Below are positions 1 through 64,000 of a stretch of DNA of 64,000 nucleotides, piece after piece. This DNA is from a virus. Position numbers and translations under genes: made by a program. The stretch is from positions 7,887 to 71,886 of IMG/VR virus record IMGVR_UViG_3300047168_000018; one strand, 5' to 3'. The notes under the pieces are model-generated. The model did not search any database. It had not been told where the DNA came from and saw nothing but the letters and a program-made list of their open reading frames with translations. The number at the start of each line of letters is the position of its first letter. The stretch's first letter is position 1.

Positions 1-628
1 CACCGCGCACCTTTCTATGGGGATCGGCGTAGTAGCAGATGCGAGAGCACCAGTTGCGGGCTTTCACCCTGTTTGCCTTTTTCAGGAACAGGATGCCGCA
101 TCTGACGCACTCTACCGGCGGCTTGAACGTCCCTACGCGCAGGATAAGTGCGGCCGATTCAGGGTGTCGTATAGCGTGACACGGAGCGCAGAGTATCTGG
201 ATGTTGGTCTCGTCCGTGGCAAGGTCGGGCCGATCCACGACGCGTTGAATGTGGTGGGCCTGCAATCTGTCGGTGCTGCCGCAATCAGCACAAACGCTGC
301 CTGGCTTGACTTGGCGGCTTGTGAAACTGTTCACGGTTCCGGTGCGGTGACTTTTCTTGCCGCCCTGCCAGTTAAAATGAAGCTCCCCGGCCTTCATTCG
401 GCCAATCGTTTTCCTGGCGCACGCAACAGAACAATGCGTCTGTCTTTTGGCAACAGATGGCGTAACGCTGAATGTGCGCGAACACTCCTTACAGACCCTG
501 TCTACCCTGATCGGCTTCTTGCGCGGCGGCGGCGAAACGGCAGCATGGCACCTGTGCGAGCAAAACCGGCCTATATGGCGCGGATCGCGAGTGTAGATAA
601 CGCCACATGCCTCGCACGCCCTCTGCAT
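1..628 (-). CDS. HNH endonuclease with CxxC zinc-finger repeats (3' end runs off the window; not in the ORF track)
   Basis: Manual translation of the - strand from ATG 628 (GGAGG upstream) is open to position 2: MQRACEACG..FCSHRC..CKECS..HCSVAC..HFNWQGG..CADCGSTDRLQAHHI..NIQILCAPCHAIRH. Confidence 0.85.
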   Translation of the reverse strand, partial: MQRACEACGVIYTRDPRHIGRFCSHRCHAAVSPPPRKKPIRVDRVCKECSRTFSVTPSVAKRQTHCSVACARKTIGRMKAGELHFNWQGGKKSHRTGTVNSFTSRQVKPGSVCADCGSTDRLQAHHIQRVVDRPDLATDETNIQILCAPCHAIRHPESAALILRVGTFKPPVECVRCGILFLKKANRVKARNWCSRICYYADPHRKVRG

Positions 629-663
629 TCCAATCCTCCCGTAAACCCAAAGGAGATAGTAAC

Positions 664-1524
664 GTGGCCATAACTCATGTCGAGGGAGCGTTCGAACCGG
701 AACACTTTAGCAAAGAATTCGGCTTCAGTGGATCAACGGCCGGCCAGCGCGCGCCGCGCGGTGCCCAGGAAGACGAGACGCCGGCATCAAGCAAGATTCG
801 CGGCAAGAGCGCGGTCCCATATGACGCCGACGTGGCGACGCACGGCAGCCACATGGGCGGCTTCGAGGAACACGGCAAGGGCACGATGGACTTCGCCAGG
901 GGTGGGGAAGTGCATCACCCGCACGGCCACGAGCCGATGCACGAGGAGGAACACATGGGCGGCGGCCGCAAGGTGCATCACATGCACGGCGGCCATTCGA
1001 TCCATCACCCCGACGGTCATGTGACGCATCACCATCACGACGGTTCGGAAGTGCCCGCGCATATGGCGCGCGGCGGCCACTCCGGGACGATGCACCCGCA
1101 CGGCCACCACATCACGCATACCGAGCACAAGTCCGATGGCCGGGTCATCATGCACCACGCTCACGGCGGCCATTCGGTGATGCACCCGCACGGGCACATG
1201 AGCCACCATGGCGCCGACGGTGCCCCGGCGCACATGGCGATGGGCGGCCACCACGACCCCGAGAGCGAATACGTCCACAAGGCCCGGGGCGGCCACCAGC
1301 TTGCCGGCAAGCCGCAGACCCTTCCCCGCGACATGAAGCCGGCCGGGATGCGCCACCACTCGCCAATCGAGACCGCTCCGCGCGATCCTGGCATCACCAC
1401 CACGCCGCGCAACCAGATGAGCGGCGGCGAGATGGGCTACGGCGTCGAACCCTCGGCCGAACCCGACACGGCCGGCGACGGCCAGGGCATCCCGCAGATG
1501 AGGCGCGGCGGCCACAAGCGGTAA
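664..1524 (+). CDS. His/Met/Gly-rich repeat protein punctuated by A-x-G-G motifs
   Basis: GTG start with AGGAG at 651-655; about 47 His by hand count; two ~55-aa repeats; FARGG, MARGG, MAMGG, KARGG, MRRGG. Confidence 0.85.
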   Translation: MAITHVEGAFEPEHFSKEFGFSGSTAGQRAPRGAQEDETPASSKIRGKSAVPYDADVATHGSHMGGFEEHGKGTMDFARGGEVHHPHGHEPMHEEEHMGGGRKVHHMHGGHSIHHPDGHVTHHHHDGSEVPAHMARGGHSGTMHPHGHHITHTEHKSDGRVIMHHAHGGHSVMHPHGHMSHHGADGAPAHMAMGGHHDPESEYVHKARGGHQLAGKPQTLPRDMKPAGMRHHSPIETAPRDPGITTTPRNQMSGGEMGYGVEPSAEPDTAGDGQGIPQMRRGGHKR

Positions 1525-1527
1525 GTC

Positions 1528-1806
1528 GTGAACCCCGATCTGGCGCTCGCCCAGGCAGGCACGATGCGTGTCTGGGCACAGGAATGGGAACGCAAGGCCA
1601 TCGCCGATCCGGTGATCCATGCCGGCTACGGCGAGGTCGCCCTGCTGCTGCGCCGCGCCGCCGATCAGGCGGCGAAGGCGGTCGGCCCGGCAATCCGGCA
1701 CGACATGATCGCGGAACCGTCGGCGAAGCCTGTTTTCGTCGATCATGGGATCGCGCCGACGCCGAACACCGAGTACGTCCGGCCCGACGAGGAAGCGGAC
1801 GGCTGA
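1528..1806 (+). CDS. hypothetical protein
   Basis: Fills the operon gap 3 nt after the previous stop; phage-like codon usage. Confidence 0.65.
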   Translation: MNPDLALAQAGTMRVWAQEWERKAIADPVIHAGYGEVALLLRRAADQAAKAVGPAIRHDMIAEPSAKPVFVDHGIAPTPNTEYVRPDEEADG

Positions 1807-1839
1807 CACCGCTTTGATGGTCTGATAGATAAAGGTCAC

Positions 1840-1883
1840 GGGTCGGCGCGATGCCGCTGGCTGTTCCTCCCTTGGAGCAAGCC
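1840..1883 (+). promoter_or_regulatory. leader motif copy 1 (GGCGCGATGCC hairpin plus SD-sequestering hairpin)
   Basis: GGGTCGGCGCGATGCCGCTGGCTG is 21/24 identical to 33415-33438; TGTTCC can pair with GGAGCA (SD). Confidence 0.55.
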
Positions 1884-2087
1884 ATGCCGGTCGTCAGCAA
1901 AGCGCAATCGCGGTTCTTCCATGAGATGGCCGAGCATCCCGCCGAGGCAGCGAAGCGCGGCATCAAGCCGTCGGTCACGCGCGAGTTCCTCGACGCCGAT
2001 CACGGCCGCTCGCTCAAGAACCTGCCCGATCACGTCGAGCGCAAGGCTGAAGGCGGCGCGGTCCGCCCGGTGCCGTTCAAATGGTAG
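1884..2087 (+). CDS. small phage late protein (MPxxSKAQxRF type) with KAEGG motif
   Basis: GGAG SD; MPVVSKAQSRFF..AKRGIKPSVTREFLDAD..RKAEGGAV. Confidence 0.75.
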   Translation: MPVVSKAQSRFFHEMAEHPAEAAKRGIKPSVTREFLDADHGRSLKNLPDHVERKAEGGAVRPVPFKW

Positions 2088-3211
2088 TACCGACATCGGG
2101 AACGGTCTCGACGTTCAAGGTCAACCAGACCACGATCATCAATCACGCGATGCGCCGCGCCGGCCGCGCCCCGGAAAAAGCCTCGGCCGAAGACATTCAG
2201 ATCGCGGTCGAGAGCATCAACAGCATCCTCAGTCAGTGGATCAACGCGGGCTTTCCGCTGTGGACGCGGCAGTACCTTTTGCTCGGCCCCGTCGGTGGAT
2301 CGCCCGACATCGTCCTGCCGCTCGGCACCGACGATGTGTTTCATACCTATTGGCGGGCGTTGAACCCCTGGCGGGGCGCCGCGACGCTGTCGACCGGGGC
2401 CGATGGTTCCGTGCTGTTTGCCGGCGCACCGAGCGCCGACCTGTCGATTGCCGGGCCAAACCCGTCCGTCTCGGTCTCGTTCGGTTCGGCGATAGAGGTC
2501 GACACCATTGGCGTGCTGCCAGGCGCGTCAGGCGCGCAGACGGTCGCGTTGCAGGTGCAGGTCTCGTCCGACGGGGTCAACTGGACAACGGCGCAGACCC
2601 TTCCGAGCAGCACCTACGCGGCGTCGGCCTGGACCTACTTCGATCTCGACCCGTCGATCACGGCCGCCTATGTGCGGCTGCTCAACCCGATCACCGGCGC
2701 GTGGTCGCTCAACCAACTGAATTTCGGCTTTGCGAATGCCTACGAGGTCGAGATCGGCCCGCTCAACATCGACGACTACTGGAACCTGCCCAACAAGCAA
2801 TTTCAGGGCAGCCAGCCGAACTCCGGCTATGTCGACCGGCTTCTTCCCCAGCCGATCATCAAGATTTGGCCGACGCCGAACGTGCAAGCCTTCTACAACG
2901 GCTGCGTCACGGCCCTCGTGCGCCGCTACATCCAAGATCCCGGAACGCTGACCCAGGCCATTGAAATTCCGCAACGGGCGATCGAAGCCCTGCAATGGCG
3001 GCTGGCGAACATCCTGATCTACGAACTGCCCGATCAGGACGCGGGCGGCGGCACGCAGGCGCAGGCGTCGTACTTCACGCTGATGGCGAAGCAGCAGCGC
3101 GTGCAGAACATCGCGCAAGAGGCGGCGAAAGCCGAGGCGCTGTTCTGGGCAGAGGAGCGGACCAGGGCACCCGTGCGGCTTGCGCCGAACATTTCGGCGT
3201 ACACTCGATGA
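2081..3211 (+). CDS. head-to-tail adaptor-like protein with inserted beta-sandwich domain
   Basis: TSGT..F..IINHAMRRAG..SINSILSQWINAGFPLW; YWNLPNK..G.P; IWPTP; EIPQR motifs; position in the structural operon. Confidence 0.65.
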   Translation: MVVPTSGTVSTFKVNQTTIINHAMRRAGRAPEKASAEDIQIAVESINSILSQWINAGFPLWTRQYLLLGPVGGSPDIVLPLGTDDVFHTYWRALNPWRGAATLSTGADGSVLFAGAPSADLSIAGPNPSVSVSFGSAIEVDTIGVLPGASGAQTVALQVQVSSDGVNWTTAQTLPSSTYAASAWTYFDLDPSITAAYVRLLNPITGAWSLNQLNFGFANAYEVEIGPLNIDDYWNLPNKQFQGSQPNSGYVDRLLPQPIIKIWPTPNVQAFYNGCVTALVRRYIQDPGTLTQAIEIPQRAIEALQWRLANILIYELPDQDAGGGTQAQASYFTLMAKQQRVQNIAQEAAKAEALFWAEERTRAPVRLAPNISAYTR

Positions 3212-3217
3212 ACGTCG

Positions 3218-3246
3218 TTCGCGAAAATGCTCTGGTCGGATATTAT
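3218..3246 (+). promoter_or_regulatory. putative sigma70-type promoter
   Basis: TTCGCG-N17-TATTAT in the intergenic gap. Confidence 0.4.
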
Positions 3247-3253
3247 TGCGGGA

Positions 3254-3290
3254 CGCCGGCTGCTTGGAACAGCACGGCGCCCCTGACCAC
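3254..3290 (+). repeat. hairpin element copy A (TGYT-N3-ARCA core followed by TGACCAC)
   Basis: CGCCGGCTG-cttggaa-CAGCACGGCGCC-cc-TGACCAC, nearly identical to 14809-14845 outside the loop. Confidence 0.7.
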
Positions 3291-3306
3291 ATGCGGCGGT
3301 TCTTAA

Positions 3307-3882
3307 ATGCCCATCTTTCTGGACACGCGGGGCCTTGGAAATGTTGCGATTGCAATATGCGCGCGCTGTAGTTGCAAATATTCGTATACCTCGCTTAAAC
3401 CCGACCCTAACTTTCCCGGCCTGCGCTGCTGTCCCGACGGATGCCTCGACCAAATCGACCCCTGGCGGCTTGCTCCGCGTCCGACCGAGAACATCACGCT
3501 AGAGTTCGCCCGCCCCGATGTCGACATCTCGGGCTATGGCGCAACGCCAATCTACGCGCCGCCGCCATCGTCGCCCAGCTACTTCTCCAACGACGGCGGC
3601 GTGCTGGTGTTTGCGAAAGCCTCCTACGCAGTCGGCTATCCGACTTCGTTCATCGGGCCGCCGGGCGGCGTCTACAACAACGGCCTGACGGTCGGCATCT
3701 ACCCCGGCGTGACGCCAAACCCGTCTGCCCCCCCGGTTTATTTCGGGCAGATCACGCCCGCGCAGCTTCTGGCGCTCGGCGGCGGCAACCTGCCGCTTGG
3801 GGTCAACGGTGCGCCGCCAGGCACGGTGCCGGTCGGATCGAAGCAGCTTTTCAACAACGGCGACGAGGTCAACATCGCATGA
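3307..3882 (+). CDS. Cys-rich phage neck-region protein
   Basis: AIAICARC..LKPDPNFPGLRCC..CLDQIDPWRL..ENITL..ARPD; stop overlaps the next start (ATGA). Confidence 0.75.
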   Translation: MPIFLDTRGLGNVAIAICARCSCKYSYTSLKPDPNFPGLRCCPDGCLDQIDPWRLAPRPTENITLEFARPDVDISGYGATPIYAPPPSSPSYFSNDGGVLVFAKASYAVGYPTSFIGPPGGVYNNGLTVGIYPGVTPNPSAPPVYFGQITPAQLLALGGGNLPLGVNGAPPGTVPVGSKQLFNNGDEVNIA

Positions 3883-6800
3883 AGTCGGTTCTTGCCTTTC
3901 TTGTCGCAATGGTCTGGACGATGGCGGCTTATGGACAGGCCAGCCCGACCTATCAGAGCCTGACTGTGCTTGGCACGACGACGCTGGGCGGCAACTTGGC
4001 GATGCCGAGTTGGTCGCAAACCAGCAGCGCCGATGCCGCCCTGAATATCACCACCGGCAGCAACAACAGCTTCAACCTCACGGTTACCGACCATAGCAGT
4101 GCTTTCATCGGCTATCCGATGTCGCTTTATTGGATCAACCAGAACCCAGGTTTTACCGGACCTTACGAAGGTAATTATCAGCAGTATTCTCCGCTTGCCG
4201 TTGAGGGCATAAGTTCTCCTACATCTACTGGCAATACCAGCGCGGCTAATTTTGGCGTCCGTTCGTATGGCAACAATCCATCCAGCGCCTACGATGTCGA
4301 TATCAATAATCAGTGCCTGAAATACGGGCAAAACTCGAACTGGTGCTATGTCGCGAACCTGAACGATTTCAGCGGCAGGCCTGTCCAAGCCTTCGGCAAC
4401 TGGAACGAGGAACTTGACATCATCGCAAATGGGCCAGATCCGGTCCAATGGGATTCAAGTTATGCAATGCCGCACGCCGGCGGACGCGTCGGGGAATATC
4501 TGAATTTCTCGAATCTAGACCTTAGCGGCATAAGTATTGCCGCCGGTGGCTGGGCATGGGCGGCGAACACCGCCATAAAGGCCATGGGGGTCAACAAGGC
4601 GGACTATTTCGGCGCTCAAGTGCTGAAGGTCTACAATAGCTTTATCCCATACCTCTGGTATTGCGTTACTGGCGGCACGACGGGCGGTACGGAGCCGGCT
4701 TTTCCGATCCCGGCGGAGTTTGTCGGCGCCATCGCATCCGGGACGCTGACGGTCACGAATTGGCAATCGACCTCATCGCCGATTGCCGTTGGAAATTACC
4801 TGACTTGGCAGGGCGCCAACGCGGATGGCACCGTGCTGGTAGTAGCACTGGGAACCGGCACGGGCGGAAACGGAACCTACACCGTGACAGGGGCGCCGAC
4901 GACCCTCTCGGCGGTCGGTATGTATGGTGCGCCGCACATCACCGATGGCACAGCCGTATGGGCGTTTGGCGAGAATTTTCAGGAGATTGTCAGCGCCGGA
5001 ATCTGGTTCACCGGAACGGGCGCTATCGGCACCGTGATCGGCGGTTCCAACACGATCACGAATGCCGTTCTGGACACGACGCAATTCCCGATCAGCAGCG
5101 GAGGTGCCGCAATCAGGCTGGCTCATGATCAGATCATAGACCTGACTGGTGCGGGCACCACTGCATCGCAGAACCAGCACACGCTGCGCTGGTCGTCTGC
5201 AACGGGGCCGACTGGCGGATTGGCCTACACGAACCCAGACGGGACCGTGTTCGACATTCAGGACTCCAACGACATGATGGAGGCGCAAGGGATCACGTCT
5301 CTTGCGTGGGGCGCGAAGGGCAACGTCAACGGTATCGTCACCGGCTACCGTCCCGCCGGGCTGACCGTGGGCTGGAATTTCGATGGTGGGGCCGAGACCA
5401 ACCTCATGACCAATGCAAACGGGTTTTCCGTTCACACGATCAGCGCAGGGGGCGTGCCCTCGACCTCGCCGTATTTTCAGATGAATGGGTCAGGCGTTGT
5501 TACCACGAACCTTGGCCTGACCACATTTTCGCAGAGCAGCAGCGCAGATCAGGGGTTGAACCTTTCGTCCACGGCCTATGCCCTAAACCTGTCCACTACG
5601 GCCGTCACCTCCACGGGTTTCGGAGCATATCCGCTGAATCTGCAATACACAAACAACGATCCGAACTTCACCAGCCCGAGCGGCGGGAATTATCAGCAAT
5701 ACGCGCCGCTAAAGGCACGCGGCCTAATCAGTCCTGTTGGCACCGGAAACGTGAGTGCTGCGCAATTTGAAGTAGACGATTACAGCCAAAATCCGTCTGA
5801 AAGTTACAATTATCCGGTGAACCTTATTGGAGCGAAATACGGCCAATCCTCAATGTGGGGACAGGTTAATTTTCTGATAGACAAAACAGGGCGGCCACCG
5901 CAAAACATCGCGGCCTGGAACATCGAACAGGACATAGAAGCCGATGGCGCTGACTTTACGCCGTGGGACCCGAATTACTACAAGGCGATAGCAGGTTCGC
6001 GCGTTTTCAATTTTCATTCGCTTATTACTTTGCCGCAACCCGCATGGACGGCCAATACGGCTGTCGGGCCGCTTGGTGGCACTGGCGATCAATATGTCGG
6101 CGCCAATGTTATTCAGGCTACCGTTTCCGGCACTCCGTATCTTTGGTATTGCGTGACGGCTGGCACGACCGGCTCGACGCAGCCGACATGGACGGCGCCG
6201 GTTGAGTTTACTGCGACCATCGCCAGCGGGGTTATGACGGTATCAAGCGTGACGCAGGGCACGCTTGCGGTCGGTCAATACATCACGAACCAGAACTTCA
6301 TCGTTCCGGTACAGATAACGTCGCTCGGAACCGGGACGGGCGGCGTGGGAACCTATAATCTAAGCAACAGCAGCGTTTCGGTCGCTAACTCCACCGGCAT
6401 GTATGCCGCGCCCCAGGTCGCGGATGGCACGGCGGTATGGGCGTTCGGTGAAAATGCAGCTATGTCGGTCAGCGTCGGAGACTGGTGGGGCGGCAGCAAT
6501 ACCAGCACCTCTCTTAATACCGTGATCGGCGGAACTACCAGCGTTAGTGGCGGCGTGCTGGATTGTTCGCAGTTTAATCTGTATTCGTCAAATTCGGCTT
6601 GCTTGCGCGTCGGAAGCGGCCAAAAGATCGACTTGACTGGTAACGGAACGCAGGCCGGAAACAACCAGCACACTATTTCCTATACTTCGAGTGCCCTTCA
6701 ATACACTGTTGCCGGATCGGCGGCATTAACCATCACCGATACAGGCGCCATGAGTGTTTTTGGCACCTTGGGCAACACTGGCACGGCACATTTGGCTGGC

Positions 6801-7325
6801 GGCACCGCTGCAAATTTATATGGTGTTGGTTCCGGTTACAGTTCCCGTGGCCTCACGTTTGGATACAACCTTAACAACGGCAACGAGGCCGACCTGCTGG
6901 TCGGCAGTGTCGGCGGCACCGATGGTCTGCGCATCTATGGCATTGGCGGCGGCGGCTTCCTCACGTCTAGCACTCCGCTAAGTGATCTTGACCTAAACGG
7001 AGACCTAGCCCTTTCGGGCACGCTTACCTACGTCGGTCACCAGATCAACACGCAGGTCACCGCGCCCACCGTAGCCCAATCCGGCGGCACCGGCTCCACG
7101 ACGCTCGACAGCGGCGCCACCGACACGAAGGGCACTGCCACCGAAGGAACTGCGGCCACAGGCTTCGTGGTCACGTTTCACACCGCCTACGCGACCGCGC
7201 CTGATTGCGTCGTAACCAGCCCTACCGGATCGGCACTGACCAGCTACACGCCCGCGACCGGCACGCTCACCGTCGTCAACGCCGCGCTGACCGGCGCGAA
7301 GTTCACCTATGTCTGCATCCAATAG
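3879..7325 (+). CDS. fibre/spike-like protein (1148 aa) with N-terminal signal peptide and a ~500-aa tandem duplication
   Basis: ATG 3879 is coupled to the upstream stop; MKSVLAFLVAMVWTMAAYG|QA; G/T/S/N-rich beta composition; C-terminal VTFHTAY..PDCVVT..YVC tip domain. Confidence 0.8.
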   Translation: MKSVLAFLVAMVWTMAAYGQASPTYQSLTVLGTTTLGGNLAMPSWSQTSSADAALNITTGSNNSFNLTVTDHSSAFIGYPMSLYWINQNPGFTGPYEGNYQQYSPLAVEGISSPTSTGNTSAANFGVRSYGNNPSSAYDVDINNQCLKYGQNSNWCYVANLNDFSGRPVQAFGNWNEELDIIANGPDPVQWDSSYAMPHAGGRVGEYLNFSNLDLSGISIAAGGWAWAANTAIKAMGVNKADYFGAQVLKVYNSFIPYLWYCVTGGTTGGTEPAFPIPAEFVGAIASGTLTVTNWQSTSSPIAVGNYLTWQGANADGTVLVVALGTGTGGNGTYTVTGAPTTLSAVGMYGAPHITDGTAVWAFGENFQEIVSAGIWFTGTGAIGTVIGGSNTITNAVLDTTQFPISSGGAAIRLAHDQIIDLTGAGTTASQNQHTLRWSSATGPTGGLAYTNPDGTVFDIQDSNDMMEAQGITSLAWGAKGNVNGIVTGYRPAGLTVGWNFDGGAETNLMTNANGFSVHTISAGGVPSTSPYFQMNGSGVVTTNLGLTTFSQSSSADQGLNLSSTAYALNLSTTAVTSTGFGAYPLNLQYTNNDPNFTSPSGGNYQQYAPLKARGLISPVGTGNVSAAQFEVDDYSQNPSESYNYPVNLIGAKYGQSSMWGQVNFLIDKTGRPPQNIAAWNIEQDIEADGADFTPWDPNYYKAIAGSRVFNFHSLITLPQPAWTANTAVGPLGGTGDQYVGANVIQATVSGTPYLWYCVTAGTTGSTQPTWTAPVEFTATIASGVMTVSSVTQGTLAVGQYITNQNFIVPVQITSLGTGTGGVGTYNLSNSSVSVANSTGMYAAPQVADGTAVWAFGENAAMSVSVGDWWGGSNTSTSLNTVIGGTTSVSGGVLDCSQFNLYSSNSACLRVGSGQKIDLTGNGTQAGNNQHTISYTSSALQYTVAGSAALTITDTGAMSVFGTLGNTGTAHLAGGTAANLYGVGSGYSSRGLTFGYNLNNGNEADLLVGSVGGTDGLRIYGIGGGGFLTSSTPLSDLDLNGDLALSGTLTYVGHQINTQVTAPTVAQSGGTGSTTLDSGATDTKGTATEGTAATGFVVTFHTAYATAPDCVVTSPTGSALTSYTPATGTLTVVNAALTGAKFTYVCIQ

Positions 7326-7333
7326 GAACCCCA

Positions 7334-7591
7334 ATGAACCGCCCCACCATCATCCTCGCCCTCTCCCTCATCGCAGTTCCGGCTGTGGCGCAGGAAGCGC
7401 CGCAACTGCCAGCAACGCTCACCGTGCCATCCAGGGATATGGTGACCCTGATGCACTACCTTGAGACACGTCCGCTCGGTGAGGTGGCCAGCCTCTACAG
7501 TGCGCTGTCTCAAGATGTGCAACGGTCGGTCGAGGCGCAGCGCGCGCCGCCAGCGCCGCCGCAATCTAACGTGGCACCGAAAACCCCCTGA
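7334..7591 (+). CDS. small helical protein (possible fibre chaperone) with signal peptide
   Basis: AGGA SD; MNRPTIILALSLIAVPAVA|QE; LMHYLETRPLGEVASLYSAL resembles small proteins found next to phage fibres. Confidence 0.7.
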   Translation: MNRPTIILALSLIAVPAVAQEAPQLPATLTVPSRDMVTLMHYLETRPLGEVASLYSALSQDVQRSVEAQRAPPAPPQSNVAPKTP

Positions 7592-7592
7592 C

Positions 7593-7745
7593 ATGGCCGC
7601 CCAAACCTGCAACGGTTCGACGAACGTCAGTGCGATGGCCGCTGTCACGGATGCCACGTCACCGACCTACAACGCGACACTGACTGGCGGCGGTGCTGTT
7701 CATATCCCCGTCTTCTGCAACGGCACCGCCTGGACGGCGCACTGA
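7593..7745 (+). CDS. 50-aa stand-alone fibre-tip-like module
   Basis: AVTDATSPTYNATLTGGGAVHIPVFCNGTAW; stop overlaps the next ATG. Confidence 0.55.
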   Translation: MAAQTCNGSTNVSAMAAVTDATSPTYNATLTGGGAVHIPVFCNGTAWTAH

Positions 7746-8056
7746 TGGGCGTCCCCTTCACCACGATCCTGTCGGCGGCGGTCTGGAACGCCAATGCACC
7801 TTATGCGCTGGGTGCGAGCGTGGTCCCGGTCAACATCAACGACCCGGCCCAGGTGACCCCGCAGAAGCAATTCGTGTGCATCGCGGCTGGCACGTCGGGG
7901 TCGTCGCCGCCTTCATGGACGAAATCGGACGGGACAACTGTTACGGACGGCACCGTGACGTGGCTCAACTACGGATGGTGCCTTGACTGCATCACGCCCC
8001 CGCCCAGCCAATCGCCTTATGGCGGTTTTCCGTCACCCTTTCCGCCGGTGTCCTGA
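7745..8056 (+). CDS. small virion-associated protein with a CBM5/12-like aromatic motif
   Basis: WNANAPY..FVCIAAGTSGSSPPSW..VTDGTVTW; the same motif occurs twice in the 3879 protein. Confidence 0.7.
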   Translation: MGVPFTTILSAAVWNANAPYALGASVVPVNINDPAQVTPQKQFVCIAAGTSGSSPPSWTKSDGTTVTDGTVTWLNYGWCLDCITPPPSQSPYGGFPSPFPPVS

Positions 8057-8724
8057 TGCCGACCTATGTGAACTTCAGCAGCCTGATCGGCGATTTGCAG
8101 GTCTACCTCGAACGCGGTGGATCGGCGCTTACCGACCCGACGGTGTTCAACCAGCTTCCGCGCCTCATCAACGCCGCCGAGCGCAAACTCGCTCAAGTGC
8201 TGAAACTGCAGGGCACGCTCGAAGTGCTCGTCGATACCGCCGGCCTCGCCCAAGGCGTCGCCGTTGTGACAAAGCCTGATCGGTGGCGCGGCACCGTCTC
8301 GATCAATTACGGCTCGGGCGCAAATTTCAACACCCGAACCCAGCTTCTTCCCCGATCCTACGAGTATTGCCGCGCCTACTGGCCCGATGACACCGTGACG
8401 GACAGCACGAACCCCCCGTGCTTCTATGCCGATTACGACTACAACCACTGGCTGATCGTGCCGACGCCCGATCAGACATACCCGGCCGAGTTCAACTGCT
8501 ACATGCAGCCGCCGCTGCTCGACAGCACCAATCAGACGAATTTCTTCAGCGAATATACCCCGAACGCGCTGCTCTACGGTGCGCTGCTTGAGGCAACGCC
8601 GTTTCTGAAGAATGACGAAAGGTTGGCAACTTGGACGGCGATGTGGCAGCAGGAAATCCAGACACTGAGCGGGCAAGACCTCGACAAGATTCTTGATCGG
8701 GCGTCGGAGAGGAAGAACCCATGA
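8056..8724 (+). CDS. phage adaptor / tail tubular protein A-like
   Basis: LIGDLQVYLER..QLPRLINAAERKL; VPTPDQTY; TNFFSEYTPNALLYGALLEATPFLKNDER. Confidence 0.75.
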   Translation: MPTYVNFSSLIGDLQVYLERGGSALTDPTVFNQLPRLINAAERKLAQVLKLQGTLEVLVDTAGLAQGVAVVTKPDRWRGTVSINYGSGANFNTRTQLLPRSYEYCRAYWPDDTVTDSTNPPCFYADYDYNHWLIVPTPDQTYPAEFNCYMQPPLLDSTNQTNFFSEYTPNALLYGALLEATPFLKNDERLATWTAMWQQEIQTLSGQDLDKILDRASERKNP

Positions 8725-10481
8725 CCGCCGGCTCATCTTTTGTTCAGACGTTCGGCGGTTCCGCCATCCGGCCTGCCCAGCCCTCCTACGAGGCGCTGAC
8801 GATCGCCGCCAACCAAGCCCTTGTCTGGCCGCTCGAAAGTGCCGGGGGCGTGCCCTATGTCGCGGCGGTCATGGGGGTCACGGCTTCGGCGAACGGGCTG
8901 CAACTCCAAATGCCGCCTGGCAACCTCGGCTCGAACGGCGCGCAGGCCATCGTGATGAACCTCGGGACGGACAGTTTCACCGTCACCGACACGGCGGGCA
9001 ATCCGATCTGCACGATCACGACGACGCAGGCATGGGTCATCACGCTCACGGACAACACGACGACAAACGGCTCGTGGCTCGCAATCCAGCTTGGCTCGAC
9101 CGTCTCGCAGGCGGTCGCATCTGCGCTGGCGGGCTACGGGCTTGAGGCTGTCGGCACCCAGCTTTGGGCAAACTGGCCGACGACAACGGTCTCGGCGACA
9201 GGAACAATCGGGGCGAGCGAGCGCAGCAACGCGATCGTCTGGACCGGCGCGACCGGGACGCTTCAGTTGGCCGGGATCGCCGCGACGCTCGGCATCGGCT
9301 GGTTCGCGGCGATCAGCAATCTCGGAACCGGGGCGCTGACGTTGGAGACATCCGGCGCGGACACGATCAACGGCGCAGGCAGCGTCATCCTCCAGCCGGG
9401 CAACTCGGGCCTGATCGTCGCCGGGTCGGGGGAGTTCGTGACCTTCGGACTGCTTCCGGTTCCGCTGTCCATCGCCGACGGGGGCACGGGGGCGACAAGC
9501 GCGCCGGCCGCACTGACCGCCCTCGGCGGGACCGCTCTTGGAACGTCGATCTTCACGGCGGCTTCGGCGGCGGCGGTGCTTTCCCTGCTCGGGATCAATG
9601 CGTCGATTTTCACCGAAAACACCGTGACGACGAGCCAGACGCTCGCCGCCGGTTCCAGCGGGACGATTTTCGTCACCGCGACGACGGGGCTGACGTTCAC
9701 CCTTCCGCTGACAACGACGCTGACGAAATCCTTCGTCGTCGGGTTCACCACAAGGGGCTATGCGGCAACCATCGCGCCCCAGGCGGCCGATACGATCTTC
9801 GGTTTGTCCGAGGGGGCTTCGTTTACGCTGCCGACGAATTGCTCCCTGATTCTCGTCACGGACGCCAACGGCAAATGGTGGCCGGTAATGTGCGGGCCAA
9901 CCATGACGAGCGGGGGCGGCATGTCTTTTGCCGGCAGCGTTACCGTTGGGGTTAATCTGACCGTTGACAACACACTGACCGTTGACGATGGCATAGCGAT
10001 GGCGACAGGAACCGGGATCGGGTTCGGCGCCAATTTGTATTTCAACGACACGGGATCACAAGCCTTTGGAATGCGGACTGGCGGCAGCGGTAATTCAAAA
10101 TACTTTACGTTCGACGCAAGCGGCAACGGGAATGCCCTCAACGGTTCCTGGGTCAACGGTTCCGATGGGCGGCTGAAATCCGATCAGCAGCCGATCACCC
10201 CACAGGAAGGGCTTGCCTACTGCCTCTCCGGTCTGCCGATGACCTACACGATGGGCGGCGTGCGCAAAGCCGGCTTCATCGCGCAGCATGACCTGAAGGA
10301 CACCGCCAGGGCCATCGCGATCAGCCAGCTTCCGAACAAGGAAATGAAGGCCGATGCCGAAAGCCCGGAAGGCATCCAGTTCGGTCGCGACTACGCCCAG
10401 GACAACGCCTACACCCAAGCGGCGATTCAGGCGCTCGCGGCGAAAATCGCCGAACTTGAGGCGAAGCTGGCGGCGAAATGA
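8721..10481 (+). CDS. tail fibre with C-terminal peptidase S74 intramolecular chaperone
   Basis: PLSIADGGTGATS fibre motif; SDGRLKSD..GFIAQ..AIQALAAKIAELE. Confidence 0.8.
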   Translation: MTAGSSFVQTFGGSAIRPAQPSYEALTIAANQALVWPLESAGGVPYVAAVMGVTASANGLQLQMPPGNLGSNGAQAIVMNLGTDSFTVTDTAGNPICTITTTQAWVITLTDNTTTNGSWLAIQLGSTVSQAVASALAGYGLEAVGTQLWANWPTTTVSATGTIGASERSNAIVWTGATGTLQLAGIAATLGIGWFAAISNLGTGALTLETSGADTINGAGSVILQPGNSGLIVAGSGEFVTFGLLPVPLSIADGGTGATSAPAALTALGGTALGTSIFTAASAAAVLSLLGINASIFTENTVTTSQTLAAGSSGTIFVTATTGLTFTLPLTTTLTKSFVVGFTTRGYAATIAPQAADTIFGLSEGASFTLPTNCSLILVTDANGKWWPVMCGPTMTSGGGMSFAGSVTVGVNLTVDNTLTVDDGIAMATGTGIGFGANLYFNDTGSQAFGMRTGGSGNSKYFTFDASGNGNALNGSWVNGSDGRLKSDQQPITPQEGLAYCLSGLPMTYTMGGVRKAGFIAQHDLKDTARAIAISQLPNKEMKADAESPEGIQFGRDYAQDNAYTQAAIQALAAKIAELEAKLAAK

Positions 10482-12049
10482 CAAAGCCTTTTTCGCTCGA
10501 CTTCCAATCCGGCATCCAGCGCGACGGCACGCAACTGGACGCCAAGCGGTGCCTGGAAGCCCTTTGGTGCAGGTGGCGGCTTCAGCGCCCCCGCAAAATG
10601 GGCGGCTTTCAGCAGATCAGCGATCAGCTAAACGGCATCCCCCGGCGGCTTCACGTCTTCTATAACAACGGCCTCAACTACGCTCACATCGGAACATCGG
10701 CCGGCATCCAGCAGGTCGTGTTCGACAACAACGGCAATTTCGTCAGCATCGCCGACCGAACGCCGACGACATTCCTCGGCGGCGTGGATGTCGGCTTTAC
10801 CTTCGATGCGATCTTCGACACGACAAGCGGTGTCGTTCAGCTGGTCGGACACTCGGTTCCCGATCTCGGAAACTTGTCGTCGAGTATCCAGACCGTGCCT
10901 TTCATTGGCGACATCACATCGGTTACCCCGCTTTCGCCCTTCAGCAATCCGGGCACGATCCCGAGCGGGACGTGGATACAGCCATCGGTCGCCGGCGGTA
11001 TCGTCTGCGTCCAACCGTTCGTGTTCGACTTTGATTCGAGTGGCCTTGTGCAATGGTCGGCCCCCAACCTTCCCCTGTATCTCGGGGTGACGGGAGGCGA
11101 GACCGGCGCGGGGCAGGCCCGAATTTCGGCGCAGAAGATTGTCGCCGGGACAGCACTTCGCGGCGGCGGCGTTCAAAGCCCGGCGGCTTTGTTCTGGTCG
11201 CTGTCGGAAGTCATCACCGCAACCTATGTCGGCACGCCCGCGTGGTTTGCTTTCAACACGATCTCGCCGTCGTCCTCGATCATTTCAAGCGATGCGGTGA
11301 TCGAGTATGACGGGCTCTATTTCTGGTGCGGCATCGACCGCTGGCTGGTGTTCAACGGCACCGTCACCGAAGTTCCGAACAACCAGAATCAGGACTGGTT
11401 CTTCGACAACCTGACGCCTGGCTACGAGTCCCGCACCTTCGCCTTCAAGGTGCCGCGCTACGGCGAAATCTGGTGGTGTGCGTGCATGTTCGGCGCGACC
11501 GAGCCGAATTACGCGGTGATCTACAATCTGCGCGAGAACGCTTGGTACGACACGCAGCTGCCGGGATCTGGAAGGGGGGCCGGGTATTTCGCCCAGGGCT
11601 TCCGCTATCCCCTCATGTGCGGGCTGGACCCGGGACCGCAGGGCTACTCGCTGTGGATGCACGAGGTCGGCACCGATCAGGTCGCGGGGAATACGCGATC
11701 CGCGGTGCGCAGCTACTTCGAGACGCCCTGGTTCGGGGGGCCGGTCGACAATCCCCCTGACGATAGAGGGCTTCAGTTCGCGGAGTTCGAGCCCGACATC
11801 ATCCAATCGGGAGACCTGTCCTGCTATCTCATCGGGGCGGCAAACGCCCGGGCGCAGCAGAACTCCGGGCCATCCGTTCCCATCGTCGCCGTGCCCTCCG
11901 GGCCGGCCGAGCAGTTCGCTTCGTTCACCCCGACACAGTCCCAACGGCTGACCCGGATGCACGTCGAGTCGAACGTCGTCGGGGGCAACTACATCATCGG
12001 ACGGGGAATCGGCCACGGAGCGCCGGCCGAGGCGCGGATCAAGGGGTAA
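10478..12049 (+). CDS. tail nozzle / tail tubular protein B-like (P22 gp10-like)
   Basis: GIQRDGT; RPRKMGG; VIEYDGLYFWCG.DR; KVPRYGEIWW; AVIYNLRENAWYD; size and position. Confidence 0.7.
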   Translation: MTKPFSLDFQSGIQRDGTQLDAKRCLEALWCRWRLQRPRKMGGFQQISDQLNGIPRRLHVFYNNGLNYAHIGTSAGIQQVVFDNNGNFVSIADRTPTTFLGGVDVGFTFDAIFDTTSGVVQLVGHSVPDLGNLSSSIQTVPFIGDITSVTPLSPFSNPGTIPSGTWIQPSVAGGIVCVQPFVFDFDSSGLVQWSAPNLPLYLGVTGGETGAGQARISAQKIVAGTALRGGGVQSPAALFWSLSEVITATYVGTPAWFAFNTISPSSSIISSDAVIEYDGLYFWCGIDRWLVFNGTVTEVPNNQNQDWFFDNLTPGYESRTFAFKVPRYGEIWWCACMFGATEPNYAVIYNLRENAWYDTQLPGSGRGAGYFAQGFRYPLMCGLDPGPQGYSLWMHEVGTDQVAGNTRSAVRSYFETPWFGGPVDNPPDDRGLQFAEFEPDIIQSGDLSCYLIGAANARAQQNSGPSVPIVAVPSGPAEQFASFTPTQSQRLTRMHVESNVVGGNYIIGRGIGHGAPAEARIKG

Positions 12050-12288
12050 TGCTCGTCATCGACCCGCGATTTCTCGACGTGATCCGCTGGACGGCAGAGA
12101 CCGGGGCGCAACTGGCTTCCTACGGCACGATCGGGCGGCTGCTCAACCCCGACGGCTGGCGCGAGTGGGGGCAGGGGGTTGTGTCGATCCCGGCCGTGCA
12201 GGCGTTGAACCCGCCCGAGCCGTCGCGGTATCCGGTCTGGTCGGATTGGGCGCTTGCCTTGAACCAGACCCTTGTGCATCTGGCGTAG
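12049..12288 (+). CDS. small Trp-rich virion protein
   Basis: Coupled start; GWREWG..PEPSRYPVWSDWA. Confidence 0.7.
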   Translation: MLVIDPRFLDVIRWTAETGAQLASYGTIGRLLNPDGWREWGQGVVSIPAVQALNPPEPSRYPVWSDWALALNQTLVHLA

Positions 12289-12350
12289 CCCCTTCCGTTT
12301 TCGGTTCAACCGATGATAATGTGCCCTGGCGTTGGCCCTGGGCGGTCGGC

Positions 12351-12371
12351 GGGACGTGTTCGCAACACTCC
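12351..12371 (+). repeat. hairpin element copy C (GTGTT-CGC-AACAC)
   Basis: Same TGYT-N3-ARCA core; about 35 nt downstream of TGATAAT (extended -10-like). Confidence 0.45.
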
Positions 12372-12410
12372 TGGCCGGGGACCGTCGTGCAATCCACCGA
12401 CTTCAAGGGC

Positions 12411-12623
12411 ATGGTCGACGCCGCCATCACCGGCTCGAAGCGCCGGATGGCAAGGGGCGGCAAGGTCAAGAAACCGAACCTGACCGTCATCATCATGGCC
12501 CCGCCGCCAATTCCCGGCCCGGCAATGCAGCAGCGTCCCCTGCCCCCGCACATCCCGATCCTCGGCGCCCTGGCGCACGCGGTCATCATGCACCACGCCG
12601 CCCGCAAGCTGGCCCGGCGATGA
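12411..12623 (+). CDS. small basic/Pro-rich protein with MARGGKV motif (alternative start 12447)
   Basis: RRMARGGKVKK..ILGALAH; stop overlaps the GNAT start. Confidence 0.55.
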   Translation: MVDAAITGSKRRMARGGKVKKPNLTVIIMAPPPIPGPAMQQRPLPPHIPILGALAHAVIMHHAARKLARR

Positions 12624-13417
12624 GCCATATCGGCATCCGCCCCCCGAACGGGGCGGCCCTGGTTCGACGGGTCGGCCCCGAGGCGGCGACGCGGGTCAAT
12701 GAGATCGTGAACGATCCTGCGGTCCGCCCGTGGCTGGCGAACGACGACGACGGCGTCATAGACATGGGCGTCGCCCTGGCGCATCCCGGCAACGTCATGC
12801 TGCTCGGGGAACACGGCGGCTGCCTGTTCTTCTGGCTGGGCGGCGATGGCCGATACGAGGTCCACACCTTCGTTCTTCCGGCCGGCCGGGGCGCCTGGAC
12901 CCGCGCGATGACGGAGGCGGTGCTCTGGTACATGTTTACCCGCACCGATTGCCGGGAAGTGCTGACCCGCGTTCCCGCCCCCCATGCCGCCGCAAAGGCC
13001 GCAACGGTTGCCGTTGGGATGCAATTCCAGTTCTCCGAACCCGGCGGCGTGATCTTCCGCAACCACCGCGTCGACCTCGACATTTATTCGATCACGCTTG
13101 AGGACTGGATACTCGGGGCGCCGTTCCTGCCCGAAGCCGGGCAATGGCTGCACAACCGGATGGCGCAGGAGGCCAAGCGCCTCGGCCTGACCGACGAGCC
13201 GCACGAGGACAGCCCGGCGCACAACCGCTTTGTCGGGGCGGCTTTCGAGATGGCGAGGCACGGACAGCTTGCGAAGGCGGTCGGCACCTACAACCGCTGG
13301 GCCGTCGTCGTCCGCCACGCGACAATCGAAATCGCCTCGAACAATCCGCCGGCGGTGAAGTTCGACATCGGCCTTCTCGTGATCCGACGGGATGACATCG
13401 AAGTGGTGCCAACGTGA
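12620..13417 (+). CDS. GNAT-fold acyltransferase-like protein preceding the ejection proteins
   Basis: YEVHTFVLPAGRG..WYMF..VLTRVP..AVGMQF; position analogous to T7 gp13. Confidence 0.65.
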   Translation: MSHIGIRPPNGAALVRRVGPEAATRVNEIVNDPAVRPWLANDDDGVIDMGVALAHPGNVMLLGEHGGCLFFWLGGDGRYEVHTFVLPAGRGAWTRAMTEAVLWYMFTRTDCREVLTRVPAPHAAAKAATVAVGMQFQFSEPGGVIFRNHRVDLDIYSITLEDWILGAPFLPEAGQWLHNRMAQEAKRLGLTDEPHEDSPAHNRFVGAAFEMARHGQLAKAVGTYNRWAVVVRHATIEIASNNPPAVKFDIGLLVIRRDDIEVVPT

Positions 13418-14748
13418 GGTTCGTCCACACCTTCAACGGCTTCGATCAGCAGCACGAATCGCCGGGGCTTTGCAGTTTTGGCATCACCGAGGCGATCGGC
13501 GGCATCATCGCTGGCGTTGCCGCAAGTGCGGGCGCCAGCGCGGCGGCGGCGGGCGTAATCGGCACCGTTGGCACTGGCGCGCTCCTCGGGGCGGGTGCCG
13601 GCGCCGTCGGGAGCGCCCTCACGGGCGGCAAGCCCCTTGTCGGCGCACTCACCGGCGGTTTGACCGGCGGCGTCACGGGGGGCTTGGCGGGGCCGGTTTC
13701 GGGCGCGCTGGGCATCAGCCAGGGTGCCGCCGGCGCGCTGGTCGGCGGCGTTACCGATGCGGGACTCGGTGCCATCACCAACCCGCAGAATCCGCTCGGC
13801 GGCGCGCTGTCCGGTGGCCTGACGGGGGCGGCAACAGGCTATGGCCTGGGCAACTCGGGGCTGTTCAATGCCGCGACCGACCCGGCGGCAATCAGCAATT
13901 CCATCTCGTCGAGCCTGGGTGCCGGCGGCAACAGCAGCTTCATGGACGGTGGTGGCGGCGGCCCGCTTACCGACCCCGCATCGCAAATGGGTGCCGGCAC
14001 ATCGAATCTGGCGGTGAACTCCGCAGCGGCCGCAAGCGGTTCGGTGCCGGCCGCAAGCAATCTCGGCAACGCGAGCGCCGGCAGCAACAACGGCAGCGGG
14101 ACCGGCCTGTTCGGCGGCAAGATCAGCAACACGTCGCTCCTGCTCGGCGCACTGTCCGCCGCCGGCAGCCTGTTCAACAAGCCGCAGCAATCCCAAGCCG
14201 GCCTCACGGCGCAGCAGCTTGCAGCCATCCAGCAGCAGCAGGGCGCGCTCTACAACACCCCGCTCAACACCAACGTGCCAGGCCGCACCGCCGTCGCGCC
14301 GAATTACACGACGCCGACCGCACCGACGACGCCCGCGCAGCTGGGCAACCCGAACTCGTGGTACACCTATGGGTCGCGGCCCGAAGCGACGTTCTTTACG
14401 AACAATAATTTGCAGGCGTACGGTTGGGCCAAAGGCGGGGCGCTCAGCGGAGAGTTCTCGACACGCGGAACGGGATCGCGCCAAGTCCGCGGCCCGGGCA
14501 CGGGGGTGTCTGATGACGTGCCCGCTCGCCTCTCCAATGGCGAATACGTCCTGACAGCGGCGGACGTGAGTCGCATCGGTTCGCCGAAAAACCCGAGTGC
14601 CCCTGGCGCCAATGATCGCGGGGCGCGGATTCTGGATAAGGACCGGGCGGCACTTGCCCGGCTGGTGGGCCAGAGGCAATACGAACCGAGGAAGTCGAAG
14701 GTTTCGATCAACGAGAGTTCGATCACGCATCGCGGGCGCGCGGCATGA
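13414..14748 (+). CDS. ejection/internal virion protein 1 (Gly/Ala-rich hydrophobic N-half)
   Basis: Glycine-zipper-like helices; C-terminal WAKGG..VRGPGTGVSDDVPARLSNGEYVL domain. Confidence 0.75.
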   Translation: MRFVHTFNGFDQQHESPGLCSFGITEAIGGIIAGVAASAGASAAAAGVIGTVGTGALLGAGAGAVGSALTGGKPLVGALTGGLTGGVTGGLAGPVSGALGISQGAAGALVGGVTDAGLGAITNPQNPLGGALSGGLTGAATGYGLGNSGLFNAATDPAAISNSISSSLGAGGNSSFMDGGGGGPLTDPASQMGAGTSNLAVNSAAAASGSVPAASNLGNASAGSNNGSGTGLFGGKISNTSLLLGALSAAGSLFNKPQQSQAGLTAQQLAAIQQQQGALYNTPLNTNVPGRTAVAPNYTTPTAPTTPAQLGNPNSWYTYGSRPEATFFTNNNLQAYGWAKGGALSGEFSTRGTGSRQVRGPGTGVSDDVPARLSNGEYVLTAADVSRIGSPKNPSAPGANDRGARILDKDRAALARLVGQRQYEPRKSKVSINESSITHRGRAA

Positions 14749-14808
14749 GCGCGCTTCAGGTTCAATCGCCTGTTTTCGTTCCATTCTACGTTTGGCATAA
14801 TGACGAGG

Positions 14809-14845
14809 CGCCGGCTGTTACCAGCAGCACGGCGCCTCTGACCAC
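14809..14845 (+). repeat. hairpin element copy B upstream of the GIY-YIG gene
   Basis: CGCCGGCTG-ttaccag-CAGCACGGCGCC-tc-TGACCAC, preceded by CATAAT. Confidence 0.7.
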
Positions 14846-14864
14846 TTCACGAGTAAGGGGCTCG

Positions 14865-15704
14865 ATGATGGCTGACCCAGACCTAGCCGTGCGCGTGTCC
14901 GTCTACAAGGTAACGCACATCGAAACCGGACGCTCGTACATCGGGATCACGCGGCAGCAGCCGGCAAAGCGGTGGCGCCAGCACGGATGGGACGCGAATA
15001 ATCCCGACCGCTGCAAAGCGCCGCTTCATCGCGCGATCCTGAAATACGGCCAGGACGCATTTGCGTTTGAGGTCATTTTTGTGGCTTTCGGCGAAGACGC
15101 CGGACGCCTGCTTGAGCGCGATTTCATCGCCTCGCACAACACGATGCGTCCGCATGGTTTTAATCTGACCAGTGGCGGCGAGATGCTGTCCGGCACAAAG
15201 CGATCCGAGGAGGCGAATGCCAACAATCGGGCCGCGCGCCTCGGCAAGGTGATGCCGTCTGAGGTCCGGGCGAAGATCAGCGCCGCACTCAAAGGGCGCC
15301 CCAAGACACCAGAGCATGCGGCAGCGGCCGGAAGGGCGCAGATCGGCAGGCGTCAGTCCGACGAGACCCGCCGAAAAGTCAGCATCGCGATGAAGGCTCT
15401 GTGGATGGACCCGGCCGAAAAAGCGGGCCTCCTTGAGCGCGCTCGCCTTGCTGGTCCAAATATCAGCGCAGGTAAAAAGCGCGCATGGGCCGACCCCGAA
15501 TTTCGGGAGCGCATGAAGACTTGCGTTAAACCACCGCGGGTCAGTGAGGAATCGCGACGCAAAGCAGCAGCGGCTCTCAAAATCCGGTGGGCGGAACCGG
15601 GCTACCGAGAAATGATGGCGGCTGCGCGCGATAACTCGCCAAAAGTCAAAGCGTTTCGTAGCAGAAGCCGGAACGAAAAAGTGTCCGGTGAGGGCGATTC
15701 ATGA
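14865..15704 (+). CDS. GIY-YIG homing endonuclease with NUMOD3-like repeats
   Basis: SVYKVTH..SYIGIT..RW.QH; FNLTSGGE; repeated S.E.R.K.S.A motifs. Confidence 0.85.
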   Translation: MMADPDLAVRVSVYKVTHIETGRSYIGITRQQPAKRWRQHGWDANNPDRCKAPLHRAILKYGQDAFAFEVIFVAFGEDAGRLLERDFIASHNTMRPHGFNLTSGGEMLSGTKRSEEANANNRAARLGKVMPSEVRAKISAALKGRPKTPEHAAAAGRAQIGRRQSDETRRKVSIAMKALWMDPAEKAGLLERARLAGPNISAGKKRAWADPEFRERMKTCVKPPRVSEESRRKAAAALKIRWAEPGYREMMAAARDNSPKVKAFRSRSRNEKVSGEGDS

Positions 15705-16726
15705 GCGGTGCCCTCTCCTCGATCTTTTCTGGGCAGCCCACGCCCGCCCAGCCGACCGAGAGCGATACCCAAACGAACTCGCCTCTCTGGATGCAGCAGT
15801 ATCTCGCGAACATCGCGAACGCTGCAACCAACCTTGCTGGCACTCAATATACACCGTTTCCCGGACCTACCGTTGCTTCCCCGTCCGCCGCGACGCAGCA
15901 GTCGTGGCAGATGGCGCTCAACAATGTGGGCAGCTACCAGCCGGACCTGACGCAGGCGCAGAACCTGATTCAGCAGGGGTCTGCGCCGCTCACGGCGGCT
16001 TCGATCAACTCGTATATGTCGCCGTACATGGGCGATGTCGTCGGTGCGCTTCAGAGCGCGTCGAACACGAATTTCCAGCAAAACCAGATGCCGGCGATCT
16101 CGTCGCAGTTCGTCGGCGCGGGGCAGGCGGCGTCGCCGCAGATGGCGCAGGCCGACAACAACGCCCTCTATCAGAACAACCAAGCTTTGGATCAGGCGGT
16201 CTCGGGGGCACTTCAGTCGGGCTACACGCAGGCGACGCAGACCGCAGAACAGCAGCAGCAGAACGCGCTGACAGCGGGGAGCCAGTACGGGCAGCTTGGC
16301 GCGCTTCAGAGCCAGCTTGGCGCGCTGGATGTCGGGCAGGTTGCGGCGGCGGGCGCTGGTCAGGACACCTACAACCAGTCGAACATCAACGCGGCGCTGA
16401 ACAATTTCTATGCGCAGCAGCAGTGGCCGTATCAGAACTTGGCCTATGCCTCGAACATCATCCGGGGTCAGAACGTGCCGTCGAACACGATGACGGTCGG
16501 GACGCAGTACACGCCGAATACGTCCTACACGGCGTCGCCGCTGTCGGCGTTCGTCGGCACGACCCTGGGGGCTGCGTCGCTCGGCTCGAACAACAATTCC
16601 AGTTCGAGCAGCAATTCCAATTCGAGCAGCGGCCTGAGCAGCCTGTTTTCCGGCAGCGGCGGCCAGGCCCGTGGCGGTCACATCCGTCCGAAAGGCGCGT
16701 TGCAGCACTTCAAGCGGGCGGCGTAA
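15701..16726 (+). CDS. ejection/DNA-transfer protein 2 (Gln/Ala-rich)
   Basis: P.W.QQY..YTPFPGPTVA; YMSPY; QQQWPYQNLAYASNIIRG; C-terminal QARGGHI. Confidence 0.75.
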   Translation: MSGALSSIFSGQPTPAQPTESDTQTNSPLWMQQYLANIANAATNLAGTQYTPFPGPTVASPSAATQQSWQMALNNVGSYQPDLTQAQNLIQQGSAPLTAASINSYMSPYMGDVVGALQSASNTNFQQNQMPAISSQFVGAGQAASPQMAQADNNALYQNNQALDQAVSGALQSGYTQATQTAEQQQQNALTAGSQYGQLGALQSQLGALDVGQVAAAGAGQDTYNQSNINAALNNFYAQQQWPYQNLAYASNIIRGQNVPSNTMTVGTQYTPNTSYTASPLSAFVGTTLGAASLGSNNNSSSSSNSNSSSGLSSLFSGSGGQARGGHIRPKGALQHFKRAA

Positions 16727-18115
16727 GTGGCCGGCGCGCTGTCGGGCCGGTATCGCTTTGCCGACGGGGGAGGCGCGGGGACGGACCAGCCGTTCACGCC
16801 GGGCTACGGCACCTACGCAGCCTCGACGAACCCGAACGCGGTCAACGACCCCTATGCAGCAATCTCAATCGCTGCAAACCCGCCGCCGCTTCAGGACAAT
16901 CAGGCGGCAGCCGATCAACTGGCGTTCGGGCAAAGCCTGCGCGGCCAGGGATCGCCGACGCAGCAGTATGAGGCTCTGAGGGGCCAGCGCGATGCTGCGG
17001 CCGCGCAGAAGGCGAAGTCGATTCAGGACGCGATGGCGATCCTGCAAGCGGGGAAAAACAGCCAGACGACGAGCCTGCCGATGCTTGCCGCCGCAGGGGC
17101 GATGCTGGCGCCGACGCGAACCGGCGCGTTCACGGAATCGCTTGGCAATGCCTTCTCGGCGGCGGGTCCGGCAATTGCTCGCCAGCGCCAGGAGGATTGG
17201 CAGCAGAACGAGGCGCAGGCAAACCTTGGCGTCGAGGCCGGCAGTATTCCCTTGCAGGTCTCGTCCGAGGACATGCAGGATTTTTGGAAGCGGATGCAGC
17301 TTGCCGAGCAGGCGCAGCAGGGCGCGGCGCTCGTCGGCGGCAGGACGCAGGTTTCCCAGGTCAATGCGCAAGCGAAGGGTGACGCCGCTGCAAAGGCGGC
17401 GCAGGCGCACATTCAGGCGGCGATTATTCAGGGGGGCGCTCGCGTCGACGGCGCGACAATCGCGGCCAACCGGAAAGCGTGGGAGTACAAAGGCCCTGAT
17501 CCGTCAACCCTGGACAAGGACGGCAACCCGACGCCGAACACGCAGGGCCTTTATTGGAACTCGACCACCAACACGATGAACTATGGACCGCTTCTTGATC
17601 CAGACTCGGATTCTGGAAAAGCCGCAGCAAAGCAGTCCGTCAAGATCAATGCCGCCCGTGCCTTGATGGCGGACGCAAAGCAAAATGGCCGCACCCTGTC
17701 GCTGACTGACGCATGGGCGATGGTGAACACGGGCGTCAACAGCGACACCGCCTATCAGAAGCTGCTGAATGACCGAATGAAGGTCATTCAAGCCAACCTG
17801 AAAAACTCGAGCCTGAGCAGCGATGAAATCAGGGCGATGGCGCGCAAGCAGCTTATGGAGGGGCCGCCGCCGAAAGTTGCCCCCGACGCGACGGCATCGC
17901 CAAGCCCGTCTGGGGCATCCCCAACTGCGCCCGCCGCACCCGCAGCCGCACCAGCCGCCCCCCCCGCTCCGACGCGCGCTGGCACGACGGCACCGATCAC
18001 CACCGAGGACCATGTGGACCCGGTAACGGGCCAAGTGAAGGCACGCTTCGATCCCGTCAAGCGGGTGTGGTACGACCCGGTTACGGGCAAAGAATACCCG
18101 CCGGCAGGACAGTAG
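16727..18115 (+). CDS. ejection/internal virion protein 3 (helical)
   Basis: Abuts both neighbours; N-terminal RFADGG; MLAPTRTGAFTESLGNA. Confidence 0.7.
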   Translation: MAGALSGRYRFADGGGAGTDQPFTPGYGTYAASTNPNAVNDPYAAISIAANPPPLQDNQAAADQLAFGQSLRGQGSPTQQYEALRGQRDAAAAQKAKSIQDAMAILQAGKNSQTTSLPMLAAAGAMLAPTRTGAFTESLGNAFSAAGPAIARQRQEDWQQNEAQANLGVEAGSIPLQVSSEDMQDFWKRMQLAEQAQQGAALVGGRTQVSQVNAQAKGDAAAKAAQAHIQAAIIQGGARVDGATIAANRKAWEYKGPDPSTLDKDGNPTPNTQGLYWNSTTNTMNYGPLLDPDSDSGKAAAKQSVKINAARALMADAKQNGRTLSLTDAWAMVNTGVNSDTAYQKLLNDRMKVIQANLKNSSLSSDEIRAMARKQLMEGPPPKVAPDATASPSPSGASPTAPAAPAAAPAAPPAPTRAGTTAPITTEDHVDPVTGQVKARFDPVKRVWYDPVTGKEYPPAGQ

Positions 18116-21100
18116 ATGCCGCCCGACGGTTCCCAGCCTCCTGCCGCGCAGCCGACGCAGCAGGCGTCGATCCAATATCAGCCCGACCCAACGGCCCCGC
18201 CGCCGCCGGTCTACGCGCCCGATCCGACCGCCGCCCAAAGCCCGCAGGAATACTGGGACAACCTCTACAAGGCGGCCGGCGCGAAATACGGCGTTCACCC
18301 CGCCCTCGTGAAGGCGGTGCGCGAGCAGGAATCCGGCGACAAGCAATACGTCGTCTCGTCCGCCGGCGCTGAAGGCCCGATGCAGTTCATGCCGGGCACC
18401 GCCAAGCAGGAAGGGGTGAAAGACCCCTACAACTCCGAGGACGCGGTGTTCGGCGCGGCGAAGCTGTTGCGCGAAAACTTCGACCAGTACAAAGACCCGC
18501 GCCAAGCTTTGATGGTCTACAACGCCGGCGGCGACCCATCGAAATGGGTGCCGGGCTACGCCGACGGCGTCATGGCGCGCTTCAACAAGTACGCGCCGGG
18601 AATGCGACCCGGTCCAAAAATGTCCGACCATCCGGCAAGGGACGATCAGGACGACGCGATCCCGCCCCCGCCGCCGGGGTTGGTGCCGAAGTCCGCCCTT
18701 CGGGCAATTCCGCCGCCCCCGCCAGGGCTTGTGCCGATCTCGCAGGAACCAAGCCTGACGACGGCGGCGCATGTCGCCGAAGAGCAGCAGCAGGGAGCGC
18801 CGCCGTCGCAGGGCTTGTTCACCGCTGCGAAAAACGCCGCCAACCAAGCAGCATTTACCGGCGTCGGCGCAGCGGTGAAGGGCGTCGGCGAGGCAATCGA
18901 CAACGCTGCCGTCAACTATTATCGCCGACAGCTTGCCACCATGGACCTCATCGACCAGGGCAAGCCGCCGACGGAAGGGGGTGAGCGTCCCCTCTATGCC
19001 GATGTGTCGCCCGAGCAGCGCCAGCAGATGCGCGCCGATATTCAGGCCAAACTAGACGCGGCCACGGCCGGCAGACCCGCACCGCCGCCGACACGGGCCG
19101 AACCCGCAGATATGACGGACCGCTACAACACGCCTCTGTCGGACGCGGACGAGGCCAAGTTCCAGCAATGGATGAAGGATCGCAGCAAGTTCGCTGGCCG
19201 CGATACGTCGTCGGACCTGTTCGACTATGACCTACGCGGCGCATGGAAGGCGAACGCCGAGCAAGCCTCGAACGGCCATCTGCCGGACACCTTCAAGAAG
19301 CCCAACCACCCGACATTCTCGGACGAAAGCCAGTACAACGGTGCTGACGGGCATGTCGGTGGCCAGTGGGTGCCGAGTAAAGACGGTCCTGTTTTTCAGG
19401 CGTCACCGACGAACGTACAGAACATGGGCACGCAGGGCCTGCGCGATTACTTCAAGAAGGTCGAACCAACCGCCGCCCTGGCATTGCCGCCGACGACCGG
19501 CGGCGCCGACAACGCGATCACCCGCGCCGGTCAAGCCATCCAGAACTATGGCACGCGCGAATACCCCGTCCAGCCGCAGAATGAGGGTGTTGTCACGGGA
19601 GCCGCCCGCATGATCGGCGGCTTGGTGCCGATGGCCGCTGCGGCTGGCGCTGGTGCTGTGGTCGGTGGCCCCGTCGGCGCCGTGGAACTCGGGGGCGCGG
19701 TTTTCGGGGGCACCTTCGCCGCCGCGCAAAGCTACGATGGCACCTACAACGAAGCTCTATCCAAAGGTGCCAGCTACGACGAAGCCCACAAGGCGGCGAC
19801 GGAAAGTGCTGCGACCAACGGCGTGATGATGGCCGCGCCGATCGGGCGGCTGTTCTCGGGCGTCCCGGCGCCGGTCAAGGAAGGGTTCGCGCAAACCCTG
19901 GTGAACCTGGGCAAGCACGGCGTCGAGTTCGGCAGCGTCGGCGCGGCATCTCAGTTCGCCGACAACTATATCGCCAATCAGACCTACGATCCGACCCGGC
20001 CGCTTCTGAAGGATGTGCCGTCGGCGTTCGGCGAGGGCTTTGTCACGGGGCTTGTCGTGCCGGCCGCGACCGGAGTGACAAAGTGGTCGGCTGACAAACT
20101 GCGCGACGCGATGAGCCAGCCGGCTTCCGATGCGTTCCGCCAAGCGGCGGACGACCTTCAGCAGGAAGCGGTGCGCCGGCGCGCAGCCGCGCAGCCGAAG
20201 CAGATCACCGGCCCCGAGACGCCGCCGCCAGAGTCACCGGCGGCGGAAGCGCCTCCCGCCGGCCCGACGCCGCCCGCAGCACCGCCCGGCGAATCGCCGC
20301 CGGCCCCTGCCGGCAGCCCGGAAGCGCCGTTGCCTGCCGCGAAGCCGGAAGCCGAAAAGCCGGCAACCGCCGACAAGCCCGTGCCCATCGAAAAGCCCGG
20401 CGACATCGAAGCGGCAACACAGCACGTCGAGCAACCAACCCCGGCCCAGGCCGAGGCTGGCAACTACCAGAAGGCGCATGTCGAGATCGCGCCCGACGCG
20501 CCAAGCGGGGGCCTGTCCGTCACGGTCGAGACCCCGAAGGGCGTCACCCGCAGCGGCGTTGGTCCCGATGGCAAGCCCTGGTCGGTCGAAGCGCCCGCAG
20601 ACTACGGCGAAATCAAAGGGACGAAGGGGGCGGACGGCGACCCGCTGGATGTCTACCTCGGCCCTCTGGCGCACGAGGCGCAGGACCATCCCGTCTACAT
20701 CGTGCAGCAGCACGAGCCGGGGAAGGAAGTCGGCAAGCCCGGCGACTTCGACGAGCACAAGCCGATGGTCGGCTTCCCGAGCGAGGCCGAGGCGGTCACG
20801 ACGTACCTTCAGGGCTTCTCGGACAACAGCGGGCCTTCGCGCATCGGGCAGGTCGTGCCGATGCCGTTCGATCAGTTCGTCCAATGGGCGCACTCGGACG
20901 CGGCTGCCCAACCGTTCCCGAAGGCGGAAGCGGCGAAGATCGAAGCCCCGAGCCAGGGCGGCGGCGAAGCGCCTGCGGAGACGGCGGAAACCGAAACGCC
21001 GACATCAAGTGAAGCGGCCGCGCCGTCAACCGAAGGCGCGCAGGCGTCAACTCGGGCACCGAAGTCGTCAACTCGCCGTCGGGTTTCGTCGCCGGAAACG

Positions 21101-24100
21101 CTGCTGCAATTCCTCGCCGCCAGGGGCGGTCTGAAGGATCAGGGCGGCGAACTCGCAAGCATGGGGCTGACAAAGCGGTTTGTTCCCGGCCACGGCGCCT
21201 TGGTGCGCCCGACCGGGATGACGCTGGATCGGGCGCGAGAGGCGGCACAGGAGGCGGGATTCCTGCCACCCGACAGTCCGAACCGCCCGTCCGATAACAG
21301 CATCGACGACCTGATCGGCCTGCTGGATCAGGAGGCGCGCGGCCAGAAAGTCTATCGTCCGTCCGACATCGTGGAAGCGCAGGCGCGTGCCGCCGAGCGC
21401 GAGCGAATGAACCCTGGCAACGAGGAAGGGCTTGCAGTCGAGTACGCGATGGGCGAAGTGCAGTCCGCCGCCGATGACATGGGGCTGACCCTGACGGCGG
21501 AAGAAACCGAGGACATCGCGCGGGCGGTGGTCCAGGGCACCGATGTCCTGACCGCGATCACCAACCTGACCGAGGAGAAGGCCGTCGAGGCAGAGCGCGC
21601 CGCAGCGGAAGCGGCAAAGATTCGCGACGAGCAGGATTGGGACATCCCGTGGGAGTGGCCGAGCAATGTGGAAAAGCCCCAAGGCGGCGATTGGCCTGGC
21701 GAACCGGCTTCGACAGCGAGCGAGGCAGCAGCCGAACCTGACACCGCAGCAGCGGCAGGAGATGGAGCGGCGGGCGACGAATCTCGTGCTGGCGAGCACG
21801 AAGGGGCACAAACTCTCATCCCCGGCGTCGGGCCAGTCACCGACAAGGACCGCGCCCAAGCCGGTGCCGACAGGCCGCTAAAGGGCGGCAACGCGCCAAT
21901 CGGCGATGTCGGGCTGTTCTCTCCCGCAGCGGGAAAGCAGACCGACCTCGTTGATGCGGTCAATCAGGCCAAGGCCGAGGCGGCAAAGCCGGTCGAGCCG
22001 CCCAAGAACGGCATGGAATACGCCGCTGCCAAACACACGAAAACCGGCGTCCCACTTCACGTCGTCAAGCTGACTGGCGAACGCCTGACCCCCGAGGCGT
22101 TCAACGCGCTGCGGGCGAAGGCGAAGACCGCCGGCGGGTCGTGGAGCAGCTTCCGCGGCAAGGGCGCGGTGCCGGGGTTCCAGTTCAAGACGAAGGCGGC
22201 AGCAGAGAAGTTCATCGCCGAGAACGGCGGGGCCGCGCCGGAAGCGGCGACGCCAGAGGAAGTCCCGCCCCCGCCGCCCGGCTTCGTGCCGGCGTCGAAG
22301 ATGAACGAGACCGCGTTTCGCAGCGCGCTTGAGCGGACGGGCGCTGCACAGCATGACGGTCTGTGGCGGATCGTGCCCGATGTCGGCAGCGGCTATGCCG
22401 TCGAGTACACGCCGCCAAACGGTCGACGCGAGACATTCCGAGCCAGCGAGAACCGCGACCCATACAATCTCGACGAGGCGCGGCAGCGCGCCGTGCAGGA
22501 AGCCGAAGCTGTGCGGCAGTTTGGCGCGGAAGCGCCCCGCCCCCTGTCGGACGGCAAAGGCGGCAACCTGACAGAAGTTGGGAAAAACTACGCCGGGGAG
22601 ACCCTCTACGAAGACAAGCACGGCGTCAGGTCGATCCACGACAAAGGGGTCTCGGTCGGCGAAACCGTTGACCTGCGTCCCGAGCGCACGCCGAACGGCG
22701 GCATCCGCTACGTGCCGCAGGTCATGCGCGGCCAGAACAAGGAGCCGCGTTTCCAGATTGCCGAGCCGCATCCGGCGAGCGGGCGCGAGCGGGAGTATCA
22801 GGCCCCGCAGGAATCCGACGCGGACCGCCGCGAGCGCGAGCGGCTGGAACGCTGGAACGCCGCCGAGGACGCGCGGAAGAAAGCCGAGGCAGCCGAGCAG
22901 CCGCAGGCCGAGGAGCCCGGCTACGGTGCCGGCAACAAGACGTTCACCGCCGACAAGGCCGAAGCCGCCCGCGCCCGCCTTCGCGAGAAGCTGAAGCGGC
23001 TCAACTCCGGCCTCGACCCCGAGATGATGCTGGATGGCCTGACCCTCGCCGGCTACCACATTGAGGCGGGGGCCAGGGTGTTCGCCGACTACGCAAGGGC
23101 GATGGTCGATGACCTCGGGCAGGCCGCGACCCCGTTCCTGCGCAGCTGGTATGAGGCGGTGCGGCACTATCCCGGCTTCGATCACGCCGGCATGTCCGGT
23201 GGGGACGAGATCGAAGCGGCGTTGCGCGACATCGACCGCGCGCCCACTTCCCCCGAGGAGGCGGATCATGGACTTCAAAATCCCCTACCTGAAAGCAATG
23301 CGGGAGCGCGACCCGAGGATGTTCCTGCAACTGAGCCGGGCGGGGCAGTTGGAAGCCCACGCCCAGGCGAAGGCGGTCGAGGCGAGCAAGATGCTGGCCG
23401 ATATCCTGAAGGGGGAGAAGAAGGGGCCGTCGGGCCTGCCGGAGAACCCGGCGGCGCAGAGGGCAGCGGAGGAGCAGGTGTTCGCGACGCTGATCGACTT
23501 CCCGACACCGGAGAAGGATCAAAACCCCGAACCGCCCGACGACCTCCCCGACCCGACGCGCACGTCACGGGCACCGACTACCGGATCGAGCCGGGCGAAA
23601 TAGCCGAGGATCGCGGCCCGGCGCAGAAGGCGCGCGACAACCTCGACGCCATCCGCATCGTCAAGCAGATGGCCCTCGAAGGGCGGCTCGCGACCCGCGA
23701 GGAGCAGGGCATCCTCGCCCGATATGTCGGCTGGGGCGGCCTGCCGAAGGTGTTCGACCGCAACACCGACGACAAGACGATGAAGGAAGTCGGCGACCAG
23801 ATTCGGACTCTGCTGACGCCCGACGAATACCAGACCGCCAGCCGATCAACCCAGTGTGCCCACTACACCGCCGAGAACGTCGTCCGCGCGATGTGGGACG
23901 CGGTTCAGCGGATGGGCTTCAAGGGCGGTCTGATTTTCGAGCCTGGCATGGGCATCGGCAATTTCCTCGGCATGATGCCGCCCGATCTTGCGGAGGCCAG
24001 CAAGTATCAGGGGGTCGAGATGGATCACCTGACGGCGGACATCGCCAAGGCGCTCTATCCCGAGAGCGGCATCCGCCGCGCCGATTTGCGCAAGGTTCCC

Positions 24101-27100
24101 CTGCCGAAGGATCACTTCGACCTCGCGATTGGCAATCCCCCCTTCAGTGGCGTGACGATCACGTCCGATCCGAAATACCGCCAGGGCTTCGTTCTGGCCG
24201 ACTATTTCTTTGCCAAGTCGCTGGACTCGGTCAGGCCGGGGGGCTTGCTCGCCTTCGTCACCGGAGCCGGCACGATGACGAAACTCGGCAGCGAAGCGCG
24301 GGAATATCTCGCCGAGCGCGGCGAGTTCCTCGGCGGCATCGGACTTCCCTCGGACGCCTTCAAGCAGAACGCCGGAACGGAAGTCACGACGCACATCCTG
24401 TTCTTCAAGAAGCGGCCCGAGCAGGTGCCGTTCGATAGCCTGCCGGCCAGCGAGCGCGCCTGGACCGAAGTCACGCCGAAGCGACTGCCGAACGCCTATG
24501 GAGGAACCGACGAAGGAAACGTCAGCCGCTACTTCGACGCGCACCCCGACATGGTGCTCGGGGAGGAGGGCTTCTTCGACAAACTCCACCCCGGCCGCTA
24601 CGCCGTCCATTCGGACGGGCGGGATCTGACCCAGGCGCTCGGGGATGCGATCGCCAAGCTGCCCGCCGACGTGATGACGCCGCTGCTGACGCCGGAGCAG
24701 CGGGGCGAACTCGACTTCGGCAGCGGGCAGACAAAGGACGGTTCGTTCTACCTCAAGGGCGACCGGCTGATGCAATACAGCGGCGGCGTTGGCCGCGTCG
24801 TGCCGATGCGCGGTGCAGGCGTCGCCGGCCCCTCGGCGGAAGAACACAAGATCATCAAGCACCTGATCCCGGTCAGGGACGCGATGCGCGACGTGATCGC
24901 CGCCGATATTGCGGGTGACGAGGAAGCCGGGAAGACGGCTCGCAAGGCGCTGAACAAGCACTATGACGCCTTCGTCAAGCAGCACGGCCCGATCAACAAG
25001 GCCAACATCCGCCGTCAGCGCCCGAGCATCATCCAGCAGGAAAGTGCCAGGCTCGCGGCACGGGAAGACGCCCGCGCGATCGGCGAGTATTTCTCCGACG
25101 GCGACTTCAACGTCGAACCCTATCTGCGCAAGAAGGCGAAGATCGCCGAGATCGCCAATGCGCGCCGGGACGCGCGGGAGGCGGCGCTTGCGGCCGGTAA
25201 GCCGTGGGACGAGGGGACGTTCGATCCCGGCGACATGCCGGACATCGTCATCGACCAGCGCCCGAACATCCGCCCGTTCATGGCGGACCCGGAAAGCTAC
25301 CGCCTGCGGTCGATCGAGGATTACGACGACGCCACCGGCACGGCGAAAAAGCGCGATGTCTTCTACCGCAGCGTCATCAAGCGTTCGGTCGAACCCGATC
25401 TGAAGACCGCCAAGGACGGCGTCATCTGGTCGATGAACGAGTTCGGCAAGTTCGACCTCGGCAAGATCGCGGCGAAGATGAACCTGTCCCCCGAGACGGT
25501 GCTGGCCGACCTCGGCGATCACGTCTACCGCCTGCCGGGGACCAGCGTTCACCAGACGCGGGAGGAATATCTCTCGGGCGACGTGAAGACGAAACTGCAA
25601 GAAGCCCGCGCCGCCGCCCTGGCCGATCCTACGCTTGAGCGCAACGTGAAGGCGCTGGAAGCCGTGCAGCCCCGTCCGCTGGCACCGAACCAGATCAGCA
25701 TGGTCTTGGGTATGCCGTGGATGGGCGCGGAAACCGTCAACGACTTCATCGACCATCTCGGCATTGGCCGGTTCGAGGCGACGCACGTTCCCGAGATGGG
25801 CCGCTGGCTGGTGACGGACGCCGCAGCCTATAGCGGCTACCGCCCCAAGAAGAAGCAGCGCCGGTCGCAGAGCCAGATGACCGAGGGCGCACTTCGCTGG
25901 GGCATTCCGCAGCGGTCCGCAGCCGAACTCCTGACCGACGCGCTCAACCGAACGCCGCCGAGAGTGATGACCGAAGGCAGCCGGGACGACCCGCCGCGTT
26001 TCGATCCGGTCGCGACGGAAGCCGCACAGGCCAAGATTACCGAGATGAAGGAGGCGTTCGCGTCCTGGCTTGATGCCGACGGCGACCGCAAGAACGCCCT
26101 CGCCGACCTCTACAACGACAAGATGAACCGCACCGTCGCCCCGGTCATCGACGGGTCGTATCTGACCCTGCCGGGGGTGGCGGATCACTGGAAGTGGCGA
26201 CCGCACCAGTTGCGCGCAATCGCCCGCGTGATCCAGAAAGGCAACACGTACCTCGCGCACGCGGTCGGCGCCGGCAAGGCCCAGCCGCTTGATGCCAAGG
26301 TGCTGACCCCAGACGGATGGCGTTTAATGGGCGATCTGGCGGTAGGCGATTTTGTTATTGCCGGCGATGGCTCCCCGACGAGGGTAGAAGGAGTCTTCCC
26401 GCAGGGCGAGAAGGACATATTCAGGATCACCTTCAGCGACGGGGCTTCGACGCAATGCTGTGATGAGCACCTGTGGCTGACTCGTACCTATCGGGAGCGC
26501 GGGTACGCTCAGAAGGCCGCCAGAGCCGGAAAGGACTGGAACTGCGGGAAGCCAAAAGCGCGGTCGCTGGCGGAAATCCGCACGACCCTTCGGTCCGATC
26601 ACTTGAACGCAGCCAACCATTCCATCCCGATGGTGGGGGCTGTGCAGTTCAACGCCGCATCGCTTCCGCTTGATCCATATCTCATGGGGCTTCTCATCGG
26701 CGACGGATGCTTCCGCAGCGGCGTCGTCATGTTCTCGTGCGCTGAGGCAGAACTGGTAGAAGCGGTTCAGGCATTGTTGCCGCCTGAGTGCGAAATCAGG
26801 CTGAAGGGGCGCTACGACTACCACATTCGTTTTACCGGAACCGTGAAGTACGCGGTCGGCGGCGGCAGGGTGCCGACACATCCTGTCATCAACGCGCTGC
26901 GTGCTGGTGGCATGTGGGATTGCCTCTCGAACGAGAAGACCATTCCGGACGCCTATCTATTTGGCGATGTCGAAAGCCGCGTGGCCCTGCTTCAGGGATT
27001 GTTGGACACCGATGGCACCGTCAGCAGGTCAGGTCACGGCGTTTCGTTCACGACTGTCTCGCCGTCACTCGCTCGTCGCATGACCGAACTTGTCCGCTCG

Positions 27101-30100
27101 CTCGGGGGCACTACAGGGGTCAATCTTAGGTTCCCAACATACACGCACGCCGGCGTCCGCCATATCGGGCAGCAGGCATATACCCTGTCGATTTGCCTGC
27201 CTCCCCACATTGCGCCCTTCAGGCTTTCCAGAAAGGCAGCGATTGCCAAGCCGAAGACCAAATACGTCCCGACCAGATATATCGTCGATGTAGAGCCGGT
27301 GGGCCGCAAGGAAGCGCAGTGCATCCGAGTAGCGCATCCGTCCCACTTGTACGTCACCGACGATTTCATCGTGACGCACAACACAACCGAGATGATCGCG
27401 AGCGCAATGGAAATGCGGCGCCTTGGCCTCGTCAGGAAGCCGATGTTCGCGGTTCCCAACCACATGCTCGCGCAATTCACCAAGGAGTTCTACGAACTCT
27501 ACCCGACGGCGCGGATTTCGGTGGCCGACGAGGAGAAGTTCCACACCGACCGGCGCAAGCAGTTCATCGCCAACGTCGCGCAGGATGACCTTGATGCGGT
27601 CATCATCACGCACTCGTCCTTCGGCATGATCCCGATCAGCCACGAGTACGAGAACGGCATCATTCAGGAGGAAATCGAGAACATTCGCGAGGCGATGTCG
27701 GGCCTCTCCAAGCAGGATGACCGCATCACGATCAAGAACCTCGAAAAGATGCTGGAAAAGCTGCAAGAGAAAATGGCACGCGCTAGCGGCGGGGCGAAGG
27801 ATCAGGCGTACGCCTTCGAGGAACTCGGCGTCGATTTTCTATATGTTGACGAGGCGCACTTGTTCCGCAAATTGTCCTTCGCGACCGCCCTCGGGAACAT
27901 CAAGGGCATCACGCCGTCCGGCTCGGAAATGGCGTGGGACCTCTACACGAAGATGCGCTACCTGAATGACGAGCGGCCCGGCCGATCTGCTGTGCTGGCG
28001 TCAGGCACCCCGATCACGAACACGATGGGCGAGCTGTACACGGTCAGCCGTTACCTTCAGCCGCAGGCTTTGAAGGAGCGCGGCATCCAGCATTTCGATA
28101 GCTGGGCGCAGACCTTCGGCGACACGACGACAGACCTTGAACCCCGCCCCGATGGTTCCTACAAGCCGGCGACCCGGTTCTCGAAATTCGTCAACACGCC
28201 CGAACTCTATCAGATCGTGTCCGAAGTCATGGACACCGTCACGTCCGAGCAGTTGGCGCAGTATGTCGTGCGACCGCAACTTGAGGGGGGCAAACGCCAC
28301 CTTCACTTGGCACCGTTCACTGAGCACCTTCAGGCGTACCAGAAGACGCTCGCCGACCGGCTGAAGGACATCGAGGCGCGCACCGGATCGCCAAAGAAAG
28401 GCGACGACATCCTCCTGACGGTCATCAACGACGGCCGGCATTCGGCGATCGACCCGCGCTTTGTCATGGAGGCGCAGAACGACCCGAAATCGAAGCTGAA
28501 CATGATGATCGACAACGTCGCGCGCATCTGGAAGGAAAGTGCCAACCAGCAGTTCTACGATCCCGGCACCAGCTACAAGGAGAAGTCCTTCAGGGGGCCG
28601 GCGACGCAGATGATCTTCTCGAACCTCGGCGTGAACGGCCGGGGTCCGATGGGTTTTTCCGGCTATGCCTGGATCAGGGCGGCGCTTGAGCGTCAGGGCA
28701 TCCCGTCGCACGAAATCGCGTTCATCGGCGATTACAAGGGGTCGCTTCAGCGCCAGCAGCTTTTCAACGACGTGAACGAGGGGAAGGTCCGCATCCTCGT
28801 CGGCTCGACGCAGAAGATGGGCACCGGCGTGAATGCCCAGAAGCGGTTGCTGGCGATCCACAATCTCGACCCGCTCTGGTATCCGTCGGACGACGAGCAG
28901 AGAAACGGACGGGGACTGAGGCAGGGCAACCACAACCCGTTCCTTCAGATCCACGACTACACGACGACGGACACCTACGACCGGAATATGTGGACGATGA
29001 TGGGCCGCAAGGCCGGGTTCATCGAATCCTTCTTCCGCGGCGACCCTGACCTGAGAGAAATGGAAGACCTCGGGGAAGCGTCGGTGTTCGCCCAGGCGGC
29101 GGCGATGGCAACGTCCGATCCCCGCGTGTTTCAAATGGCGGACATCAAGGCGCAACTCGACAAAGCCGAGCGCCGCCGGGATGCCTACGAGAACAACCTG
29201 TACAGCTTGCGCGGGCAGTTCAACGACGCTCGCTACAGCATCGAATACGCCCAAAAGCGAATTGCGCAGACCGACGAGGACATCGCCCAGCGCATTCCGA
29301 CGAAGGGCGATGCCTTCCGTATGAACGTCGCCGGCAAGGAGTTCGACAAGCGCCAAGACGCTTGGGAAGAATTGCAGGCGGTGATGAAGGACCGGCTCGA
29401 CGGAATGGGCGAGACCGGGCGCACCCGCATCGGCATTATTGGCGGCTTCGGGATGGTGCTGTCGAAGACGAAACTTGGCTACCGCATGGCGCTTGAAGCA
29501 AAGTCCGGTCGCGAAATCGACATCTCGGCCACGGGTCCGATTGCCAGCGCCGAGTCCTACCTGCGCGACCTTGAGAAGATGCGGGCCGGCTACGAGCGTG
29601 ACGTAGAAGAAAAACAGAAGCAAGCCGAACTGCTGCGCGCCGAACTCGAAAAGCCGTTCGAGGGCGACGCCGAGATCAAGCGCCTGCGGCAGTCCTACAA
29701 CGAACTCCGCACCGCGCTGACGCCGAAGAAAGAGGCGGGCATGAATGTCGGCGAGGATGAGGACGAGGAATCCCGCCGCGCCCCCGTCACCGCCGAGGAC
29801 GCCAAGGATCGCGGCGTCACCCAGGACGAACCCGCCCTTCGTGAAGCAATGCGCGAGGCGATGCGCCTGTCGGGCCTTCCTTCGTCGATTGGCGTGCGCC
29901 TCGTCGACAAACTGGCCGGCGGCAAGGTCGACAGCGTCTACGCGCGCAACCTCATCACCGTTGCTCTGGACACGCCGCCAGAGCAGCTACCGGCCAAACT
30001 GTTCCACGAGACGATCCACGCGATGATGGACCCGTCGCTGAACATCCTCTCGACCCAGCAGCGCACTGCGTTGCTCGTCGCGGCCAACCGCTACCTAGCC

Positions 30101-33100
30101 GACCCGGCGAAGAAAGACGCCCTCGACCGGCTCTACGGCACAACGAAGGACGGCAAGACGGATCGGGTCAGGCTGAACAACGAGGCAATCGCCGTCCTGG
30201 CGGAACAGGCGCTGGCGCACGCGCGGAGCGAGCCGGGGCCGGTGACACGGGCGGCGGATGCGATGGTCCGCACCGTGACCGGCATCCGCCAGGCGCTTCG
30301 CGGGCAGGGTTTCCTGACGGCTGACGACGTGTTCCGCACGATCATGCAGGGAAAGGTGGTGCCTCCTGCAACGCCCGGCTTGCCGGCATCTAGGCCCACG
30401 GGGGGCACCGAAGCGCGGCCCGGCGCACCGAGCGTCAAAGCCCCCGTAGCGAAGGCGCCGGAGTCGCCCAAAGCTCTCGTCGTCGATCAGGACATCGAGC
30501 CGATGGTCGCGTCCGCGGCGACCGTCGCCGCCGAAGCCGGCCCGAGGCCCAAGCCGCCAATCATCGACGGCTCAACGATGGCGCTGTCCCAAATGGGCAT
30601 CTGGCACACCTTCGCCGACGGAGTGCAGAAGATATTCTCCCCGAGCACCCGTCACGGCGCAACAGACATGGCGCAACTGCTGCGCAAGACAGCCGGCGAA
30701 CAGGCCCGGTCGGAGGCGATGTTCCGCTACGCCCTTCAGGATGCGGACTGGCAGGTCAACCGGCTTGGGCACAATGCGCAGATCGCGCTTGCCTACGACT
30801 TCGAGGACGGGCTTGCGATGCCGACACCGGAATTGCAGACCGGCATGAACGCGCTGCGCAAAGAGTTGGACGACATGCGCGACCGCATCCGCGCCTTGGG
30901 AGAAGGCTATATCGAGGCCGCCATCGAGAACTATTCGGCGCACTACTATTCCAACTACAAAGAATGGAAGGCCGGCCAGATGGCCGACGCCGAGAGCGAG
31001 CGCGTCGGCAAAGGGATCGCGGCGGCGCAAAACCGCGGCAAGGGTCCGATGCTCGGGTCGCGCACATTCCTCAAGCAGCGGACATTCGATCACCTGCGCG
31101 ACGCGATGGCCGCCGGATTGAAGCCGGTGACGACGAACGTGGTTCGCATGAACCTGCTGAAGCTGCAAGAGATGAACAAGTTCTACCACGGGCTGCTTGC
31201 GGTCGAGGCGATCAAGGCGCTGCCGCTGACGAAGTGGGTGCCGATTAACGACTACAAGCGCGCTACCTCTGGCGGCCTCGTCGAACTGAACGATTCCGCC
31301 TTCATGCCGATGCTGCCGCCAGCGGTCGCCACGCACTACCAGTCGTTCGATCCGTCCCTGCGCCAAGGCATCTACGATCTGGCGAAATTCCTTGGCGTGC
31401 AGGTGAAGAACCCTCGCTCCGACGCCGTGCTGCGCGCTAACCCGAAATGGGGCGGCTACTGGCAGGACGGCAAGATCGTCGCGAAATTCGGCTCGGCCGA
31501 CATCGTGCTGATGCACGAGATCGGGCATCAGTTGGACAAGCGATACGATCTGCAAGACCGGATGCTGAGTGCCCACGGCGCATGGGGCGAACTCGGCAGG
31601 CTGGCGCTGATGCGCAAGCCGGCAGCCGACATGACCGAGGAAATGCGGGAATACCTACTCTCGCCCGACGAGCGCATCGCCAATATGTTCCACGCCTACT
31701 GGCATTCCCCGGAGATGTTCGCGGCCGTCGCGCCGGCTGCTGCCGAAGCGTTCGGGAAATTCCTGGCGGACAACCCCGATGTCGCCGAGAAAATCGAAGC
31801 GGTGAAACCCTCGTTGAAGGTCGAAAGCCAGACGACCGACGAGTTCTTCCCTGGCATGCGGGAGGTCGGCAAATGGTTCGCCTACGAGCCGCCGGCGCGC
31901 GTGTTCAACAATTTCGTCTCGACGGGGCTGTCGGGCCACCCGATCTACGAAGGGCTGCGGATCGCGTCGAACGCGGTCAACATGCTTCAGCTTTCCCTCT
32001 CGGCCTTCCACGCCACATTCATCGGCATGGAGGCGACGGTCTCCCAACTGGCGCACGGCGTCGAGCAGGCGGCACATGGCGTCGGGCGGCTGGCGCATGG
32101 AGACATCCGGGCGGCTGGCAGCGACGCCGTGGCCGCCGCCAAGTCCGTCGCGCTGACCCCCATTGCTTCGGTGCGCACGCCGTGGCGTGGCCGGCAGATG
32201 CTCGCGGCCTTCCGCAACCCCGACGGCTCCTCTCCGCTGCTGGTCAAGATCGCCGACCTCTACGCCAAAGGCGGCGGACGCGATCGGATGGACCGCTCCT
32301 ATGGCTTGGGCCAGCATGGTCCCCTGGTGAAGTCCTGGCGGGATGTCGTCAGGGCAGCGACCGCGCACCCGGCCGGAACACTCCAAGCCATCGCCAACGA
32401 CTGCCGCGACATGTACGGCGAGACCCCCGGCCCGGCCGTCATCAAACTCCTGTCCGTCCCGCTGAAGATGGCCGGACGCATCCTCGAAACCTTCAACCAC
32501 CCGATCATGGGGGCGCTGGTTCCGTGGGCGAAGGCCGGCTTCTTTCGGGCGCAGATGGAAGACTTCATCCGCCGCAACCCGGCGGCGTCGGAACACGAAC
32601 TGATCGCCGAGGCGCAGCGCATCGTCGATAGCGGCGACAACCGCTACGGCGAACTCGTGCGCGACAATCTGGCCTGGTCGAAGGTTGCGAAAGACATTTC
32701 CATGCTGTCGCAGCGGTCCGATACGTGGAACCTCGGCTCGCTGCGCGAGATCGGCGGGGGCGCCTTTGTCGATACCCCGAAGTTTTTCTTCAACCTCGCG
32801 ACCCGTCAGCAGGCGCAGTTCACCCGCCGCATGGCCTACATCCCGGCCGCGCTGATCGTCTACGCCCTGGCGGGAGCGTTGTTCAGCTACATGGTAGCGG
32901 GAGAGTGGCCGCAGGATTTGCGCGACTATTTCTATCCGAAAACAGGCAGAAAGAACGAATACGGGGAAGACGAGCGCATCTCGATCCCCGGCTACCTGAA
33001 AGACGTTGTCAATCTCTACATGGACCCCGTCAGGACGGTTACTGGCAAAGGCAACCCGTTCATTCAGATGATGGGCGAGATGCTTCACAACCGCGACTAT

Positions 33101-33370
33101 CGGGATCACATCATCTACGACAGCGACCACGAAACCCGCGCCGGTGCCTACTTCCGTTACCTGACAGGCGAATTGACCCCGATCGGTCTTCGCTCGCGAC
33201 TGGCGCACGATCAGGGCGGCCCGTCGATGGCGGACTACGTCAAGCAGTTCATCGGGCTGTCGCCAGCGCCATTTGCGATCACCGCCCCCGATGCGGCGGC
33301 GAGATTGCAGCACCAGTCCGATGAGAAGTCCTACCGTGCCAGGGAAAGGGCCAGGGCGCGCGATCAGTGA
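18116..33370 (+). CDS. giant polyvalent DarB-like internal virion protein (SLT, InPase, N6-adenine MTase, SF2/SNF2 helicase with intein, two zincin motifs)
   Basis: QESG..AGAEGPMQFMP..YNAG; PTPAQAEAGNYQK..GADGDPLDVY..DEHK; FEPGMGIGNF..GNPPF; HAVGAGK/T, DEAH, SGTP, GTGVNAQ, QRNGRGLRQGN; HETIH (30005), HEIGH (31514). Confidence 0.9.
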   Translation: MPPDGSQPPAAQPTQQASIQYQPDPTAPPPPVYAPDPTAAQSPQEYWDNLYKAAGAKYGVHPALVKAVREQESGDKQYVVSSAGAEGPMQFMPGTAKQEGVKDPYNSEDAVFGAAKLLRENFDQYKDPRQALMVYNAGGDPSKWVPGYADGVMARFNKYAPGMRPGPKMSDHPARDDQDDAIPPPPPGLVPKSALRAIPPPPPGLVPISQEPSLTTAAHVAEEQQQGAPPSQGLFTAAKNAANQAAFTGVGAAVKGVGEAIDNAAVNYYRRQLATMDLIDQGKPPTEGGERPLYADVSPEQRQQMRADIQAKLDAATAGRPAPPPTRAEPADMTDRYNTPLSDADEAKFQQWMKDRSKFAGRDTSSDLFDYDLRGAWKANAEQASNGHLPDTFKKPNHPTFSDESQYNGADGHVGGQWVPSKDGPVFQASPTNVQNMGTQGLRDYFKKVEPTAALALPPTTGGADNAITRAGQAIQNYGTREYPVQPQNEGVVTGAARMIGGLVPMAAAAGAGAVVGGPVGAVELGGAVFGGTFAAAQSYDGTYNEALSKGASYDEAHKAATESAATNGVMMAAPIGRLFSGVPAPVKEGFAQTLVNLGKHGVEFGSVGAASQFADNYIANQTYDPTRPLLKDVPSAFGEGFVTGLVVPAATGVTKWSADKLRDAMSQPASDAFRQAADDLQQEAVRRRAAAQPKQITGPETPPPESPAAEAPPAGPTPPAAPPGESPPAPAGSPEAPLPAAKPEAEKPATADKPVPIEKPGDIEAATQHVEQPTPAQAEAGNYQKAHVEIAPDAPSGGLSVTVETPKGVTRSGVGPDGKPWSVEAPADYGEIKGTKGADGDPLDVYLGPLAHEAQDHPVYIVQQHEPGKEVGKPGDFDEHKPMVGFPSEAEAVTTYLQGFSDNSGPSRIGQVVPMPFDQFVQWAHSDAAAQPFPKAEAAKIEAPSQGGGEAPAETAETETPTSSEAAAPSTEGAQASTRAPKSSTRRRVSSPETLLQFLAARGGLKDQGGELASMGLTKRFVPGHGALVRPTGMTLDRAREAAQEAGFLPPDSPNRPSDNSIDDLIGLLDQEARGQKVYRPSDIVEAQARAAERERMNPGNEEGLAVEYAMGEVQSAADDMGLTLTAEETEDIARAVVQGTDVLTAITNLTEEKAVEAERAAAEAAKIRDEQDWDIPWEWPSNVEKPQGGDWPGEPASTASEAAAEPDTAAAAGDGAAGDESRAGEHEGAQTLIPGVGPVTDKDRAQAGADRPLKGGNAPIGDVGLFSPAAGKQTDLVDAVNQAKAEAAKPVEPPKNGMEYAAAKHTKTGVPLHVVKLTGERLTPEAFNALRAKAKTAGGSWSSFRGKGAVPGFQFKTKAAAEKFIAENGGAAPEAATPEEVPPPPPGFVPASKMNETAFRSALERTGAAQHDGLWRIVPDVGSGYAVEYTPPNGRRETFRASENRDPYNLDEARQRAVQEAEAVRQFGAEAPRPLSDGKGGNLTEVGKNYAGETLYEDKHGVRSIHDKGVSVGETVDLRPERTPNGGIRYVPQVMRGQNKEPRFQIAEPHPASGREREYQAPQESDADRRERERLERWNAAEDARKKAEAAEQPQAEEPGYGAGNKTFTADKAEAARARLREKLKRLNSGLDPEMMLDGLTLAGYHIEAGARVFADYARAMVDDLGQAATPFLRSWYEAVRHYPGFDHAGMSGGDEIEAALRDIDRAPTSPEEADHGLQNPLPESNAGARPEDVPATEPGGAVGSPRPGEGGRGEQDAGRYPEGGEEGAVGPAGEPGGAEGSGGAGVRDADRLPDTGEGSKPRTARRPPRPDAHVTGTDYRIEPGEIAEDRGPAQKARDNLDAIRIVKQMALEGRLATREEQGILARYVGWGGLPKVFDRNTDDKTMKEVGDQIRTLLTPDEYQTASRSTQCAHYTAENVVRAMWDAVQRMGFKGGLIFEPGMGIGNFLGMMPPDLAEASKYQGVEMDHLTADIAKALYPESGIRRADLRKVPLPKDHFDLAIGNPPFSGVTITSDPKYRQGFVLADYFFAKSLDSVRPGGLLAFVTGAGTMTKLGSEAREYLAERGEFLGGIGLPSDAFKQNAGTEVTTHILFFKKRPEQVPFDSLPASERAWTEVTPKRLPNAYGGTDEGNVSRYFDAHPDMVLGEEGFFDKLHPGRYAVHSDGRDLTQALGDAIAKLPADVMTPLLTPEQRGELDFGSGQTKDGSFYLKGDRLMQYSGGVGRVVPMRGAGVAGPSAEEHKIIKHLIPVRDAMRDVIAADIAGDEEAGKTARKALNKHYDAFVKQHGPINKANIRRQRPSIIQQESARLAAREDARAIGEYFSDGDFNVEPYLRKKAKIAEIANARRDAREAALAAGKPWDEGTFDPGDMPDIVIDQRPNIRPFMADPESYRLRSIEDYDDATGTAKKRDVFYRSVIKRSVEPDLKTAKDGVIWSMNEFGKFDLGKIAAKMNLSPETVLADLGDHVYRLPGTSVHQTREEYLSGDVKTKLQEARAAALADPTLERNVKALEAVQPRPLAPNQISMVLGMPWMGAETVNDFIDHLGIGRFEATHVPEMGRWLVTDAAAYSGYRPKKKQRRSQSQMTEGALRWGIPQRSAAELLTDALNRTPPRVMTEGSRDDPPRFDPVATEAAQAKITEMKEAFASWLDADGDRKNALADLYNDKMNRTVAPVIDGSYLTLPGVADHWKWRPHQLRAIARVIQKGNTYLAHAVGAGKAQPLDAKVLTPDGWRLMGDLAVGDFVIAGDGSPTRVEGVFPQGEKDIFRITFSDGASTQCCDEHLWLTRTYRERGYAQKAARAGKDWNCGKPKARSLAEIRTTLRSDHLNAANHSIPMVGAVQFNAASLPLDPYLMGLLIGDGCFRSGVVMFSCAEAELVEAVQALLPPECEIRLKGRYDYHIRFTGTVKYAVGGGRVPTHPVINALRAGGMWDCLSNEKTIPDAYLFGDVESRVALLQGLLDTDGTVSRSGHGVSFTTVSPSLARRMTELVRSLGGTTGVNLRFPTYTHAGVRHIGQQAYTLSICLPPHIAPFRLSRKAAIAKPKTKYVPTRYIVDVEPVGRKEAQCIRVAHPSHLYVTDDFIVTHNTTEMIASAMEMRRLGLVRKPMFAVPNHMLAQFTKEFYELYPTARISVADEEKFHTDRRKQFIANVAQDDLDAVIITHSSFGMIPISHEYENGIIQEEIENIREAMSGLSKQDDRITIKNLEKMLEKLQEKMARASGGAKDQAYAFEELGVDFLYVDEAHLFRKLSFATALGNIKGITPSGSEMAWDLYTKMRYLNDERPGRSAVLASGTPITNTMGELYTVSRYLQPQALKERGIQHFDSWAQTFGDTTTDLEPRPDGSYKPATRFSKFVNTPELYQIVSEVMDTVTSEQLAQYVVRPQLEGGKRHLHLAPFTEHLQAYQKTLADRLKDIEARTGSPKKGDDILLTVINDGRHSAIDPRFVMEAQNDPKSKLNMMIDNVARIWKESANQQFYDPGTSYKEKSFRGPATQMIFSNLGVNGRGPMGFSGYAWIRAALERQGIPSHEIAFIGDYKGSLQRQQLFNDVNEGKVRILVGSTQKMGTGVNAQKRLLAIHNLDPLWYPSDDEQRNGRGLRQGNHNPFLQIHDYTTTDTYDRNMWTMMGRKAGFIESFFRGDPDLREMEDLGEASVFAQAAAMATSDPRVFQMADIKAQLDKAERRRDAYENNLYSLRGQFNDARYSIEYAQKRIAQTDEDIAQRIPTKGDAFRMNVAGKEFDKRQDAWEELQAVMKDRLDGMGETGRTRIGIIGGFGMVLSKTKLGYRMALEAKSGREIDISATGPIASAESYLRDLEKMRAGYERDVEEKQKQAELLRAELEKPFEGDAEIKRLRQSYNELRTALTPKKEAGMNVGEDEDEESRRAPVTAEDAKDRGVTQDEPALREAMREAMRLSGLPSSIGVRLVDKLAGGKVDSVYARNLITVALDTPPEQLPAKLFHETIHAMMDPSLNILSTQQRTALLVAANRYLADPAKKDALDRLYGTTKDGKTDRVRLNNEAIAVLAEQALAHARSEPGPVTRAADAMVRTVTGIRQALRGQGFLTADDVFRTIMQGKVVPPATPGLPASRPTGGTEARPGAPSVKAPVAKAPESPKALVVDQDIEPMVASAATVAAEAGPRPKPPIIDGSTMALSQMGIWHTFADGVQKIFSPSTRHGATDMAQLLRKTAGEQARSEAMFRYALQDADWQVNRLGHNAQIALAYDFEDGLAMPTPELQTGMNALRKELDDMRDRIRALGEGYIEAAIENYSAHYYSNYKEWKAGQMADAESERVGKGIAAAQNRGKGPMLGSRTFLKQRTFDHLRDAMAAGLKPVTTNVVRMNLLKLQEMNKFYHGLLAVEAIKALPLTKWVPINDYKRATSGGLVELNDSAFMPMLPPAVATHYQSFDPSLRQGIYDLAKFLGVQVKNPRSDAVLRANPKWGGYWQDGKIVAKFGSADIVLMHEIGHQLDKRYDLQDRMLSAHGAWGELGRLALMRKPAADMTEEMREYLLSPDERIANMFHAYWHSPEMFAAVAPAAAEAFGKFLADNPDVAEKIEAVKPSLKVESQTTDEFFPGMREVGKWFAYEPPARVFNNFVSTGLSGHPIYEGLRIASNAVNMLQLSLSAFHATFIGMEATVSQLAHGVEQAAHGVGRLAHGDIRAAGSDAVAAAKSVALTPIASVRTPWRGRQMLAAFRNPDGSSPLLVKIADLYAKGGGRDRMDRSYGLGQHGPLVKSWRDVVRAATAHPAGTLQAIANDCRDMYGETPGPAVIKLLSVPLKMAGRILETFNHPIMGALVPWAKAGFFRAQMEDFIRRNPAASEHELIAEAQRIVDSGDNRYGELVRDNLAWSKVAKDISMLSQRSDTWNLGSLREIGGGAFVDTPKFFFNLATRQQAQFTRRMAYIPAALIVYALAGALFSYMVAGEWPQDLRDYFYPKTGRKNEYGEDERISIPGYLKDVVNLYMDPVRTVTGKGNPFIQMMGEMLHNRDYRDHIIYDSDHETRAGAYFRYLTGELTPIGLRSRLAHDQGGPSMADYVKQFIGLSPAPFAITAPDAAARLQHQSDEKSYRARERARARDQ
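21666..21881 (+). CDS. putative overprinted small protein (+1 frame inside the giant ORF)
   Basis: GGGAG 10 nt upstream of ATG; helical-looking MWKSPKAAIGLANRLRQRARQQPNLTPQQRQEMERRATNLV over a low-complexity linker. Confidence 0.45.
   Translation: MWKSPKAAIGLANRLRQRARQQPNLTPQQRQEMERRATNLVLASTKGHKLSSPASGQSPTRTAPKPVPTGR
23268..23603 (+). CDS. overprinted TnpV-like small protein (+1 frame inside the giant ORF)
   Basis: GAGGAG SD; YLKAMRERDPRMFLQLSRAGQLEAH..RAAEEQVFATLIDFP. Confidence 0.65.
   Translation: MDFKIPYLKAMRERDPRMFLQLSRAGQLEAHAQAKAVEASKMLADILKGEKKGPSGLPENPAAQRAAEEQVFATLIDFPTPEKDQNPEPPDDLPDPTRTSRAPTTGSSRAK
26279..27382 (+). mobile_element. class-3 intein (368 aa) with LAGLIDADG homing endonuclease, inserted in helicase Walker A
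   Basis: GAGK|AQPLDAKVLTPDGW..EHLW..LMGLLIGDG..LLQGLLDTDG..AQCIRV..IVTHN|T; Ala1 plus W-C-T signature. Confidence 0.92.
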
Positions 33371-33414
33371 TGCTTGAGCCTGGGGGGATAAGCGTCTAAA
33401 AGCGATGCTGCATT

Positions 33415-33463
33415 GGGTTGGCGCGATGCCGCCGGCCGGACCTTCCTCTGTCCGGAGCGCCCA
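33415..33463 (+). promoter_or_regulatory. leader motif copy 2 (GGCGCGATGCC hairpin plus SD-sequestering hairpin)
   Basis: GGGTTGGCGCGATGCCGCCGGCCG; the CCGGAC..GTCCGG stem overlaps GGAG. Confidence 0.55.
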
Positions 33464-33799
33464 ATGCCCATCAAATCCGCAACCGCGACCCTGTCCGCCG
33501 TGGGAACCTCGCAGGTCTTTCCCCTGCAACAGGAACTCAACGCATCCCTCCTGCCGGGATTGCTCTGCTCGGTCTCATCCGGCGCAACCCTCACCTATTC
33601 GGTCGAAATCACCGGCGACAACGTGTTCGACCCGGCCTACAACCCAGCCAACGGAAACTGGTTTCCGGTCGACAATCTCGCCAACCTGTCGGCGTCGGCC
33701 AACGGCTCGCTCGTCGCCTGCTGCACCGGCATCCGATTGCACGTCACGGCATGGACGGGCGGTTCGGTGACGCTCAGCTTCTGCTGGATGCAGAACTGA
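33464..33799 (+). CDS. small beta-sandwich virion protein
   Basis: GGAG SD; LTYSVEITGD..WF..GIRLHVT..GSVTL. Confidence 0.75.
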   Translation: MPIKSATATLSAVGTSQVFPLQQELNASLLPGLLCSVSSGATLTYSVEITGDNVFDPAYNPANGNWFPVDNLANLSASANGSLVACCTGIRLHVTAWTGGSVTLSFCWMQN

Positions 33800-34146
33800 T
33801 GCCGATAGCCCGGGCCGGCATCGAATACCTGGCGCCCACCAGCGGGATCAGCGGCCTGAGCGCCGCCACCGTTGCCGCCGCAGGCACCAACCAGGCCACC
33901 GCGACGCAACTTACCCTCGCGCGCAACTACGTCGAAAGCGGCACCGGCGGCGTGAAACTGCCCCAGGCTGCTTCCTTCGGCGGCAGCATCGTCCCCGTCT
34001 ACAACCGCAGCGGCGCGACTTTCACCGTCTATCCGTATCTCGGGGACACGCTTGAGACGAACGCGGTGAACGTCGGCTTCACGCTCGCAAACAATCAGAC
34101 GGGCTATTTCTCCGTGGACAATTCGGGCGTTGTGAGGATGGCATGA
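33799..34146 (+). CDS. small virion-associated protein
   Basis: Coupled start; AAGTNQATATQL..GVKLP..VYNRSG..VYP..GDT. Confidence 0.7.
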   Translation: MPIARAGIEYLAPTSGISGLSAATVAAAGTNQATATQLTLARNYVESGTGGVKLPQAASFGGSIVPVYNRSGATFTVYPYLGDTLETNAVNVGFTLANNQTGYFSVDNSGVVRMA

Positions 34147-36335
34147 TGCGCAAGATCATCGGGGCCGTTCTCGGCTGCCTCATCGCGGCCGGCGCTATCG
34201 GGTCGGCTCATGCGCAGGCATTGGATGCCCGCAACAACCTGTCGGATCTGAAAAACCCGGCCGCCGCTCTTGCGAATCTCGGCGCTGCCGCGACCTTCAC
34301 GCCCGCCTTTTATGGTGCCATCTGCAACGGTGTCTCGAACCCGATCAGCGGCACGTCGCTGCCGCAAACCGTCGCCGGTCTTGCCGCCTACACCAATGCC
34401 GCCGGCCAGACGCCATATTCGTGGCTGACGAACGGCAACTGGTATTTCCACGTCGCCCTCGTGCTGCCGAACGGCGCGACGAACGGCTCGACCAATCTCA
34501 CGGTCTACAGCGTCGCCGGCCTTGCGGCGGGGATGATCGTCACCAGCACGACGACGGGCGCGATCCCGACGAACGACACGATCGCCTCGGTTCATGCCGC
34601 GTCCGGCTCGGCGCTGCCCTACATCACGCTGACGACCGCAACGACGGCTGCAATCCCCGTCTATCAGGTGAGCAGCACCAACACGAACTACATTGAGGTC
34701 AAGCAGGCGTCGGGAACGCAGCCGACCGACGCGCAGATCGCGGCGGCCGAGGTCGACTGGCTTGCGGTGCAGTCTGCCATTCAGGCGGCCTCGGTCGCGA
34801 CCGGCGTCAACGGCGGCGGCAACGTCGTCCTGCCGTCCAGCGAGTGCATGATGTCCAACGCCTCGTCGCCCGGAACGGCGGTCGGCACGTTGATGATCCC
34901 GGCGGTTTCGTCCGATGTGAACTGGACCGGCACCGGCATGAACATCATGTCCGCCGGCACGCCGATCAACGCCGTGCTGTATTGGCCGACCGATCTTGGC
35001 GCCGGCCGCTATGGCCTGAGCGCGGACGTGCCGTGGGCGGACCCGGCAAACGGCGCGGGCCGCTACGGCTATAATTTCTACTACGGCAAGCTGGATGGCG
35101 TGCAGCTTCTTGGGCCGGGCGCGAACTTCACGCTCGGTGCCGCGCCGACCGTTGCCATGACCGGGTATGCCGATGGCGCGCGTCGCCGGCTGGATTTCGC
35201 GGCGGTGCGCGGGTTCCTGAACGGCGTGTCATTCCTGGGCGATCACTCGCCCTGGTATGACGTGGAACTGAACGCCAACCAGCAATACGGCGCCTATTGG
35301 GACTATCCCAATGCGTCGCTCGGTGGGGATAATTACTGCTATTCGTGCCAGTTTTCCGGCAACGGCTTCGCCGGCATCGCCATCAACTATGCCGCGACGA
35401 ACAACTGGTATCTCGACGGAAGCTATGACGCGGACAATCCCTGCGCGCTCTATGGCGAGCCAATCCCGTCAGGCGCACCGGCTGCGGGTATGACGACCGC
35501 GGCGTTCCACGTCGTCAACGGGAATTGGGAGTGGAACTACGTTCAGGTCAAGGACCAGACCGGCGGCACATTCACCTACAACAACGGCGCGATCACCGGC
35601 GTTACTGACGGGACTGCCTCGCGCCAGTTCGCCGGGACTTTTGACTCGGTGTATTTCTCGGCTGCCGGCTACGGTGGCCCGAACCCGACGATCCCGGCGT
35701 TCTCAAACCGGGCGACCGTGGATGTCGGAAACATAGGCCCGCTGCATTTGATCCACGGGTCCGACTTCTCGGCTGGCGGCACGAACGGGGACTTCGGCAC
35801 GGCGTCGCTGTTCAATGCCGGAGTGGTGGGCGAGCCGGGTGGCGGTCTCTACATGCAGGGGGACATCACGGCCCTGATCGCGGATTTGAACGCGAACGGA
35901 AAGCAGTTCATCAACGGGTCTGCCTCCAACTATTTCTACAACACCAAGCTGGAAGAACTCGGCGAATACACCGCGCGCCTTTACTCGGTCAGCCCCAGCT
36001 ATTGCTCGGGCGGCACGCCGACCGTTGGCCAAGTCGTCGAACTGATCCAGTCCTGCGCGGGTGGTGCTGTGTCGGTTGGCGGCTACGCAGCCTCTGCCCC
36101 CGTGCTGGGCGTCCTGGCCTCGGGCATCGCGTCCGGCGTCGGCATCATCATCAACTCGGGGGCCAACGTCTCCGTCAAAGCCGGCGGCACGATTGCCTTC
36201 GGCTACTACGTGAAGAAGTCGACGAACGGCACCGTCGTTCAGGCGACGGGCATCACGGACAGCGCCATCGGGATTGCCGGAAGTGCTATCGCGAACGGTT
36301 CGACGGGGGGCATTGATTTGTTCCTGATCCCATGA
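34143..36335 (+). CDS. tailspike/beta-helix-like protein with signal peptide and DUF2190-like C-terminus
   Basis: MRKIIGAVLGCLIAAGAIGSAHA|QA; NNLSDL..ALANLG; AVQSAIQAA..GGNVVLPS; VKAGGTIAFGYYV..NGTVV..AIGIA. Confidence 0.75.
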   Translation: MMRKIIGAVLGCLIAAGAIGSAHAQALDARNNLSDLKNPAAALANLGAAATFTPAFYGAICNGVSNPISGTSLPQTVAGLAAYTNAAGQTPYSWLTNGNWYFHVALVLPNGATNGSTNLTVYSVAGLAAGMIVTSTTTGAIPTNDTIASVHAASGSALPYITLTTATTAAIPVYQVSSTNTNYIEVKQASGTQPTDAQIAAAEVDWLAVQSAIQAASVATGVNGGGNVVLPSSECMMSNASSPGTAVGTLMIPAVSSDVNWTGTGMNIMSAGTPINAVLYWPTDLGAGRYGLSADVPWADPANGAGRYGYNFYYGKLDGVQLLGPGANFTLGAAPTVAMTGYADGARRRLDFAAVRGFLNGVSFLGDHSPWYDVELNANQQYGAYWDYPNASLGGDNYCYSCQFSGNGFAGIAINYAATNNWYLDGSYDADNPCALYGEPIPSGAPAAGMTTAAFHVVNGNWEWNYVQVKDQTGGTFTYNNGAITGVTDGTASRQFAGTFDSVYFSAAGYGGPNPTIPAFSNRATVDVGNIGPLHLIHGSDFSAGGTNGDFGTASLFNAGVVGEPGGGLYMQGDITALIADLNANGKQFINGSASNYFYNTKLEELGEYTARLYSVSPSYCSGGTPTVGQVVELIQSCAGGAVSVGGYAASAPVLGVLASGIASGVGIIINSGANVSVKAGGTIAFGYYVKKSTNGTVVQATGITDSAIGIAGSAIANGSTGGIDLFLIP

Positions 36336-36661
36336 GCGACGAACCCCGCGAACCGGCCTGGCACGGGTTCTGGAACTTCAACATCGGCCACGTCCTCATC
36401 ATTGGCGGGATGATCGGCAGCGCGTGGGTGGTGGTGAACAACGTCGAGATCACGCTCGCGGATCACGGCACGCGGATCAGCAATCTTGAGAAGGAAATGA
36501 CCGAAAGCCGTCGCGAGACACAGCAATGGCAGCAGGGGATTTCCGACCAGTTAAACGGCATCGCGCGCGAGGTCTCGCGGCTTCAGGGGCAGGTGAACAT
36601 GATGATCCCGCCGGGTCGGCGCGGCGATATCGGCACCGATGATCTGACGGGTGGCGGGTGA
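36332..36661 (+). CDS. holin-like membrane protein (1 TM plus coiled coil)
   Basis: FNIGHVLIIGGMIGSAWVV; directly upstream of the endolysin. Confidence 0.55.
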   Translation: MSDEPREPAWHGFWNFNIGHVLIIGGMIGSAWVVVNNVEITLADHGTRISNLEKEMTESRRETQQWQQGISDQLNGIAREVSRLQGQVNMMIPPGRRGDIGTDDLTGGG

Positions 36662-37293
36662 TGTCCAACAACTTCGACCGCTGCGTCGCCGTCACGCTTG
36701 CCTACGAAGGCGGCTTCGTCGACAACCCGGCCGACCCCGGCGGTGCCACGAATTTCGGCATCACGCTGCGCACCCTCGAAGCCTTCCTGGGCGAGCCTGT
36801 CACGGTCGATGACGTACGCAACATGACCGTCGACACCGCGACCGCGATCTACGGCGCGAATTACTGGAACGCGATGCGCTGCTCCGCGCTGCCGCCCGGC
36901 GTCGATATGGCGCTGTTCGACTTCGGTGTGAACTCGGGCATAGGGCGCGCGGTGCGGACGCTTCAGCGCATCGTCAGCGTCGCGCAGGACGGCTCTGTCG
37001 GGCCGGCCACCATCGGCGCGGTTCAGGAATGGCGGCCGGCCGATCTCGTGACATCGCTGTGCTCGGCGCGGCTGGCGTTTCTGCGCGGGCTCCCGACGTT
37101 CGCCGAGTTTGGCAACGGCTGGACGACGCGGGTCAAGGACGTGGCGGGAAGGGCGCTGGCGATGGTGGCGGGAGCGGGGCCTGTCGTGCCGGCTGCGCCC
37201 CCGTCAGAGCCGGCCACGTCCGGCCCCGACAATTCGGCTGACGCGCTCATGGCGCAAGAGCAAGCGACGCTTGACGAGGAACCTTCCTCCTGA
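36661..37293 (+). CDS. endolysin, glycoside hydrolase family 108 with peptidoglycan-binding domain
   Basis: EGGFVDNPADPGGATNFGIT; FDFGVNSG; DGSVGPAT; FGNGWTTRV. Confidence 0.92.
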   Translation: MSNNFDRCVAVTLAYEGGFVDNPADPGGATNFGITLRTLEAFLGEPVTVDDVRNMTVDTATAIYGANYWNAMRCSALPPGVDMALFDFGVNSGIGRAVRTLQRIVSVAQDGSVGPATIGAVQEWRPADLVTSLCSARLAFLRGLPTFAEFGNGWTTRVKDVAGRALAMVAGAGPVVPAAPPSEPATSGPDNSADALMAQEQATLDEEPSS

Positions 37294-37461
37294 GCGAGGA
37301 CCAGAAATATCCGCAGCCACACGGCTCGGTGTCGGTGCCCGGCGCAGAACCGCCCCGGCGCGAGCCGCCGCACTACAGGCCCCGGCGCGGGTTCTGGCGG
37401 CTTGAGCGTCACATCCGCGCCGTACTCGAGAAACCCGACCGCGACAAAAGAGGAGAATGAC

Positions 37462-37731
37462 ATGAACGAACCGACCGACGGGCTGGCGCAGTACCAGTCC
37501 ATCAAGACAGTGCTGGCCGGCAGGATCACCGAGGTCGTGCCGGCCGGCTGCTACGTGCAGGAAGCCAACGGCATCGCGTCGGTGTTCCGCGTGTTCGAGG
37601 AAGGCATGACCGTCCGGTATCAGCCGCAGGTCGGCGATTACTGGGTCGTGTATCAGCCCGATGGCTACCAGAGCATCTCGCCGAAGGCGGTGTTCGAGGC
37701 CGGCTACGTGCTCATGCACAAGGAGGCTTGA
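37462..37731 (+). CDS. conserved small phage protein (GDY..Y.DGY.S.SPK.VFE.GY family)
   Basis: GAGGAG SD; PQVGDYWVVYQPDGYQSISPKAVFEAGY. Confidence 0.75.
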   Translation: MNEPTDGLAQYQSIKTVLAGRITEVVPAGCYVQEANGIASVFRVFEEGMTVRYQPQVGDYWVVYQPDGYQSISPKAVFEAGYVLMHKEA

Positions 37732-37733
37732 CC

Positions 37734-38012
37734 GTGGGAAGCAACGCGACTGCCGCGACCGCGGCGACTGCCACCGGCGGCGCGAGTGCCGCGCTGATCG
37801 TGCTGGTGTGGGTGCTGGGCCTGTTTCACATCACGCTGCCGGCCGATGTCGGGGCGGCGTTCATCATGCTGGTCGGCCCGGCGATTCACGGCATCTGGCT
37901 TCGGTACGTGACGCCGCAGCTGCCGACCGAGCCGACGGCGATGGTGCCGGTGACGATCGAGGCTCCCGCGCCGGTGCAGGCAAAGGCCGCCGGAACGCTG
38001 CCCGTCCTGTGA
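37734..38012 (+). CDS. two-TM holin-like protein
   Basis: AGGAGG SD; two hydrophobic segments; within the lysis region. Confidence 0.6.
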   Translation: MGSNATAATAATATGGASAALIVLVWVLGLFHITLPADVGAAFIMLVGPAIHGIWLRYVTPQLPTEPTAMVPVTIEAPAPVQAKAAGTLPVL

Positions 38013-38395
38013 CCCGGATCGCCTGGCTGTTGCTGGCGGGAGTGATCGGCGCCTGCGGGATCGTGCTGGTGTGCTGCGGACTCGTCGGCCTCGCACACGC
38101 AGCGCCACCGCAGAACCCCGACCCGGTGCTGCACCGATGGTTCGAGACCCAGCACAGCGTTGCCGGCGCGTGGTGCTGCGATGTCGCCGACGGCTACATC
38201 CTGGCCGACAAGGACTGGCACCAGGCCGGCGATCACTACGAGGTCCGCATCGACGACAAGTGGCACCCCGTTCCGGCCGATGCGCTGCGCGACCCGCTTG
38301 GCGGCCCGAACCCCACCGGAGCGGCGATCGTGTGGTATCGCGGCTTCGGCGTCGACCTTCACATCTACTGCTTCACCCCAGGCTATGAGTACTAG
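38009..38395 (+). CDS. secreted Cys-containing protein
   Basis: Signal peptide ending AHA|A; WF..G.WCCDVADG..HYEVRI..W.PVP..NPTG.AIVW..IYCFTPG. Confidence 0.7.
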   Translation: MTRIAWLLLAGVIGACGIVLVCCGLVGLAHAAPPQNPDPVLHRWFETQHSVAGAWCCDVADGYILADKDWHQAGDHYEVRIDDKWHPVPADALRDPLGGPNPTGAAIVWYRGFGVDLHIYCFTPGYEY

Positions 38396-38415
38396 CCTTT
38401 ACAAGGAGACCACCG

Positions 38416-38757
38416 ATGCGCCATATTATCGCCAGCCTTGCACTGATCGTCCTCGCCGGCTGCACGCTATCCTCCGGCCAGACCACGGCCCTGACCAGTG
38501 CCGCCACAACGGTAGCGTCGGCCGCGCCCGCTGTCTCTGGCACGCTCGCCACCATCGTCACGGACGGGCAGTTGTTCTGCAAGAACCAGGGCACCATCGT
38601 CGCCCTCGCCACGCTCGCCGGGTCGCCCGTCGTCGCGAAGGATGCGTCGTCGCCGTATGTGACGGCGGCGTGCGCCGCGATCGGTGCCGTTCCGGTGGCG
38701 CCCCCTGCGCCGGGGACGGCGGTGCCTACGGTCGCGGTCGCCGTGCCCGCGTCCTAG
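38416..38757 (+). CDS. lipoprotein (possible spanin component)
   Basis: AAGGAG SD; lipobox LAG|C. Confidence 0.7.
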   Translation: MRHIIASLALIVLAGCTLSSGQTTALTSAATTVASAAPAVSGTLATIVTDGQLFCKNQGTIVALATLAGSPVVAKDASSPYVTAACAAIGAVPVAPPAPGTAVPTVAVAVPAS

Positions 38758-38758
38758 C

Positions 38759-39706
38759 CTATTCCCAAGTCGGCTCGCCGGGCTTCACTTCGACGGCTTC
38801 CTGAGCCCTGGCGTTGATCGTCAGCGGCTTCGGCTGCGCCATCTCCTGTAGAAGCTGCATGATCTGCTCGCGCGCCTGTTTGGCCTTCGCCTCGCCTTCC
38901 GCCGGCGGGGGCGGGGGTTCCGTGTCCATCATGCCCATCAGCTTCGCGAGGTCGACGATCGCCTGACGGCGGTCGCCGATCTTGATGCGGACGGTGATGG
39001 AGCCGTCCTTCAGCATCTTCTGCTCGACCTCGACGATGCCGTACGCCTGGGCGTCCGACAGCACTTCGCTGTCCTTAACGACCGCGCCCTTCGGCCCCCA
39101 TGTGACAAGGTCGCGAATGTTGATCGTCGCCAGCTGCATCAGGCGCTCGGCGAGGGCCGCCTTGCTGATTGCGTAATAGGCGACCGCCCTTGTTCTGGCC
39201 GTGAAGGCGACCGGATCGGCGTCGCGGATCGCCTGCTTTTCCTCCGGTGTCAGGTGCTTGATGCGCTCCTCGCGCGCCATCTCGCGCTCTTTCTCAAGCC
39301 GGCGGGCGACGGCGCGGGCGGTTTCCTGCTCGGCCCTCTGCCTGGCGTGCGCCATGATCGCCCTGGCCGCAGGGGAGACGAGAAACCGCCGGCCATTGCG
39401 TTCGGCCAGTTTCTTGTCTGTCATCTCGGGGGCAAACGTGTCGATGTAGGCTTTCGCAACATCGCCGTGTTCGAGAAACCGCCACATGAACCGATGCTGC
39501 TGGCGCGTCACCTTCACGTTGAGCGCCCCGGGGGTCATCGCGCCCTTGACGTGCTCGGGCCGGACTTTGTCGATAGTCGATTGCCGCGGCGGGTGAAGCC
39601 CCCGTGCGCCGTGCTTTTTCTTGGCAACCGTGGCTTTTTCGACCGGGGGCTGTAGGCGGCGCTTCTTCTGCCGCTTCAGCTTTGCGTCGTCGGTCTCGTC
39701 GGTCAT
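38759..39706 (-). CDS. terminase small subunit-like protein
   Basis: TRQQHRF..F..HGDVAKAY..AERNGRRFL HTH; LMQLATINIRDLVTW..IVEVE..IKIGDRRQAIVDLAKLMGM. Confidence 0.65.
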   Translation of the reverse strand: MTDETDDAKLKRQKKRRLQPPVEKATVAKKKHGARGLHPPRQSTIDKVRPEHVKGAMTPGALNVKVTRQQHRFMWRFLEHGDVAKAYIDTFAPEMTDKKLAERNGRRFLVSPAARAIMAHARQRAEQETARAVARRLEKEREMAREERIKHLTPEEKQAIRDADPVAFTARTRAVAYYAISKAALAERLMQLATINIRDLVTWGPKGAVVKDSEVLSDAQAYGIVEVEQKMLKDGSITVRIKIGDRRQAIVDLAKLMGMMDTEPPPPPAEGEAKAKQAREQIMQLLQEMAQPKPLTINARAQEAVEVKPGEPTWE

Positions 39707-40080
39707 GGCCGTTCCTGCAACAGCAGCCCGAGCGCCGCCCGGCCAACGCGCGTCAGACGGGCCAGAGCGCGGAGGCCATTCGGGTTCGGCACGATCTCGA
39801 TCATGTTGAAGTCGGGAAATCGCTTCCAGAACTCGCGGATGAAAACGCTCATGCCAGCACCTGAGACTTCTTTCGTGCTGCCGTCGTGCGGCAGGTATTT
39901 CAGCATGGCTTTTTCGCCGTTCGTCAATTCGGGGATGATGTCAATGACGTGCCGCGCCATCGGGCCAACCGGGACGTGATCGGCCTTGCGGCCGCCGTTC
40001 ATCCCGTGCCCGATGAAAACGATCCGCTTATCGGCGGCGGCCCGCGCTCGCAGCAGCAGCAGGTCGCCGATTTGGCTCAC
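39703..40080 (-). CDS. hypothetical protein
   Basis: 4-nt overlaps with both neighbours. Confidence 0.65.
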   Translation of the reverse strand: MSQIGDLLLLRARAAADKRIVFIGHGMNGGRKADHVPVGPMARHVIDIIPELTNGEKAMLKYLPHDGSTKEVSGAGMSVFIREFWKRFPDFNMIEIVPNPNGLRALARLTRVGRAALGLLLQERP

Positions 40081-40376
40081 TTGAGCCGCGCCTTCTTCAG
40101 CCGTTCACCGGCGGCAGCGCGCTGCTCATCAGTCAGGTCGCGCCCCCGGAACGGGTTCTTGGACATCCGATACGGCCAGTTGACGCACGACACGAGACCG
40201 CGGCGACGGACTTCCGACTCAGAACCGCTACAGCAGTCCAAACATTTGAGGCGGATCACCTTCAGCAGCCGCATCCCTTCGTGACCGAGTGCCTTCAGTT
40301 CGGCCTCGCTCATCTTCCTGGGATCGCGCCCGACCGGCGTCTGCTCGACGCTGTCCATTTCGAGATGCTGTTTCAT
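40077..40376 (-). CDS. small Cys-motif phage protein
   Basis: IRLKCLDCC.GS.SEVR....SC.NWPYRM.KNP. Confidence 0.7.
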   Translation of the reverse strand: MKQHLEMDSVEQTPVGRDPRKMSEAELKALGHEGMRLLKVIRLKCLDCCSGSESEVRRRGLVSCVNWPYRMSKNPFRGRDLTDEQRAAAGERLKKARLK

Positions 40377-40600
40377 CTGCCGTCCCTCCACTCAACTTGC
40401 GTCGGCCAGTCGATGAGCGACGTGTAACGAATCTCGACATCAAGCGGCTTGCCAGAGGCGACCAGATGAAAGGCGTTCAGCAGAATGGACACTCGCAGCG
40501 GAATGCCGCACTCGCGCTCAAGGCGGACCGCAAGAACCACATCCAGCCGCTCGCGCTGCATCTGGCTGAATACCAATGGTTCCGGCAGCGGCGCCCTCAC
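40373..40600 (-). CDS. hypothetical protein
   Basis: GTG overlaps the RuvC stop; fills the operon gap. Confidence 0.5.
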   Translation of the reverse strand: MRAPLPEPLVFSQMQRERLDVVLAVRLERECGIPLRVSILLNAFHLVASGKPLDVEIRYTSLIDWPTQVEWRDGR

Positions 40601-41109
40601 GCCGCCTTCCCGGCCGTGACGCGCCCGCGCCCGAGAATGTGGGCGTAGCGCAGCAGGATCAGGGCATCGGCGGCGTCGTCGCTCTCGACATCCCATCCCT
40701 GCGCTCGGCACCAATCCAGCATCGGGCTTTTCGGGTGAGCCCCTTCCGCCGCCTGCGGCCGCCCGTGCCCGAGCACCAGATTGCGGACGGTGCCGACGTG
40801 CTCCTCGCGGTAGCGGACCCCGGCCTCGGTTGCAATCATCTCGACGATGCCGCAGAGCGAAAGCAGAATCCGCGCCGTCGCGCCGCCGCGCCGGCCCGCC
40901 GGGGCCTCGTACACAACGAGTTCCGGCGCGTGGACGGTTATCGCATCTTCGAGTTCGCCGGCCAGTTTCGAGAAGCGAAGCCCGCTGCCGGAATCGTCCT
41001 GCTTGCCGAGGTTCCAGACGCCCCACACGAGCCGACCGCCATCCCGGCCAACGGCAAATCCAGTTTTGAGGGACAGGTCGAGCGCCAGGATGGTGCCGCG
41101 GGTAATCAT
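40597..41109 (-). CDS. ruvC: RuvC-like Holliday junction resolvase
   Basis: ILALDLSLKTG; VVYEAP; SDDAADAL. Confidence 0.8.
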   Translation of the reverse strand: MITRGTILALDLSLKTGFAVGRDGGRLVWGVWNLGKQDDSGSGLRFSKLAGELEDAITVHAPELVVYEAPAGRRGGATARILLSLCGIVEMIATEAGVRYREEHVGTVRNLVLGHGRPQAAEGAHPKSPMLDWCRAQGWDVESDDAADALILLRYAHILGRGRVTAGKAA

Positions 41110-41762
41110 GCGTTGCCGACGGCCGGGCCGTCGAGGGCGGCGACCGCCGCGTCGATCGCGTCGGGTTCGCGCTTCTTGCCGCCCGGCGCCTTTGCGCCCC
41201 TCGCCTTGCGGGCGCGCGGCTGCGCCGTCTTCTCCTCCTTCGGCGGCTTCACTTTCGCGTCCTTGGCGAGCAGCTTCCGGTCGGCCGCGCCATCCGTCCA
41301 GCCGTCGCGCCACTTGACGTATTCCTCGGACCCCGGCTTGAACGGGCACCCCGACACTTCGCCGCCGGCGCGGGCGCTGTTGTAGCCGTCACCGAACGCG
41401 CGGGCGAGCGCGAGCCGCGCCTCGTTGTCCGACAGCGGCCGATCTGTCGTCGCCGGCGGCTTCGTCATCGCCTGGGTGAAATCGCCCTGACCGTCGGGGC
41501 CGAAGTCGAACACCGCCTTCGTGTAGCGGGCGCGGGTCGCCAGCTTCGCTTGAAGTTCGTCCGTGTCCAGCTTCGAGAGGCTGTGCATCTCCTTCGCTTC
41601 GTCCTTGTCGATGCCCTCGGCCTCGAACGCGCGCCACTTGGCGGCTTTGCGGGCCTTGAGGCGCATTTCCTCGACCTCGATCTCAGCCAGCCACGCCAGA
41701 CAGGCATGGAGGGCGTCGTCGTTCGAGTTCTTCGGCACGTCGGCGCTCAGTTTCTTGGCCAA
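41106..41762 (-). CDS. GapR-like coiled coil fused to an RMF/CrpP-like module
   Basis: N-terminal LAEIEVEE..LKARK..EAEGID; GYNSARAG..CPF..EYVKWRDGWTDG. Confidence 0.6.
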   Translation of the reverse strand: MAKKLSADVPKNSNDDALHACLAWLAEIEVEEMRLKARKAAKWRAFEAEGIDKDEAKEMHSLSKLDTDELQAKLATRARYTKAVFDFGPDGQGDFTQAMTKPPATTDRPLSDNEARLALARAFGDGYNSARAGGEVSGCPFKPGSEEYVKWRDGWTDGAADRKLLAKDAKVKPPKEEKTAQPRARKARGAKAPGGKKREPDAIDAAVAALDGPAVGNA

Positions 41763-41772
41763 CTGGGTTCTC

Positions 41773-42057
41773 CTACGAAGGGTTGATGACGGTTGTGGTG
41801 GGGTTGGCCCGCTCCTTGTCGACCCATTCCCACACGGCCCCCTCCGGCACCTTGTAGGCGCGGGCGACGTGCTGAACGAGATCGGCGATCAGCAGCCCAT
41901 AGCTGCGGTGCGTGTAGCCGGAAGCCGGGTGGATATGCGTCACGACCGACTTGTCCGGGCCGATGAACATGACCACCAAAGGGTTTTCGATCTGGAACGT
42001 CTCGGGCATCGGGTAGCGGAAGCCGAGCGGGTCGGCCTTCATCGGCAGTTTCGGCAT
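41773..42057 (-). CDS. hypothetical protein
   Basis: GGAGA SD before ATG 42057. Confidence 0.65.
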   Translation of the reverse strand: MPKLPMKADPLGFRYPMPETFQIENPLVVMFIGPDKSVVTHIHPASGYTHRSYGLLIADLVQHVARAYKVPEGAVWEWVDKERANPTTTVINPS

Positions 42058-42092
42058 CGGCGTTCTCCGTGCAAATCGCGATTGTAATGCGG

Positions 42093-42317
42093 TCAGCGGC
42101 CGGCGGCACAGGCTTTGCGCTTGGATGCGCGGTGCAGACAATTGAAGTCGATGCCTGGTATGCCGCGCCGATCCGCAGCCTGGATAATCGCTTCCATCCT
42201 GTTGGGCGGCACGATGTTGCGGTGCCTCCACACGCGGAGCGCGTTGATTGTAATGCCGGCGTCCGCCGCGAAAGCGGCGTCGGACGGCCAGAGCGCGATG
42301 ATTTGAGCCACTGTCAT
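42093..42317 (-). CDS. Cro-like HTH regulator
   Basis: TVAQIIALWPSDAAFAADAGI..RVWRHRNIVPP; located at the divergence point. Confidence 0.75.
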   Translation of the reverse strand: MTVAQIIALWPSDAAFAADAGITINALRVWRHRNIVPPNRMEAIIQAADRRGIPGIDFNCLHRASKRKACAAGR

Positions 42318-42423
42318 GGCATTCACATAGGAAACCGGAAATTTCGCGCAAGTAAGTTTTGCCCTTGAACTGGCCGGGCATTTCAGCCATGTAATGCGGA
42401 CACCGGCCACCGAGGGGCATTTC
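42318..42423. promoter_or_regulatory. divergent control region
   Basis: Strand switch; GAAACCGGAAATTTC inverted repeat; GGGCATTTCA twice; TTGAAC..TGTAAT. Confidence 0.5.
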
Positions 42424-42744
42424 ATGTCGGGTATCGACCTTACACTCCTGCCGGGCGGCGGGTTTGTCGCCATCGCCGCCGATGTCGTGTCAGGGCACGA
42501 CCTGCATGCGGCGATGTTCGATTGCCCGTCTTCCCGGCGGATCAGGCGGCGCGACTGGCAGGTGATCCTGCGGCGGCGGCGGGGCGACCTGCTGCTGTAT
42601 TGGAGAGCGCGGCAGAGGGGCGACAACCGGCCCGGCTGGCGGCGCGAGGTTCTTGCCGACTTGCGCCGGGCGCGGGCTGGCTTGAGGCGTGCAGAGGCGG
42701 CAGTGGCCGCAATACCGGCTGATTTCCCAGGGAGGACACGATGA
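42424..42744 (+). CDS. hypothetical Arg-rich protein
   Basis: GAGG SD; stop overlaps the next ATG. Confidence 0.55.
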   Translation: MSGIDLTLLPGGGFVAIAADVVSGHDLHAAMFDCPSSRRIRRRDWQVILRRRRGDLLLYWRARQRGDNRPGWRREVLADLRRARAGLRRAEAAVAAIPADFPGRTR

Positions 42745-43079
42745 GCGAAGTTGTCGAGGCAAAGCCGACCTACAAGGCCGTCATCCGTTTCGACGGCGGG
42801 AGCGTCTACGCTGCCGAGAAAGACGATGGATGGGGCATTGCGCCGATCCAGATCGAGTTCGGCGATTCCTTCAAGGAAGGGTCGTTTCGCCGCTTCTTCT
42901 CGGCGGCGCTGGCGCGGCAGATCGCGGCGCTTTTGATAGAAAAGGCGGACTACGTCGAGTCCGCCGCCTATGCGGTGGCCCCCGTCGAACCGGAAACCCC
43001 GGTCGAGGCCCCGCCCGCTGTCGTGGCGTTGGATCAGCCCGACATCGGCACCGCGCCCGACGCCGACTTTACCTTCTGA
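42741..43079 (+). CDS. hypothetical protein
   Basis: GGAGG SD; typical codon usage. Confidence 0.7.
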   Translation: MSEVVEAKPTYKAVIRFDGGSVYAAEKDDGWGIAPIQIEFGDSFKEGSFRRFFSAALARQIAALLIEKADYVESAAYAVAPVEPETPVEAPPAVVALDQPDIGTAPDADFTF

Positions 43080-43090
43080 GGGGCACCGTC

Positions 43091-43306
43091 ATGGAACAGA
43101 ACCAGTTTCTGAACGGCATCAAAATCCTGCATGCCATCGACAAGCACGAGATCGAGGCAAAGCTGAAACGCCCAATGGATGGGGATTCCTGGCAGGCGTT
43201 CCGGTCGAATCCCTCGCGCTACTTCATGCGCGCGTGCGACGCTGAGGCCGGCGCGATCTGGGCGGTGATCGAGGACCGGAACGTCCCGGCAAGGGGGTCG
43301 CTGTGA
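43091..43306 (+). CDS. hypothetical protein
   Basis: GAGG SD; WQAFRSNPSRYFMRA.D..A.AIW. Confidence 0.65.
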   Translation: MEQNQFLNGIKILHAIDKHEIEAKLKRPMDGDSWQAFRSNPSRYFMRACDAEAGAIWAVIEDRNVPARGSL

Positions 43307-43386
43307 AGGCGGCCGAGGCGCTCGCGCTGATTGCCATCGGCGCCGTTGCTGGGTGGGCGTTCACACTGGCGGCGGCGGGGCTGTAG

Positions 43387-43803
43387 ATGGGGGTTCAGGG
43401 TCGCCAGGAGACGTACAAGACGTTGCTGACGCCGGTGTTGCGCGACGAGATCAATCGTCTCGTCGATGCCGGCGCGACGCAGGGCCAGATCGTGCGCAAG
43501 ACCGGCATTCATCGTGCGACCATCGGGTCGTGGATGCGGGAAGGGAAGACGAAGCGGTGCCCGGCCAGCGCGGTGCCGGGCCGCCGGCCGCAGCCAGCCA
43601 GCGACGTGATGAACGGGCGGCTTGTGAAGGGTCCGGAGGCGCTGATGGACGTGTGGGTGTCGAACGATCTGGCGTGGCTGATGGCGCGGATCGACCTCTA
43701 CAAGAATTACGGCCTGACGCAGACCCGCGAATACGTGCTGTGGCGCGAGCGGGCGACCGAACTTCTGATGGCGCGGGCCGAGCGGGAAATGGAGGCGGCG
43801 TGA
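43387..43803 (+). CDS. HTH DNA-binding protein
   Basis: LVDAGATQGQIVRKTGIHRATIGSW. Confidence 0.7.
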   Translation: MGVQGRQETYKTLLTPVLRDEINRLVDAGATQGQIVRKTGIHRATIGSWMREGKTKRCPASAVPGRRPQPASDVMNGRLVKGPEALMDVWVSNDLAWLMARIDLYKNYGLTQTREYVLWRERATELLMARAEREMEAA

Positions 43804-44117
43804 TGAACGACGGCAGGCGCGTCCTCGGCACGATCCCCGAGCCAGGCCACTACGAGCGCCGATCCCGCAAGGGTGCGCCCCGTCAGGCGCTGCGCATCAT
43901 CCACTCGCCCGACACGGGTTGGGTCGTGTTGCTGAATGGCGAGGCGGTGAGAGGATCGGGGGCGGCGGACTGGGTTGACGTGCCATTGCTTTTGCGGTGG
44001 CCGTTCAACCCGATTTCGCCGGAAGCCTACTACGCTCTGTTGCAGGAGCGCGAACTCGACACCGAGACGCCGCTCGACGAGCGCGTTGATCTCAGGAAAG
44101 CAAGGAGCCTGTTCTGA
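43803..44117 (+). CDS. hypothetical phage protein
   Basis: Coupled start; PEPGHY..R.GAP..PIS..YY.L. Confidence 0.65.
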   Translation: MNDGRRVLGTIPEPGHYERRSRKGAPRQALRIIHSPDTGWVVLLNGEAVRGSGAADWVDVPLLLRWPFNPISPEAYYALLQERELDTETPLDERVDLRKARSLF

Positions 44118-44296
44118 TGCCGCGCACACCAAAGATGCGTCATTGCTTTAACTGCGGCGAGGAACTCGGCGTCTATGCCGACCACGACCCGCTTGATGAC
44201 TGCGGGAAACTGAAATGCGCCCGCGCCGCAAGGGATGCCCGCGCGCAGGAGCGCGAGGAAGCCCATGAGCGGCTTGACCGCGACCTCGGCTATTGA
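44117..44296 (+). CDS. small Zn-finger protein (59 aa; not in the ORF track)
   Basis: MRHCFNCGEELG..DCGKLKC..AHERLD; AGGAG SD. Confidence 0.65.
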   Translation: MPRTPKMRHCFNCGEELGVYADHDPLDDCGKLKCARAARDARAQEREEAHERLDRDLGY

Positions 44297-44322
44297 CTGA
44301 CCACCGACAGGGAGACCACCCG

Positions 44323-44532
44323 ATGGAATGGAAGTTAGGGATCCGCCTTACACCGCCGCCGTCGGGCGACCTGCTTCCAACGCAAAAAATAGATGTGATG
44401 GAAGTGTCGCCCTTTAGCGGGCGCTCGGTTTGTGTTCACGGCGGAAAGATCGAGGTCCACGGCCGTGATTGCACAGAGGTTGCACAGCGTATCATTGACT
44501 TTTTGAACACTCAGGAGACCACCAATGGATGA
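44323..44532 (+). CDS. hypothetical protein
   Basis: GGAGA SD. Confidence 0.55.
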   Translation: MEWKLGIRLTPPPSGDLLPTQKIDVMEVSPFSGRSVCVHGGKIEVHGRDCTEVAQRIIDFLNTQETTNG

Positions 44533-45451
44533 AGACATGCCCGGCTTGGGCGACAACCACCCGCCTGCGGAAGACGCGCTTGAAATGCGGCTTGCGGCAA
44601 TCGACCCGACGAAGCTGACCGTCGTTGCGGTCGATGAAGTCGCGCCGCTGCTCGACTTGCAGTACCCCGGCCTGAAAGCGCGGTTCGCGGAACTGATGGG
44701 CGGCATCGACCGCTGGACCATCCTCCACCAGAACGGCATCGCCGACGATGCGGACCTCAACAAAACATCCACGTTCATGCGCCAGATCGCCGGTTTCGGC
44801 ATCGGCGACAAGAGCGAATTGCGAACCGCGCACGGGCCGGTAAAGGGGCCGATTCATGCCCTGGGCAAAGCCGTGGACGCTTGGTTCGGCAATCTCGCCG
44901 ATCCGCTGAAGCAGGCGACCGAGGCGATGAACAGGGCGTCGACGGTCTACCTTCGCCAGAAGGCTGATCGGGAACGCAGGGCGCGGGAGGAAGAATCCGC
45001 CCGGGCGCAGCGCGAGGCGAACGAGCGTGCGCGGGCCGCGCGGGAGGCGCTTGAGGCCGAGCAGAAGGCGGCGGCGCTGGCGCGGCAGGGCGAGGTCGAT
45101 GCGGCTGCCGTCGTTGCGGCAACCGAGAAGGCCGACGCCGCGCTGGCCCATGCGCAGGAGGCCGAGGAAAAGGCCGCGATGGTGCAGGAGCAGGCTTCCG
45201 CTTCTGTCGCCGACCTTGTGCGACAGCGTTCGGCCTCCGGGGTGACGACGACCCTCGCGACCTCGTGGACCTACCGGGTCGAGGACATGAAGGCGCTGTG
45301 CGCGGCGGTCGCCGCCGGGACGGTGCCGGTCAGCTTCGTGATGGTGAACGATGCCGTCGTGAAGGCGTCGATCCGCGGCAAAGCCGGGCTGCGGGAGATC
45401 GCCGGGCTGGTGATCGAGGAAGACTTCAAGGCGCGGAGGAGCGGGGCGTGA
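44525..45451 (+). CDS. coiled-coil recombination-module protein
   Basis: GLGDNHPP; long EAR-rich coil; GLREIAGLVIEE C-terminus; upstream of RecT. Confidence 0.7.
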   Translation: MDEDMPGLGDNHPPAEDALEMRLAAIDPTKLTVVAVDEVAPLLDLQYPGLKARFAELMGGIDRWTILHQNGIADDADLNKTSTFMRQIAGFGIGDKSELRTAHGPVKGPIHALGKAVDAWFGNLADPLKQATEAMNRASTVYLRQKADRERRAREEESARAQREANERARAAREALEAEQKAAALARQGEVDAAAVVAATEKADAALAHAQEAEEKAAMVQEQASASVADLVRQRSASGVTTTLATSWTYRVEDMKALCAAVAAGTVPVSFVMVNDAVVKASIRGKAGLREIAGLVIEEDFKARRSGA

Positions 45452-45457
45452 CGAACA

Positions 45458-45847
45458 ATGAAGGTGGTAAAAAGGAGACTTGGATATGACCAAAACGCCG
45501 CTGCGCCCCCCCCTGGGGAGTGGGCAATAGTCGAACTTTTTGGACACACGACCTTGGTCGGCCGCATCACCGAGGTCGAGCGGTTCGGGGCCAAGATGAT
45601 GGCTATTGAGCCGCTGTTCCGCGACACGCTGTTGCCGATGGTGCTGCACGGCGGGGCGGCAATCTACCGGCTGACGCCGTGTTCAGCGGAAGTCGCGTTC
45701 GCGAAGCAGCCGCGCCACGCCTACCAACTCCCGACGGCGATCAACTGCATTGTGCCGCCACTTCTGCTGGAGACGCCGCCTGACGCGCCAGCACCGCTCA
45801 ACATGGAGCCGGACCCCTACGACGAGGGAGACTGGGAGCCTTACTGA
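45458..45847 (+). CDS. hypothetical phage protein
   Basis: EWAIVELFGH..VGRITEVERFGAKM..GGAAIY.LTP. Confidence 0.7.
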   Translation: MKVVKRRLGYDQNAAAPPPGEWAIVELFGHTTLVGRITEVERFGAKMMAIEPLFRDTLLPMVLHGGAAIYRLTPCSAEVAFAKQPRHAYQLPTAINCIVPPLLLETPPDAPAPLNMEPDPYDEGDWEPY

Positions 45848-45875
45848 ACCGCAACCACAACAGGAGACCCGCCTT

Positions 45876-46451
45876 ATGACCGACACCGAACTCACGCACC
45901 GCACCCTCTGGTTCGACTGCGCGACAAACCGCTGGCATACCGACAAGGCCACGGGCGCCCAGCCGGCGCTGATCCGGCTCGCGTGGATGCTGGAAGGCGA
46001 GCAGCCGCAGTGCCGGATCATCGCGCTGCCAGAAGGCGCGACCGTCGATCCGTCGACGTTCCCGTATCACAAGGTCGACCCGGCGCTGCGTCCCGGCGTG
46101 TCGCTGCTGGACGTGCTCGGCGAGTTCCTCGCTGATGCGGACCGCGCCGACCGCTTCGCCTCGTTCAATGGCGAGTTCCATCAGCGCCAGATTCACCGTG
46201 CGTTCGCGTCGCTGAACATGGGCTGGGTGCCGCTCGGCGAGTTCGAGTGCCTGATGAAGGCCGCGACGCCGATCCTCAACATGCCGCTGATGCGGCCGGG
46301 CGGTGGACTCAAGTCGCCGAAGCTGTCCGAAGCTTGCACGTTCTTCATGGTCGCGACGCCAAGCAGCAACGATCCGTTTGAGTACGGCCAGCAAATCGTG
46401 CGGGCGGTCAGCGAGATCGACGCCGCCGTGCATCCGAAGGTGATGTCGTGA
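45876..46451 (+). CDS. DnaQ/DEDDh exonuclease-like protein, catalytically degenerate
   Basis: LWFDCATN, PALIRLAW, SFNGEFH, FECLMK..PI..KSPKLSEA follow the fold pattern but lack several acidic/His residues. Confidence 0.55.
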   Translation: MTDTELTHRTLWFDCATNRWHTDKATGAQPALIRLAWMLEGEQPQCRIIALPEGATVDPSTFPYHKVDPALRPGVSLLDVLGEFLADADRADRFASFNGEFHQRQIHRAFASLNMGWVPLGEFECLMKAATPILNMPLMRPGGGLKSPKLSEACTFFMVATPSSNDPFEYGQQIVRAVSEIDAAVHPKVMS

Positions 46452-48148
46452 GCGACCGCACTCAGAGTGCATACCAAGCCCGAGCCGCCGAGAAAGAGGA
46501 TGCGGCAACGATTGTTGCCACTTTCGATGCGCAGCGGGCAAAATACGAGGGCATTCTCGCCGGAAATGTCTCTGTCGACGTGTTCCGCAACGCTTTCGTG
46601 ACGGCCGTTCAGCGCGACTGGAAGCTGTTGAAGGCCGACCGACAAAGCCTTTGGCTCGCGCTGCAAAAATGCGCCGGCGACGGTTTGTTGCCCGATGGGC
46701 GCGAGGCCGCGCTGTCGATCTTCAACGACGACGAGGACGAAGACAACCCGAAGACCGCTGCCAAGGACGGCAAGGTTAAAAAGGTCGTTTACATGCCCAT
46801 GATTCAGGGGCTTATCAAACTGGTGCGCAACACCGGCGAGGTCGCCTCAATCGACATCCCGCTTGTCTTCCGTGGCGAGGCTGTCGAACTGTGGTGGGAG
46901 GACGGCAAAAAGCACTTCAAGCTGCGCCGGGTGTTCGACGAGAAATTTGACGACAGTCCCCAGGCCATCATCGGTGCCGTTGCCATCGTCACCTACAAGG
47001 ACGGAAGCTGGGAAATGGAGGCGATGTCGCGCGCCAGGATCGAGCGCGTCCGCGCTATCGCCAAGGCCAAGAAGGGGCCGTGGCTGGCGTGGTACGACGA
47101 GATGGCCCGCAAAACGGTGCTGCGGAACCTACTCAAGCGTCTGCCGAAATCTGCGGTCAACTTGGCAGAGCGCGCGATGGACAGCGACGAGACGATGGAA
47201 ACCATTGAGGGGGAGGTCGATGGTGGCCGGGTGCAGCGGGCGATTGCCGCCCCCGAGGTCGATCTGTCGACGCATGCGCTTCACGAAAGTCTCGCCAAGG
47301 CGGACCAGCGCCAGACAGTCGAGCGCGAACCCACCAAGCAGCAAACCGCCCAAGCCGCCTCCAACCCGGTGCCCGCCCAGCCGGCCCGCGCCGCTGCGGT
47401 CCCGCCCGAGCCTAGCAAGCCCATGTTCGAGGCGTGGCCCGCAGACGAGTTCGGCGAGCCAGCGGAACACCCGAACGGCGAGCCGGTACAGTTCATCGAC
47501 CCGCAGCTGTTCGCGGCCTGGGTACAGGAGAAGTGGCTGAAACTGCCCCCCGACCTGCGGGCCGGGTTCTTGGAGCACAACGCCGACGCGATCGCCGACG
47601 CGAAGGTCGATGTGATCGCGGCGAAGATGCTGGCGGTTACGGTCGATCCCGCCCCGGCCGCTGCGCCATCTGCCGACGCGACGCCACCGAAGAACTTCCT
47701 CGAAATGCCGCTGACACCAGGGCGCAAGCCGCATTGGCCGAATTACGGAGCGGCGGCGGAGGCGGCGATCACCGGCATCGGCAGCGTGGCGGAGCTGCAG
47801 GATTGGACGAACGTGAATGTGCCGACGTACGAAAAGGGGCCAGAATCGATCAGAATGAAGATCGACCGGGCACTGTCGGCGCGGCATCTCGCCCTGACGA
47901 AGCCGCCAGAAGCGGAAGATCGCGACATCAAGCTGGCGCGCGATTTCGTCGCCGACATCAATGCGTGCCGCACCGGGGACGATCTGAAGGTGCTGGGGGC
48001 AAACGCCGCGATGAAGACGCTTCTGGCGCGGTGGCGGCAGGACCGGCCAGACCTTTACGACATGCTGGCGAAGGCCGAGGCGGCGAAGGTGCAATCGTTT
48101 GGGCCGCCGCCGGAGGACGACGTGCCGGATCTGGACCGGCGCGGATGA
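46448..48148 (+). CDS. recT: RecT-family single-strand annealing protein with long C-terminal extension
   Basis: SLWLALQKCAGDGLLPDGREAAL; MPMIQGLIKLVRNTG; PW..WYDEMARKTVLR.L.K.LP.S. Confidence 0.88.
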   Translation: MSDRTQSAYQARAAEKEDAATIVATFDAQRAKYEGILAGNVSVDVFRNAFVTAVQRDWKLLKADRQSLWLALQKCAGDGLLPDGREAALSIFNDDEDEDNPKTAAKDGKVKKVVYMPMIQGLIKLVRNTGEVASIDIPLVFRGEAVELWWEDGKKHFKLRRVFDEKFDDSPQAIIGAVAIVTYKDGSWEMEAMSRARIERVRAIAKAKKGPWLAWYDEMARKTVLRNLLKRLPKSAVNLAERAMDSDETMETIEGEVDGGRVQRAIAAPEVDLSTHALHESLAKADQRQTVEREPTKQQTAQAASNPVPAQPARAAAVPPEPSKPMFEAWPADEFGEPAEHPNGEPVQFIDPQLFAAWVQEKWLKLPPDLRAGFLEHNADAIADAKVDVIAAKMLAVTVDPAPAAAPSADATPPKNFLEMPLTPGRKPHWPNYGAAAEAAITGIGSVAELQDWTNVNVPTYEKGPESIRMKIDRALSARHLALTKPPEAEDRDIKLARDFVADINACRTGDDLKVLGANAAMKTLLARWRQDRPDLYDMLAKAEAAKVQSFGPPPEDDVPDLDRRG

Positions 48149-48450
48149 GCCTGTTTCCGCCGACCAGGGCGCAAATGCTGGCCGAGTTGGAGCGCGAGTT
48201 GGGATATCGGCGGCGGCTCTATCCTGGCTGGGTCACCAACAAGAAGATGAGCCAGGCCGCCGCCGACCGGCAGATCGCCGCTCTTGAGGCGGTGCGTGAC
48301 GAGATCGCCAGGGGCTACCCGCTGCCGCCCGGTATTTCCGAAAAGGCGAAGGCGGTCGTGCTGTATTTCATGACCGACGAGGACTTGGCCGAGTTCGTCA
48401 ACATCTGCAAGGAGGCGATGCCCGGCGCGGCGTCGTATCATGTGCCATGA
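48145..48450 (+). CDS. hypothetical phage protein
   Basis: LERELGYRRRLYPGWV..KMSQAAADRQIAAL. Confidence 0.7.
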   Translation: MSLFPPTRAQMLAELERELGYRRRLYPGWVTNKKMSQAAADRQIAALEAVRDEIARGYPLPPGISEKAKAVVLYFMTDEDLAEFVNICKEAMPGAASYHVP

Positions 48451-48704
48451 CCGATACCTGCGCTCACTGTCGTTTCTGGTTAATGCACCCAAAGAACTCC
48501 AACGGAGATTGTCGCCGTCACCCTCCCGTGCCGATCATGGTCGGGATGGCCGCGCCTCAGTTCGCTGGCCAAAACCCGACGCCTGTCGTGATGCCTTACT
48601 TTGTCACGATGCAGCCGACCGACTGGTGCGGGGACTTTGAAAACAGGCCGCCGACGCCGAAGGCGCTGGATTTGTCGAAAATCAAGTTTACAGGTGAGGC
48701 ATGA
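48447..48704 (+). CDS. small Cys-rich protein
   Basis: CAHCRFW..GDCRRHPP..DWCGDF. Confidence 0.7.
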   Translation: MTDTCAHCRFWLMHPKNSNGDCRRHPPVPIMVGMAAPQFAGQNPTPVVMPYFVTMQPTDWCGDFENRPPTPKALDLSKIKFTGEA

Positions 48705-49489
48705 CCAGCCTTCAGGCCTCAAATTGGCAGGTCGGGCAGCGCGCCGTCATTGATCGGCGGCGCATTGTCACGATCCATGCTGTGACGCCTTCGGGGCGCG
48801 TAAAAGCGGATGATCGGATTTTCGATCCGTCAGGGGATGAACGCGGTTCCAGCGGAAACGGCTCAAAACTGGAATTGCTCACGCCTGAGATTGAGGCGGA
48901 GATGGCGCTCGTCGTGCGGGGCAATAAAGCCTCGCGGGCGGCAATCTCGGAAATTGGGAAGGCCGATGATTGGGTCAAGCGCAATTTCAGTTCGTGGGGA
49001 GGTGTGCGCGTTCCCGAGCAATTCGACAGCCTGTTGCAGATGATGGAAGCCTTCCCGGACGAGCAGACTTGCATCAACCATCTTCGGGCGATTCGCTGGA
49101 AGAATGGTGCTTTCTGCCCGCACTGCGGGGGCGCCACGATTTACCATTTTTCGGACAACCGGACGCACAAGTGCGGGGACTGCCGCCAGCGGTTCTCGAT
49201 CAAGGTCGGCACCATCTTTGAAGACACGAAGCTGCCGCTCCGGAAGTGGTTTATGGCGATTTGGCTGATCACCAGCCACAAGAAGGGCATCGCCTCCACC
49301 ACGCTGGCCAAGGATCTGAAGATCACGCAGAAAAGCGCGTGGTTCGTTCTGCACCGGCTTCGCTACGCCGCCCGCACCAAGTCCTTTGCCGCCCCCTTGG
49401 AAGGCGATGTGGAGGTCGATGAGACCTACGTTGCCCGCACCGGCAAGGGTGAGATTTTCGCCCACAAGCCTCCAACCAAGTCCGTCTGA
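48701..49489 (+). CDS. chimera of a phage protein N-terminus and a truncated IS1595-family transposase
   Basis: Single ORF whose C-half is the Zn-ribbon/HTH part of an IS1595 transposase. Confidence 0.7.
   Translation: MTSLQASNWQVGQRAVIDRRRIVTIHAVTPSGRVKADDRIFDPSGDERGSSGNGSKLELLTPEIEAEMALVVRGNKASRAAISEIGKADDWVKRNFSSWGGVRVPEQFDSLLQMMEAFPDEQTCINHLRAIRWKNGAFCPHCGGATIYHFSDNRTHKCGDCRQRFSIKVGTIFEDTKLPLRKWFMAIWLITSHKKGIASTTLAKDLKITQKSAWFVLHRLRYAARTKSFAAPLEGDVEVDETYVARTGKGEIFAHKPPTKSV
49013..49432 (+). mobile_element. IS1595-family transposase fragment
   Basis: FPDEQTC..RW..G..CPHCG..KCGDC..FSIKVGTIFEDTKLPLRKWF..KKGIAS..LA..L.ITQKSAW..LHRLR..LEGDVEVDETYV, then truncated. Confidence 0.85.
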
Positions 49490-49639
49490 TCCATCTGGCG
49501 TGTGGCCCCGAGCGCAGGCGCTGGAGGAGGCGGCGAAGCGGATGGTGTGGGACGGGTTCACCGACCACGCTTGGCGCAAGCTGGCGGCGAAGGTTCTTGC
49601 GTTGGATGCGCTTTCGGTTGGTGGTTCGGAGAAGTCCCC

Positions 49640-49903
49640 ATGACAACCCAGCGCCCCTACCGCCCAAGTAATGGCAGCGAAGGCGACTGGTTCATGTTGA
49701 TCTGGTGCAGCAAATGCGTCAAAGATTCAGAGGCAAAGCCGTGCCTCATCCTCCTTCGGACGCTCGCTCTTGGCGTCAACGACAAGGGCTACCCGTCCCA
49801 GTGGATTGAGGATGATGACGGCCCGCGCTGCACGGCATTCTCCGACCGCATAAAGTCGCCGCTTTCGATCATTCGCGACAAGAGGCAGGAGACATTGCTG
49901 TGA
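49640..49903 (+). CDS. Cys-motif phage protein
   Basis: YRPSNGSEG..F..WCSKC..C.IL..YPSQW..PRCTAF. Confidence 0.7.
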   Translation: MTTQRPYRPSNGSEGDWFMLIWCSKCVKDSEAKPCLILLRTLALGVNDKGYPSQWIEDDDGPRCTAFSDRIKSPLSIIRDKRQETLL

Positions 49904-50157
49904 CCGCGCCGACCCCCGATCCACACGCCCGCAAGATGACGAAAGGCGCGCGGAGCATGAAACCGGGCATTCAGATCAGCGGAGAGAACCTGCGCGGCCT
50001 CAAGCTGTGCATCGCCGGCGCGTGGCTCTTCGGGTCTATATCACGCGGCCGGGCGCACGAGTTGGCGCGGGCGCTGGGCATGACGGGCGACGAAATCGAC
50101 AACCTCAAGTTCGTTGAAGAACGGGCAGCAGAGCGGGAGCATGAAAATGGAAAATGA
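49900..50157 (+). CDS. hypothetical protein
   Basis: Coupled ORF; ISRGRAHELA. Confidence 0.55.
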   Translation: MTAPTPDPHARKMTKGARSMKPGIQISGENLRGLKLCIAGAWLFGSISRGRAHELARALGMTGDEIDNLKFVEERAAEREHENGK

Positions 50158-50350
50158 CACCAACAAAACGGCACATGTCTTTCGCCGGCACGAATGGATC
50201 AACACAAAGACGCTGAAGCCGATCTACAGCATCCAGGCTCGCGTCGGCCGCAATGGGTGGGCGCATCTTCACGAGGGCGGCAAGCCGATGTTCTTCGACA
50301 CCGCTGCCGAGAGGGATGCTGCACTGAAGGAATTGCAAGATGCCCGCTGA
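50147..50350 (+). CDS. hypothetical protein
   Basis: GGGAG SD; coupled array. Confidence 0.6.
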   Translation: MENDTNKTAHVFRRHEWINTKTLKPIYSIQARVGRNGWAHLHEGGKPMFFDTAAERDAALKELQDAR

Positions 50351-50627
50351 CGACCGCCAAGCGGCCCGCACGCTCACGACAATCCGAATGCGCCGCCGCA
50401 AGAATGGCGACGCCTACCTCGACCTCGATGGCTACATTTTCGGCGACGAAGATCATGCGCGCCGCTGGCTGCAACAGCCGTTCGTTGGCAGGTCCACGAT
50501 CACGCTTGAGCGCGTCGTGGTTTCTAAAGACCGGGTTTGCCCGCATTGCAAGGGAACCGGATCGGACGACAGAACGGCTAAAGTAATCGGAAAGATGACC
50601 GTTGACGAATTTCTGGAGGCAGTATGA
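50340..50627 (+). CDS. hypothetical protein with CPHCKGTG motif
   Basis: AAGGA SD; coupled array. Confidence 0.6.
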   Translation: MPADDRQAARTLTTIRMRRRKNGDAYLDLDGYIFGDEDHARRWLQQPFVGRSTITLERVVVSKDRVCPHCKGTGSDDRTAKVIGKMTVDEFLEAV

Positions 50628-50845
50628 CCGACCACCAAACGGCACCGGGCGGCTTCCCATGGAAGTCGCACCGCTTGGCCGATTGGTCAATCGTCGGGAT
50701 GAACCACTACCACCAGAACGGCGAGCGGCGGCTTTTTGTGTCCATGGAACGCCAGGGCCGTTGCATTAAAGCCGAGGGGGAAGATGCTGGGGCGCTATGG
50801 GCCGAACTAGAGCGTCAGGCATTTTTGGCGAAAGACACACCATGA
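50624..50845 (+). CDS. hypothetical phage protein
   Basis: GGAGG SD; WSIVGMNHYH..RLFVSM. Confidence 0.65.
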   Translation: MTDHQTAPGGFPWKSHRLADWSIVGMNHYHQNGERRLFVSMERQGRCIKAEGEDAGALWAELERQAFLAKDTP

Positions 50846-51402
50846 CCGACCCCCAATCCCAGCGCCAGAACGGCGGGGACGGAATGCTGAAGTTGCGGCG
50901 TTCGGTTTCGCGACGGGAGAACACGATCCCGTCGGCCTTCAACGTCGGTAGCGCGGCGCAAGCGGTATTCTGTATTGATGATGCCCGACACGACATTCTT
51001 TGTTTCAGCGACGCATTACGTGACGCTCGCCTTCGCATCTCCGCGCTTGAAGCGGAGCGGGAAAAGTATGACACGCCAGCATGGCAAGCAAATGAGCGGC
51101 TGAATGCTCAGGTTGAACAGCTATGCGCAGAGCGGGATCGGCTGAGGGCTGCGTTGGCGATGCGGCCAATGTCAGAGGCACCCAAAATTGATGGGCGCCG
51201 CATACTCGCTTGGCAGAAATCTAGATGGGGGTTCCCGGCATATTGGCGCGTCATCTATTGGAACGAAGGCATTGGCAGAGCCGGTTATACTTTTCCTTGC
51301 TGGATGTGCGCAGTCTGCATACTAAGCGAGAAGGAAGAAGATTTTGCGGGATGGGTGTCACTGCCGCCCGACCCCGCGCGGGAGGCCCTTGGCGATGAGT
51401 AA
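50842..51402 (+). CDS. coiled coil plus DUF551-like domain protein
   Basis: RPMSEAPKIDGRRIL..GWVSLPP. Confidence 0.6.
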   Translation: MTDPQSQRQNGGDGMLKLRRSVSRRENTIPSAFNVGSAAQAVFCIDDARHDILCFSDALRDARLRISALEAEREKYDTPAWQANERLNAQVEQLCAERDRLRAALAMRPMSEAPKIDGRRILAWQKSRWGFPAYWRVIYWNEGIGRAGYTFPCWMCAVCILSEKEEDFAGWVSLPPDPAREALGDE

Positions 51403-51892
51403 CCGAACACTGGTCGAATTGAACCACGATTATTGCCCGCACGGCCCGACCGAAGAACATGACTACGGCCGGGCGTTGGCGAGTTATATGCGTGGCGCGG
51501 ACCCTGCGTTTCTGCCTCCTGGCGTGATCCGCAAACACTACCGGCATCACAGCGATCCTGATCCGATGATGGAGTCGGCCGGTCTTCGCAACGAAATTAT
51601 CCGTTTGCGCGCTGAACTGGCGGAAGCACGTCGCGTCCGCAAACTGGACCAAGCCGAGATCGTGGCTGCGCTGGGACAGTTGGATTCAATGGCCGAACAG
51701 CACGAAATCGAATTACGTGCGACGGCCAACGATGCCGAACACGCGCGGGCGAAGGCGCTGGAGGAAGCGGCGGTGGTGTGCGAGGCGCAGGCTGGCGGCG
51801 GCGACCATTCGGAGTATTCTTGGGGCATCTTTCAAGGCTGCAATCAGTGCGCCGCCGCGATCCGCGCTTTGGCGAAGGAGGGTGGGGCGTGA
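51395..51892 (+). CDS. hypothetical protein
   Basis: GGAGG SD; MSNRTLVELNHD; ALEEAA.VCE..AAAIRAL. Confidence 0.65.
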   Translation: MSNRTLVELNHDYCPHGPTEEHDYGRALASYMRGADPAFLPPGVIRKHYRHHSDPDPMMESAGLRNEIIRLRAELAEARRVRKLDQAEIVAALGQLDSMAEQHEIELRATANDAEHARAKALEEAAVVCEAQAGGGDHSEYSWGIFQGCNQCAAAIRALAKEGGA

Positions 51893-52081
51893 GCAGTTTG
51901 ATATTTTATGTGCTTTTGGCCGTCCCTGTTTTATGTGCCATCGGCTACACGGTTCTCATAGCGTGGCTGTTGTGTGCGGTGATTGCGGGGCGACCAAGAT
52001 GAAGTCTCAACCGGGAGATCACAGCATGGCCCAATCCAGCACAGTCCGCGTCCGCATCCTCGTGACGGTGGAGTAGGGCGG

Positions 52082-52360
52082 ATGGGTGCGAAGCCGACGA
52101 AAGCCACTATCCTCGCATTAGAGCGCGTGTTTGAGGCCGAGATAAATGGACTCCTGCCGTTTCAATCAAAGTCCAGCATATATCGTGATCTGATGGCAGC
52201 CGGCCTCGTGGAACCGATGTCGCGCAAGTTTGGCACCGGATGGAGCGGCGTCACGGTTTCCGGATATGCGCTGACGCACTCTGGCCGCTTTGTGTATTGC
52301 CAATCTTGCGAGGACGTGCCCTGCCGGCCGAAGGCCGGCAGGGCGACTGAGGGGATGTGA
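52082..52360 (+). CDS. winged-helix-like hypothetical protein
   Basis: GGAG SD; LMAAGLVE..GYALTHSGR. Confidence 0.6.
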   Translation: MGAKPTKATILALERVFEAEINGLLPFQSKSSIYRDLMAAGLVEPMSRKFGTGWSGVTVSGYALTHSGRFVYCQSCEDVPCRPKAGRATEGM

Positions 52361-52363
52361 AGG

Positions 52364-52603
52364 ATGGAAAATAGCCCATTTTTGCCACGGGCCGAACCCA
52401 CCATAGCGTCTCGTATTCGCGTTAACAAAGACGACTATTGGGCCGCGCGCGATGAGTTCAATCACTTATCTTTCAGAGCAAATCAGGCGCGACTTCGCAT
52501 GGAAAGCGCGCTTCGTAATCTGCGCGATCTTGGCTGCACCGACCTTAACGAGGCCGGCCCGGCGATTGAGGGGAGGGTGAGGGATGCGACCGACGAGGCG
52601 TGA
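52364..52603 (+). CDS. hypothetical protein
   Basis: In the co-oriented small-ORF array. Confidence 0.5.
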   Translation: MENSPFLPRAEPTIASRIRVNKDDYWAARDEFNHLSFRANQARLRMESALRNLRDLGCTDLNEAGPAIEGRVRDATDEA

Positions 52604-52796
52604 TGCCGCAATCTTCTGGCTTGCGTGGGCAGCGGGCGAAGGATGCGTCGTCACGCCAAACCGAGCCGAATGGTCGCTTTGGGTGCAACGCCACGGCCGC
52701 GATGGCGATCCCGAGCCGATAGGGCTTGTGGATCAGGGACGCGAATTGAAGGCCGATATTCTCGCCGTTCTGACAGGAGATTACGATGCCGAGTGA
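52584..52796 (+). CDS. hypothetical protein
   Basis: GAGG SD; in the array. Confidence 0.5.
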   Translation: MRPTRRDAAIFWLAWAAGEGCVVTPNRAEWSLWVQRHGRDGDPEPIGLVDQGRELKADILAVLTGDYDAE

Positions 52797-53736
52797 CTTA
52801 GCTGCGCCGCTCCCCACACCCCAAGACATCGCGCACTTCGTCAAAGCAATGGATCGCCTCGCCCAATTCGAGGCTGAGTTCTACGATGTGCGCGGCTTCG
52901 GCGCGTTCAAGCGCGACGAGAATTTTTCCGATCCCGTCGTGGTGAAGGTGTTCGCGTGGCTGCGGTCGGGTGCCCAGGCCGCTTCCACAGTCACCGCAAC
53001 CATGGAAGTGGAACAAGCGGCGTTCAACCGTGGACTGGAAGCCGTTCGGCCTGAGGGGATATATCACCTCGCCCATAGCGCCCCATGGCGCCACGAAGGC
53101 ACCAGCATTTACGATTACGTCGACCGCCTAGTCGCCCGCGTTCCGCAGGAATACATGGCGCGGAGGATCGTGGAGGCGGTGAATGGGAATGGCACTCTTG
53201 TCGATGCGCATGCAATGCAGAAAGCCGAAGCAACCATCACGGCATGGCGCGCGGTCTTCCAGAGCATTGAAGCGCACTTGCAGGACAGGATCGCAATGCG
53301 CGATCAGGCCGACCCAGAAACATATTTGAGCATTATCCAAGGCGAAGTGGAGCGCGTGGACCGGGAAAGCGACGCTTATGTCGCCGCTCGATGGAGAGAT
53401 TCCGAGCGGTATCAGGCCAAAATCACAGAACTGGAAGCCGAGATTGCGCGTCTATCAGGTGCGACTTGGAACTTAAATGCCGCCGATAGTGAAAGACTGG
53501 TTGGCGCTCTACTCAACCCGCCAGAGCCGAACGAGGCGTTGAAGGCTGCGGCTGCCCGTCGCGTTGCTCCCGCCGACGCGGACGTGGAGCGGGTGGCGCT
53601 GGATGGTTTAATTGAAAGCGTCCTAGCATTTGCGGACGCGAGCGTCTTGAAGCCGGATTTTTTCGACAGACGCGCCGAGTTGATTGCCGCGGCCACCATC
53701 TATCGCGCCGCCATCGCCGCGATGAAGGGGGCGTGA
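52786..53736 (+). CDS. mosaic hypothetical protein containing a DUF1778 (TacA)-like C-terminal motif
   Basis: AGGAG SD; LNAADSERLVGALLNPPEPNEALKAAAARR. Confidence 0.65.
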   Translation: MPSDLAAPLPTPQDIAHFVKAMDRLAQFEAEFYDVRGFGAFKRDENFSDPVVVKVFAWLRSGAQAASTVTATMEVEQAAFNRGLEAVRPEGIYHLAHSAPWRHEGTSIYDYVDRLVARVPQEYMARRIVEAVNGNGTLVDAHAMQKAEATITAWRAVFQSIEAHLQDRIAMRDQADPETYLSIIQGEVERVDRESDAYVAARWRDSERYQAKITELEAEIARLSGATWNLNAADSERLVGALLNPPEPNEALKAAAARRVAPADADVERVALDGLIESVLAFADASVLKPDFFDRRAELIAAATIYRAAIAAMKGA

Positions 53737-53872
53737 TGACCGTCGAGCGAAAATACCGCTGCAATCTGTGCCGAGATTCCATCAACGTGGAATTGATCGG
53801 CCTCTACTGGAAGAACTCCATGCTCGTCGAGGTTCCGTTCATCTGGCTTTCCTCTCATGTTTCGGTGCATTG

Positions 53873-54151
53873 ATGGCGGTCGCTTGGCACGGAAAGGCGC
53901 GCAATCTTGATGTCGCCGGACTGGTCGTGCCGTGCGGAACCTGCAACGCCGAAATCGGAGCGTGGTGTCGCTGGGCGCCGGCCCGCTCGCTGCATCGGTG
54001 TCGCTCTGACATGGCAGAGGCGCTAGGGTTTGTGACGGTCGACGAAATGCCGCTGATGGAGAAAGCCGATGCGGGTGTGCCGCAGTTGCGCCGCGCGCGA
54101 GGACGAAGCGCCGTTTCCAAAGCGGTGCAAGCCGGCATCGACCTGCCTTGA
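53873..54151 (+). CDS. phage zinc-finger protein
   Basis: VPCGTCNAEIGAWC..HRCR. Confidence 0.55.
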   Translation: MAVAWHGKARNLDVAGLVVPCGTCNAEIGAWCRWAPARSLHRCRSDMAEALGFVTVDEMPLMEKADAGVPQLRRARGRSAVSKAVQAGIDLP

Positions 54152-54284
54152 CTGCGCGGGGGACGCGGCGGTGAAACTGCGGATTGCCGAGCGGCGGCGG
54201 GAGTTGCGCGTCTGGCACGCGCAGGGGATCAAGAAGCCGGGCAGGGAGGGAGATTTGGTCGTGTTCTTGGAGGTAACGCGATGA
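54069..54284 (+). CDS. small Zn-finger protein overlapping the previous ORF
   Basis: GGAGA SD; CRSC..CLDC; stop coupled to the MTase start. Confidence 0.55.
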   Translation: MRVCRSCAAREDEAPFPKRCKPASTCLDCAGDAAVKLRIAERRRELRVWHAQGIKKPGREGDLVVFLEVTR

Positions 54285-54823
54285 AACTCGCATACGCTGA
54301 CCCGCCCTATCTTGGGTACGCTGGCTTTTACGCCAAGCAGCATCCCGAGGCTGCGATATGGGACGATCCCGCCGCCCATCGGCGCTTGATTGAGAACCTT
54401 TGCGACGAATACGCGGACGGTTGGGCGCTGTCCTGCACCAGCGGCAACCTTCACGACATCCTGCCGATGTGTCCGCGCGACACGCGCATCGGTTCCTGGG
54501 TGAAGCCGTTTGCCTCGTTCAAGAAGGGCGTCCCGGTTGCTTATGCCTGGGAGCCGGTTTTGTTTCGAGGCGGTCGAAAGCGCGGCCTTGATGAGCCGAC
54601 CGTTCGCGATTGGATCGCTTGTCCGATCACATTGAAACGCGGTGTTGTGGGTGCGAAGCCCCGCAAAGTCTGCCTCTGGATTTTTGACCTTTTGGGCGCG
54701 CGGCACGATGACGAGTGGGCTGACCTGTTTCCCGGCTCTGGGGCTGTCAGCATTGCGTGGGCCGAGTTCGCTGGTATGCCGTCGCCGCTGGGGCCGACGC
54801 CGCTCGAAGCCGCGCTCGCATGA
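54281..54823 (+). CDS. small amino-DNA methyltransferase (DPPY)
   Basis: LAYADPPYLG; WEPVLF; KP; DLFPGSGAV. Confidence 0.8.
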   Translation: MKLAYADPPYLGYAGFYAKQHPEAAIWDDPAAHRRLIENLCDEYADGWALSCTSGNLHDILPMCPRDTRIGSWVKPFASFKKGVPVAYAWEPVLFRGGRKRGLDEPTVRDWIACPITLKRGVVGAKPRKVCLWIFDLLGARHDDEWADLFPGSGAVSIAWAEFAGMPSPLGPTPLEAALA

Positions 54824-55047
54824 CCGCCCGCGTTCCCGGCCTGCGATGCGCTCAGTGCGGTGCGGAAGAAGTCATCGCGATCAAGCCAGGCGCTGACCCG
54901 GTGTATGGCCCGCTCGACCCGGCGACGGTGCGCGGGGAAAAGGTCGCCGGCGCGCTGCTGCGCCCTGGCCGAGAGGATGTCGCCTATTGCTGGGCGCACT
55001 GGCCGTGTCGGCCACCGCAGCCCGATCTGTTTGGAATAAGAACATGA
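54820..55047 (+). CDS. small Cys protein with QPDLF near the C-terminus
   Basis: CAQCG..YCWAH; coupled at both ends. Confidence 0.6.
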   Translation: MTARVPGLRCAQCGAEEVIAIKPGADPVYGPLDPATVRGEKVAGALLRPGREDVAYCWAHWPCRPPQPDLFGIRT

Positions 55048-55859
55048 CAGTCCGCCTGCGTGCCTTGTCGCTTGGTGCTGGCGTACAGAGCACAACCTTG
55101 GCGCTGATGTCCGCCAGGGGGGACTTGCCGCGCGTCGATTGCGCGATCTTTTCCGATACCGGATGGGAGCCTGCGGCCGTCTACCGTCATCTTCAGTGGC
55201 TTGAGACGCAACTGCCATTTCCGGTTCACCGCGTCAGCGCCGGCAACATCCGCGACGACGTGATATCGGGCAATTCGGGGCGATCCGGCCGGTTCGCCTC
55301 GATCCCGTGGTTCTTGCGCGGCCCCGATGGAAAAGCAGGGATGGGACGTCGCCAGTGTACCGCCCACTACAAGTTGGAACCCATCGCCAGGAAAGTGCGG
55401 GCACTCCTTGGCGTCGGACCGCGCGACTACATCGCGCCCGGCTCGGTGGAAATGTGGATTGGTATTTCGACAGACGAGATCCAGCGCATGAAACCGAGCA
55501 AGCGCCGCTATCTCGTGAACCGCCACCCGCTGATCGAAACTGACGTGTCGCGCCGAAACTGCATCCGTTGGCTTGAGGAGCGACAATACCGGATACCACC
55601 GAAATCAGCCCGCATCGGGTGCCCGTTCCATGACGACAACGCATGGCGACAGATGCGCGACACGGCCCCAGACGAGTTTGCCGACGCGGTTGCGGCAGAC
55701 CGACTCATTCGCGATGGCGGTTCCCATCGGGGGATCAGAGGGCAGCAGTTCATGCACCGTAGCCTTCAGCCGCTGGATCAGGTCGATTTTTCGACGTGGG
55801 CCGAACGCGGGCAGTCAGACCTTTTCAATCTGGAATGCGAGGGGATGTGCGGTGTGTGA
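55044..55859 (+). CDS. PAPS-reductase-like adenine nucleotide alpha-hydrolase
   Basis: LSLGAGVQST; FSDTGWEP; RQCT.HYK..PI; WIGISTDE..R; PPKSA.IGCPFH; ECEGMCGV. Confidence 0.8.
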   Translation: MTVRLRALSLGAGVQSTTLALMSARGDLPRVDCAIFSDTGWEPAAVYRHLQWLETQLPFPVHRVSAGNIRDDVISGNSGRSGRFASIPWFLRGPDGKAGMGRRQCTAHYKLEPIARKVRALLGVGPRDYIAPGSVEMWIGISTDEIQRMKPSKRRYLVNRHPLIETDVSRRNCIRWLEERQYRIPPKSARIGCPFHDDNAWRQMRDTAPDEFADAVAADRLIRDGGSHRGIRGQQFMHRSLQPLDQVDFSTWAERGQSDLFNLECEGMCGV

Positions 55860-56297
55860 CCTGCCGCTACCCGCTGCAACGCGCCTGAAACCGTCTTGCT
55901 TCTGCAACCGGAGGGAGGCAGGATGCCGCCCTTCCGACGAGGATCGACTGAGACTGGAAATAGAAAGGCCGCCGATCCGGATGAGGGATCGACGGCCTAA
56001 GTCTGGGGCACTGCCAAGCACCGCAGGGTATGAACGCCCTGTATGTGCCATCGGAAGCCGCCCCGGTCAATGGCAAGAAGGGGCATTCCGCTTTGACTTT
56101 TCGCGCATGTTTTTCGGCTGGGGGGCGCTGCCTGCGACGGCCCCGACCGTTCTCCGCGCTGCGTAGCAGCATCACCCGAACCGTCTCCCTGTGGAAAGTC
56201 ACAGGTAGGCGAGAGACGGTAAGCGGTGACGCTACAGGCGGAACGTGGGTCTTGCGCTGCTTGAGCGCCACCCTCGGAATCTACGCACAAGCTCCCG

Positions 56298-57788
56298 ATG
56301 CCTGACGGCCCCCTCGGCGAATCGCTGCTGGGGCTGTCCCAGCGCCTTCCCCCCGCGAACATCGCGGCCGAGCAGGCGTTGCTTGGGGCCCTTCTCGCGA
56401 ACAACAAGGCGTTCGACCTTGTGCCTTTCCTGCTGCCGGTGCATTTCGCCGACCCCGTCAACGGTCGCATTTTCGAGGCGATCAGCCGTCGCGTGACGGC
56501 CGGCAAGCTGGCCGACGCGATCACGCTCAAGGCCGAGTTCGAGAACGCGGGCACGCTTGAGGATGTCGGCGGCGTCGCTTATCTCGGGCACCTGCTCGCC
56601 TCGATGGTCGGCATCATCAACGCCGGCGAGTATGCCAAGGCGGTTCACGACGCCTGGATGCGGCGGCAGATCATCGCGACGGCCGAGGATATGGTTCACC
56701 GGGCGTTTTCGCCCGAGGCCGAGGAAACCGGGGCGACGATCGTCGCCGGCGGCGTGCAAGACCTGCTGGCGCTTGATGCGGGAGACGCCGCCCAGGCCGT
56801 GACGATGGAGCAGGCTCTCACGGGGGCTGTCTTCAGGGCCGAGGCCGCGTTCCGCGGCGATCGCGGACAGGGGCGGCTTGATACCGGCGTCCGCACCTTC
56901 GACGGCTTGTGGGGCGGCATGTGGCCGGGCCATCTGCATTATCTGATGGCTCGATCGCGCACGGGCAAAACTTCGGCGGCCTTGCAAATCGCCCGCAACG
57001 TCGCCCAACGGCTGCTCGACGAGCACATCGCGACCAAGCTGCCGCCCGAGCACGTCCACATCGTCAGCCTGGAAATGAACGCCGAGGATTTGGGCGTCGT
57101 GCAGCTGACGCAGGTCACGCGCTGGACGGCAGACCAGATCAGGGCCGGCGACATTGGCGGTCCCGATGCCTGGCTGGAACTTGAGGGGGCAAAAACCGAC
57201 CTGTCGGACCTCCCCATCGTGATCGACGCCCCCTCTGGAATGACGTTCGGGGAACTGAGTGCCCGGGCGAGGGTCGTGCGGCGAACGCGAAAGACCCGGC
57301 TGCTGATCGTCGACTACATGGCGCTGATCCGGCCCGATCCCGGCCAAGCCAGAATGAGCAAGCCCGAGTGGATTCCATTTCTCGGCGCGCAGATGAAGGG
57401 GCTGGCAAAGGCGTTGGGGGTGCCGATCATCGCCCTGACGCAGATCAACAAACCAAAGGAGCGGGACATCCCGACCCGCCCGACGCTCGGGGATCTGCCC
57501 TACGACGGAGGACAGGACGCGGACGCGGTGTTTTGCCTCTGGCGCCCTGAGATCGACCTCGACACCGAATGTCCCGATTTCGCGGGGCATGGCAGCGAGG
57601 AACAGCAGGCGAAGAAGCGCAGCGAGTGGTGGGCCCGCCGGAACTCGGTTCGCAACGTCGCCGAGTTCGGCGCGCTCAAGCGCAGGTTTGGCCCGACGGG
57701 ATGGAAGAAGATGAAGTTCGACGGGCCGCGGATGCTGTTCGTCGACCCGCCCGATCCCGACGCGCCGCCTGACGAGGACGGCGAGTGA
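56298..57788 (+). CDS. dnaB: replicative DNA helicase, DnaB family
   Basis: PPANIAAEQALLGALL; ARSRTGKT; SLEM; IVDYMAL; LTQIN; RP.LGDL..QDAD. Confidence 0.9.
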   Translation: MPDGPLGESLLGLSQRLPPANIAAEQALLGALLANNKAFDLVPFLLPVHFADPVNGRIFEAISRRVTAGKLADAITLKAEFENAGTLEDVGGVAYLGHLLASMVGIINAGEYAKAVHDAWMRRQIIATAEDMVHRAFSPEAEETGATIVAGGVQDLLALDAGDAAQAVTMEQALTGAVFRAEAAFRGDRGQGRLDTGVRTFDGLWGGMWPGHLHYLMARSRTGKTSAALQIARNVAQRLLDEHIATKLPPEHVHIVSLEMNAEDLGVVQLTQVTRWTADQIRAGDIGGPDAWLELEGAKTDLSDLPIVIDAPSGMTFGELSARARVVRRTRKTRLLIVDYMALIRPDPGQARMSKPEWIPFLGAQMKGLAKALGVPIIALTQINKPKERDIPTRPTLGDLPYDGGQDADAVFCLWRPEIDLDTECPDFAGHGSEEQQAKKRSEWWARRNSVRNVAEFGALKRRFGPTGWKKMKFDGPRMLFVDPPDPDAPPDEDGE

Positions 57789-57997
57789 GCAGGAAAATGA
57801 CCCGGCGGGTGTATCCCGTCACCAGCGATGCCGAGCGCGCCGAGTGCTATCGCCGCGGCGCTGCCGATTGGCGGGCAACGTGCCCGTACGAGTTCGGTGA
57901 ACAGCGGTGGGCTTGGCAGCAGGGCGCAATCGACGCCGAGAACGCTTTTCTCGCCCGGCAGCGCGAGATGACGCTCGAAGGGGAGAGGTTTTCGTGA
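57785..57997 (+). CDS. RMF/CrpP-like small protein
   Basis: YRRGA..CPY..RWAWQQG. Confidence 0.55.
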   Translation: MSRKMTRRVYPVTSDAERAECYRRGAADWRATCPYEFGEQRWAWQQGAIDAENAFLARQREMTLEGERFS

Positions 57998-58392
57998 CCG
58001 CATATTCCTTCATGCGCCGGTTCGTCCCCCCAATTGAGGCCGGCACGAAGCGGCAGACGATCCGGGCACCGCGCGCTGGCCGGTCGCGGCACGTCAATGT
58101 CGGCGGCGAGATGCAGCTTTATACCGCAATGCGGACGAAACACTGCCGGCTCATCAAGCGCGTCCATTGCGCCGGCGTCTCGCCGATCAAGATTGGCGTC
58201 GCGGCCGGCTGGGTCGAGATCGTCGGCAGCCACGACGGTCGAGCTTTCATCATCCGTCGGCAGGACAGCCTCGACAGCTTTGCCCGGCGGGACGGCTTCG
58301 CCGATTGGGACGACATGCGCCAGTTCTGGCGCGAGACGCACCCCGATGTCGATGTGTTCTCGGGCGTGCTGATTACCTGGGTCATCCCGTGA
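57994..58392 (+). CDS. ASCH/PUA-like domain protein
   Basis: F..PIEAGTKRQTIR..QLYTAMRTK.C..FARRDGF. Confidence 0.75.
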   Translation: MTAYSFMRRFVPPIEAGTKRQTIRAPRAGRSRHVNVGGEMQLYTAMRTKHCRLIKRVHCAGVSPIKIGVAAGWVEIVGSHDGRAFIIRRQDSLDSFARRDGFADWDDMRQFWRETHPDVDVFSGVLITWVIP

Positions 58393-58570
58393 GCGAAGCA
58401 TTGGCATTGATGCGATTCGGGAGCGCCATCTACAACGACAAACGCCGCCCGATGCGAACGGGCGGCGTTTGCTTAAACGTGCGTGATGTGCCGCGAAACA
58501 CATCGGGGAGACAAGTTGACACCCCTGATGTAGCCGCTGCGCACCATGCCTGCAAGGGACATGCGTGAAC

Positions 58571-59668
58571 ATGAGCGACTACTCTGAGACGAATCGCGCC
58601 TTCCGTGGCGTGTGGATACCGCGCCACATCTGGCTACACCCCGGCCTCTCGATCATCGAGAAGTGCATGCTGGTCGAGATCGACAGCCTCTCCAAGCTGG
58701 ACGGTGGTTGCTATGCCAGCAATGCACACTTCGCGTCGTTCCTCGGCGTGTCCGCTTCTCGCGCATCCGAGATCGTCATGGCGTTAAAAACAGCCGGACT
58801 GATCGACACCGAAATCGGCTGGGACGACAAAAAGCAGCGGTGCCGGAAGATCACCATGACCGGAAGGGTATCCGTAAATACCGACGATGAGGTATCCGGG
58901 AATGGCGGAGAGGGGTATTCGGAAAACCGTCGCGGGGGTATTCGGGAAACCGACGAAAACAATACAAAGAATAACAATACAAAGGAACAGTACCAGACTC
59001 TCCTGGGCGATGAGGAAAAGTCGAAGCCGAAGACCCCTGATGAAGACCCGGAGTTCGATGCCTTTTGGGCAGCCTACCCCAGGAAGATCGACCGGAAGGA
59101 CGCGCTGAAGGCTTGGGGGAGGGCTATCAAGCGTGCCAAGCCACCGACCATCATGGCAGGGCTTGCTGCCTACAGCTTCAGCGAGGAAGAAAAGTTCCGG
59201 CCGCACCCCGCAACTTGGCTGAATAATGATCGGTGGGTGGTCGAAGATGTGCCGGTTCCGCGCGCCGCTCCCATCGCGCCAGACCTCGCCGCAGACCCCT
59301 GGGGCGTGAACGCCTGGATCGCAACGCTGAACCTGACCGAGCGATGCACGGTCGACGGCGTCAAGGTGCCGTCGCTGAACCTCATGAGCCCGGCGTTCGA
59401 GTGCGAGCGGGTGTGCGAAATCGCGGGCATCCCCCGGACTGCCAGGCCAAAGCTGGACGCGCTCATGGGCTGGATCAGGGACGACCTCGACCTCGGCACC
59501 CGCGGCGTCATGAACGCGATCAGGGAGGCCGCCAGAACAGCGCGCGGCCCGATCGGCAGCTTGGCCTACTTCGACCAGCCGATCCGCGCCGTAGCCCGTC
59601 ACAACGGCGACCTCGACATGTACGCGCCGGCGGAAGACCGCGTGAAACGGGAGGAATGGGGAGGGTGA
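58571..59668 (+). CDS. phage replication initiator (lambda O-like)
   Basis: FRGVWIP..LSIIEK..EIDSL..CYASNAHFA HTH; FDAFWAAYPRK..A.KAW..HPATWLNNDRW; internal iterons. Confidence 0.8.
   Translation: MSDYSETNRAFRGVWIPRHIWLHPGLSIIEKCMLVEIDSLSKLDGGCYASNAHFASFLGVSASRASEIVMALKTAGLIDTEIGWDDKKQRCRKITMTGRVSVNTDDEVSGNGGEGYSENRRGGIRETDENNTKNNNTKEQYQTLLGDEEKSKPKTPDEDPEFDAFWAAYPRKIDRKDALKAWGRAIKRAKPPTIMAGLAAYSFSEEEKFRPHPATWLNNDRWVVEDVPVPRAAPIAPDLAADPWGVNAWIATLNLTERCTVDGVKVPSLNLMSPAFECERVCEIAGIPRTARPKLDALMGWIRDDLDLGTRGVMNAIREAARTARGPIGSLAYFDQPIRAVARHNGDLDMYAPAEDRVKREEWGG
58867..58985. repeat. iterons / putative replication origin
   Basis: Four GGTATYCG-containing repeats at 58867, 58891, 58914 and 58937 (23-24 bp spacing), then A-rich AACAATACAAAG twice. 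Confidence 0.75.
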
Positions 59669-60195
59669 TCTACGGGTCCGTCTGCTCCGGCATCGTTGTT
59701 GGGACACGTATTGGGCGCCTGACTGTGGTAGAGACTTACTCGCCCAAGCGCGTTGATCAGGTGCGCCTGCGCTGCGCTTGCGATTGCGGCGTAACGCTGG
59801 ACACCACAGCCTCCCGGTTGAGGCATGGCAGCAACAAAAGTTGTGGATGTTTTCGCCGCGATAGGGCGGGACAACTTTACCGCAAGCACGGTCTGTCCAA
59901 GACCCCGGCGTATTGCATGTTCTACGACGCCCGGAAGCGTGCGGCTGCCGTTGGCATTCCGTTCGCGATTGAACCTTCTGACATCATCATTCCATCGCAC
60001 TGTCCCGTGCTTGGAATACTTTTGAAAGCGACTGGCGAACGCGACAGCAGGCCCTCGCTGGATCGCATCGTCCCGGCCCTCGGTTACGTTCTCGGAAACA
60101 TTAGCGTGATTTCATTCCGTGCGAACCGGATCAAGTCAGACGCGAATGCAGATGAGCTGCGGCGGGTCTTGGCTTATGTGGAGGCCAGCCGATGA
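59665..60195 (+). CDS. HNH-type homing endonuclease whose N-terminus copies the C5-MTase N-terminus
   Basis: GRLTV..C.CDCG..SCGC..HGLS; CPVLG..SLDRI..GYV.GN..VIS.RAN.IK. Confidence 0.8.
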   Translation: MIYGSVCSGIVVGTRIGRLTVVETYSPKRVDQVRLRCACDCGVTLDTTASRLRHGSNKSCGCFRRDRAGQLYRKHGLSKTPAYCMFYDARKRAAAVGIPFAIEPSDIIIPSHCPVLGILLKATGERDSRPSLDRIVPALGYVLGNISVISFRANRIKSDANADELRRVLAYVEASR

Positions 60196-61544
60196 TCTTT
60201 GGTTCGGTGTGCTCCGGGATAGAAGCCGCCTCCGTCGCATGGGCGCCGCTGGGCTGGCGTGCCGCGTTTCTGTCCGAGATCGACCCGCAGGCGTGGGCCG
60301 TTCTCGCGCAACATTATCCCGACGTGCCAACGCGTGGCGACTTCACCGAAATTCAGGCAGGCGATCATGAACCAATCGACCTTCTCGTGGGGGGAACCCC
60401 CTGCCAGTCCTTCAGCGTCGCCGGCCTCCGCGGCGGACTGGCCGACGCCCGTGGAAACTTGGCCCTCGAATTTCTTAGATTGGCTGATCGCCTTCGGCCC
60501 CGCTGGATTGTTTGGGAGAACGTCCCCGGCGTTCTGTCAGCAACTTCCCACAACGCTCCCGATCCGCGTCCACCGACGCACGACGTGGCGGAAGGGACCG
60601 AATGGGTGGGAGAGGATGAATACGACGCTGACGAAGACCATGCGTTCGCATGTTTTCTGGCCGGCCTTTCAGACCTCGGGTATGGGTGGTCCTACCGGAG
60701 CCTTGACGCTCAGTATTTCGGCTTGGCCCAGCGACGGGAGCGCGTGTTCGTTGTCGGCTATCTTGGAGACTGGCGACGTGCCGCAGCGGTACTATTTGAG
60801 CCCGCGAGCCTGCGCGGGGATTCTGCGCCGCGCCGGCAAGCGGGACAAGGTGTTGCCGCACCGATTGCAGCAGGCTCTGAAAGCAGCGGCGGATACCGCA
60901 ACGATGCGGAAACCACCGACAACCTGATCGTCGGAGCGCTGGATGCCAGCGCCGGCGTCGCGGATGAAAATGACGCCAAGGATAGTCGCCTGATCGCCTT
61001 TGGCGGCAACAACACATCCGGCCCGATCGACGTAGCGACGGCGCTCAACGCAAGCCACACCGCAAGCGGGCGGCAGGACTTTGAGACCGAAACCTTCATC
61101 GCGCACACGCTTCGCGCCGAAGGCTTCGACGCAGGCGACGACGTTGCGTTCAGCAGCAAGGATTACGCCGCCGACGCTGGCGGTCAGGTTGCGGTGGCGC
61201 TTCAGTCAAGCCAGAGCGGTGTCCGCGAAACTGATGCCCACGCAACGCTTGACGCCAACAATGGTAGTCGGCGCCACAATGGGATTGCGACTGCTTCCGC
61301 CGTTCGCCGGCTGACGCCGACCGAATGTGAAAGACTGATGGGCTTTCCTGACAATTGGACGCTGGTGCCCTGGCGCGGGAAACCGATGGCCGACGGCCCG
61401 CGCTATCGGATGCTCGGCAATTCGATGGCCGTTCCGGTCGTGCGGTGGATTGGCGAGCGCATTCAGGCGCAGGAATCAGCCCTCAAGCCGCCAGAGAACG
61501 CGCTCGCGGGCGCCGGGCACGACTTCAAGCACGTCGAGGAATAG
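60192..61544 (+). CDS. dcm: DNA cytosine-C5 methyltransferase
   Basis: SVCSGIEA; GGTPCQSFS; WENVPG; QRRERVF; RRLTPTECERLMGFP; GNSMAV. Confidence 0.92.
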   Translation: MIFGSVCSGIEAASVAWAPLGWRAAFLSEIDPQAWAVLAQHYPDVPTRGDFTEIQAGDHEPIDLLVGGTPCQSFSVAGLRGGLADARGNLALEFLRLADRLRPRWIVWENVPGVLSATSHNAPDPRPPTHDVAEGTEWVGEDEYDADEDHAFACFLAGLSDLGYGWSYRSLDAQYFGLAQRRERVFVVGYLGDWRRAAAVLFEPASLRGDSAPRRQAGQGVAAPIAAGSESSGGYRNDAETTDNLIVGALDASAGVADENDAKDSRLIAFGGNNTSGPIDVATALNASHTASGRQDFETETFIAHTLRAEGFDAGDDVAFSSKDYAADAGGQVAVALQSSQSGVRETDAHATLDANNGSRRHNGIATASAVRRLTPTECERLMGFPDNWTLVPWRGKPMADGPRYRMLGNSMAVPVVRWIGERIQAQESALKPPENALAGAGHDFKHVEE

Positions 61545-61682
61545 CACGAGCCACGCGGGCACGGCGCGCTCGCCGGTAATCCAGCCGCGGATTGTGCGCG
61601 GGGAGACGCCGAGCAGCCGGCCGGCGTCGACCTGCTTCAACCCCATGCGCGCCAGCTGCGCGGCGAGATCGGAGCCGGTCAC
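61476..61682 (-). CDS. XRE-type HTH protein (overlaps the dcm 3' end convergently)
   Basis: GLKQVDAGRLLGVSPRTIRGWITGERAVP. Confidence 0.7.
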   Translation of the reverse strand: MTGSDLAAQLARMGLKQVDAGRLLGVSPRTIRGWITGERAVPAWLVLFLDVLEVVPGARERVLWRLEG

Positions 61683-61891
61683 TTCGTCCGTTCCCGGCTG
61701 ACGTGCGTCGCCCGGGCGAGCGCCGGTGGATGCTGAAGCAGGTCGATAAGCACCCGCACCGCCATCGGAACGGGGCTTTCCCCGGAACGCCAGCGACGGA
61801 CGGTGCGGATGTTCACGGCGATCAGCCTGCCGAAGCTGGCCTGGGTCAGCCCGATCGCGTCTATCTGCGCCTGAAGCTCGTCCCCGGTCAT
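61679..61891 (-). CDS. XRE-type HTH protein (paralog of its neighbour)
   Basis: GLTQASFGRLIAVNIRTVRRWRSGESPVP. Confidence 0.75.
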   Translation of the reverse strand: MTGDELQAQIDAIGLTQASFGRLIAVNIRTVRRWRSGESPVPMAVRVLIDLLQHPPALARATHVSRERTK

Positions 61892-62235
61892 GGATGTTTC
61901 TCCAGCAAGGCATCAAGCGCACCGGCCTCCAAGCGCCACGAGGCCATGTCGCGCCGGTAACTGGCGATCGCCCATCGGACAAGCTGCCATTCAGCCTGTG
62001 TGAGCGTGACGCCGCTCGCCTCGGCCCCTGGCCGGCGGACGACTTCGATGGCTCTGGCGCGTTTGTGCCTGTAAATAATGTAGCCGTCTGCGGCCAGCGC
62101 CTGAACGAGCCGCACGATGCCGCTCTTGGACTTGAGGCCAACATGCGTCAGCATTTCGGCGCAGGACGGGCACACGCCGGTCTTGCGGATCGTCTCGTCG
62201 ATGTAGACGAGCAGGCGGTGCTGCTGCGCGGTCAC
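61888..62235 (-). CDS. LexA-type DNA-binding domain protein without peptidase domain
   Basis: TAQQHRLLVYI..G.CPS.AEM..VGLKSKSGI.RLV.AL..GYI..RARAIEV. Confidence 0.8.
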   Translation of the reverse strand: MTAQQHRLLVYIDETIRKTGVCPSCAEMLTHVGLKSKSGIVRLVQALAADGYIIYRHKRARAIEVVRRPGAEASGVTLTQAEWQLVRWAIASYRRDMASWRLEAGALDALLEKHP

Positions 62236-62238
62236 GTC

Positions 62239-62520
62239 CTATGCCTCCTTGATGTGGGGGTAATAGCGAACGTACAGGCTCAGACCGTTGATAGGTGCCG
62301 GCCACAGCAGCAATTCGCAGGTCATGTGGTTAAAGGTGATCATCGTCGGAATCGCGCAAACCGGCGGTTTGGCAATGTCTCCGCGCATCTGGTGCCATTC
62401 CGCGAATCCGACCTCGCGAAGTTGGTAGTCGATCTGATATCCGGCTCTCCGGATGCAGGCGAAGATGAGGCGGCCGCAATCGGGCAACGCGACAACGCAC
62501 TCGCCGGGGGTCAGCTTCAT
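62239..62520 (-). CDS. hypothetical protein
   Basis: Coupled ORF; LLLWPAP..Y motif reminiscent of adaptor fragments. Confidence 0.55.
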   Translation of the reverse strand: MKLTPGECVVALPDCGRLIFACIRRAGYQIDYQLREVGFAEWHQMRGDIAKPPVCAIPTMITFNHMTCELLLWPAPINGLSLYVRYYPHIKEA

Positions 62521-62720
62521 CAGCTGGCCCAGCCGATAGCATTTGCAAGCGCTTCCGACTCACGCGAACGGTCGCCTGCCTTGCGCCAATGATCGGCGGT
62601 ATCAAGCCAAGCGGCCATCATCAGCCCCTCGCCTTTAGCCCGGACTAGCGGATCTGAGGAAAATGGATCGGCACCAACCCCGACCAAGAACCTGTTCAAC
62701 GCTGCCAATGATACCATCAC
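62520..62720 (-). CDS. hypothetical protein
   Basis: AGGAG SD; coupled stop. Confidence 0.5.
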   Translation of the reverse strand: MMVSLAALNRFLVGVGADPFSSDPLVRAKGEGLMMAAWLDTADHWRKAGDRSRESEALANAIGWAS

Positions 62721-62776
62721 GCTCTCCTGTCTGGCCGTCAGGCGTCGAGCGGCCGCAACCGCTCTCAGCCAGGCGG

Positions 62777-63001
62777 TCAGGCCGTGACGGCGATTCGGTA
62801 ATCGGCTGCCAGTTCACTGGCCCGCTTGCGCGCCGCCGCCTCGGTGCGGAAATACTGTTCCTTAACGGTGTGCCCCATCGCGTTCCAGTCGTCCGTCGGC
62901 ATCGCGAACAGGCGCACGCGCCAGCCGCGCCCCGAGTTGCGGTAGCCGCGCCGCTGCGTCCAGTCGGTCACGGTCAGGTGGTAGGTGACGGTCGCGCTCA
63001 T
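62777..63001 (-). CDS. hypothetical protein
   Basis: ATGA overlap with the upstream gene. Confidence 0.6.
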   Translation of the reverse strand: MSATVTYHLTVTDWTQRRGYRNSGRGWRVRLFAMPTDDWNAMGHTVKEQYFRTEAAARKRASELAADYRIAVTA

Positions 63002-63486
63002 CGCGCGCCACCCGTCATGCGCTCGAGGACGCCCTGCGCGACAACGTACGCCTGCGAACGGCGGTCTTTGTCATCACCGTACGCTTCGAGCGCCGCTTTC
63101 ACGATGCGCAGTTCCTCGGGGTCTGAAACTGACAGCGGCAGCGAAGTCTCGACCAGCCCAAGCGCCGTCCGCGCCCGTATCCGCCATTCGGCAAACCACT
63201 CCACGAGATCGGATGCGTTGATCGGTGCGCCGCCCTCCCAATCGTCCTCAAGGTGGGTTGCGGCCTCCGTCAGCAGGTCGATGACAGGGGGCGCCGGTTC
63301 GACGACCGGGGCGGCCGTGTCCCGCCCCGGCGTATTAAGGCGCGCTCCTGCGGGCGGCTCCCGCAGCAGCCGCACCCGCACCCGCTCGATCTGGCGCACC
63401 GTCTCGGGCGGATCGACGTGTTCCTCGTCGAGTGCGCGGTTGCACAGAACGAGCAGCAAGTGCCGCTCTGACTCGGTAATGTCCAT
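62998..63486 (-). CDS. hypothetical protein
   Basis: GAGGA SD; co-oriented array. Confidence 0.65.
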   Translation of the reverse strand: MDITESERHLLLVLCNRALDEEHVDPPETVRQIERVRVRLLREPPAGARLNTPGRDTAAPVVEPAPPVIDLLTEAATHLEDDWEGGAPINASDLVEWFAEWRIRARTALGLVETSLPLSVSDPEELRIVKAALEAYGDDKDRRSQAYVVAQGVLERMTGGAR

Positions 63487-63489
63487 TGG

Positions 63490-63897
63490 TCAATCCTCCT
63501 CTGCGGCTTCGTTTTCCTCGGCCGGTTCAGGAATGCGCGGTGCCGGCCGCTCGACCTGGGCAATGACGCTGATTGCCAAACGCCGGATCAGATCGAGGTT
63601 GGCTGCGTCCTCGGCCAGCACGAGGATCGCACGCAGGGCGCAGTCCATCGTCGGCAGGCTGGCAATCGCCATCGCGATTTGACCCTCGGTGCTGTCGTCC
63701 AGATCGCCCCGAGCGTTGACGATGGCGACCTCGGCGCGGTCGTGCCACATAACCTTGCGCGTGATGTCGCCAAACTGGGCGACGCACTGCCACTGGCCGC
63801 CCGCTGGTGTCGCGGCGCGTATCAGTTTGTCGTCGGCCGCATAGGGCCGTCGCTTCTGCGCGGAGTGGAACGCAGAGACGATCTTCATTTCGTCCAT
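63490..63897 (-). CDS. hypothetical protein
   Basis: GGAGA SD before ATG 63897. Confidence 0.65.
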   Translation of the reverse strand: MDEMKIVSAFHSAQKRRPYAADDKLIRAATPAGGQWQCVAQFGDITRKVMWHDRAEVAIVNARGDLDDSTEGQIAMAIASLPTMDCALRAILVLAEDAANLDLIRRLAISVIAQVERPAPRIPEPAEENEAAEED

Positions 63898-63924
63898 TGG
63901 TGGTCTCCCTGGTGTGTTGGCAGC

Positions 63925-63957
63925 AAAAAGCGGCAGGCTTAGCAACCTGCCGCTTTT
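63925..63957 (-). terminator. intrinsic terminator-like hairpin (possibly bidirectional)
   Basis: AAAAGCGGCAGG-8 nt-CCTGCCGCTTTT, just after a minus-strand stop. Confidence 0.7.
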
Positions 63958-63963
63958 CCGTGA

Positions 63964-64000
63964 TTAGCCGTCGCCGTCGCCGTAGCCGTAGCCGTAGCCG
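63964..64000 (-). CDS. 3' end of a Gly-Tyr/Gly-Asp repeat protein (partial)
   Basis: Reverse complement reads GYGYGYGDGDG-stop. Confidence 0.6.
   Translation of the reverse strand, partial: GYGYGYGDGDG

Follow-up and report, generated by a model that had tools for sequence, protein, structure and literature searches.

A conserved Ala-x-Gly-Gly motif in late proteins of a podophage recurs as the flanking joint of a tape-measure protein module

Why would a set of otherwise unrelated late proteins in one podophage carry the same short string, Ala-x-Gly-Gly (AxGG)? The string recurs across one end of a 64,000-nt stretch of DNA (the window), positions 7,887 to 71,886 of the virus record IMGVR_UViG_3300047168_000018, the whole metagenomic contig of this uncultured phage being 71,886 bp and 76% complete. 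A preliminary description of the window proposed that it is a tag that routes cargo into the head or marks it for cleavage. Each instance listed there is present in the translations, and the His-rich protein has a further copy, HAHGGHS, that had gone without mention. Six more instances were found in the translation of a paralogue upstream of the window. The genes, including that of a protein resembling tape-measure proteins (TMPs), and the motif copies are as follows, in window coordinates unless stated.

Contig 6381-7679, outside the window: upstream paralogue of the His-rich protein, 432 aa, basic
664..1524, + strand: His-rich late protein, 286 aa with 47 His, five AxGG copies and a C-terminal MRRGG
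nt 892-912: FARGGEV, His-rich protein
nt 1063-1083: MARGGHS, His-rich protein
nt 1156-1176: HAHGGHS, His-rich protein
nt 1234-1254: MAMGGHH, His-rich protein
nt 1279-1299: KARGGHQ, His-rich protein
nt 1498-1518: MRRGGHK, His-rich protein
1851..2087, + strand: small virion protein of 78 aa; KAEGGAV lies 7 residues from the C-end (nt 2043-2063)
12411..12623, + strand: small ORF, 70 aa from the first ATG, start uncertain; MARGGKV lies near the N-end (nt 12447-12467)
13414..14748, + strand: ejection protein 1, TMP-like, with WAKGGAL at nt 14425-14445, the module core GPGTGVSDDVPARLSNGEYV at nt 14491-14550 and the C-terminus RAA
14745-15704: GIY-YIG homing endonuclease between the genes for ejection proteins 1 and 2, correcting the earlier annotation
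15701..16726, + strand: ejection protein 2, 341 aa; QARGGHI (nt 16664-16684) lies 13 residues from the C-end and is followed by KGALQHFKRAA
16727..18115, + strand: ejection protein 3, 462 aa; FADGGGA (nt 16757-16777) begins at residue 11
18116..33370, + strand: giant virion protein, 5,084 aa, with SLT, InPase, Eco57I-like methylase, intein and SNF2/helicase C domains

The reading frame of the small ORF at 12411..12623 is supported by a GC3 frame plot from ~12300 to 12600. The motif-bearing genes sit between the head and tail modules and adjoin the ejection-protein genes. The 1851..2087 protein matches phrog_16759 and phrog_25121, both labelled 'virion structural protein', and ejection protein 2 matches phrog_4287, a 'DNA ejection protein'. 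Gene order and these PHROG labels suggest that the motif-bearing late proteins are packaged or ejected. In the His-rich protein and its upstream paralogue the motif is repeated internally at intervals of 30-70 residues.

The AxGG strings represent a single short conserved motif, [FYKRM]-A-x-G-G-x-[VIL]. In the form [FYKR]-A-x-G-G-x-[VI] it is the flank, here called the joint, of a module of ~55 residues, GxGTGxSDxIPAxLSNGEYV...FAxGGxV. With residues 330-420 of ejection protein 1 as the phmmer query, the module was found in 1,886 representative proteins, mostly giant TMPs, in agreement with the proposed tie between the motif and the GPGTG...LSNGEYV element of TMPs. Pfam scans of seven module-bearing proteins returned no family covering the module. 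Of the 150 best foreign matches, 139 supplied the 300 modules in which flanks were counted. Gly-Gly lies exactly 5 residues before the core in 276 of the 300, and Ala two residues before Gly-Gly in 239. Ala is most often preceded by F (105), Y (52), K (38) or R (28), and V (140) or I (131) stands two residues after Gly-Gly. Within the 50 residues downstream, Gly-Gly recurs in 265 modules, in 161 of them as AxGG, the downstream FAxGGxV of the module being spaced 17-40 residues after the core. AlphaFold2 gave the module no autonomous fold (pLDDT 59-60, flanks under 50). This lends no support to the idea that the joint is read by the GPGTG domain and counts neither way.

In TMPs the modules flank lysozyme, SLT, M23 and HAD domains. 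Carriers include TMP_3 and PhageMin_Tail proteins of long-tailed phages and gpH of phage lambda. Like the present phage, multi-module giant TMPs (Pfam TMP_3 or PhageMin_Tail with lysozyme, SLT or M23 cassettes) have the core and its flanks, in 2-6 copies per protein. Their joints are internal, between cassettes of one polypeptide, whereas those of the present phage are mostly free, at the ends of separate gene products. The carriers are the TMPs of long-tailed phages and the TMP-like ejection proteins of short-tailed phages, all of them exported from the virion before the DNA. In this podophage, which has an adaptor of the SU10 type, ejection protein 1 holds the core. Free joints, close to one end or internally repeated, are found in six or more further late proteins, which are presumably internal or ejected. 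We are highly confident that the motif is real and part of the TMP module. A literature search by full text and term look-up, which was not exhaustive, found no printed description of it.

Ejection protein 1 scores 41.7 bits against the module HMM. Its core, GxGxGxSD...A.LS.GE[FY]V, spans residues 360-379, and residues 355-391 are matched by TMP PHROGs. A Gly/Ala-rich hydrophobic stretch at the N-terminal side (residues ~16-130) lies upstream of the joint at 338-344. The joint had been described as directly preceding the GPGTG core; 15 residues separate WAKGGAL and GPGTG. WAKGGAL scores below the threshold of the matrix described below, the protein does not have Gly-Gly exactly 5 residues before the core as in the canonical upstream flank, and the downstream FAxGGxV is missing from its end, which reads ...THRGRAA. 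In its podophage family the flank is likewise degenerate (...SRQVRGPGTG) and a conserved [FW]AxGG lies ~20 residues upstream. AxGG is retained in 21 of 24 aligned rows of short matches to ejection protein 1, a count that includes one unrelated two-module protein and the entry of the query itself. The Caulobacter phage GB2A protein gp065c has the canonical upstream flank, as MARGGYAVKGPGTG, and the C-end YMDGGRV.

We compared motif counts in the 58 proteins of the contig (18,895 residues) with those in shuffled proteins. Plain A.GG occurs 33 times with 22.7 expected, and 31 of 1000 within-protein shuffles reach 33. Seven motif proteins, a set chosen post hoc, have 17 copies with 5.1 expected, and the remaining 51 proteins have 16 with 17.8 expected. 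We also scored the proteins with an eight-column matrix whose training set was 533 flanks, all of them taken from long TMP-like proteins of foreign origin. At a lenient threshold, the 10th percentile of those training flanks, there are 19 matches against 7.6 in shuffles (maximum 17 in 300), and 14 of them, of the matrix-defined form [KGRH][FYKR]A x GG x [VI], fall in six late proteins. At a score of 10 or above there are nine against 1.63 (maximum 6 in 500). Four of the nine are in the upstream paralogue; the others are in the His-rich protein (four matches at 6.7 or above, one at 10 or above), the 1851-2087 protein (14.3), the 12411-12623 ORF (12.1), ejection protein 2 (11.1) and ejection protein 3 (13.5). 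The giant protein has four weak matches, none reaching 10. No match of 10 or above is found in the adaptor, nozzle or early proteins, where the motif had not been noticed in that context, nor in the fibre. Enrichment over a shuffled background holds with the foreign-trained matrix and is weak for plain A.GG.

The motif is also conserved in homologues. In a relative (L004/G001) with proteins 40-65% identical overall, it is at the same places in five of six homologues. The His-rich homologue has multiple AHGG/MAMGG/MKRGG copies, KHKAEGGSV occupies the same place in the homologue of the 1851-2087 protein, QPMARGGRAKA is found in a small ORF, the counterpart of 12411-12623, and the ejection protein 2 homologue has the C-end HAKGGRIRARRRATGGALGTRLAMAA. 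The homologue of ejection protein 3 in the relative's genome (L091) starts MSGALHRS...RARRYAGGGGV, with a matrix score of 13.3. In the ejection protein 1 homologue only the Gly-Gly is kept (WKHGG). At least one copy is present in all 17 members of the upstream paralogue's family and at least two in 16 of them. The motif is missing from the GB2A homologues of both ejection protein 2 and ejection protein 3, so phages of this group can do without the free copies.

Free copies are also found beyond this group. The 1,053 non-module ORFs of 80 other module-bearing IMG/VR loci have 81 strong free copies with 27.4 expected, about a threefold excess. Their density is highest, 3.41 per 10,000 residues, in same-strand ORFs downstream of the module gene, versus 1.87 upstream. 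The last 30 residues of the ORF hold 27 of the 81 and the first 30 hold five. Several lie 2-8 residues from the stop, such as ...VYAEGGLVE and ...GYAEGGAVE. The mild genome-wide excess of A.GG could be due to chance or follow from a Gly/Ala-rich composition and from internal repeats, and the His-rich copies belong to one internal repeat and are therefore not independent. The externally trained matrix, the positions conserved in diverged relatives and the enrichment repeated in 80 unrelated loci argue strongly against this reading, which we regard as hardly credible. Matrix enrichment and positional conservation together indicate a real, selected tag common to otherwise unrelated late proteins, as first proposed.

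The TMPs of lambda and T5 have been known for about 50 years to be cut during tail assembly. The T5 TMP, pb2 (1,219 aa), has a single matrix site, PRAEGGMM at 1126-1133. Mass spectrometry placed the pb2 cleavage after R1127, according to Linares et al. 2023. The cut falls inside this site, directly before the Ala of AEGG. The bond is one of seven in the 8-mer, out of 1,218 in the protein, a coincidence of ~0.6% by chance. The suggested link to proteolysis is supported in one experimentally mapped case. There is no profile-level similarity between pb2 and the module: with E values up to 1000 allowed, the module HMM still does not report it. The T5 link is therefore through the 8-residue motif alone. 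Like ejection protein 1, pb2 (cut to pb2* and pb2C) has a hydrophobic stretch followed by an AxGG site and is expelled ahead of the DNA. Unlike it, pb2 belongs to the tail of a siphophage instead of being an ejection protein packaged in the head, and the canonical GxGTGxSD...LSNGEYV core is missing from it.

In lambda gpH, a variant of the whole module occupies 732-785 with both flanks, FATGG...GEFVF...YATGGYV. It scores 9.6 bits against the module HMM, a modest homology, and S-D and LSN are missing from its core. The module comes after a Gly-rich hydrophobic stretch, just as it does in ejection protein 1. gpH is cut to gpH* and gpHC, with cleavage site and catalyst unknown according to a 2025 paper (PMC12617516). 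The module is inside the unresolved N-part of gpHC, near the cleavage. Cuts before A707, A718 and A734 would give computed fragments of 14.85, 14.05 and 12.52 kDa, and gpHC is reported there as roughly 14 kDa. A gpHC of ~14 kDa implies a cut within ~30 residues of the gpH joints.

How these joints work can be read in several ways. T4 uses a capsid-targeting sequence that its prohead protease removes, and small-hydrophobic / x / Gly / Gly patterns resemble the sites of Gly-Gly-specific proteases. Like the T4 sequence and the double-glycine leaders cut by C39 peptidases, the motif is a short peptide common to unrelated cargo, and the leaders also contain Gly-Gly. Those signals are N-terminal leaders, each read by its own protease from a nearby gene; here, neither such a placement nor such a protease was found. 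A sequence that routes cargo into the prohead would suit the position of the genes beside the ejection-protein genes and the N-terminal-side copies in 12411-12623 and ejection protein 3. Its free copies are mostly C-terminal or internal, though, as the five of 81 in the first 30 residues illustrate, and a search confined to the Peptidase_S78 family found no prohead protease in the 76%-complete contig. Tails of long-tailed phages assemble separately from heads, and since the motif is native to tail TMPs (TMP_3, PhageMin_Tail and lambda gpH), the proposed capsid targeting is unsupported and, in our view, exceedingly unlikely. A C39, JAB/DUB-like or zincin protease might instead cut after Gly-Gly. 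In favour of this are the residue pattern, the lambda tail operon protein gpK (NlpC/P60, and a partial match to Prok-JAB that at 23.3 bits falls short of the cut-off of 25) and two HExxH strings in the giant protein, at residues 3964 and 4467. The only mapped cut, that of T5, precedes Ala, four residues upstream of the bond after Gly-Gly, and there is no N-terminal leader architecture, the N-proximal copies being confined to the two proteins just named. The 71,886-bp, 76%-complete contig gave no C39 match (PF03412, E up to 1), and Pfam scans found no peptidase family in it, and no zincin or other peptidase match in the giant protein. The single JAB (PF14464) match, 14.4 bits with a cut-off of 25, is a charged helix in a terminase-small-subunit-like ORF. 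With neither C39 nor a credible JAB or S78, this part of the original proposal is very unlikely to be correct.

The motif flanks the TMP module and lies at T5's own cut, so a processing or assembly joint is more likely than a head-targeting tag. Our best explanation, offered tentatively, is that the joint is a maturation boundary in exported proteins. The joints would be flexible boundaries at which proteins may be matured by a cut just N-terminal of Ala, as in T5 pb2; alternatively, they may become natural gene termini once the machine is split into separate genes. Giant TMP polyproteins and sets of podophage ejection proteins would then be two formats of one apparatus. Ejection protein 1 shares the T5 and lambda arrangement, a hydrophobic Gly-rich stretch and then the joint. 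Several observations count against a maturation joint: the mapped cleavage site is a single one, that of T5, in a protein without profile-level similarity to the module; scans of the 76%-complete contig found no protease family; the GB2A homologues of two ejection proteins do without the motif; and many free copies are 2-15 residues from the C-end. A cut at such copies removes few residues, and a docking tail therefore fits them better than a cleavage site. The free [FY]AxGGx[VI] copies might instead stay uncut and act as short terminal peptides that order ejectosome assembly or exit by attaching to the module core, to the portal or tail channel, or to another ejection protein, the T5 cut beside AEGG reflecting merely an exposed linker. 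The third of strong free copies in the last 30 residues, the strand-like alternation of aromatic, small, Gly-Gly and branched-hydrophobic residues, and a module that may fold upon binding all suit docking. T7 gp16, described in a review as a 'molecular tape' stitching gp15 (PMC8954989), provides a precedent, as an extended segment of one ejection protein organizes another after ejection; no Gly-Gly motif is mentioned there. However, the internal repeats of the His-rich protein and its paralogue are odd for a terminal tail, and docking does not account for the coincidence of the single T5 site with the cut. We consider docking possible, though somewhat less likely than a maturation boundary.

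It is even conceivable, though unlikely, that [FYKR]-A-x-G-G-x-[VI] is a general 'exit code' of proteins that pass the tail channel before the DNA. In TMP polyproteins it would direct assembly-triggered cuts before Ala that need no dedicated phage protease, and in podophages it would form the ends of separate ejection proteins and zip them together in the ejectosome. Lambda gpHC would then start at A707, A718 or A734, and ejection proteins 1-3 would be trimmed or joined at their AxGG sites.

The joint coincides with the sole mapped TMP cut, sits in the lambda cleavage region and recurs at the ends of podophage ejection proteins. For these reasons, so widespread a joint could address the question of the lambda cleavage site and catalyst, and it gives residues to mutate and masses to look for. 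The module described here is new to Pfam, and the motif may be used in annotation to flag ejected proteins in uncultured phages. It would also link the rulers of long tails and the ejection proteins of short tails as one family of exported machinery.

The window covers bases 7887-71886 of an IMG/VR virus contig of 71,886 bp, estimated to be 76% complete, and G+C across the window is about 64%. Domain and PHROG matches place a late operon on the plus strand from 1 to 33,370, which includes the following genes.

Genes of the late operon (window coordinates)
8056-8724, plus strand: SU10-type adaptor (Pfam PF24175, 7.5e-23)
8721-10481, plus strand: fibre (sequence matches)
10478-12049, plus strand: "virion structural protein", called the nozzle in the preliminary description (sequence matches)
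13414-14748, plus strand: ejection protein 1, tape-measure-like (sequence matches)
14745-15704, plus strand: GIY-YIG/NUMOD3 homing endonuclease, between ejection proteins 1 and 2 (domain match)
15701-16726, plus strand: ejection protein 2 (phrog_4287, "DNA ejection protein")
16727-18115, plus strand: ejection protein 3, 462 aa
18116-33370, plus strand: giant protein, 5,084 aa, with SLT, InPase, Eco57I-like methylase, putative intein and helicase parts

The nearest named phages are the Caulobacter phages GB2A, RW, RLK and KcrB, with 38% identity in the 10478-12049 protein and a common gene order. A closer uncultured relative (L004/G001) is 50-65% identical. A literature search on the Caulobacter relatives, aimed at virion proteomics, returned nothing usable. 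Besides the gene at 14745-15704, a second free-standing homing endonuclease gene (EndoVII/HNH, contig 3926-4618, outside the window) is inserted in the late operon, directly after the major capsid gene; L004 likewise carries one between ejection proteins 1 and 2. Within the giant protein, LAGLIDADG and Hom_end matches at about 26942-27163, just upstream of the SNF2/helicase C part, look like an intein, and local G+C falls to 0.60. The large fibre-like protein at 3951-7325 lies in a lower-G+C stretch (0.57), and several hundred of its residues are duplicated internally, with ...YLWYCVT.GTTG.T.P... and ...DGTAVWAFGEN... each present twice. Residues 127-203 of the late protein at 2081-3211 form an F5/8 type C (discoidin-like) domain, kept in GB2A, L004, L005 and L007. 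On the minus strand, a 218-aa ORF (41106-41762) matches ribosome modulation factor PF04957 at residues 113-162 (E 1e-5), its 25.9 bits just below the cut-off of 27.9.

All the AxGG strings that the preliminary description had named in the late proteins are present in the translations, with an additional HAHGG in the His-rich protein (664-1524). Further copies (RARGG, RATGG, RAMGG, MARGG, KAMGG and YAQGG, plus MKKGG) occur in an upstream 432-aa basic protein (contig 6381-7679, outside the window), which has the N-terminal string FSKDFGFSGS in common with the His-rich protein. Genome-wide, plain A.GG shows mild enrichment only, with 33 occurrences in all 58 called proteins versus 22.7 expected (31 of 1000 shuffles reach 33); outside the motif set, the remaining 51 proteins have it 16 times versus 17.8 expected. 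As the seven proteins of that set were picked after looking, a motif definition from outside the contig was needed. The His-rich protein itself has 47 His among 286 residues, in repeats of the type HHPxGHxxHHHxDG, which points to an internal protein that binds metal; the L004 homologue is His-rich as well.

Residues 330-420 of ejection protein 1 were searched with phmmer against 1.84 billion representative proteins (E up to 0.001). The 1,886 proteins matched are mostly 1,000-6,000 residues long with 2-6 matched stretches. Seven module-bearing proteins were scanned with Pfam: four have TMP_3 or PhageMin_Tail, the module stretches are separated by lysozyme, SLT, M23 or HAD domains, and no family covers the stretches themselves. 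A LysM-like identity, suggested by the pattern GE[FY]V..A....L...N, found no Pfam LysM match in the seven at E up to 0.01. Among the best 150 of the 1,886 matches, a regular expression located the core 300 times, in 139 proteins. In 276 of these 300 modules a Gly-Gly precedes the core by exactly 5 residues, and in 239 Ala stands two positions before the Gly-Gly; that Ala follows F in 105, Y in 52, K in 38 and R in 28. Two positions beyond the Gly-Gly comes V in 140 modules and I in 131. Downstream of the core, 265 modules have another Gly-Gly no more than 50 residues away, mostly at 17-40, as AxGG in 161 and preceded by F in 155. The module unit is therefore [FY]AxGGx[VI]-x-GxGTGxSDxIPAxLSNGE[FY]V-(about 25 residues)-FAxGGxV, and the A-x-G-G of the preliminary description is the flank, or joint, of a module from tape-measure proteins (TMPs).

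Tail tape-measure proteins assemble apart from heads. Because they are the main habitat of the motif, a head-targeting role is unlikely; of the preliminary proposal, the functional tag in common is supported and the direction of proteins to the capsid is not.

An 8-column matrix was trained on 533 flanks from long foreign proteins only. At a lenient threshold, passed by 90% of the training sites, the 58 contig proteins have 19 hits versus 7.6 in shuffles; at a score of 10 or more they have 9 versus 1.63, and none of 500 shuffles gave more than 6. Four of these nine strong sites are in the upstream paralogue and one is in the His-rich protein, with the others in the 1851-2087 and 12411-12623 proteins and in ejection proteins 2 and 3. 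At this score there are none in the adaptor, fibre, 10478-12049, lysis and early proteins, and the four hits in the giant protein are all weak. In the module HMM ranking of the contig's own proteins, ejection protein 1 is directly followed by 12411-12623, the His-rich protein, 1851-2087 and ejection proteins 2 and 3; these five all align to the C-terminal flank.

The motif is also found in the homologues from the uncultured relative.

AxGG and related strings in L004/G001
1851-2087 homologue: KHKAEGGSV near the C-end
small ORF: QPMARGGRAKA
His-rich homologue: many AHGG/MAMGG/MKRGG copies
ejection protein 1 homologue: Gly-Gly only (WKHGG)
ejection protein 2 homologue: two copies (HAKGGRIRARRRATGG) at the C-end
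ejection protein 3 homologue: RYAGGGGV at residue 21

Short matches aligned with ejection protein 1 have [FWYL]AxGG in 21 of 24 rows and Gly-Gly at the same column in 23; one of the rows is the entry of the query itself and another is an unrelated protein with two modules. In the upstream paralogue family, every one of the 17 members has a matrix hit and 16 have two or more; the last copy always adjoins the conserved C-terminal domain. Counting against conservation, the GB2A homologues of ejection proteins 2 and 3 are without the motif, which in that phage is found only in the TMP-like gp065c (NMARGGYAVKGPGTG..., C-end YMDGGRV). The motif is real, conserved and common to these proteins and TMP modules.

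The upstream paralogue family (contig 6381-7679; proteins P0152-P0168) has a conserved N-end, MAI[RK]H...EFGF[ST]GSA, then 1-6 basic AxGG repeats and the C-terminal domain ...ERHALPxSDFALPGxRYPIxDxxHARNALARV.... Pfam gave no match for this family, its sole PHROG match is phrog_16160 (unknown function), and an ESM Atlas search with the upstream paralogue gave a best score of 0.77 and no lead. Ejection proteins 1 and 2 have a second end-motif in common, both terminating in ...RAA (14736-14748; 16715-16726). Their L004 counterparts end in KRAA and AMAA, and in the 24-row alignment with ejection protein 1 an AA terminus is seen in 13 rows, often as GALSxxxxRAA. The start x-x-GAL is common to ejection protein 3 and its homologue. 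The GAL string that had been remarked on beside AxGG is real, since these GALSxxxxRAA ends and x-x-GAL starts recur.

We also examined other viral loci. A pattern scan of IMG/VR gave 541 module relatives, from which 80 loci were kept and ORFs called greedily by length. With the 77 ORFs matching the module HMM set aside, the remaining 1,053 ORFs (311,823 residues) have 81 hits at a score of 10 or more versus 27.4 in shuffles, spread over 49 of the 80 loci; part of these are conserved cores of other proteins rather than free tags, for example ...LNLADGGNILAFF... and ...SATGGIV.LHPY.... The last 30 residues hold 27 of the hits, the first 30 hold 5, and 49 are elsewhere. Downstream of the module gene, same-strand ORFs up to 9 kb away have the highest density (46 hits, 3.41 per 10,000 residues, versus 1.87 upstream; three loci without a module ORF dropped). 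The motif is enriched at the ends of proteins encoded beside the module gene. Successive proteins ending ...[FY]AxGGx[VI] downstream of a TMP-like gene are therefore a recurring short-tailed phage design and no quirk of this contig.

The TMP of phage T5, pb2, translated from its GenBank record, has a single matrix hit in 1,219 residues, PRAEGGMM at 1126-1133. The maturation cut as described by Linares et al. 2023, after R1127, is the bond immediately N-terminal of the Ala in this string, so that motif and cut coincide; the chance of this by position alone is about 0.6%. As the module HMM detects no similarity in pb2, the link is a single motif-level data point. PRAEGG is kept in all 120 listed of 426 pb2 matches, which at 95-100% identity over the queried C-terminal region are too close to inform. 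In lambda gpH, residues 732-785 are a module variant that has both flanks (end-to-end HMM alignment, 9.6 bits). The 2025 account in PMC12617516 has a C-terminal peptide of about 14 kDa cleaved from a glycine-rich region, states the site and catalyst as unknown, and gives residues ~690-817 as structurally unresolved. Cuts before A707, A718 and A734 would release gpHC of 14.85, 14.05 and 12.52 kDa. For P22 gp7 (L090, 9369-10058), the record describes removal of the first 20 residues by host OpdA; this cut, ...SYPE|KGGKGGAD, is beside a double Gly-Gly yet is not an AxGG motif and falls below the matrix threshold. A literature search for the motif or other mapped TMP cuts found nothing further.

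Cleavage after Gly-Gly by a C39-type peptidase, also proposed in the preliminary description, fits poorly, as the sole mapped cut precedes Ala and searches of the contig, estimated at 76% complete, found no C39, Peptidase_S78 or credible JAB domain. No called protein matches a Pfam peptidase; two HExxH strings occur in the giant protein. The joints may instead be maturation boundaries, which is the best reading although we hold it tentatively. That they are docking strands for ejectosome assembly is somewhat less likely, and the two readings are mutually compatible.

Structure prediction and searches gave little on either. AlphaFold2 models of the C-terminal 145 residues of ejection protein 1 (22 homologues; mean pLDDT 60.4, motif and core region below 50) and of the canonical 65-residue module (38 rows; pLDDT 58.9, two short helices only) are too poor for a fold search. 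A complex prediction with three module copies scored 0.03 (mark 0.42), no verdict either way. A PDB sequence search with ejection protein 1 had no match, and the module profile retrieved the TMPs of mycobacteriophage Douge (8zdo/8zdq) and JBD30 (8rk3). The module is unseen in these because, by their papers, only the last 42 and 33 residues are modelled; for pb2, Linares et al. 2023 model only the last 35. In the structures found by profile, and those of lambda and T5, the module is not visible.

Gene order and PHROG labels suggest that the motif-bearing proteins of this contig are packaged and ejected. If the joints are maturation boundaries, the known TMP maturation region would extend to podophage ejection proteins, which have free copies at their ends.

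Follow-up and report, generated by a model that had tools for sequence, protein, structure and literature searches.

Sec-type leaders on fibre-like and spike-like proteins of a podovirus and their possible role in the periplasm

Gene layout and translation starts of the late region

The window, that is, the whole stretch of 64,000 nucleotides that was analyzed (positions 7,887 to 71,886 of IMG/VR record IMGVR_UViG_3300047168_000018), is part of a 72-kb short-tailed phage (podovirus), a high-GC podovirus that is probably alphaproteobacterial. The following features are relevant here (strand after the coordinates).

3307..3882, +: 191-aa leaderless Cys-rich protein, no family match in Pfam, PHROGs or NCBIfam
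3879..7325, +: 1148-aa fibre-like protein with a leader (residues 1-19), two tandem modules of ~500 aa and a C-terminal domain
3879..3935, +: leader-coding part of the 1148-aa gene, n-h-c layout
7334..7591, +: 85-aa small ORF with a 19-aa leader, a helical part and a Pro-rich tail
7745..8056, +: 103-aa leaderless protein (phrog_20658 'head decoration', E 2e-9)
8056..12049, +: tail core, consisting of an SU10-type adaptor (8056-8724), a tail fibre (8721-10481) and a nozzle-like protein (10478-12049) (PF24175, E 7.5e-23; phrog_1980, phrog_3287)
34143..36335, +: 730-aa spike-like protein with a leader (residues 1-24), a short linker, a beta-helix into which a further domain is inserted, and ~120 aa of C-terminal domain
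34143..34214, +: leader-coding part of the 730-aa gene, second ATG at 34146
36332..38012, +: lysis genes (TM/coiled-coil protein, GH108 endolysin, 89-aa ORF, holin-like protein)
36332-36661, +: TM plus coiled-coil protein, first gene of the lysis group
36658-37293, +: GH108 endolysin (PF05838, E 5e-28; PF09374; phrog_315)
37728-38012, +: holin-like protein (phrog_9284 holin, E 2.6e-5)
38009..38395, +: 128-aa protein, first ~23 hydrophobic residues in one N-terminal run, no family match in Pfam, PHROGs or NCBIfam
38416..38757, +: 113-aa Ala/Pro-rich lipoprotein with an LAGC lipobox, leader score 11.2, GGAG 7 nt upstream

A preliminary description of this DNA had assigned Sec signal peptides to the 1148-, 85-, 730- and 128-aa proteins, and the coordinates, lengths and N-termini of these four ORFs were confirmed. 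The 191-aa gene (3307-3882) is translationally coupled to the 1148-aa gene by an ATGA overlap at 3879; the 730-aa gene overlaps its preceding gene in the same way at 34143, and the 38009 gene has a frame-specific GC3 as well as a GTGA overlap with the holin-like gene. The 85-aa ORF is preceded by AGGA 6 nt upstream of its start. Upstream of 3879, GC3 is 0.52 in the fibre frame, which is non-coding-like, versus 0.76 in the overlapping 3307-3882 gene. Because the starts are thus fixed by upstream genes and by base composition, the leaders lie inside the genes. The 1148-aa gene itself has a foreign base composition (GC 0.576, GC3 0.67 versus 0.76-0.87 in neighbouring genes).

Both large leader-bearing genes lie outside the adaptor-fibre-nozzle core that this phage has in common with Caulobacter phages. 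The three core proteins are 53%, 36% (N-terminal 244 aa) and 38% identical to gp069c, gp068c and gp067c of Caulobacter phage GB2A, which makes particles with one leaderless fibre. The protein at 8721, previously described as an ordinary S74 fibre without a leader, is indeed leaderless and a tail fibre according to PHROGs, but the S74 label was not reproduced (0 families in Pfam). Residues 1-72 of the 191-aa protein are 56% identical to GB2A gp074c (tblastn) and are joined to a 115-aa extension of its own; the protein atlas returned nothing usable for this protein. The 85-aa ORF, which adjoins the fibre gene, has a single relative (P0132) with identical first 20 residues and a diverged mature part, and matched no chaperone or other family in Pfam, PHROGs or NCBIfam. 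In NCBIfam, 0 families were matched among 12 window proteins.

Predicted leaders, folds and cysteines

Leaders were scored with a home-made heuristic based on the n-h-c layout and the -3/-1 residues, and the leader call rests on this crude score together with the homologs. Five of 55 ORFs scored above 10, namely the 1148-aa (10.5), 85-aa (12.2), 730-aa (11.9) and 38009 (13.0) proteins and the lipoprotein at 38416-38757, which the preliminary description had not listed; the best remaining ORF reached 8.5. As a control, positions inside 35 proteins from this phage were scored, and none of 258 internal-Met positions and none of 2188 sampled internal positions reached 10 (0/2446 in total), which bears out the Sec-type leaders claimed for the 1148-, 85- and 730-aa proteins. 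Their n-regions are positive (Lys2, Arg3 and Arg3-Lys4; net charge +1, +1 and +2, respectively), their hydrophobic cores span 9-12, 14 and 15 residues (mean Kyte-Doolittle 3.17, 2.72 and 2.55), and small residues occupy -3/-1 before Gln/Ala, with no Pro at +1 (A-Y-G or T-M-A in the 1148-aa protein, A-V-A in the 85-aa protein, A-H-A in the 730-aa protein). The mature chains had been expected to start with Gln; Gln can follow the site in all three, but the heuristic preferred a cut 4 residues earlier in the 1148-aa protein.

The 38009 protein had been grouped with the exported appendages, an assignment that we do not retain. Its core of 18 or more residues (~23 by eye) is a poor fit to the 7-15-residue core of Sec/SPase I substrates, and this run and its position behind the holin-like gene fit a lysis-cassette signal anchor better. 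It is probably a signal-anchored membrane protein of the lysis cassette in an i-spanin-like position, and the 38416-38757 protein looks like an o-spanin-like or exclusion-type lipoprotein. The pair combines an N-terminal hydrophobic anchor and an LAGC lipobox behind the endolysin and holin-like genes; neither protein matched a spanin family in PHROGs or NCBIfam.

The 730-aa protein is predicted to fold into a right-handed beta-helix like those of tailspikes and polysaccharide lyases (AF2 with a 64-sequence alignment, pLDDT 88, pTM 0.87). The model matched tailspikes and polysaccharide lyases/epimerases with VIA Z 24.6-18.6, among them 7chu (Z 24.6), 8ja4 (23.6) and CBA120 TSP2 (22.5), each of these three over ~290-310 aligned residues with an rmsd of 2.6-3.4. 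Residues 2-31 are drawn as one low-confidence helix (pLDDT 48-69), and a linker of low confidence (residues 25-50, pLDDT 48-59) leads to the beta-helix cap, which begins near residue 50; past the leader, the full-length model shows no anchor-like domain. The C-terminal ~120 aa are of the phage cement/decoration type (Foldseek, TMt 0.7-0.8 to small phage structural proteins). In Pfam the protein itself matched 0 families, PF12708 included, and 14 of its 64 aligned relatives matched PF12708 (best E 6.6e-15), so its membership rests on profile and fold, not on the curated model. A fibre-like 'NLSDL...NLG' stretch directly after the leader recurs in two leader-bearing proteins of locus L003; as a family trait it was rejected, being found among the 112 relatives only in the window protein itself (1/112).

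Homologs of the 730-aa protein support the leader call. Aligned leaders are present in nine of the ten closest relatives, with the position kept while the sequence drifts, and of the 112 relatives 27 reach the strict score and 38 the lenient one, a number that rises to 41 once Tat-like leaders are counted too, which suggests that this family is often exported. The cysteines add to this. Of 64 aligned relatives, 13 have the C61/C235 pair and every one of these bears a leader, whereas the pair is found in 0 of 37 leaderless relatives, which mostly have G/Y there (Fisher p 1.5e-6, without tree correction). On the tree the pair changed at least 3 and up to 6 times; a tree-aware test, which is underpowered, gave 2-3 pairs in the same direction and 0 in the opposite one (p ~0.5). 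The limitation of this pair to leader-bearing relatives argues for real export and oxidative folding. The closely spaced Cys pairs noted earlier do exist, but Cys density as a sign of export was ruled out, as it is comparable or higher in virion proteins without a leader (per 100 aa, the two large leader proteins have 0.70 and 1.10, the 8721 fibre 0.68, the nozzle 1.53 and the adaptor 1.35).

The two halves of the 1148-aa protein are 41% identical over 517 aa (E 6e-119). The module begins ~25 residues past the leader cut, with no anchor domain between. It was found in 21 viral loci, in 18 of them on proteins without a leader at the first start, seven of which have classic fibre N-termini by eye, and the 103-aa protein (7745..8056) shares a mini-domain with it, with tblastn matches inside the fibre-module genes of loci L017-L024. 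Relatives in Acetobacter are also leader-bearing, and from these sequences the leader appears to stand in place of a particle anchor both here and in the Acetobacter prophages. One Acetobacter homolog is part of a moron-like island that separates terminase from portal and also holds a SodC-like precursor gene in reverse orientation beside it; three Acetobacter species share this homolog with >90% conservation, on contigs as long as 1.15 Mb. Two scans of genome contigs gave no match, so the chromosomal context of this homolog is known only from two IMG/VR fragments. The fibre profile had 0 matches in a PDB sequence search, and the module gave only sub-threshold viral clusters at 0.85 in the protein atlas. 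For the 1148-aa and 730-aa proteins, tblastn against 50,697 phage records gave no match, and searches of viral contigs with single proteins found no related locus. Leader-bearing genes do recur elsewhere: a myovirus (G001) has three besides canonical leaderless fibres, and fibre-like ones lie in the structural modules of unrelated phages (three genes in L003, four in L025). L025 was rejected as a relative of the core of this phage.

Comparison with known systems and rival readings

A cultured podovirus with similar leaders is Cellulophaga phage phi18:3 (KC821620, Pachyviridae), in which the consecutive large proteins gp085, gp086 and gp087 (547, 785 and 559 aa) score 10.0, 10.2 and 11.1 with the same heuristic and have Gln after the likely cut. 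Its record annotates all three as structural proteins 'based on experimental MS/MS proteomics analysis' and leaves the leaders unmentioned, so leader-bearing proteins can end up with particles. Holmfeldt et al. 2013 is reportedly the source paper of this record. The phi18:3 host belongs to the Bacteroidota, and the likeness to the window's proteins lies in the leaders.

The beta-helix fold of the 730-aa protein is that of tailspikes such as Sf6 TSP, CBA120 TSP1/TSP2, K2-2 TSP, LKA1 gp49 and Det7/Dettilon gp208 (Z 22.5 for CBA120 TSP2, 22.4 for K2-2, 20.6 for Sf6 and 19.5 for Dettilon), and its gene is placed as tailspike genes are, closing the structural module just ahead of the lysis genes. 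However, these tailspikes have leaderless N-terminal particle-binding domains and are assembled in the cytoplasm, whereas the 730-aa protein has a leader at the place of the anchor. The fold is shared as well with exported bacterial enzymes that remodel the cell's own matrix, namely Vibrio cholerae RbmB (Z 21.4), Azotobacter AlgE4/AlgE6 (22.0) and the alginate epimerase/lyase 8ja4 (23.6), although these are monomeric, cellular, not phage-encoded and without the phage cement-like C-terminal domain. Other phage late-region genes whose products work at the cell envelope are those for lambda Lom and Bor and for PblA and PblB of Streptococcus mitis phage SM1. PblA and PblB are tail-fibre-like and double as surface adhesins, but they lack leaders and are brought to the surface by phage lysis, and Lom and Bor are not fibres but small proteins of the outer membrane. 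A further right-handed beta-helix is the stewartan hydrolase WceF of Pantoea stewartii (PDB 6tgf, Z 18.6 to the 730-aa model), whose N-terminal export signal is removed and which acts on the producer's own exopolysaccharide (PMC7949094). WceF has a Tat signal, is encoded on the chromosome within an EPS synthesis cluster and retains a head-binding domain of the P22 type, whereas the 730-aa protein, encoded by the phage as part of a late operon, bears a Sec-type leader and lacks such a domain.

Judging from sequence, the 1148-, 730- and 85-aa proteins very probably reach their mature form in the periplasm, and not in the cytoplasm, the site of particle assembly. The reading that we prefer, with a probability of about one half, is that they are exported soluble or envelope-located proteins acting on glycans, and that the particle relies on the leaderless fibre of the tail core (8721-10481). 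The two large glycan-binding or glycan-cutting proteins and the 85-aa protein would be produced late in infection, with cleavable Sec leaders. SecYEG would pass them to the periplasm, signal peptidase I would remove the leader, probably leaving an N-terminal Gln, and oxidative folding would follow, in the 730-aa protein including a C61-C235 bond at the N-terminal beta-helix cap. Having matured there, the 1148- and 730-aa proteins could therefore not be built into the particle in the cytoplasm. They would instead serve as enzymes or adhesins that act on the surface polysaccharide of the host itself, first from within the periplasm and, once holin and endolysin have lysed the cell, outside it, where clearing capsule, EPS or receptor would keep progeny from being trapped and let them reach neighbouring cells. 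In favour of this reading are the leaders with their conservation and Cys pair, the beta-helix shared with exported bacterial enzymes, the lack of an anchor domain after either leader, the place of both large genes outside the GB2A core, the island of the Acetobacter homolog, the foreign composition of the 1148-aa gene, and the myovirus G001 with its leader-bearing genes besides leaderless fibres. Against it, both large genes are coupled to late structural genes, the proteins carry phage-type extras (the cement-like C-terminal domain and the fibre-like stretch), gp085-087 of phi18:3 bear leaders and are annotated as structural, Cys density is not elevated, and the tree-aware test of the Cys/leader link has little power. 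The preliminary description had proposed export, oxidative folding and attachment to particles, or else free or surface depolymerases or adhesins. Leader conservation and the Cys pair support its Sec export and oxidative folding; attachment was neither shown nor excluded, and the depolymerase or adhesin alternative fits at least as well.

A less probable but serious contender is a periplasmic route for virion appendages, in which the fibre and spike, already exported, processed and disulfide-bonded, would encounter particles made in the cytoplasm only once holin, endolysin and spanins have breached the envelope, and would attach at that point. They might attach to the 191-aa protein with its extension, encoded directly upstream; alternatively, the cement-like C-terminal domain might bind the head. 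The late-operon position with translational coupling, the phage-type domain make-up, the presence of the fibre module on bona fide leaderless tail fibres elsewhere and the recurrence of leader-bearing fibre-like genes in structural modules of unrelated phages (L003, L025) all favour it, as does the 191-aa protein, which corresponds to a small conserved protein from the head-tail region of GB2A to which a 115-aa extension has been added. The leader-bearing gp085-087 of phi18:3 are annotated as structural by MS/MS, and 0 of 9 other checked MS-annotated proteins have a leader; however, MS of purified particles cannot separate bound parts from co-purifying envelope debris. Further points against docking are the missing anchor domain behind either leader, a tail core that is complete without the two large genes, and the moron-like island of the Acetobacter homolog. 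In its broadest form, which we regard as only slightly less probable, several tailed-phage lineages would have a second, periplasmic assembly line, and the virion would be finished outside the cytoplasm just after the envelope opens, in this phage with the 191-aa protein or the cement-like domain as dock. Host-recognition parts made in this way would be Sec-exported, trimmed, disulfide-bonded and in some hosts perhaps glycosylated.

It is improbable that the genes are lysogenic-conversion cargo, comparable to the lambda late-operon morons lom and bor, that would be expressed from a prophage and remodel the lysogen surface (exclusion, adhesion, biofilm control), with the late-operon place being incidental. 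The Acetobacter island, with its reversed SodC-like precursor gene and its >90% conservation in three species, and the foreign composition of the 1148-aa gene would agree with this, but no integrase or repressor was present among the ORFs scanned, and the stop/start overlaps leave no promoter room directly upstream of 3879 or 34143. Least probable of all, in our view, is that the hydrophobic N-termini are not export signals but result from wrong starts or are retained helices that tether the proteins to membranes or nucleate trimers in the cytoplasm. The leader score is home-made, and AF2 draws the 730-aa N-terminus as a single helix; against this, the next in-frame Met lies at residue 43 (1148-aa protein) or beyond residue 100 (730-aa protein), the leaders are conserved in position and not in sequence, the n-region and the -3/-1 residues are canonical, and the Cys pair is restricted to leader-bearing relatives.

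Implications for phage assembly and host surface glycans

To our knowledge, tailed-phage assembly is wholly cytoplasmic, and we know tailspike-type depolymerases as virion parts or leaderless soluble by-products. In openly accessible full-text literature, we found no paper that describes Sec leaders for the tail fibres or tailspikes that tailed phages encode. What this window contributes is a sequence-level argument for leader use, the Cys pair that appears only with the leader. From a practical perspective, engineering of depolymerases or host range that relies on cytoplasmic expression of leader-bearing 'fibres' would yield misfolded protein, and predictors of host range that equate every fibre-like gene with a virion receptor-binding protein would be misled. 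From a biological perspective, routing tailspike-type proteins through Sec would change the place and time of their action, as nascent capsule, EPS or O-antigen could be reached in the periplasm before lysis, in an oxidizing folding environment that permits disulfides. If these proteins also dock on particles, the assembly pathway itself would be changed.

Leader-bearing genes and their starts

The preliminary description had read classic signal peptides at the start of four proteins: a 1148-aa fibre-like protein, the 85-aa protein encoded behind it, a 730-aa spike-like protein, and a 128-aa protein starting at position 38009. A re-reading of the ORFs gave the same four N-termini, and the gene starts are well fixed from their context. 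The ATG at 3879 overlaps the stop codon of the preceding 191-aa gene (ATGA), the ATG at 34143 overlaps the stop codon of a 117-aa ORF (with a second ATG at 34146), the GTG at 38009 overlaps the stop codon of a holin-like gene, and the 85-aa ORF has an AGGA 6 nt upstream. GC3 is 0.52 in the long open frame that precedes 3879, against 0.76 in the real gene in the other frame, and the 38009 frame is also fixed by frame-specific GC3.

Leaders, meaning N-terminal Sec-type signal peptides, were scored with our own script, a home-made heuristic combining n-region charge, an uncharged hydrophobic core and the −3/−1 rule. A score above 10 was obtained for five of the 55 ORFs, and the next best reached 8.5. 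As a control, 35 proteins of the same phage were scored at internal positions, and a score of 10 was reached at none of 258 internal methionines and none of 2188 sampled positions; the leaders are not due to chance.

Leader-bearing ORFs of the window and their leader scores
3879–7325, +, fibre-like protein, 1148 aa, 10.5
7334–7591, +, 85-aa protein, 12.2
34143–36335, +, spike-like protein, 730 aa, 11.9
38009–38395, +, 128-aa protein (38009 protein), 13.0
38416–38757, +, lipoprotein with a LAGC lipobox, 113 aa, 11.2

In the 85-aa protein, the 19-aa leader is followed by a helical segment and a tail rich in Pro; the protein has no Cys and no family match in Pfam, PHROGs or NCBIfam. The only relative found, P0132, is identical over the first 20 residues and diverged to less than half identity in the mature part (48% identity overall in a MAFFT alignment), and the two may represent an export cassette that is conserved while its payload changes rapidly. 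For the 38009 protein, the N-terminus is as described, but the hydrophobic run of ~23 residues and the position in the lysis cassette point to a signal-anchored lysis protein rather than an appendage. It has 128 aa and 6 Cys, lies between the holin-like gene and the LAGC lipoprotein, and has what would be the place and shape of such a protein. It and the lipoprotein resemble a pair of separate spanins or an exclusion pair; no family match was found for either protein in PHROGs or NCBIfam.

Relatives, folds and cysteines of the two large proteins

A word-indexed search returned one full-length relative of the 730-aa protein (45% identity, leader present), and an exhaustive HMMER search with that pair returned 112 proteins at E ≤ 0.001. 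By our own score, 27 of these carry a strict Sec-type leader, 38 a lenient one, and 41 a lenient or a Tat-like twin-arginine one. The leader stands at the same place in nine of the ten closest relatives, with little sequence identity inside it; P0016 lacks it, and P0010, with a borderline score of 8.0, was counted as leader-bearing by eye. An AF2 model based on a 64-sequence alignment (pLDDT 88.0, pTM 0.87) shows a helix for the leader and a linker of low confidence in residues 1–50, then a right-handed beta-helix into which a domain is inserted, and a C-terminal domain of ~120 aa. Foldseek against viral models returned pectate-lyase-type tailspikes and, for the C-terminal domain, small phage structural, "scaffold" or cement-like proteins (TMt 0.7–0.8). 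Pfam PF12708 matches 14 of the 64 relatives and not the 730-aa protein of the window itself.

VIA-align Z scores against the 730-aa model
Geobacillus virus E2 ORF18, 24.6
Alginate epimerase/lyase, 23.6
CBA120 TSP2, 22.5
K2-2 tailspike, 22.4
AlgE4, 22.0
RbmB, 21.4
Sf6 tailspike, 20.6
WceF, 18.6

Closely spaced Cys pairs had also been brought forward as a sign of oxidative folding. Such pairs are present (146/156, 896/908 and 1110/1146 in the 1148-aa protein), but Cys density is not raised, with 0.70 and 1.10 Cys per 100 aa in the two large leader-bearing proteins against 0.68 in the leaderless fibre, 1.53 in the nozzle and 1.35 in the adaptor. A pair linked to the leader is found in the 730-aa family, where positions 61 and 235 are both Cys in 13 of 64 aligned sequences. 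Position 61 falls on the fourth residue of a "YGAxGDG"-type N-terminal motif and position 235, usually Tyr, belongs to the first helix rung; judging from how these two motifs usually pack, C61 would lie near C235 in the fold. All 13 sequences with the pair have a leader, as do 14 without it, and none of the 37 leaderless sequences has the pair (mostly Gly/Tyr, with a lone Cys at 61 in one); Fisher's test gives p = 1.5e-6, for relatives that are not independent. On a FastTree tree built with both Cys columns masked, the pair requires six changes, at least three of them forced by well-supported branches, and every appearance falls in a leader-bearing lineage. An independent-pairs sign test had too few pairs (two to three in the same direction, none opposite, p about 0.5). 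A double Cys change that occurs only with the leader is as expected if the leader takes the protein to an oxidising compartment.

Behind its leader, the 1148-aa protein consists of two tandem modules of ~500 aa (41% identity over 517 aa, E 6e-119) and a C-terminal domain, and it has no match in Pfam, PHROGs, NCBIfam or PDB sequences. Its gene is foreign in composition, with a GC of 0.576 and a GC3 of 0.67 vs 0.76–0.87 in neighbouring genes. One group of relatives is made up of 709-aa proteins from Acetobacter persici, A. cerevisiae and A. malorum that have leaders of their own (a cluster of 12); the proteins of the other group, of 1218–1224 aa, have repeats and the leaderless N-termini of classic fibres. 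The module is encoded at 21 loci in IMG/VR, three of which have a leader (L006 and L010, of the Acetobacter type, and L025). The other 18 have none at the first start codon, the choice of start being uncertain for some (e.g., L012), and seven of these have usual tail-fibre-type N-termini by eye. Since the module is found on both leader-bearing and leaderless fibre-type proteins, it is a swappable fibre tip or enzyme unit. The mature 1148-aa chain starts ~25 residues before the module, and the leader stands where other proteins have a particle anchor. The gene with the leader in L006 is flanked by those for the large terminase (E 4e-111) and the portal (E 1.5e-94) and adjoins reversed genes, one coding for a SodC-like precursor, which makes this a moron-like island.

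Conserved tail core and leader-bearing genes in other phages

The window spans bases 7887–71886 of a single virus contig of 71,886 bp; its G+C content is about 64%, and no tRNA gene was found in it. The nearest cultured relatives are the Caulobacter phages GB2A, RW, RLK and KcrB (nozzle identity 38%). Identities to GB2A are 71% for the capsid, 53% for the adaptor and 36% for the N-terminal 244 aa of the fibre.

Recognised genes of the contig
Late operon, just upstream of the window, +, HK97-type capsid gene (PF25209)
Late operon, +, SU10-type adaptor (PF24175, E 7.5e-23)
Late operon, +, tail fibre and nozzle-like protein (phrog_1980, phrog_3287)
Late operon, +, ejection proteins, one a 5084-aa DarB-like giant
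Late operon, +, lysis cassette with GH108 endolysin and holin-like gene
Beyond the late operon, recombination and replication genes (RecT, DnaB, initiator, methylase)

The adaptor, fibre, nozzle, small protein and ejection proteins are in identical order in GB2A, which however lacks counterparts of the 1148-aa, 85-aa, 103-aa and 730-aa genes. As its N-terminal 244 aa are common to the GB2A fibre, the 586-aa fibre (8721–10481) is the anchored fibre of the tail; the S74 domain previously assigned to it was not recovered by Pfam. Residues 1–72 of the 191-aa protein are 56% identical to GB2A gp074c (77 aa) and are followed by a 115-aa extension of its own. With its gene directly before the leader-bearing 1148-aa gene, it is conceivable as a candidate docking piece for that protein. 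No GB2A-like portal, GB2A-like large terminase or terminal repeat was found on the whole contig, which may therefore be incomplete; alternatively, the packaging genes may be of an unrecognised type. The minus strand has a weak match to a small terminase at 38759–39706.

Other genes deserve mention in their own right. The 5084-aa ORF (18116–33370, +), presumably an ejected internal protein, matches a DarB-like antirestriction family in its middle part (phrog_10089, E 0) and has an N-terminal transglycosylase, a peptidase-like part, and methyltransferase and helicase regions. No family match covers the C-terminal 1084 aa. A GIY-YIG homing endonuclease gene (14745–15704, +, phrog_314, E 9e-27) lies in the tail module between the tape-measure-like and ejection-protein genes; GB2A has homing endonucleases at other sites. 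A 376-aa protein (2081–3211, +; 34% identity to GB2A gp075c) has a sugar-binding domain of F5/8 type C (discoidin) inserted into it (PF00754, E 3.5e-9), and a 305-aa protein (607–1524, +) with no family matches has a strikingly His-rich stretch with many H-H and HxH runs.

Leader-bearing genes also occur in rows elsewhere. A 49.8-kb myovirus contig (94% complete) has three consecutive ones (608, about 497 and 819 aa), flanked by neck genes on one side and the sheath on the other, and also encodes canonical leaderless fibres behind the baseplate. L025, a 62-kb viral contig unrelated to the core of the window phage, has four in a row (6996–14260; 593, 651, 145 and 276 aa) that follow large genes of the ejection type, and the first of the four has a tail-spike-type N-terminal motif. 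In Cellulophaga phage phi18:3 (KC821620), gp085, gp086 and gp087 are annotated as "structural protein" from experimental MS/MS proteomics, and their leader scores (10.0, 10.2 and 11.1) all pass, as those of the window proteins do; none of nine other MS-annotated structural proteins checked in this phage passes.

Proposed site of action of the leader-bearing proteins

Sec leaders, beta-helix tailspike-type enzymes and fibre modules are each of a known kind. We found no paper on the combination of a leader with a tailspike or fibre in a tailed-phage late operon in full-text searches of the literature outside subscription journals and supplements.

Export of the large leader-bearing proteins is well supported by the sequences, as the leaders are canonical and the starts fixed, the leader is conserved as a feature and not as a sequence, and the 730-aa family is rich in Sec and Tat leaders and has a leader-linked Cys pair. 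It is very unlikely that there is no real export. That these genes are cargo expressed from a prophage is improbable as well; no integrase gene turned up in the ORFs scanned. A more serious alternative, possible if still doubtful, is that the exported proteins dock to particles at lysis, in favour of which are the coupling to the late operon, the phage-type extra domains and the precedent of phi18:3.

The reading we prefer, to which we give a probability of about one half, is that the large leader-bearing proteins are soluble or envelope-located proteins that degrade or bind glycans. No anchor domain was seen in them and their genes lie outside the conserved core; a homolog is moron-like and the composition is foreign; and the fold is common to exported enzymes of the WceF, RbmB and AlgE type. 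Such proteins would act on glycans from the periplasmic side and, once the cell has lysed, extracellularly.
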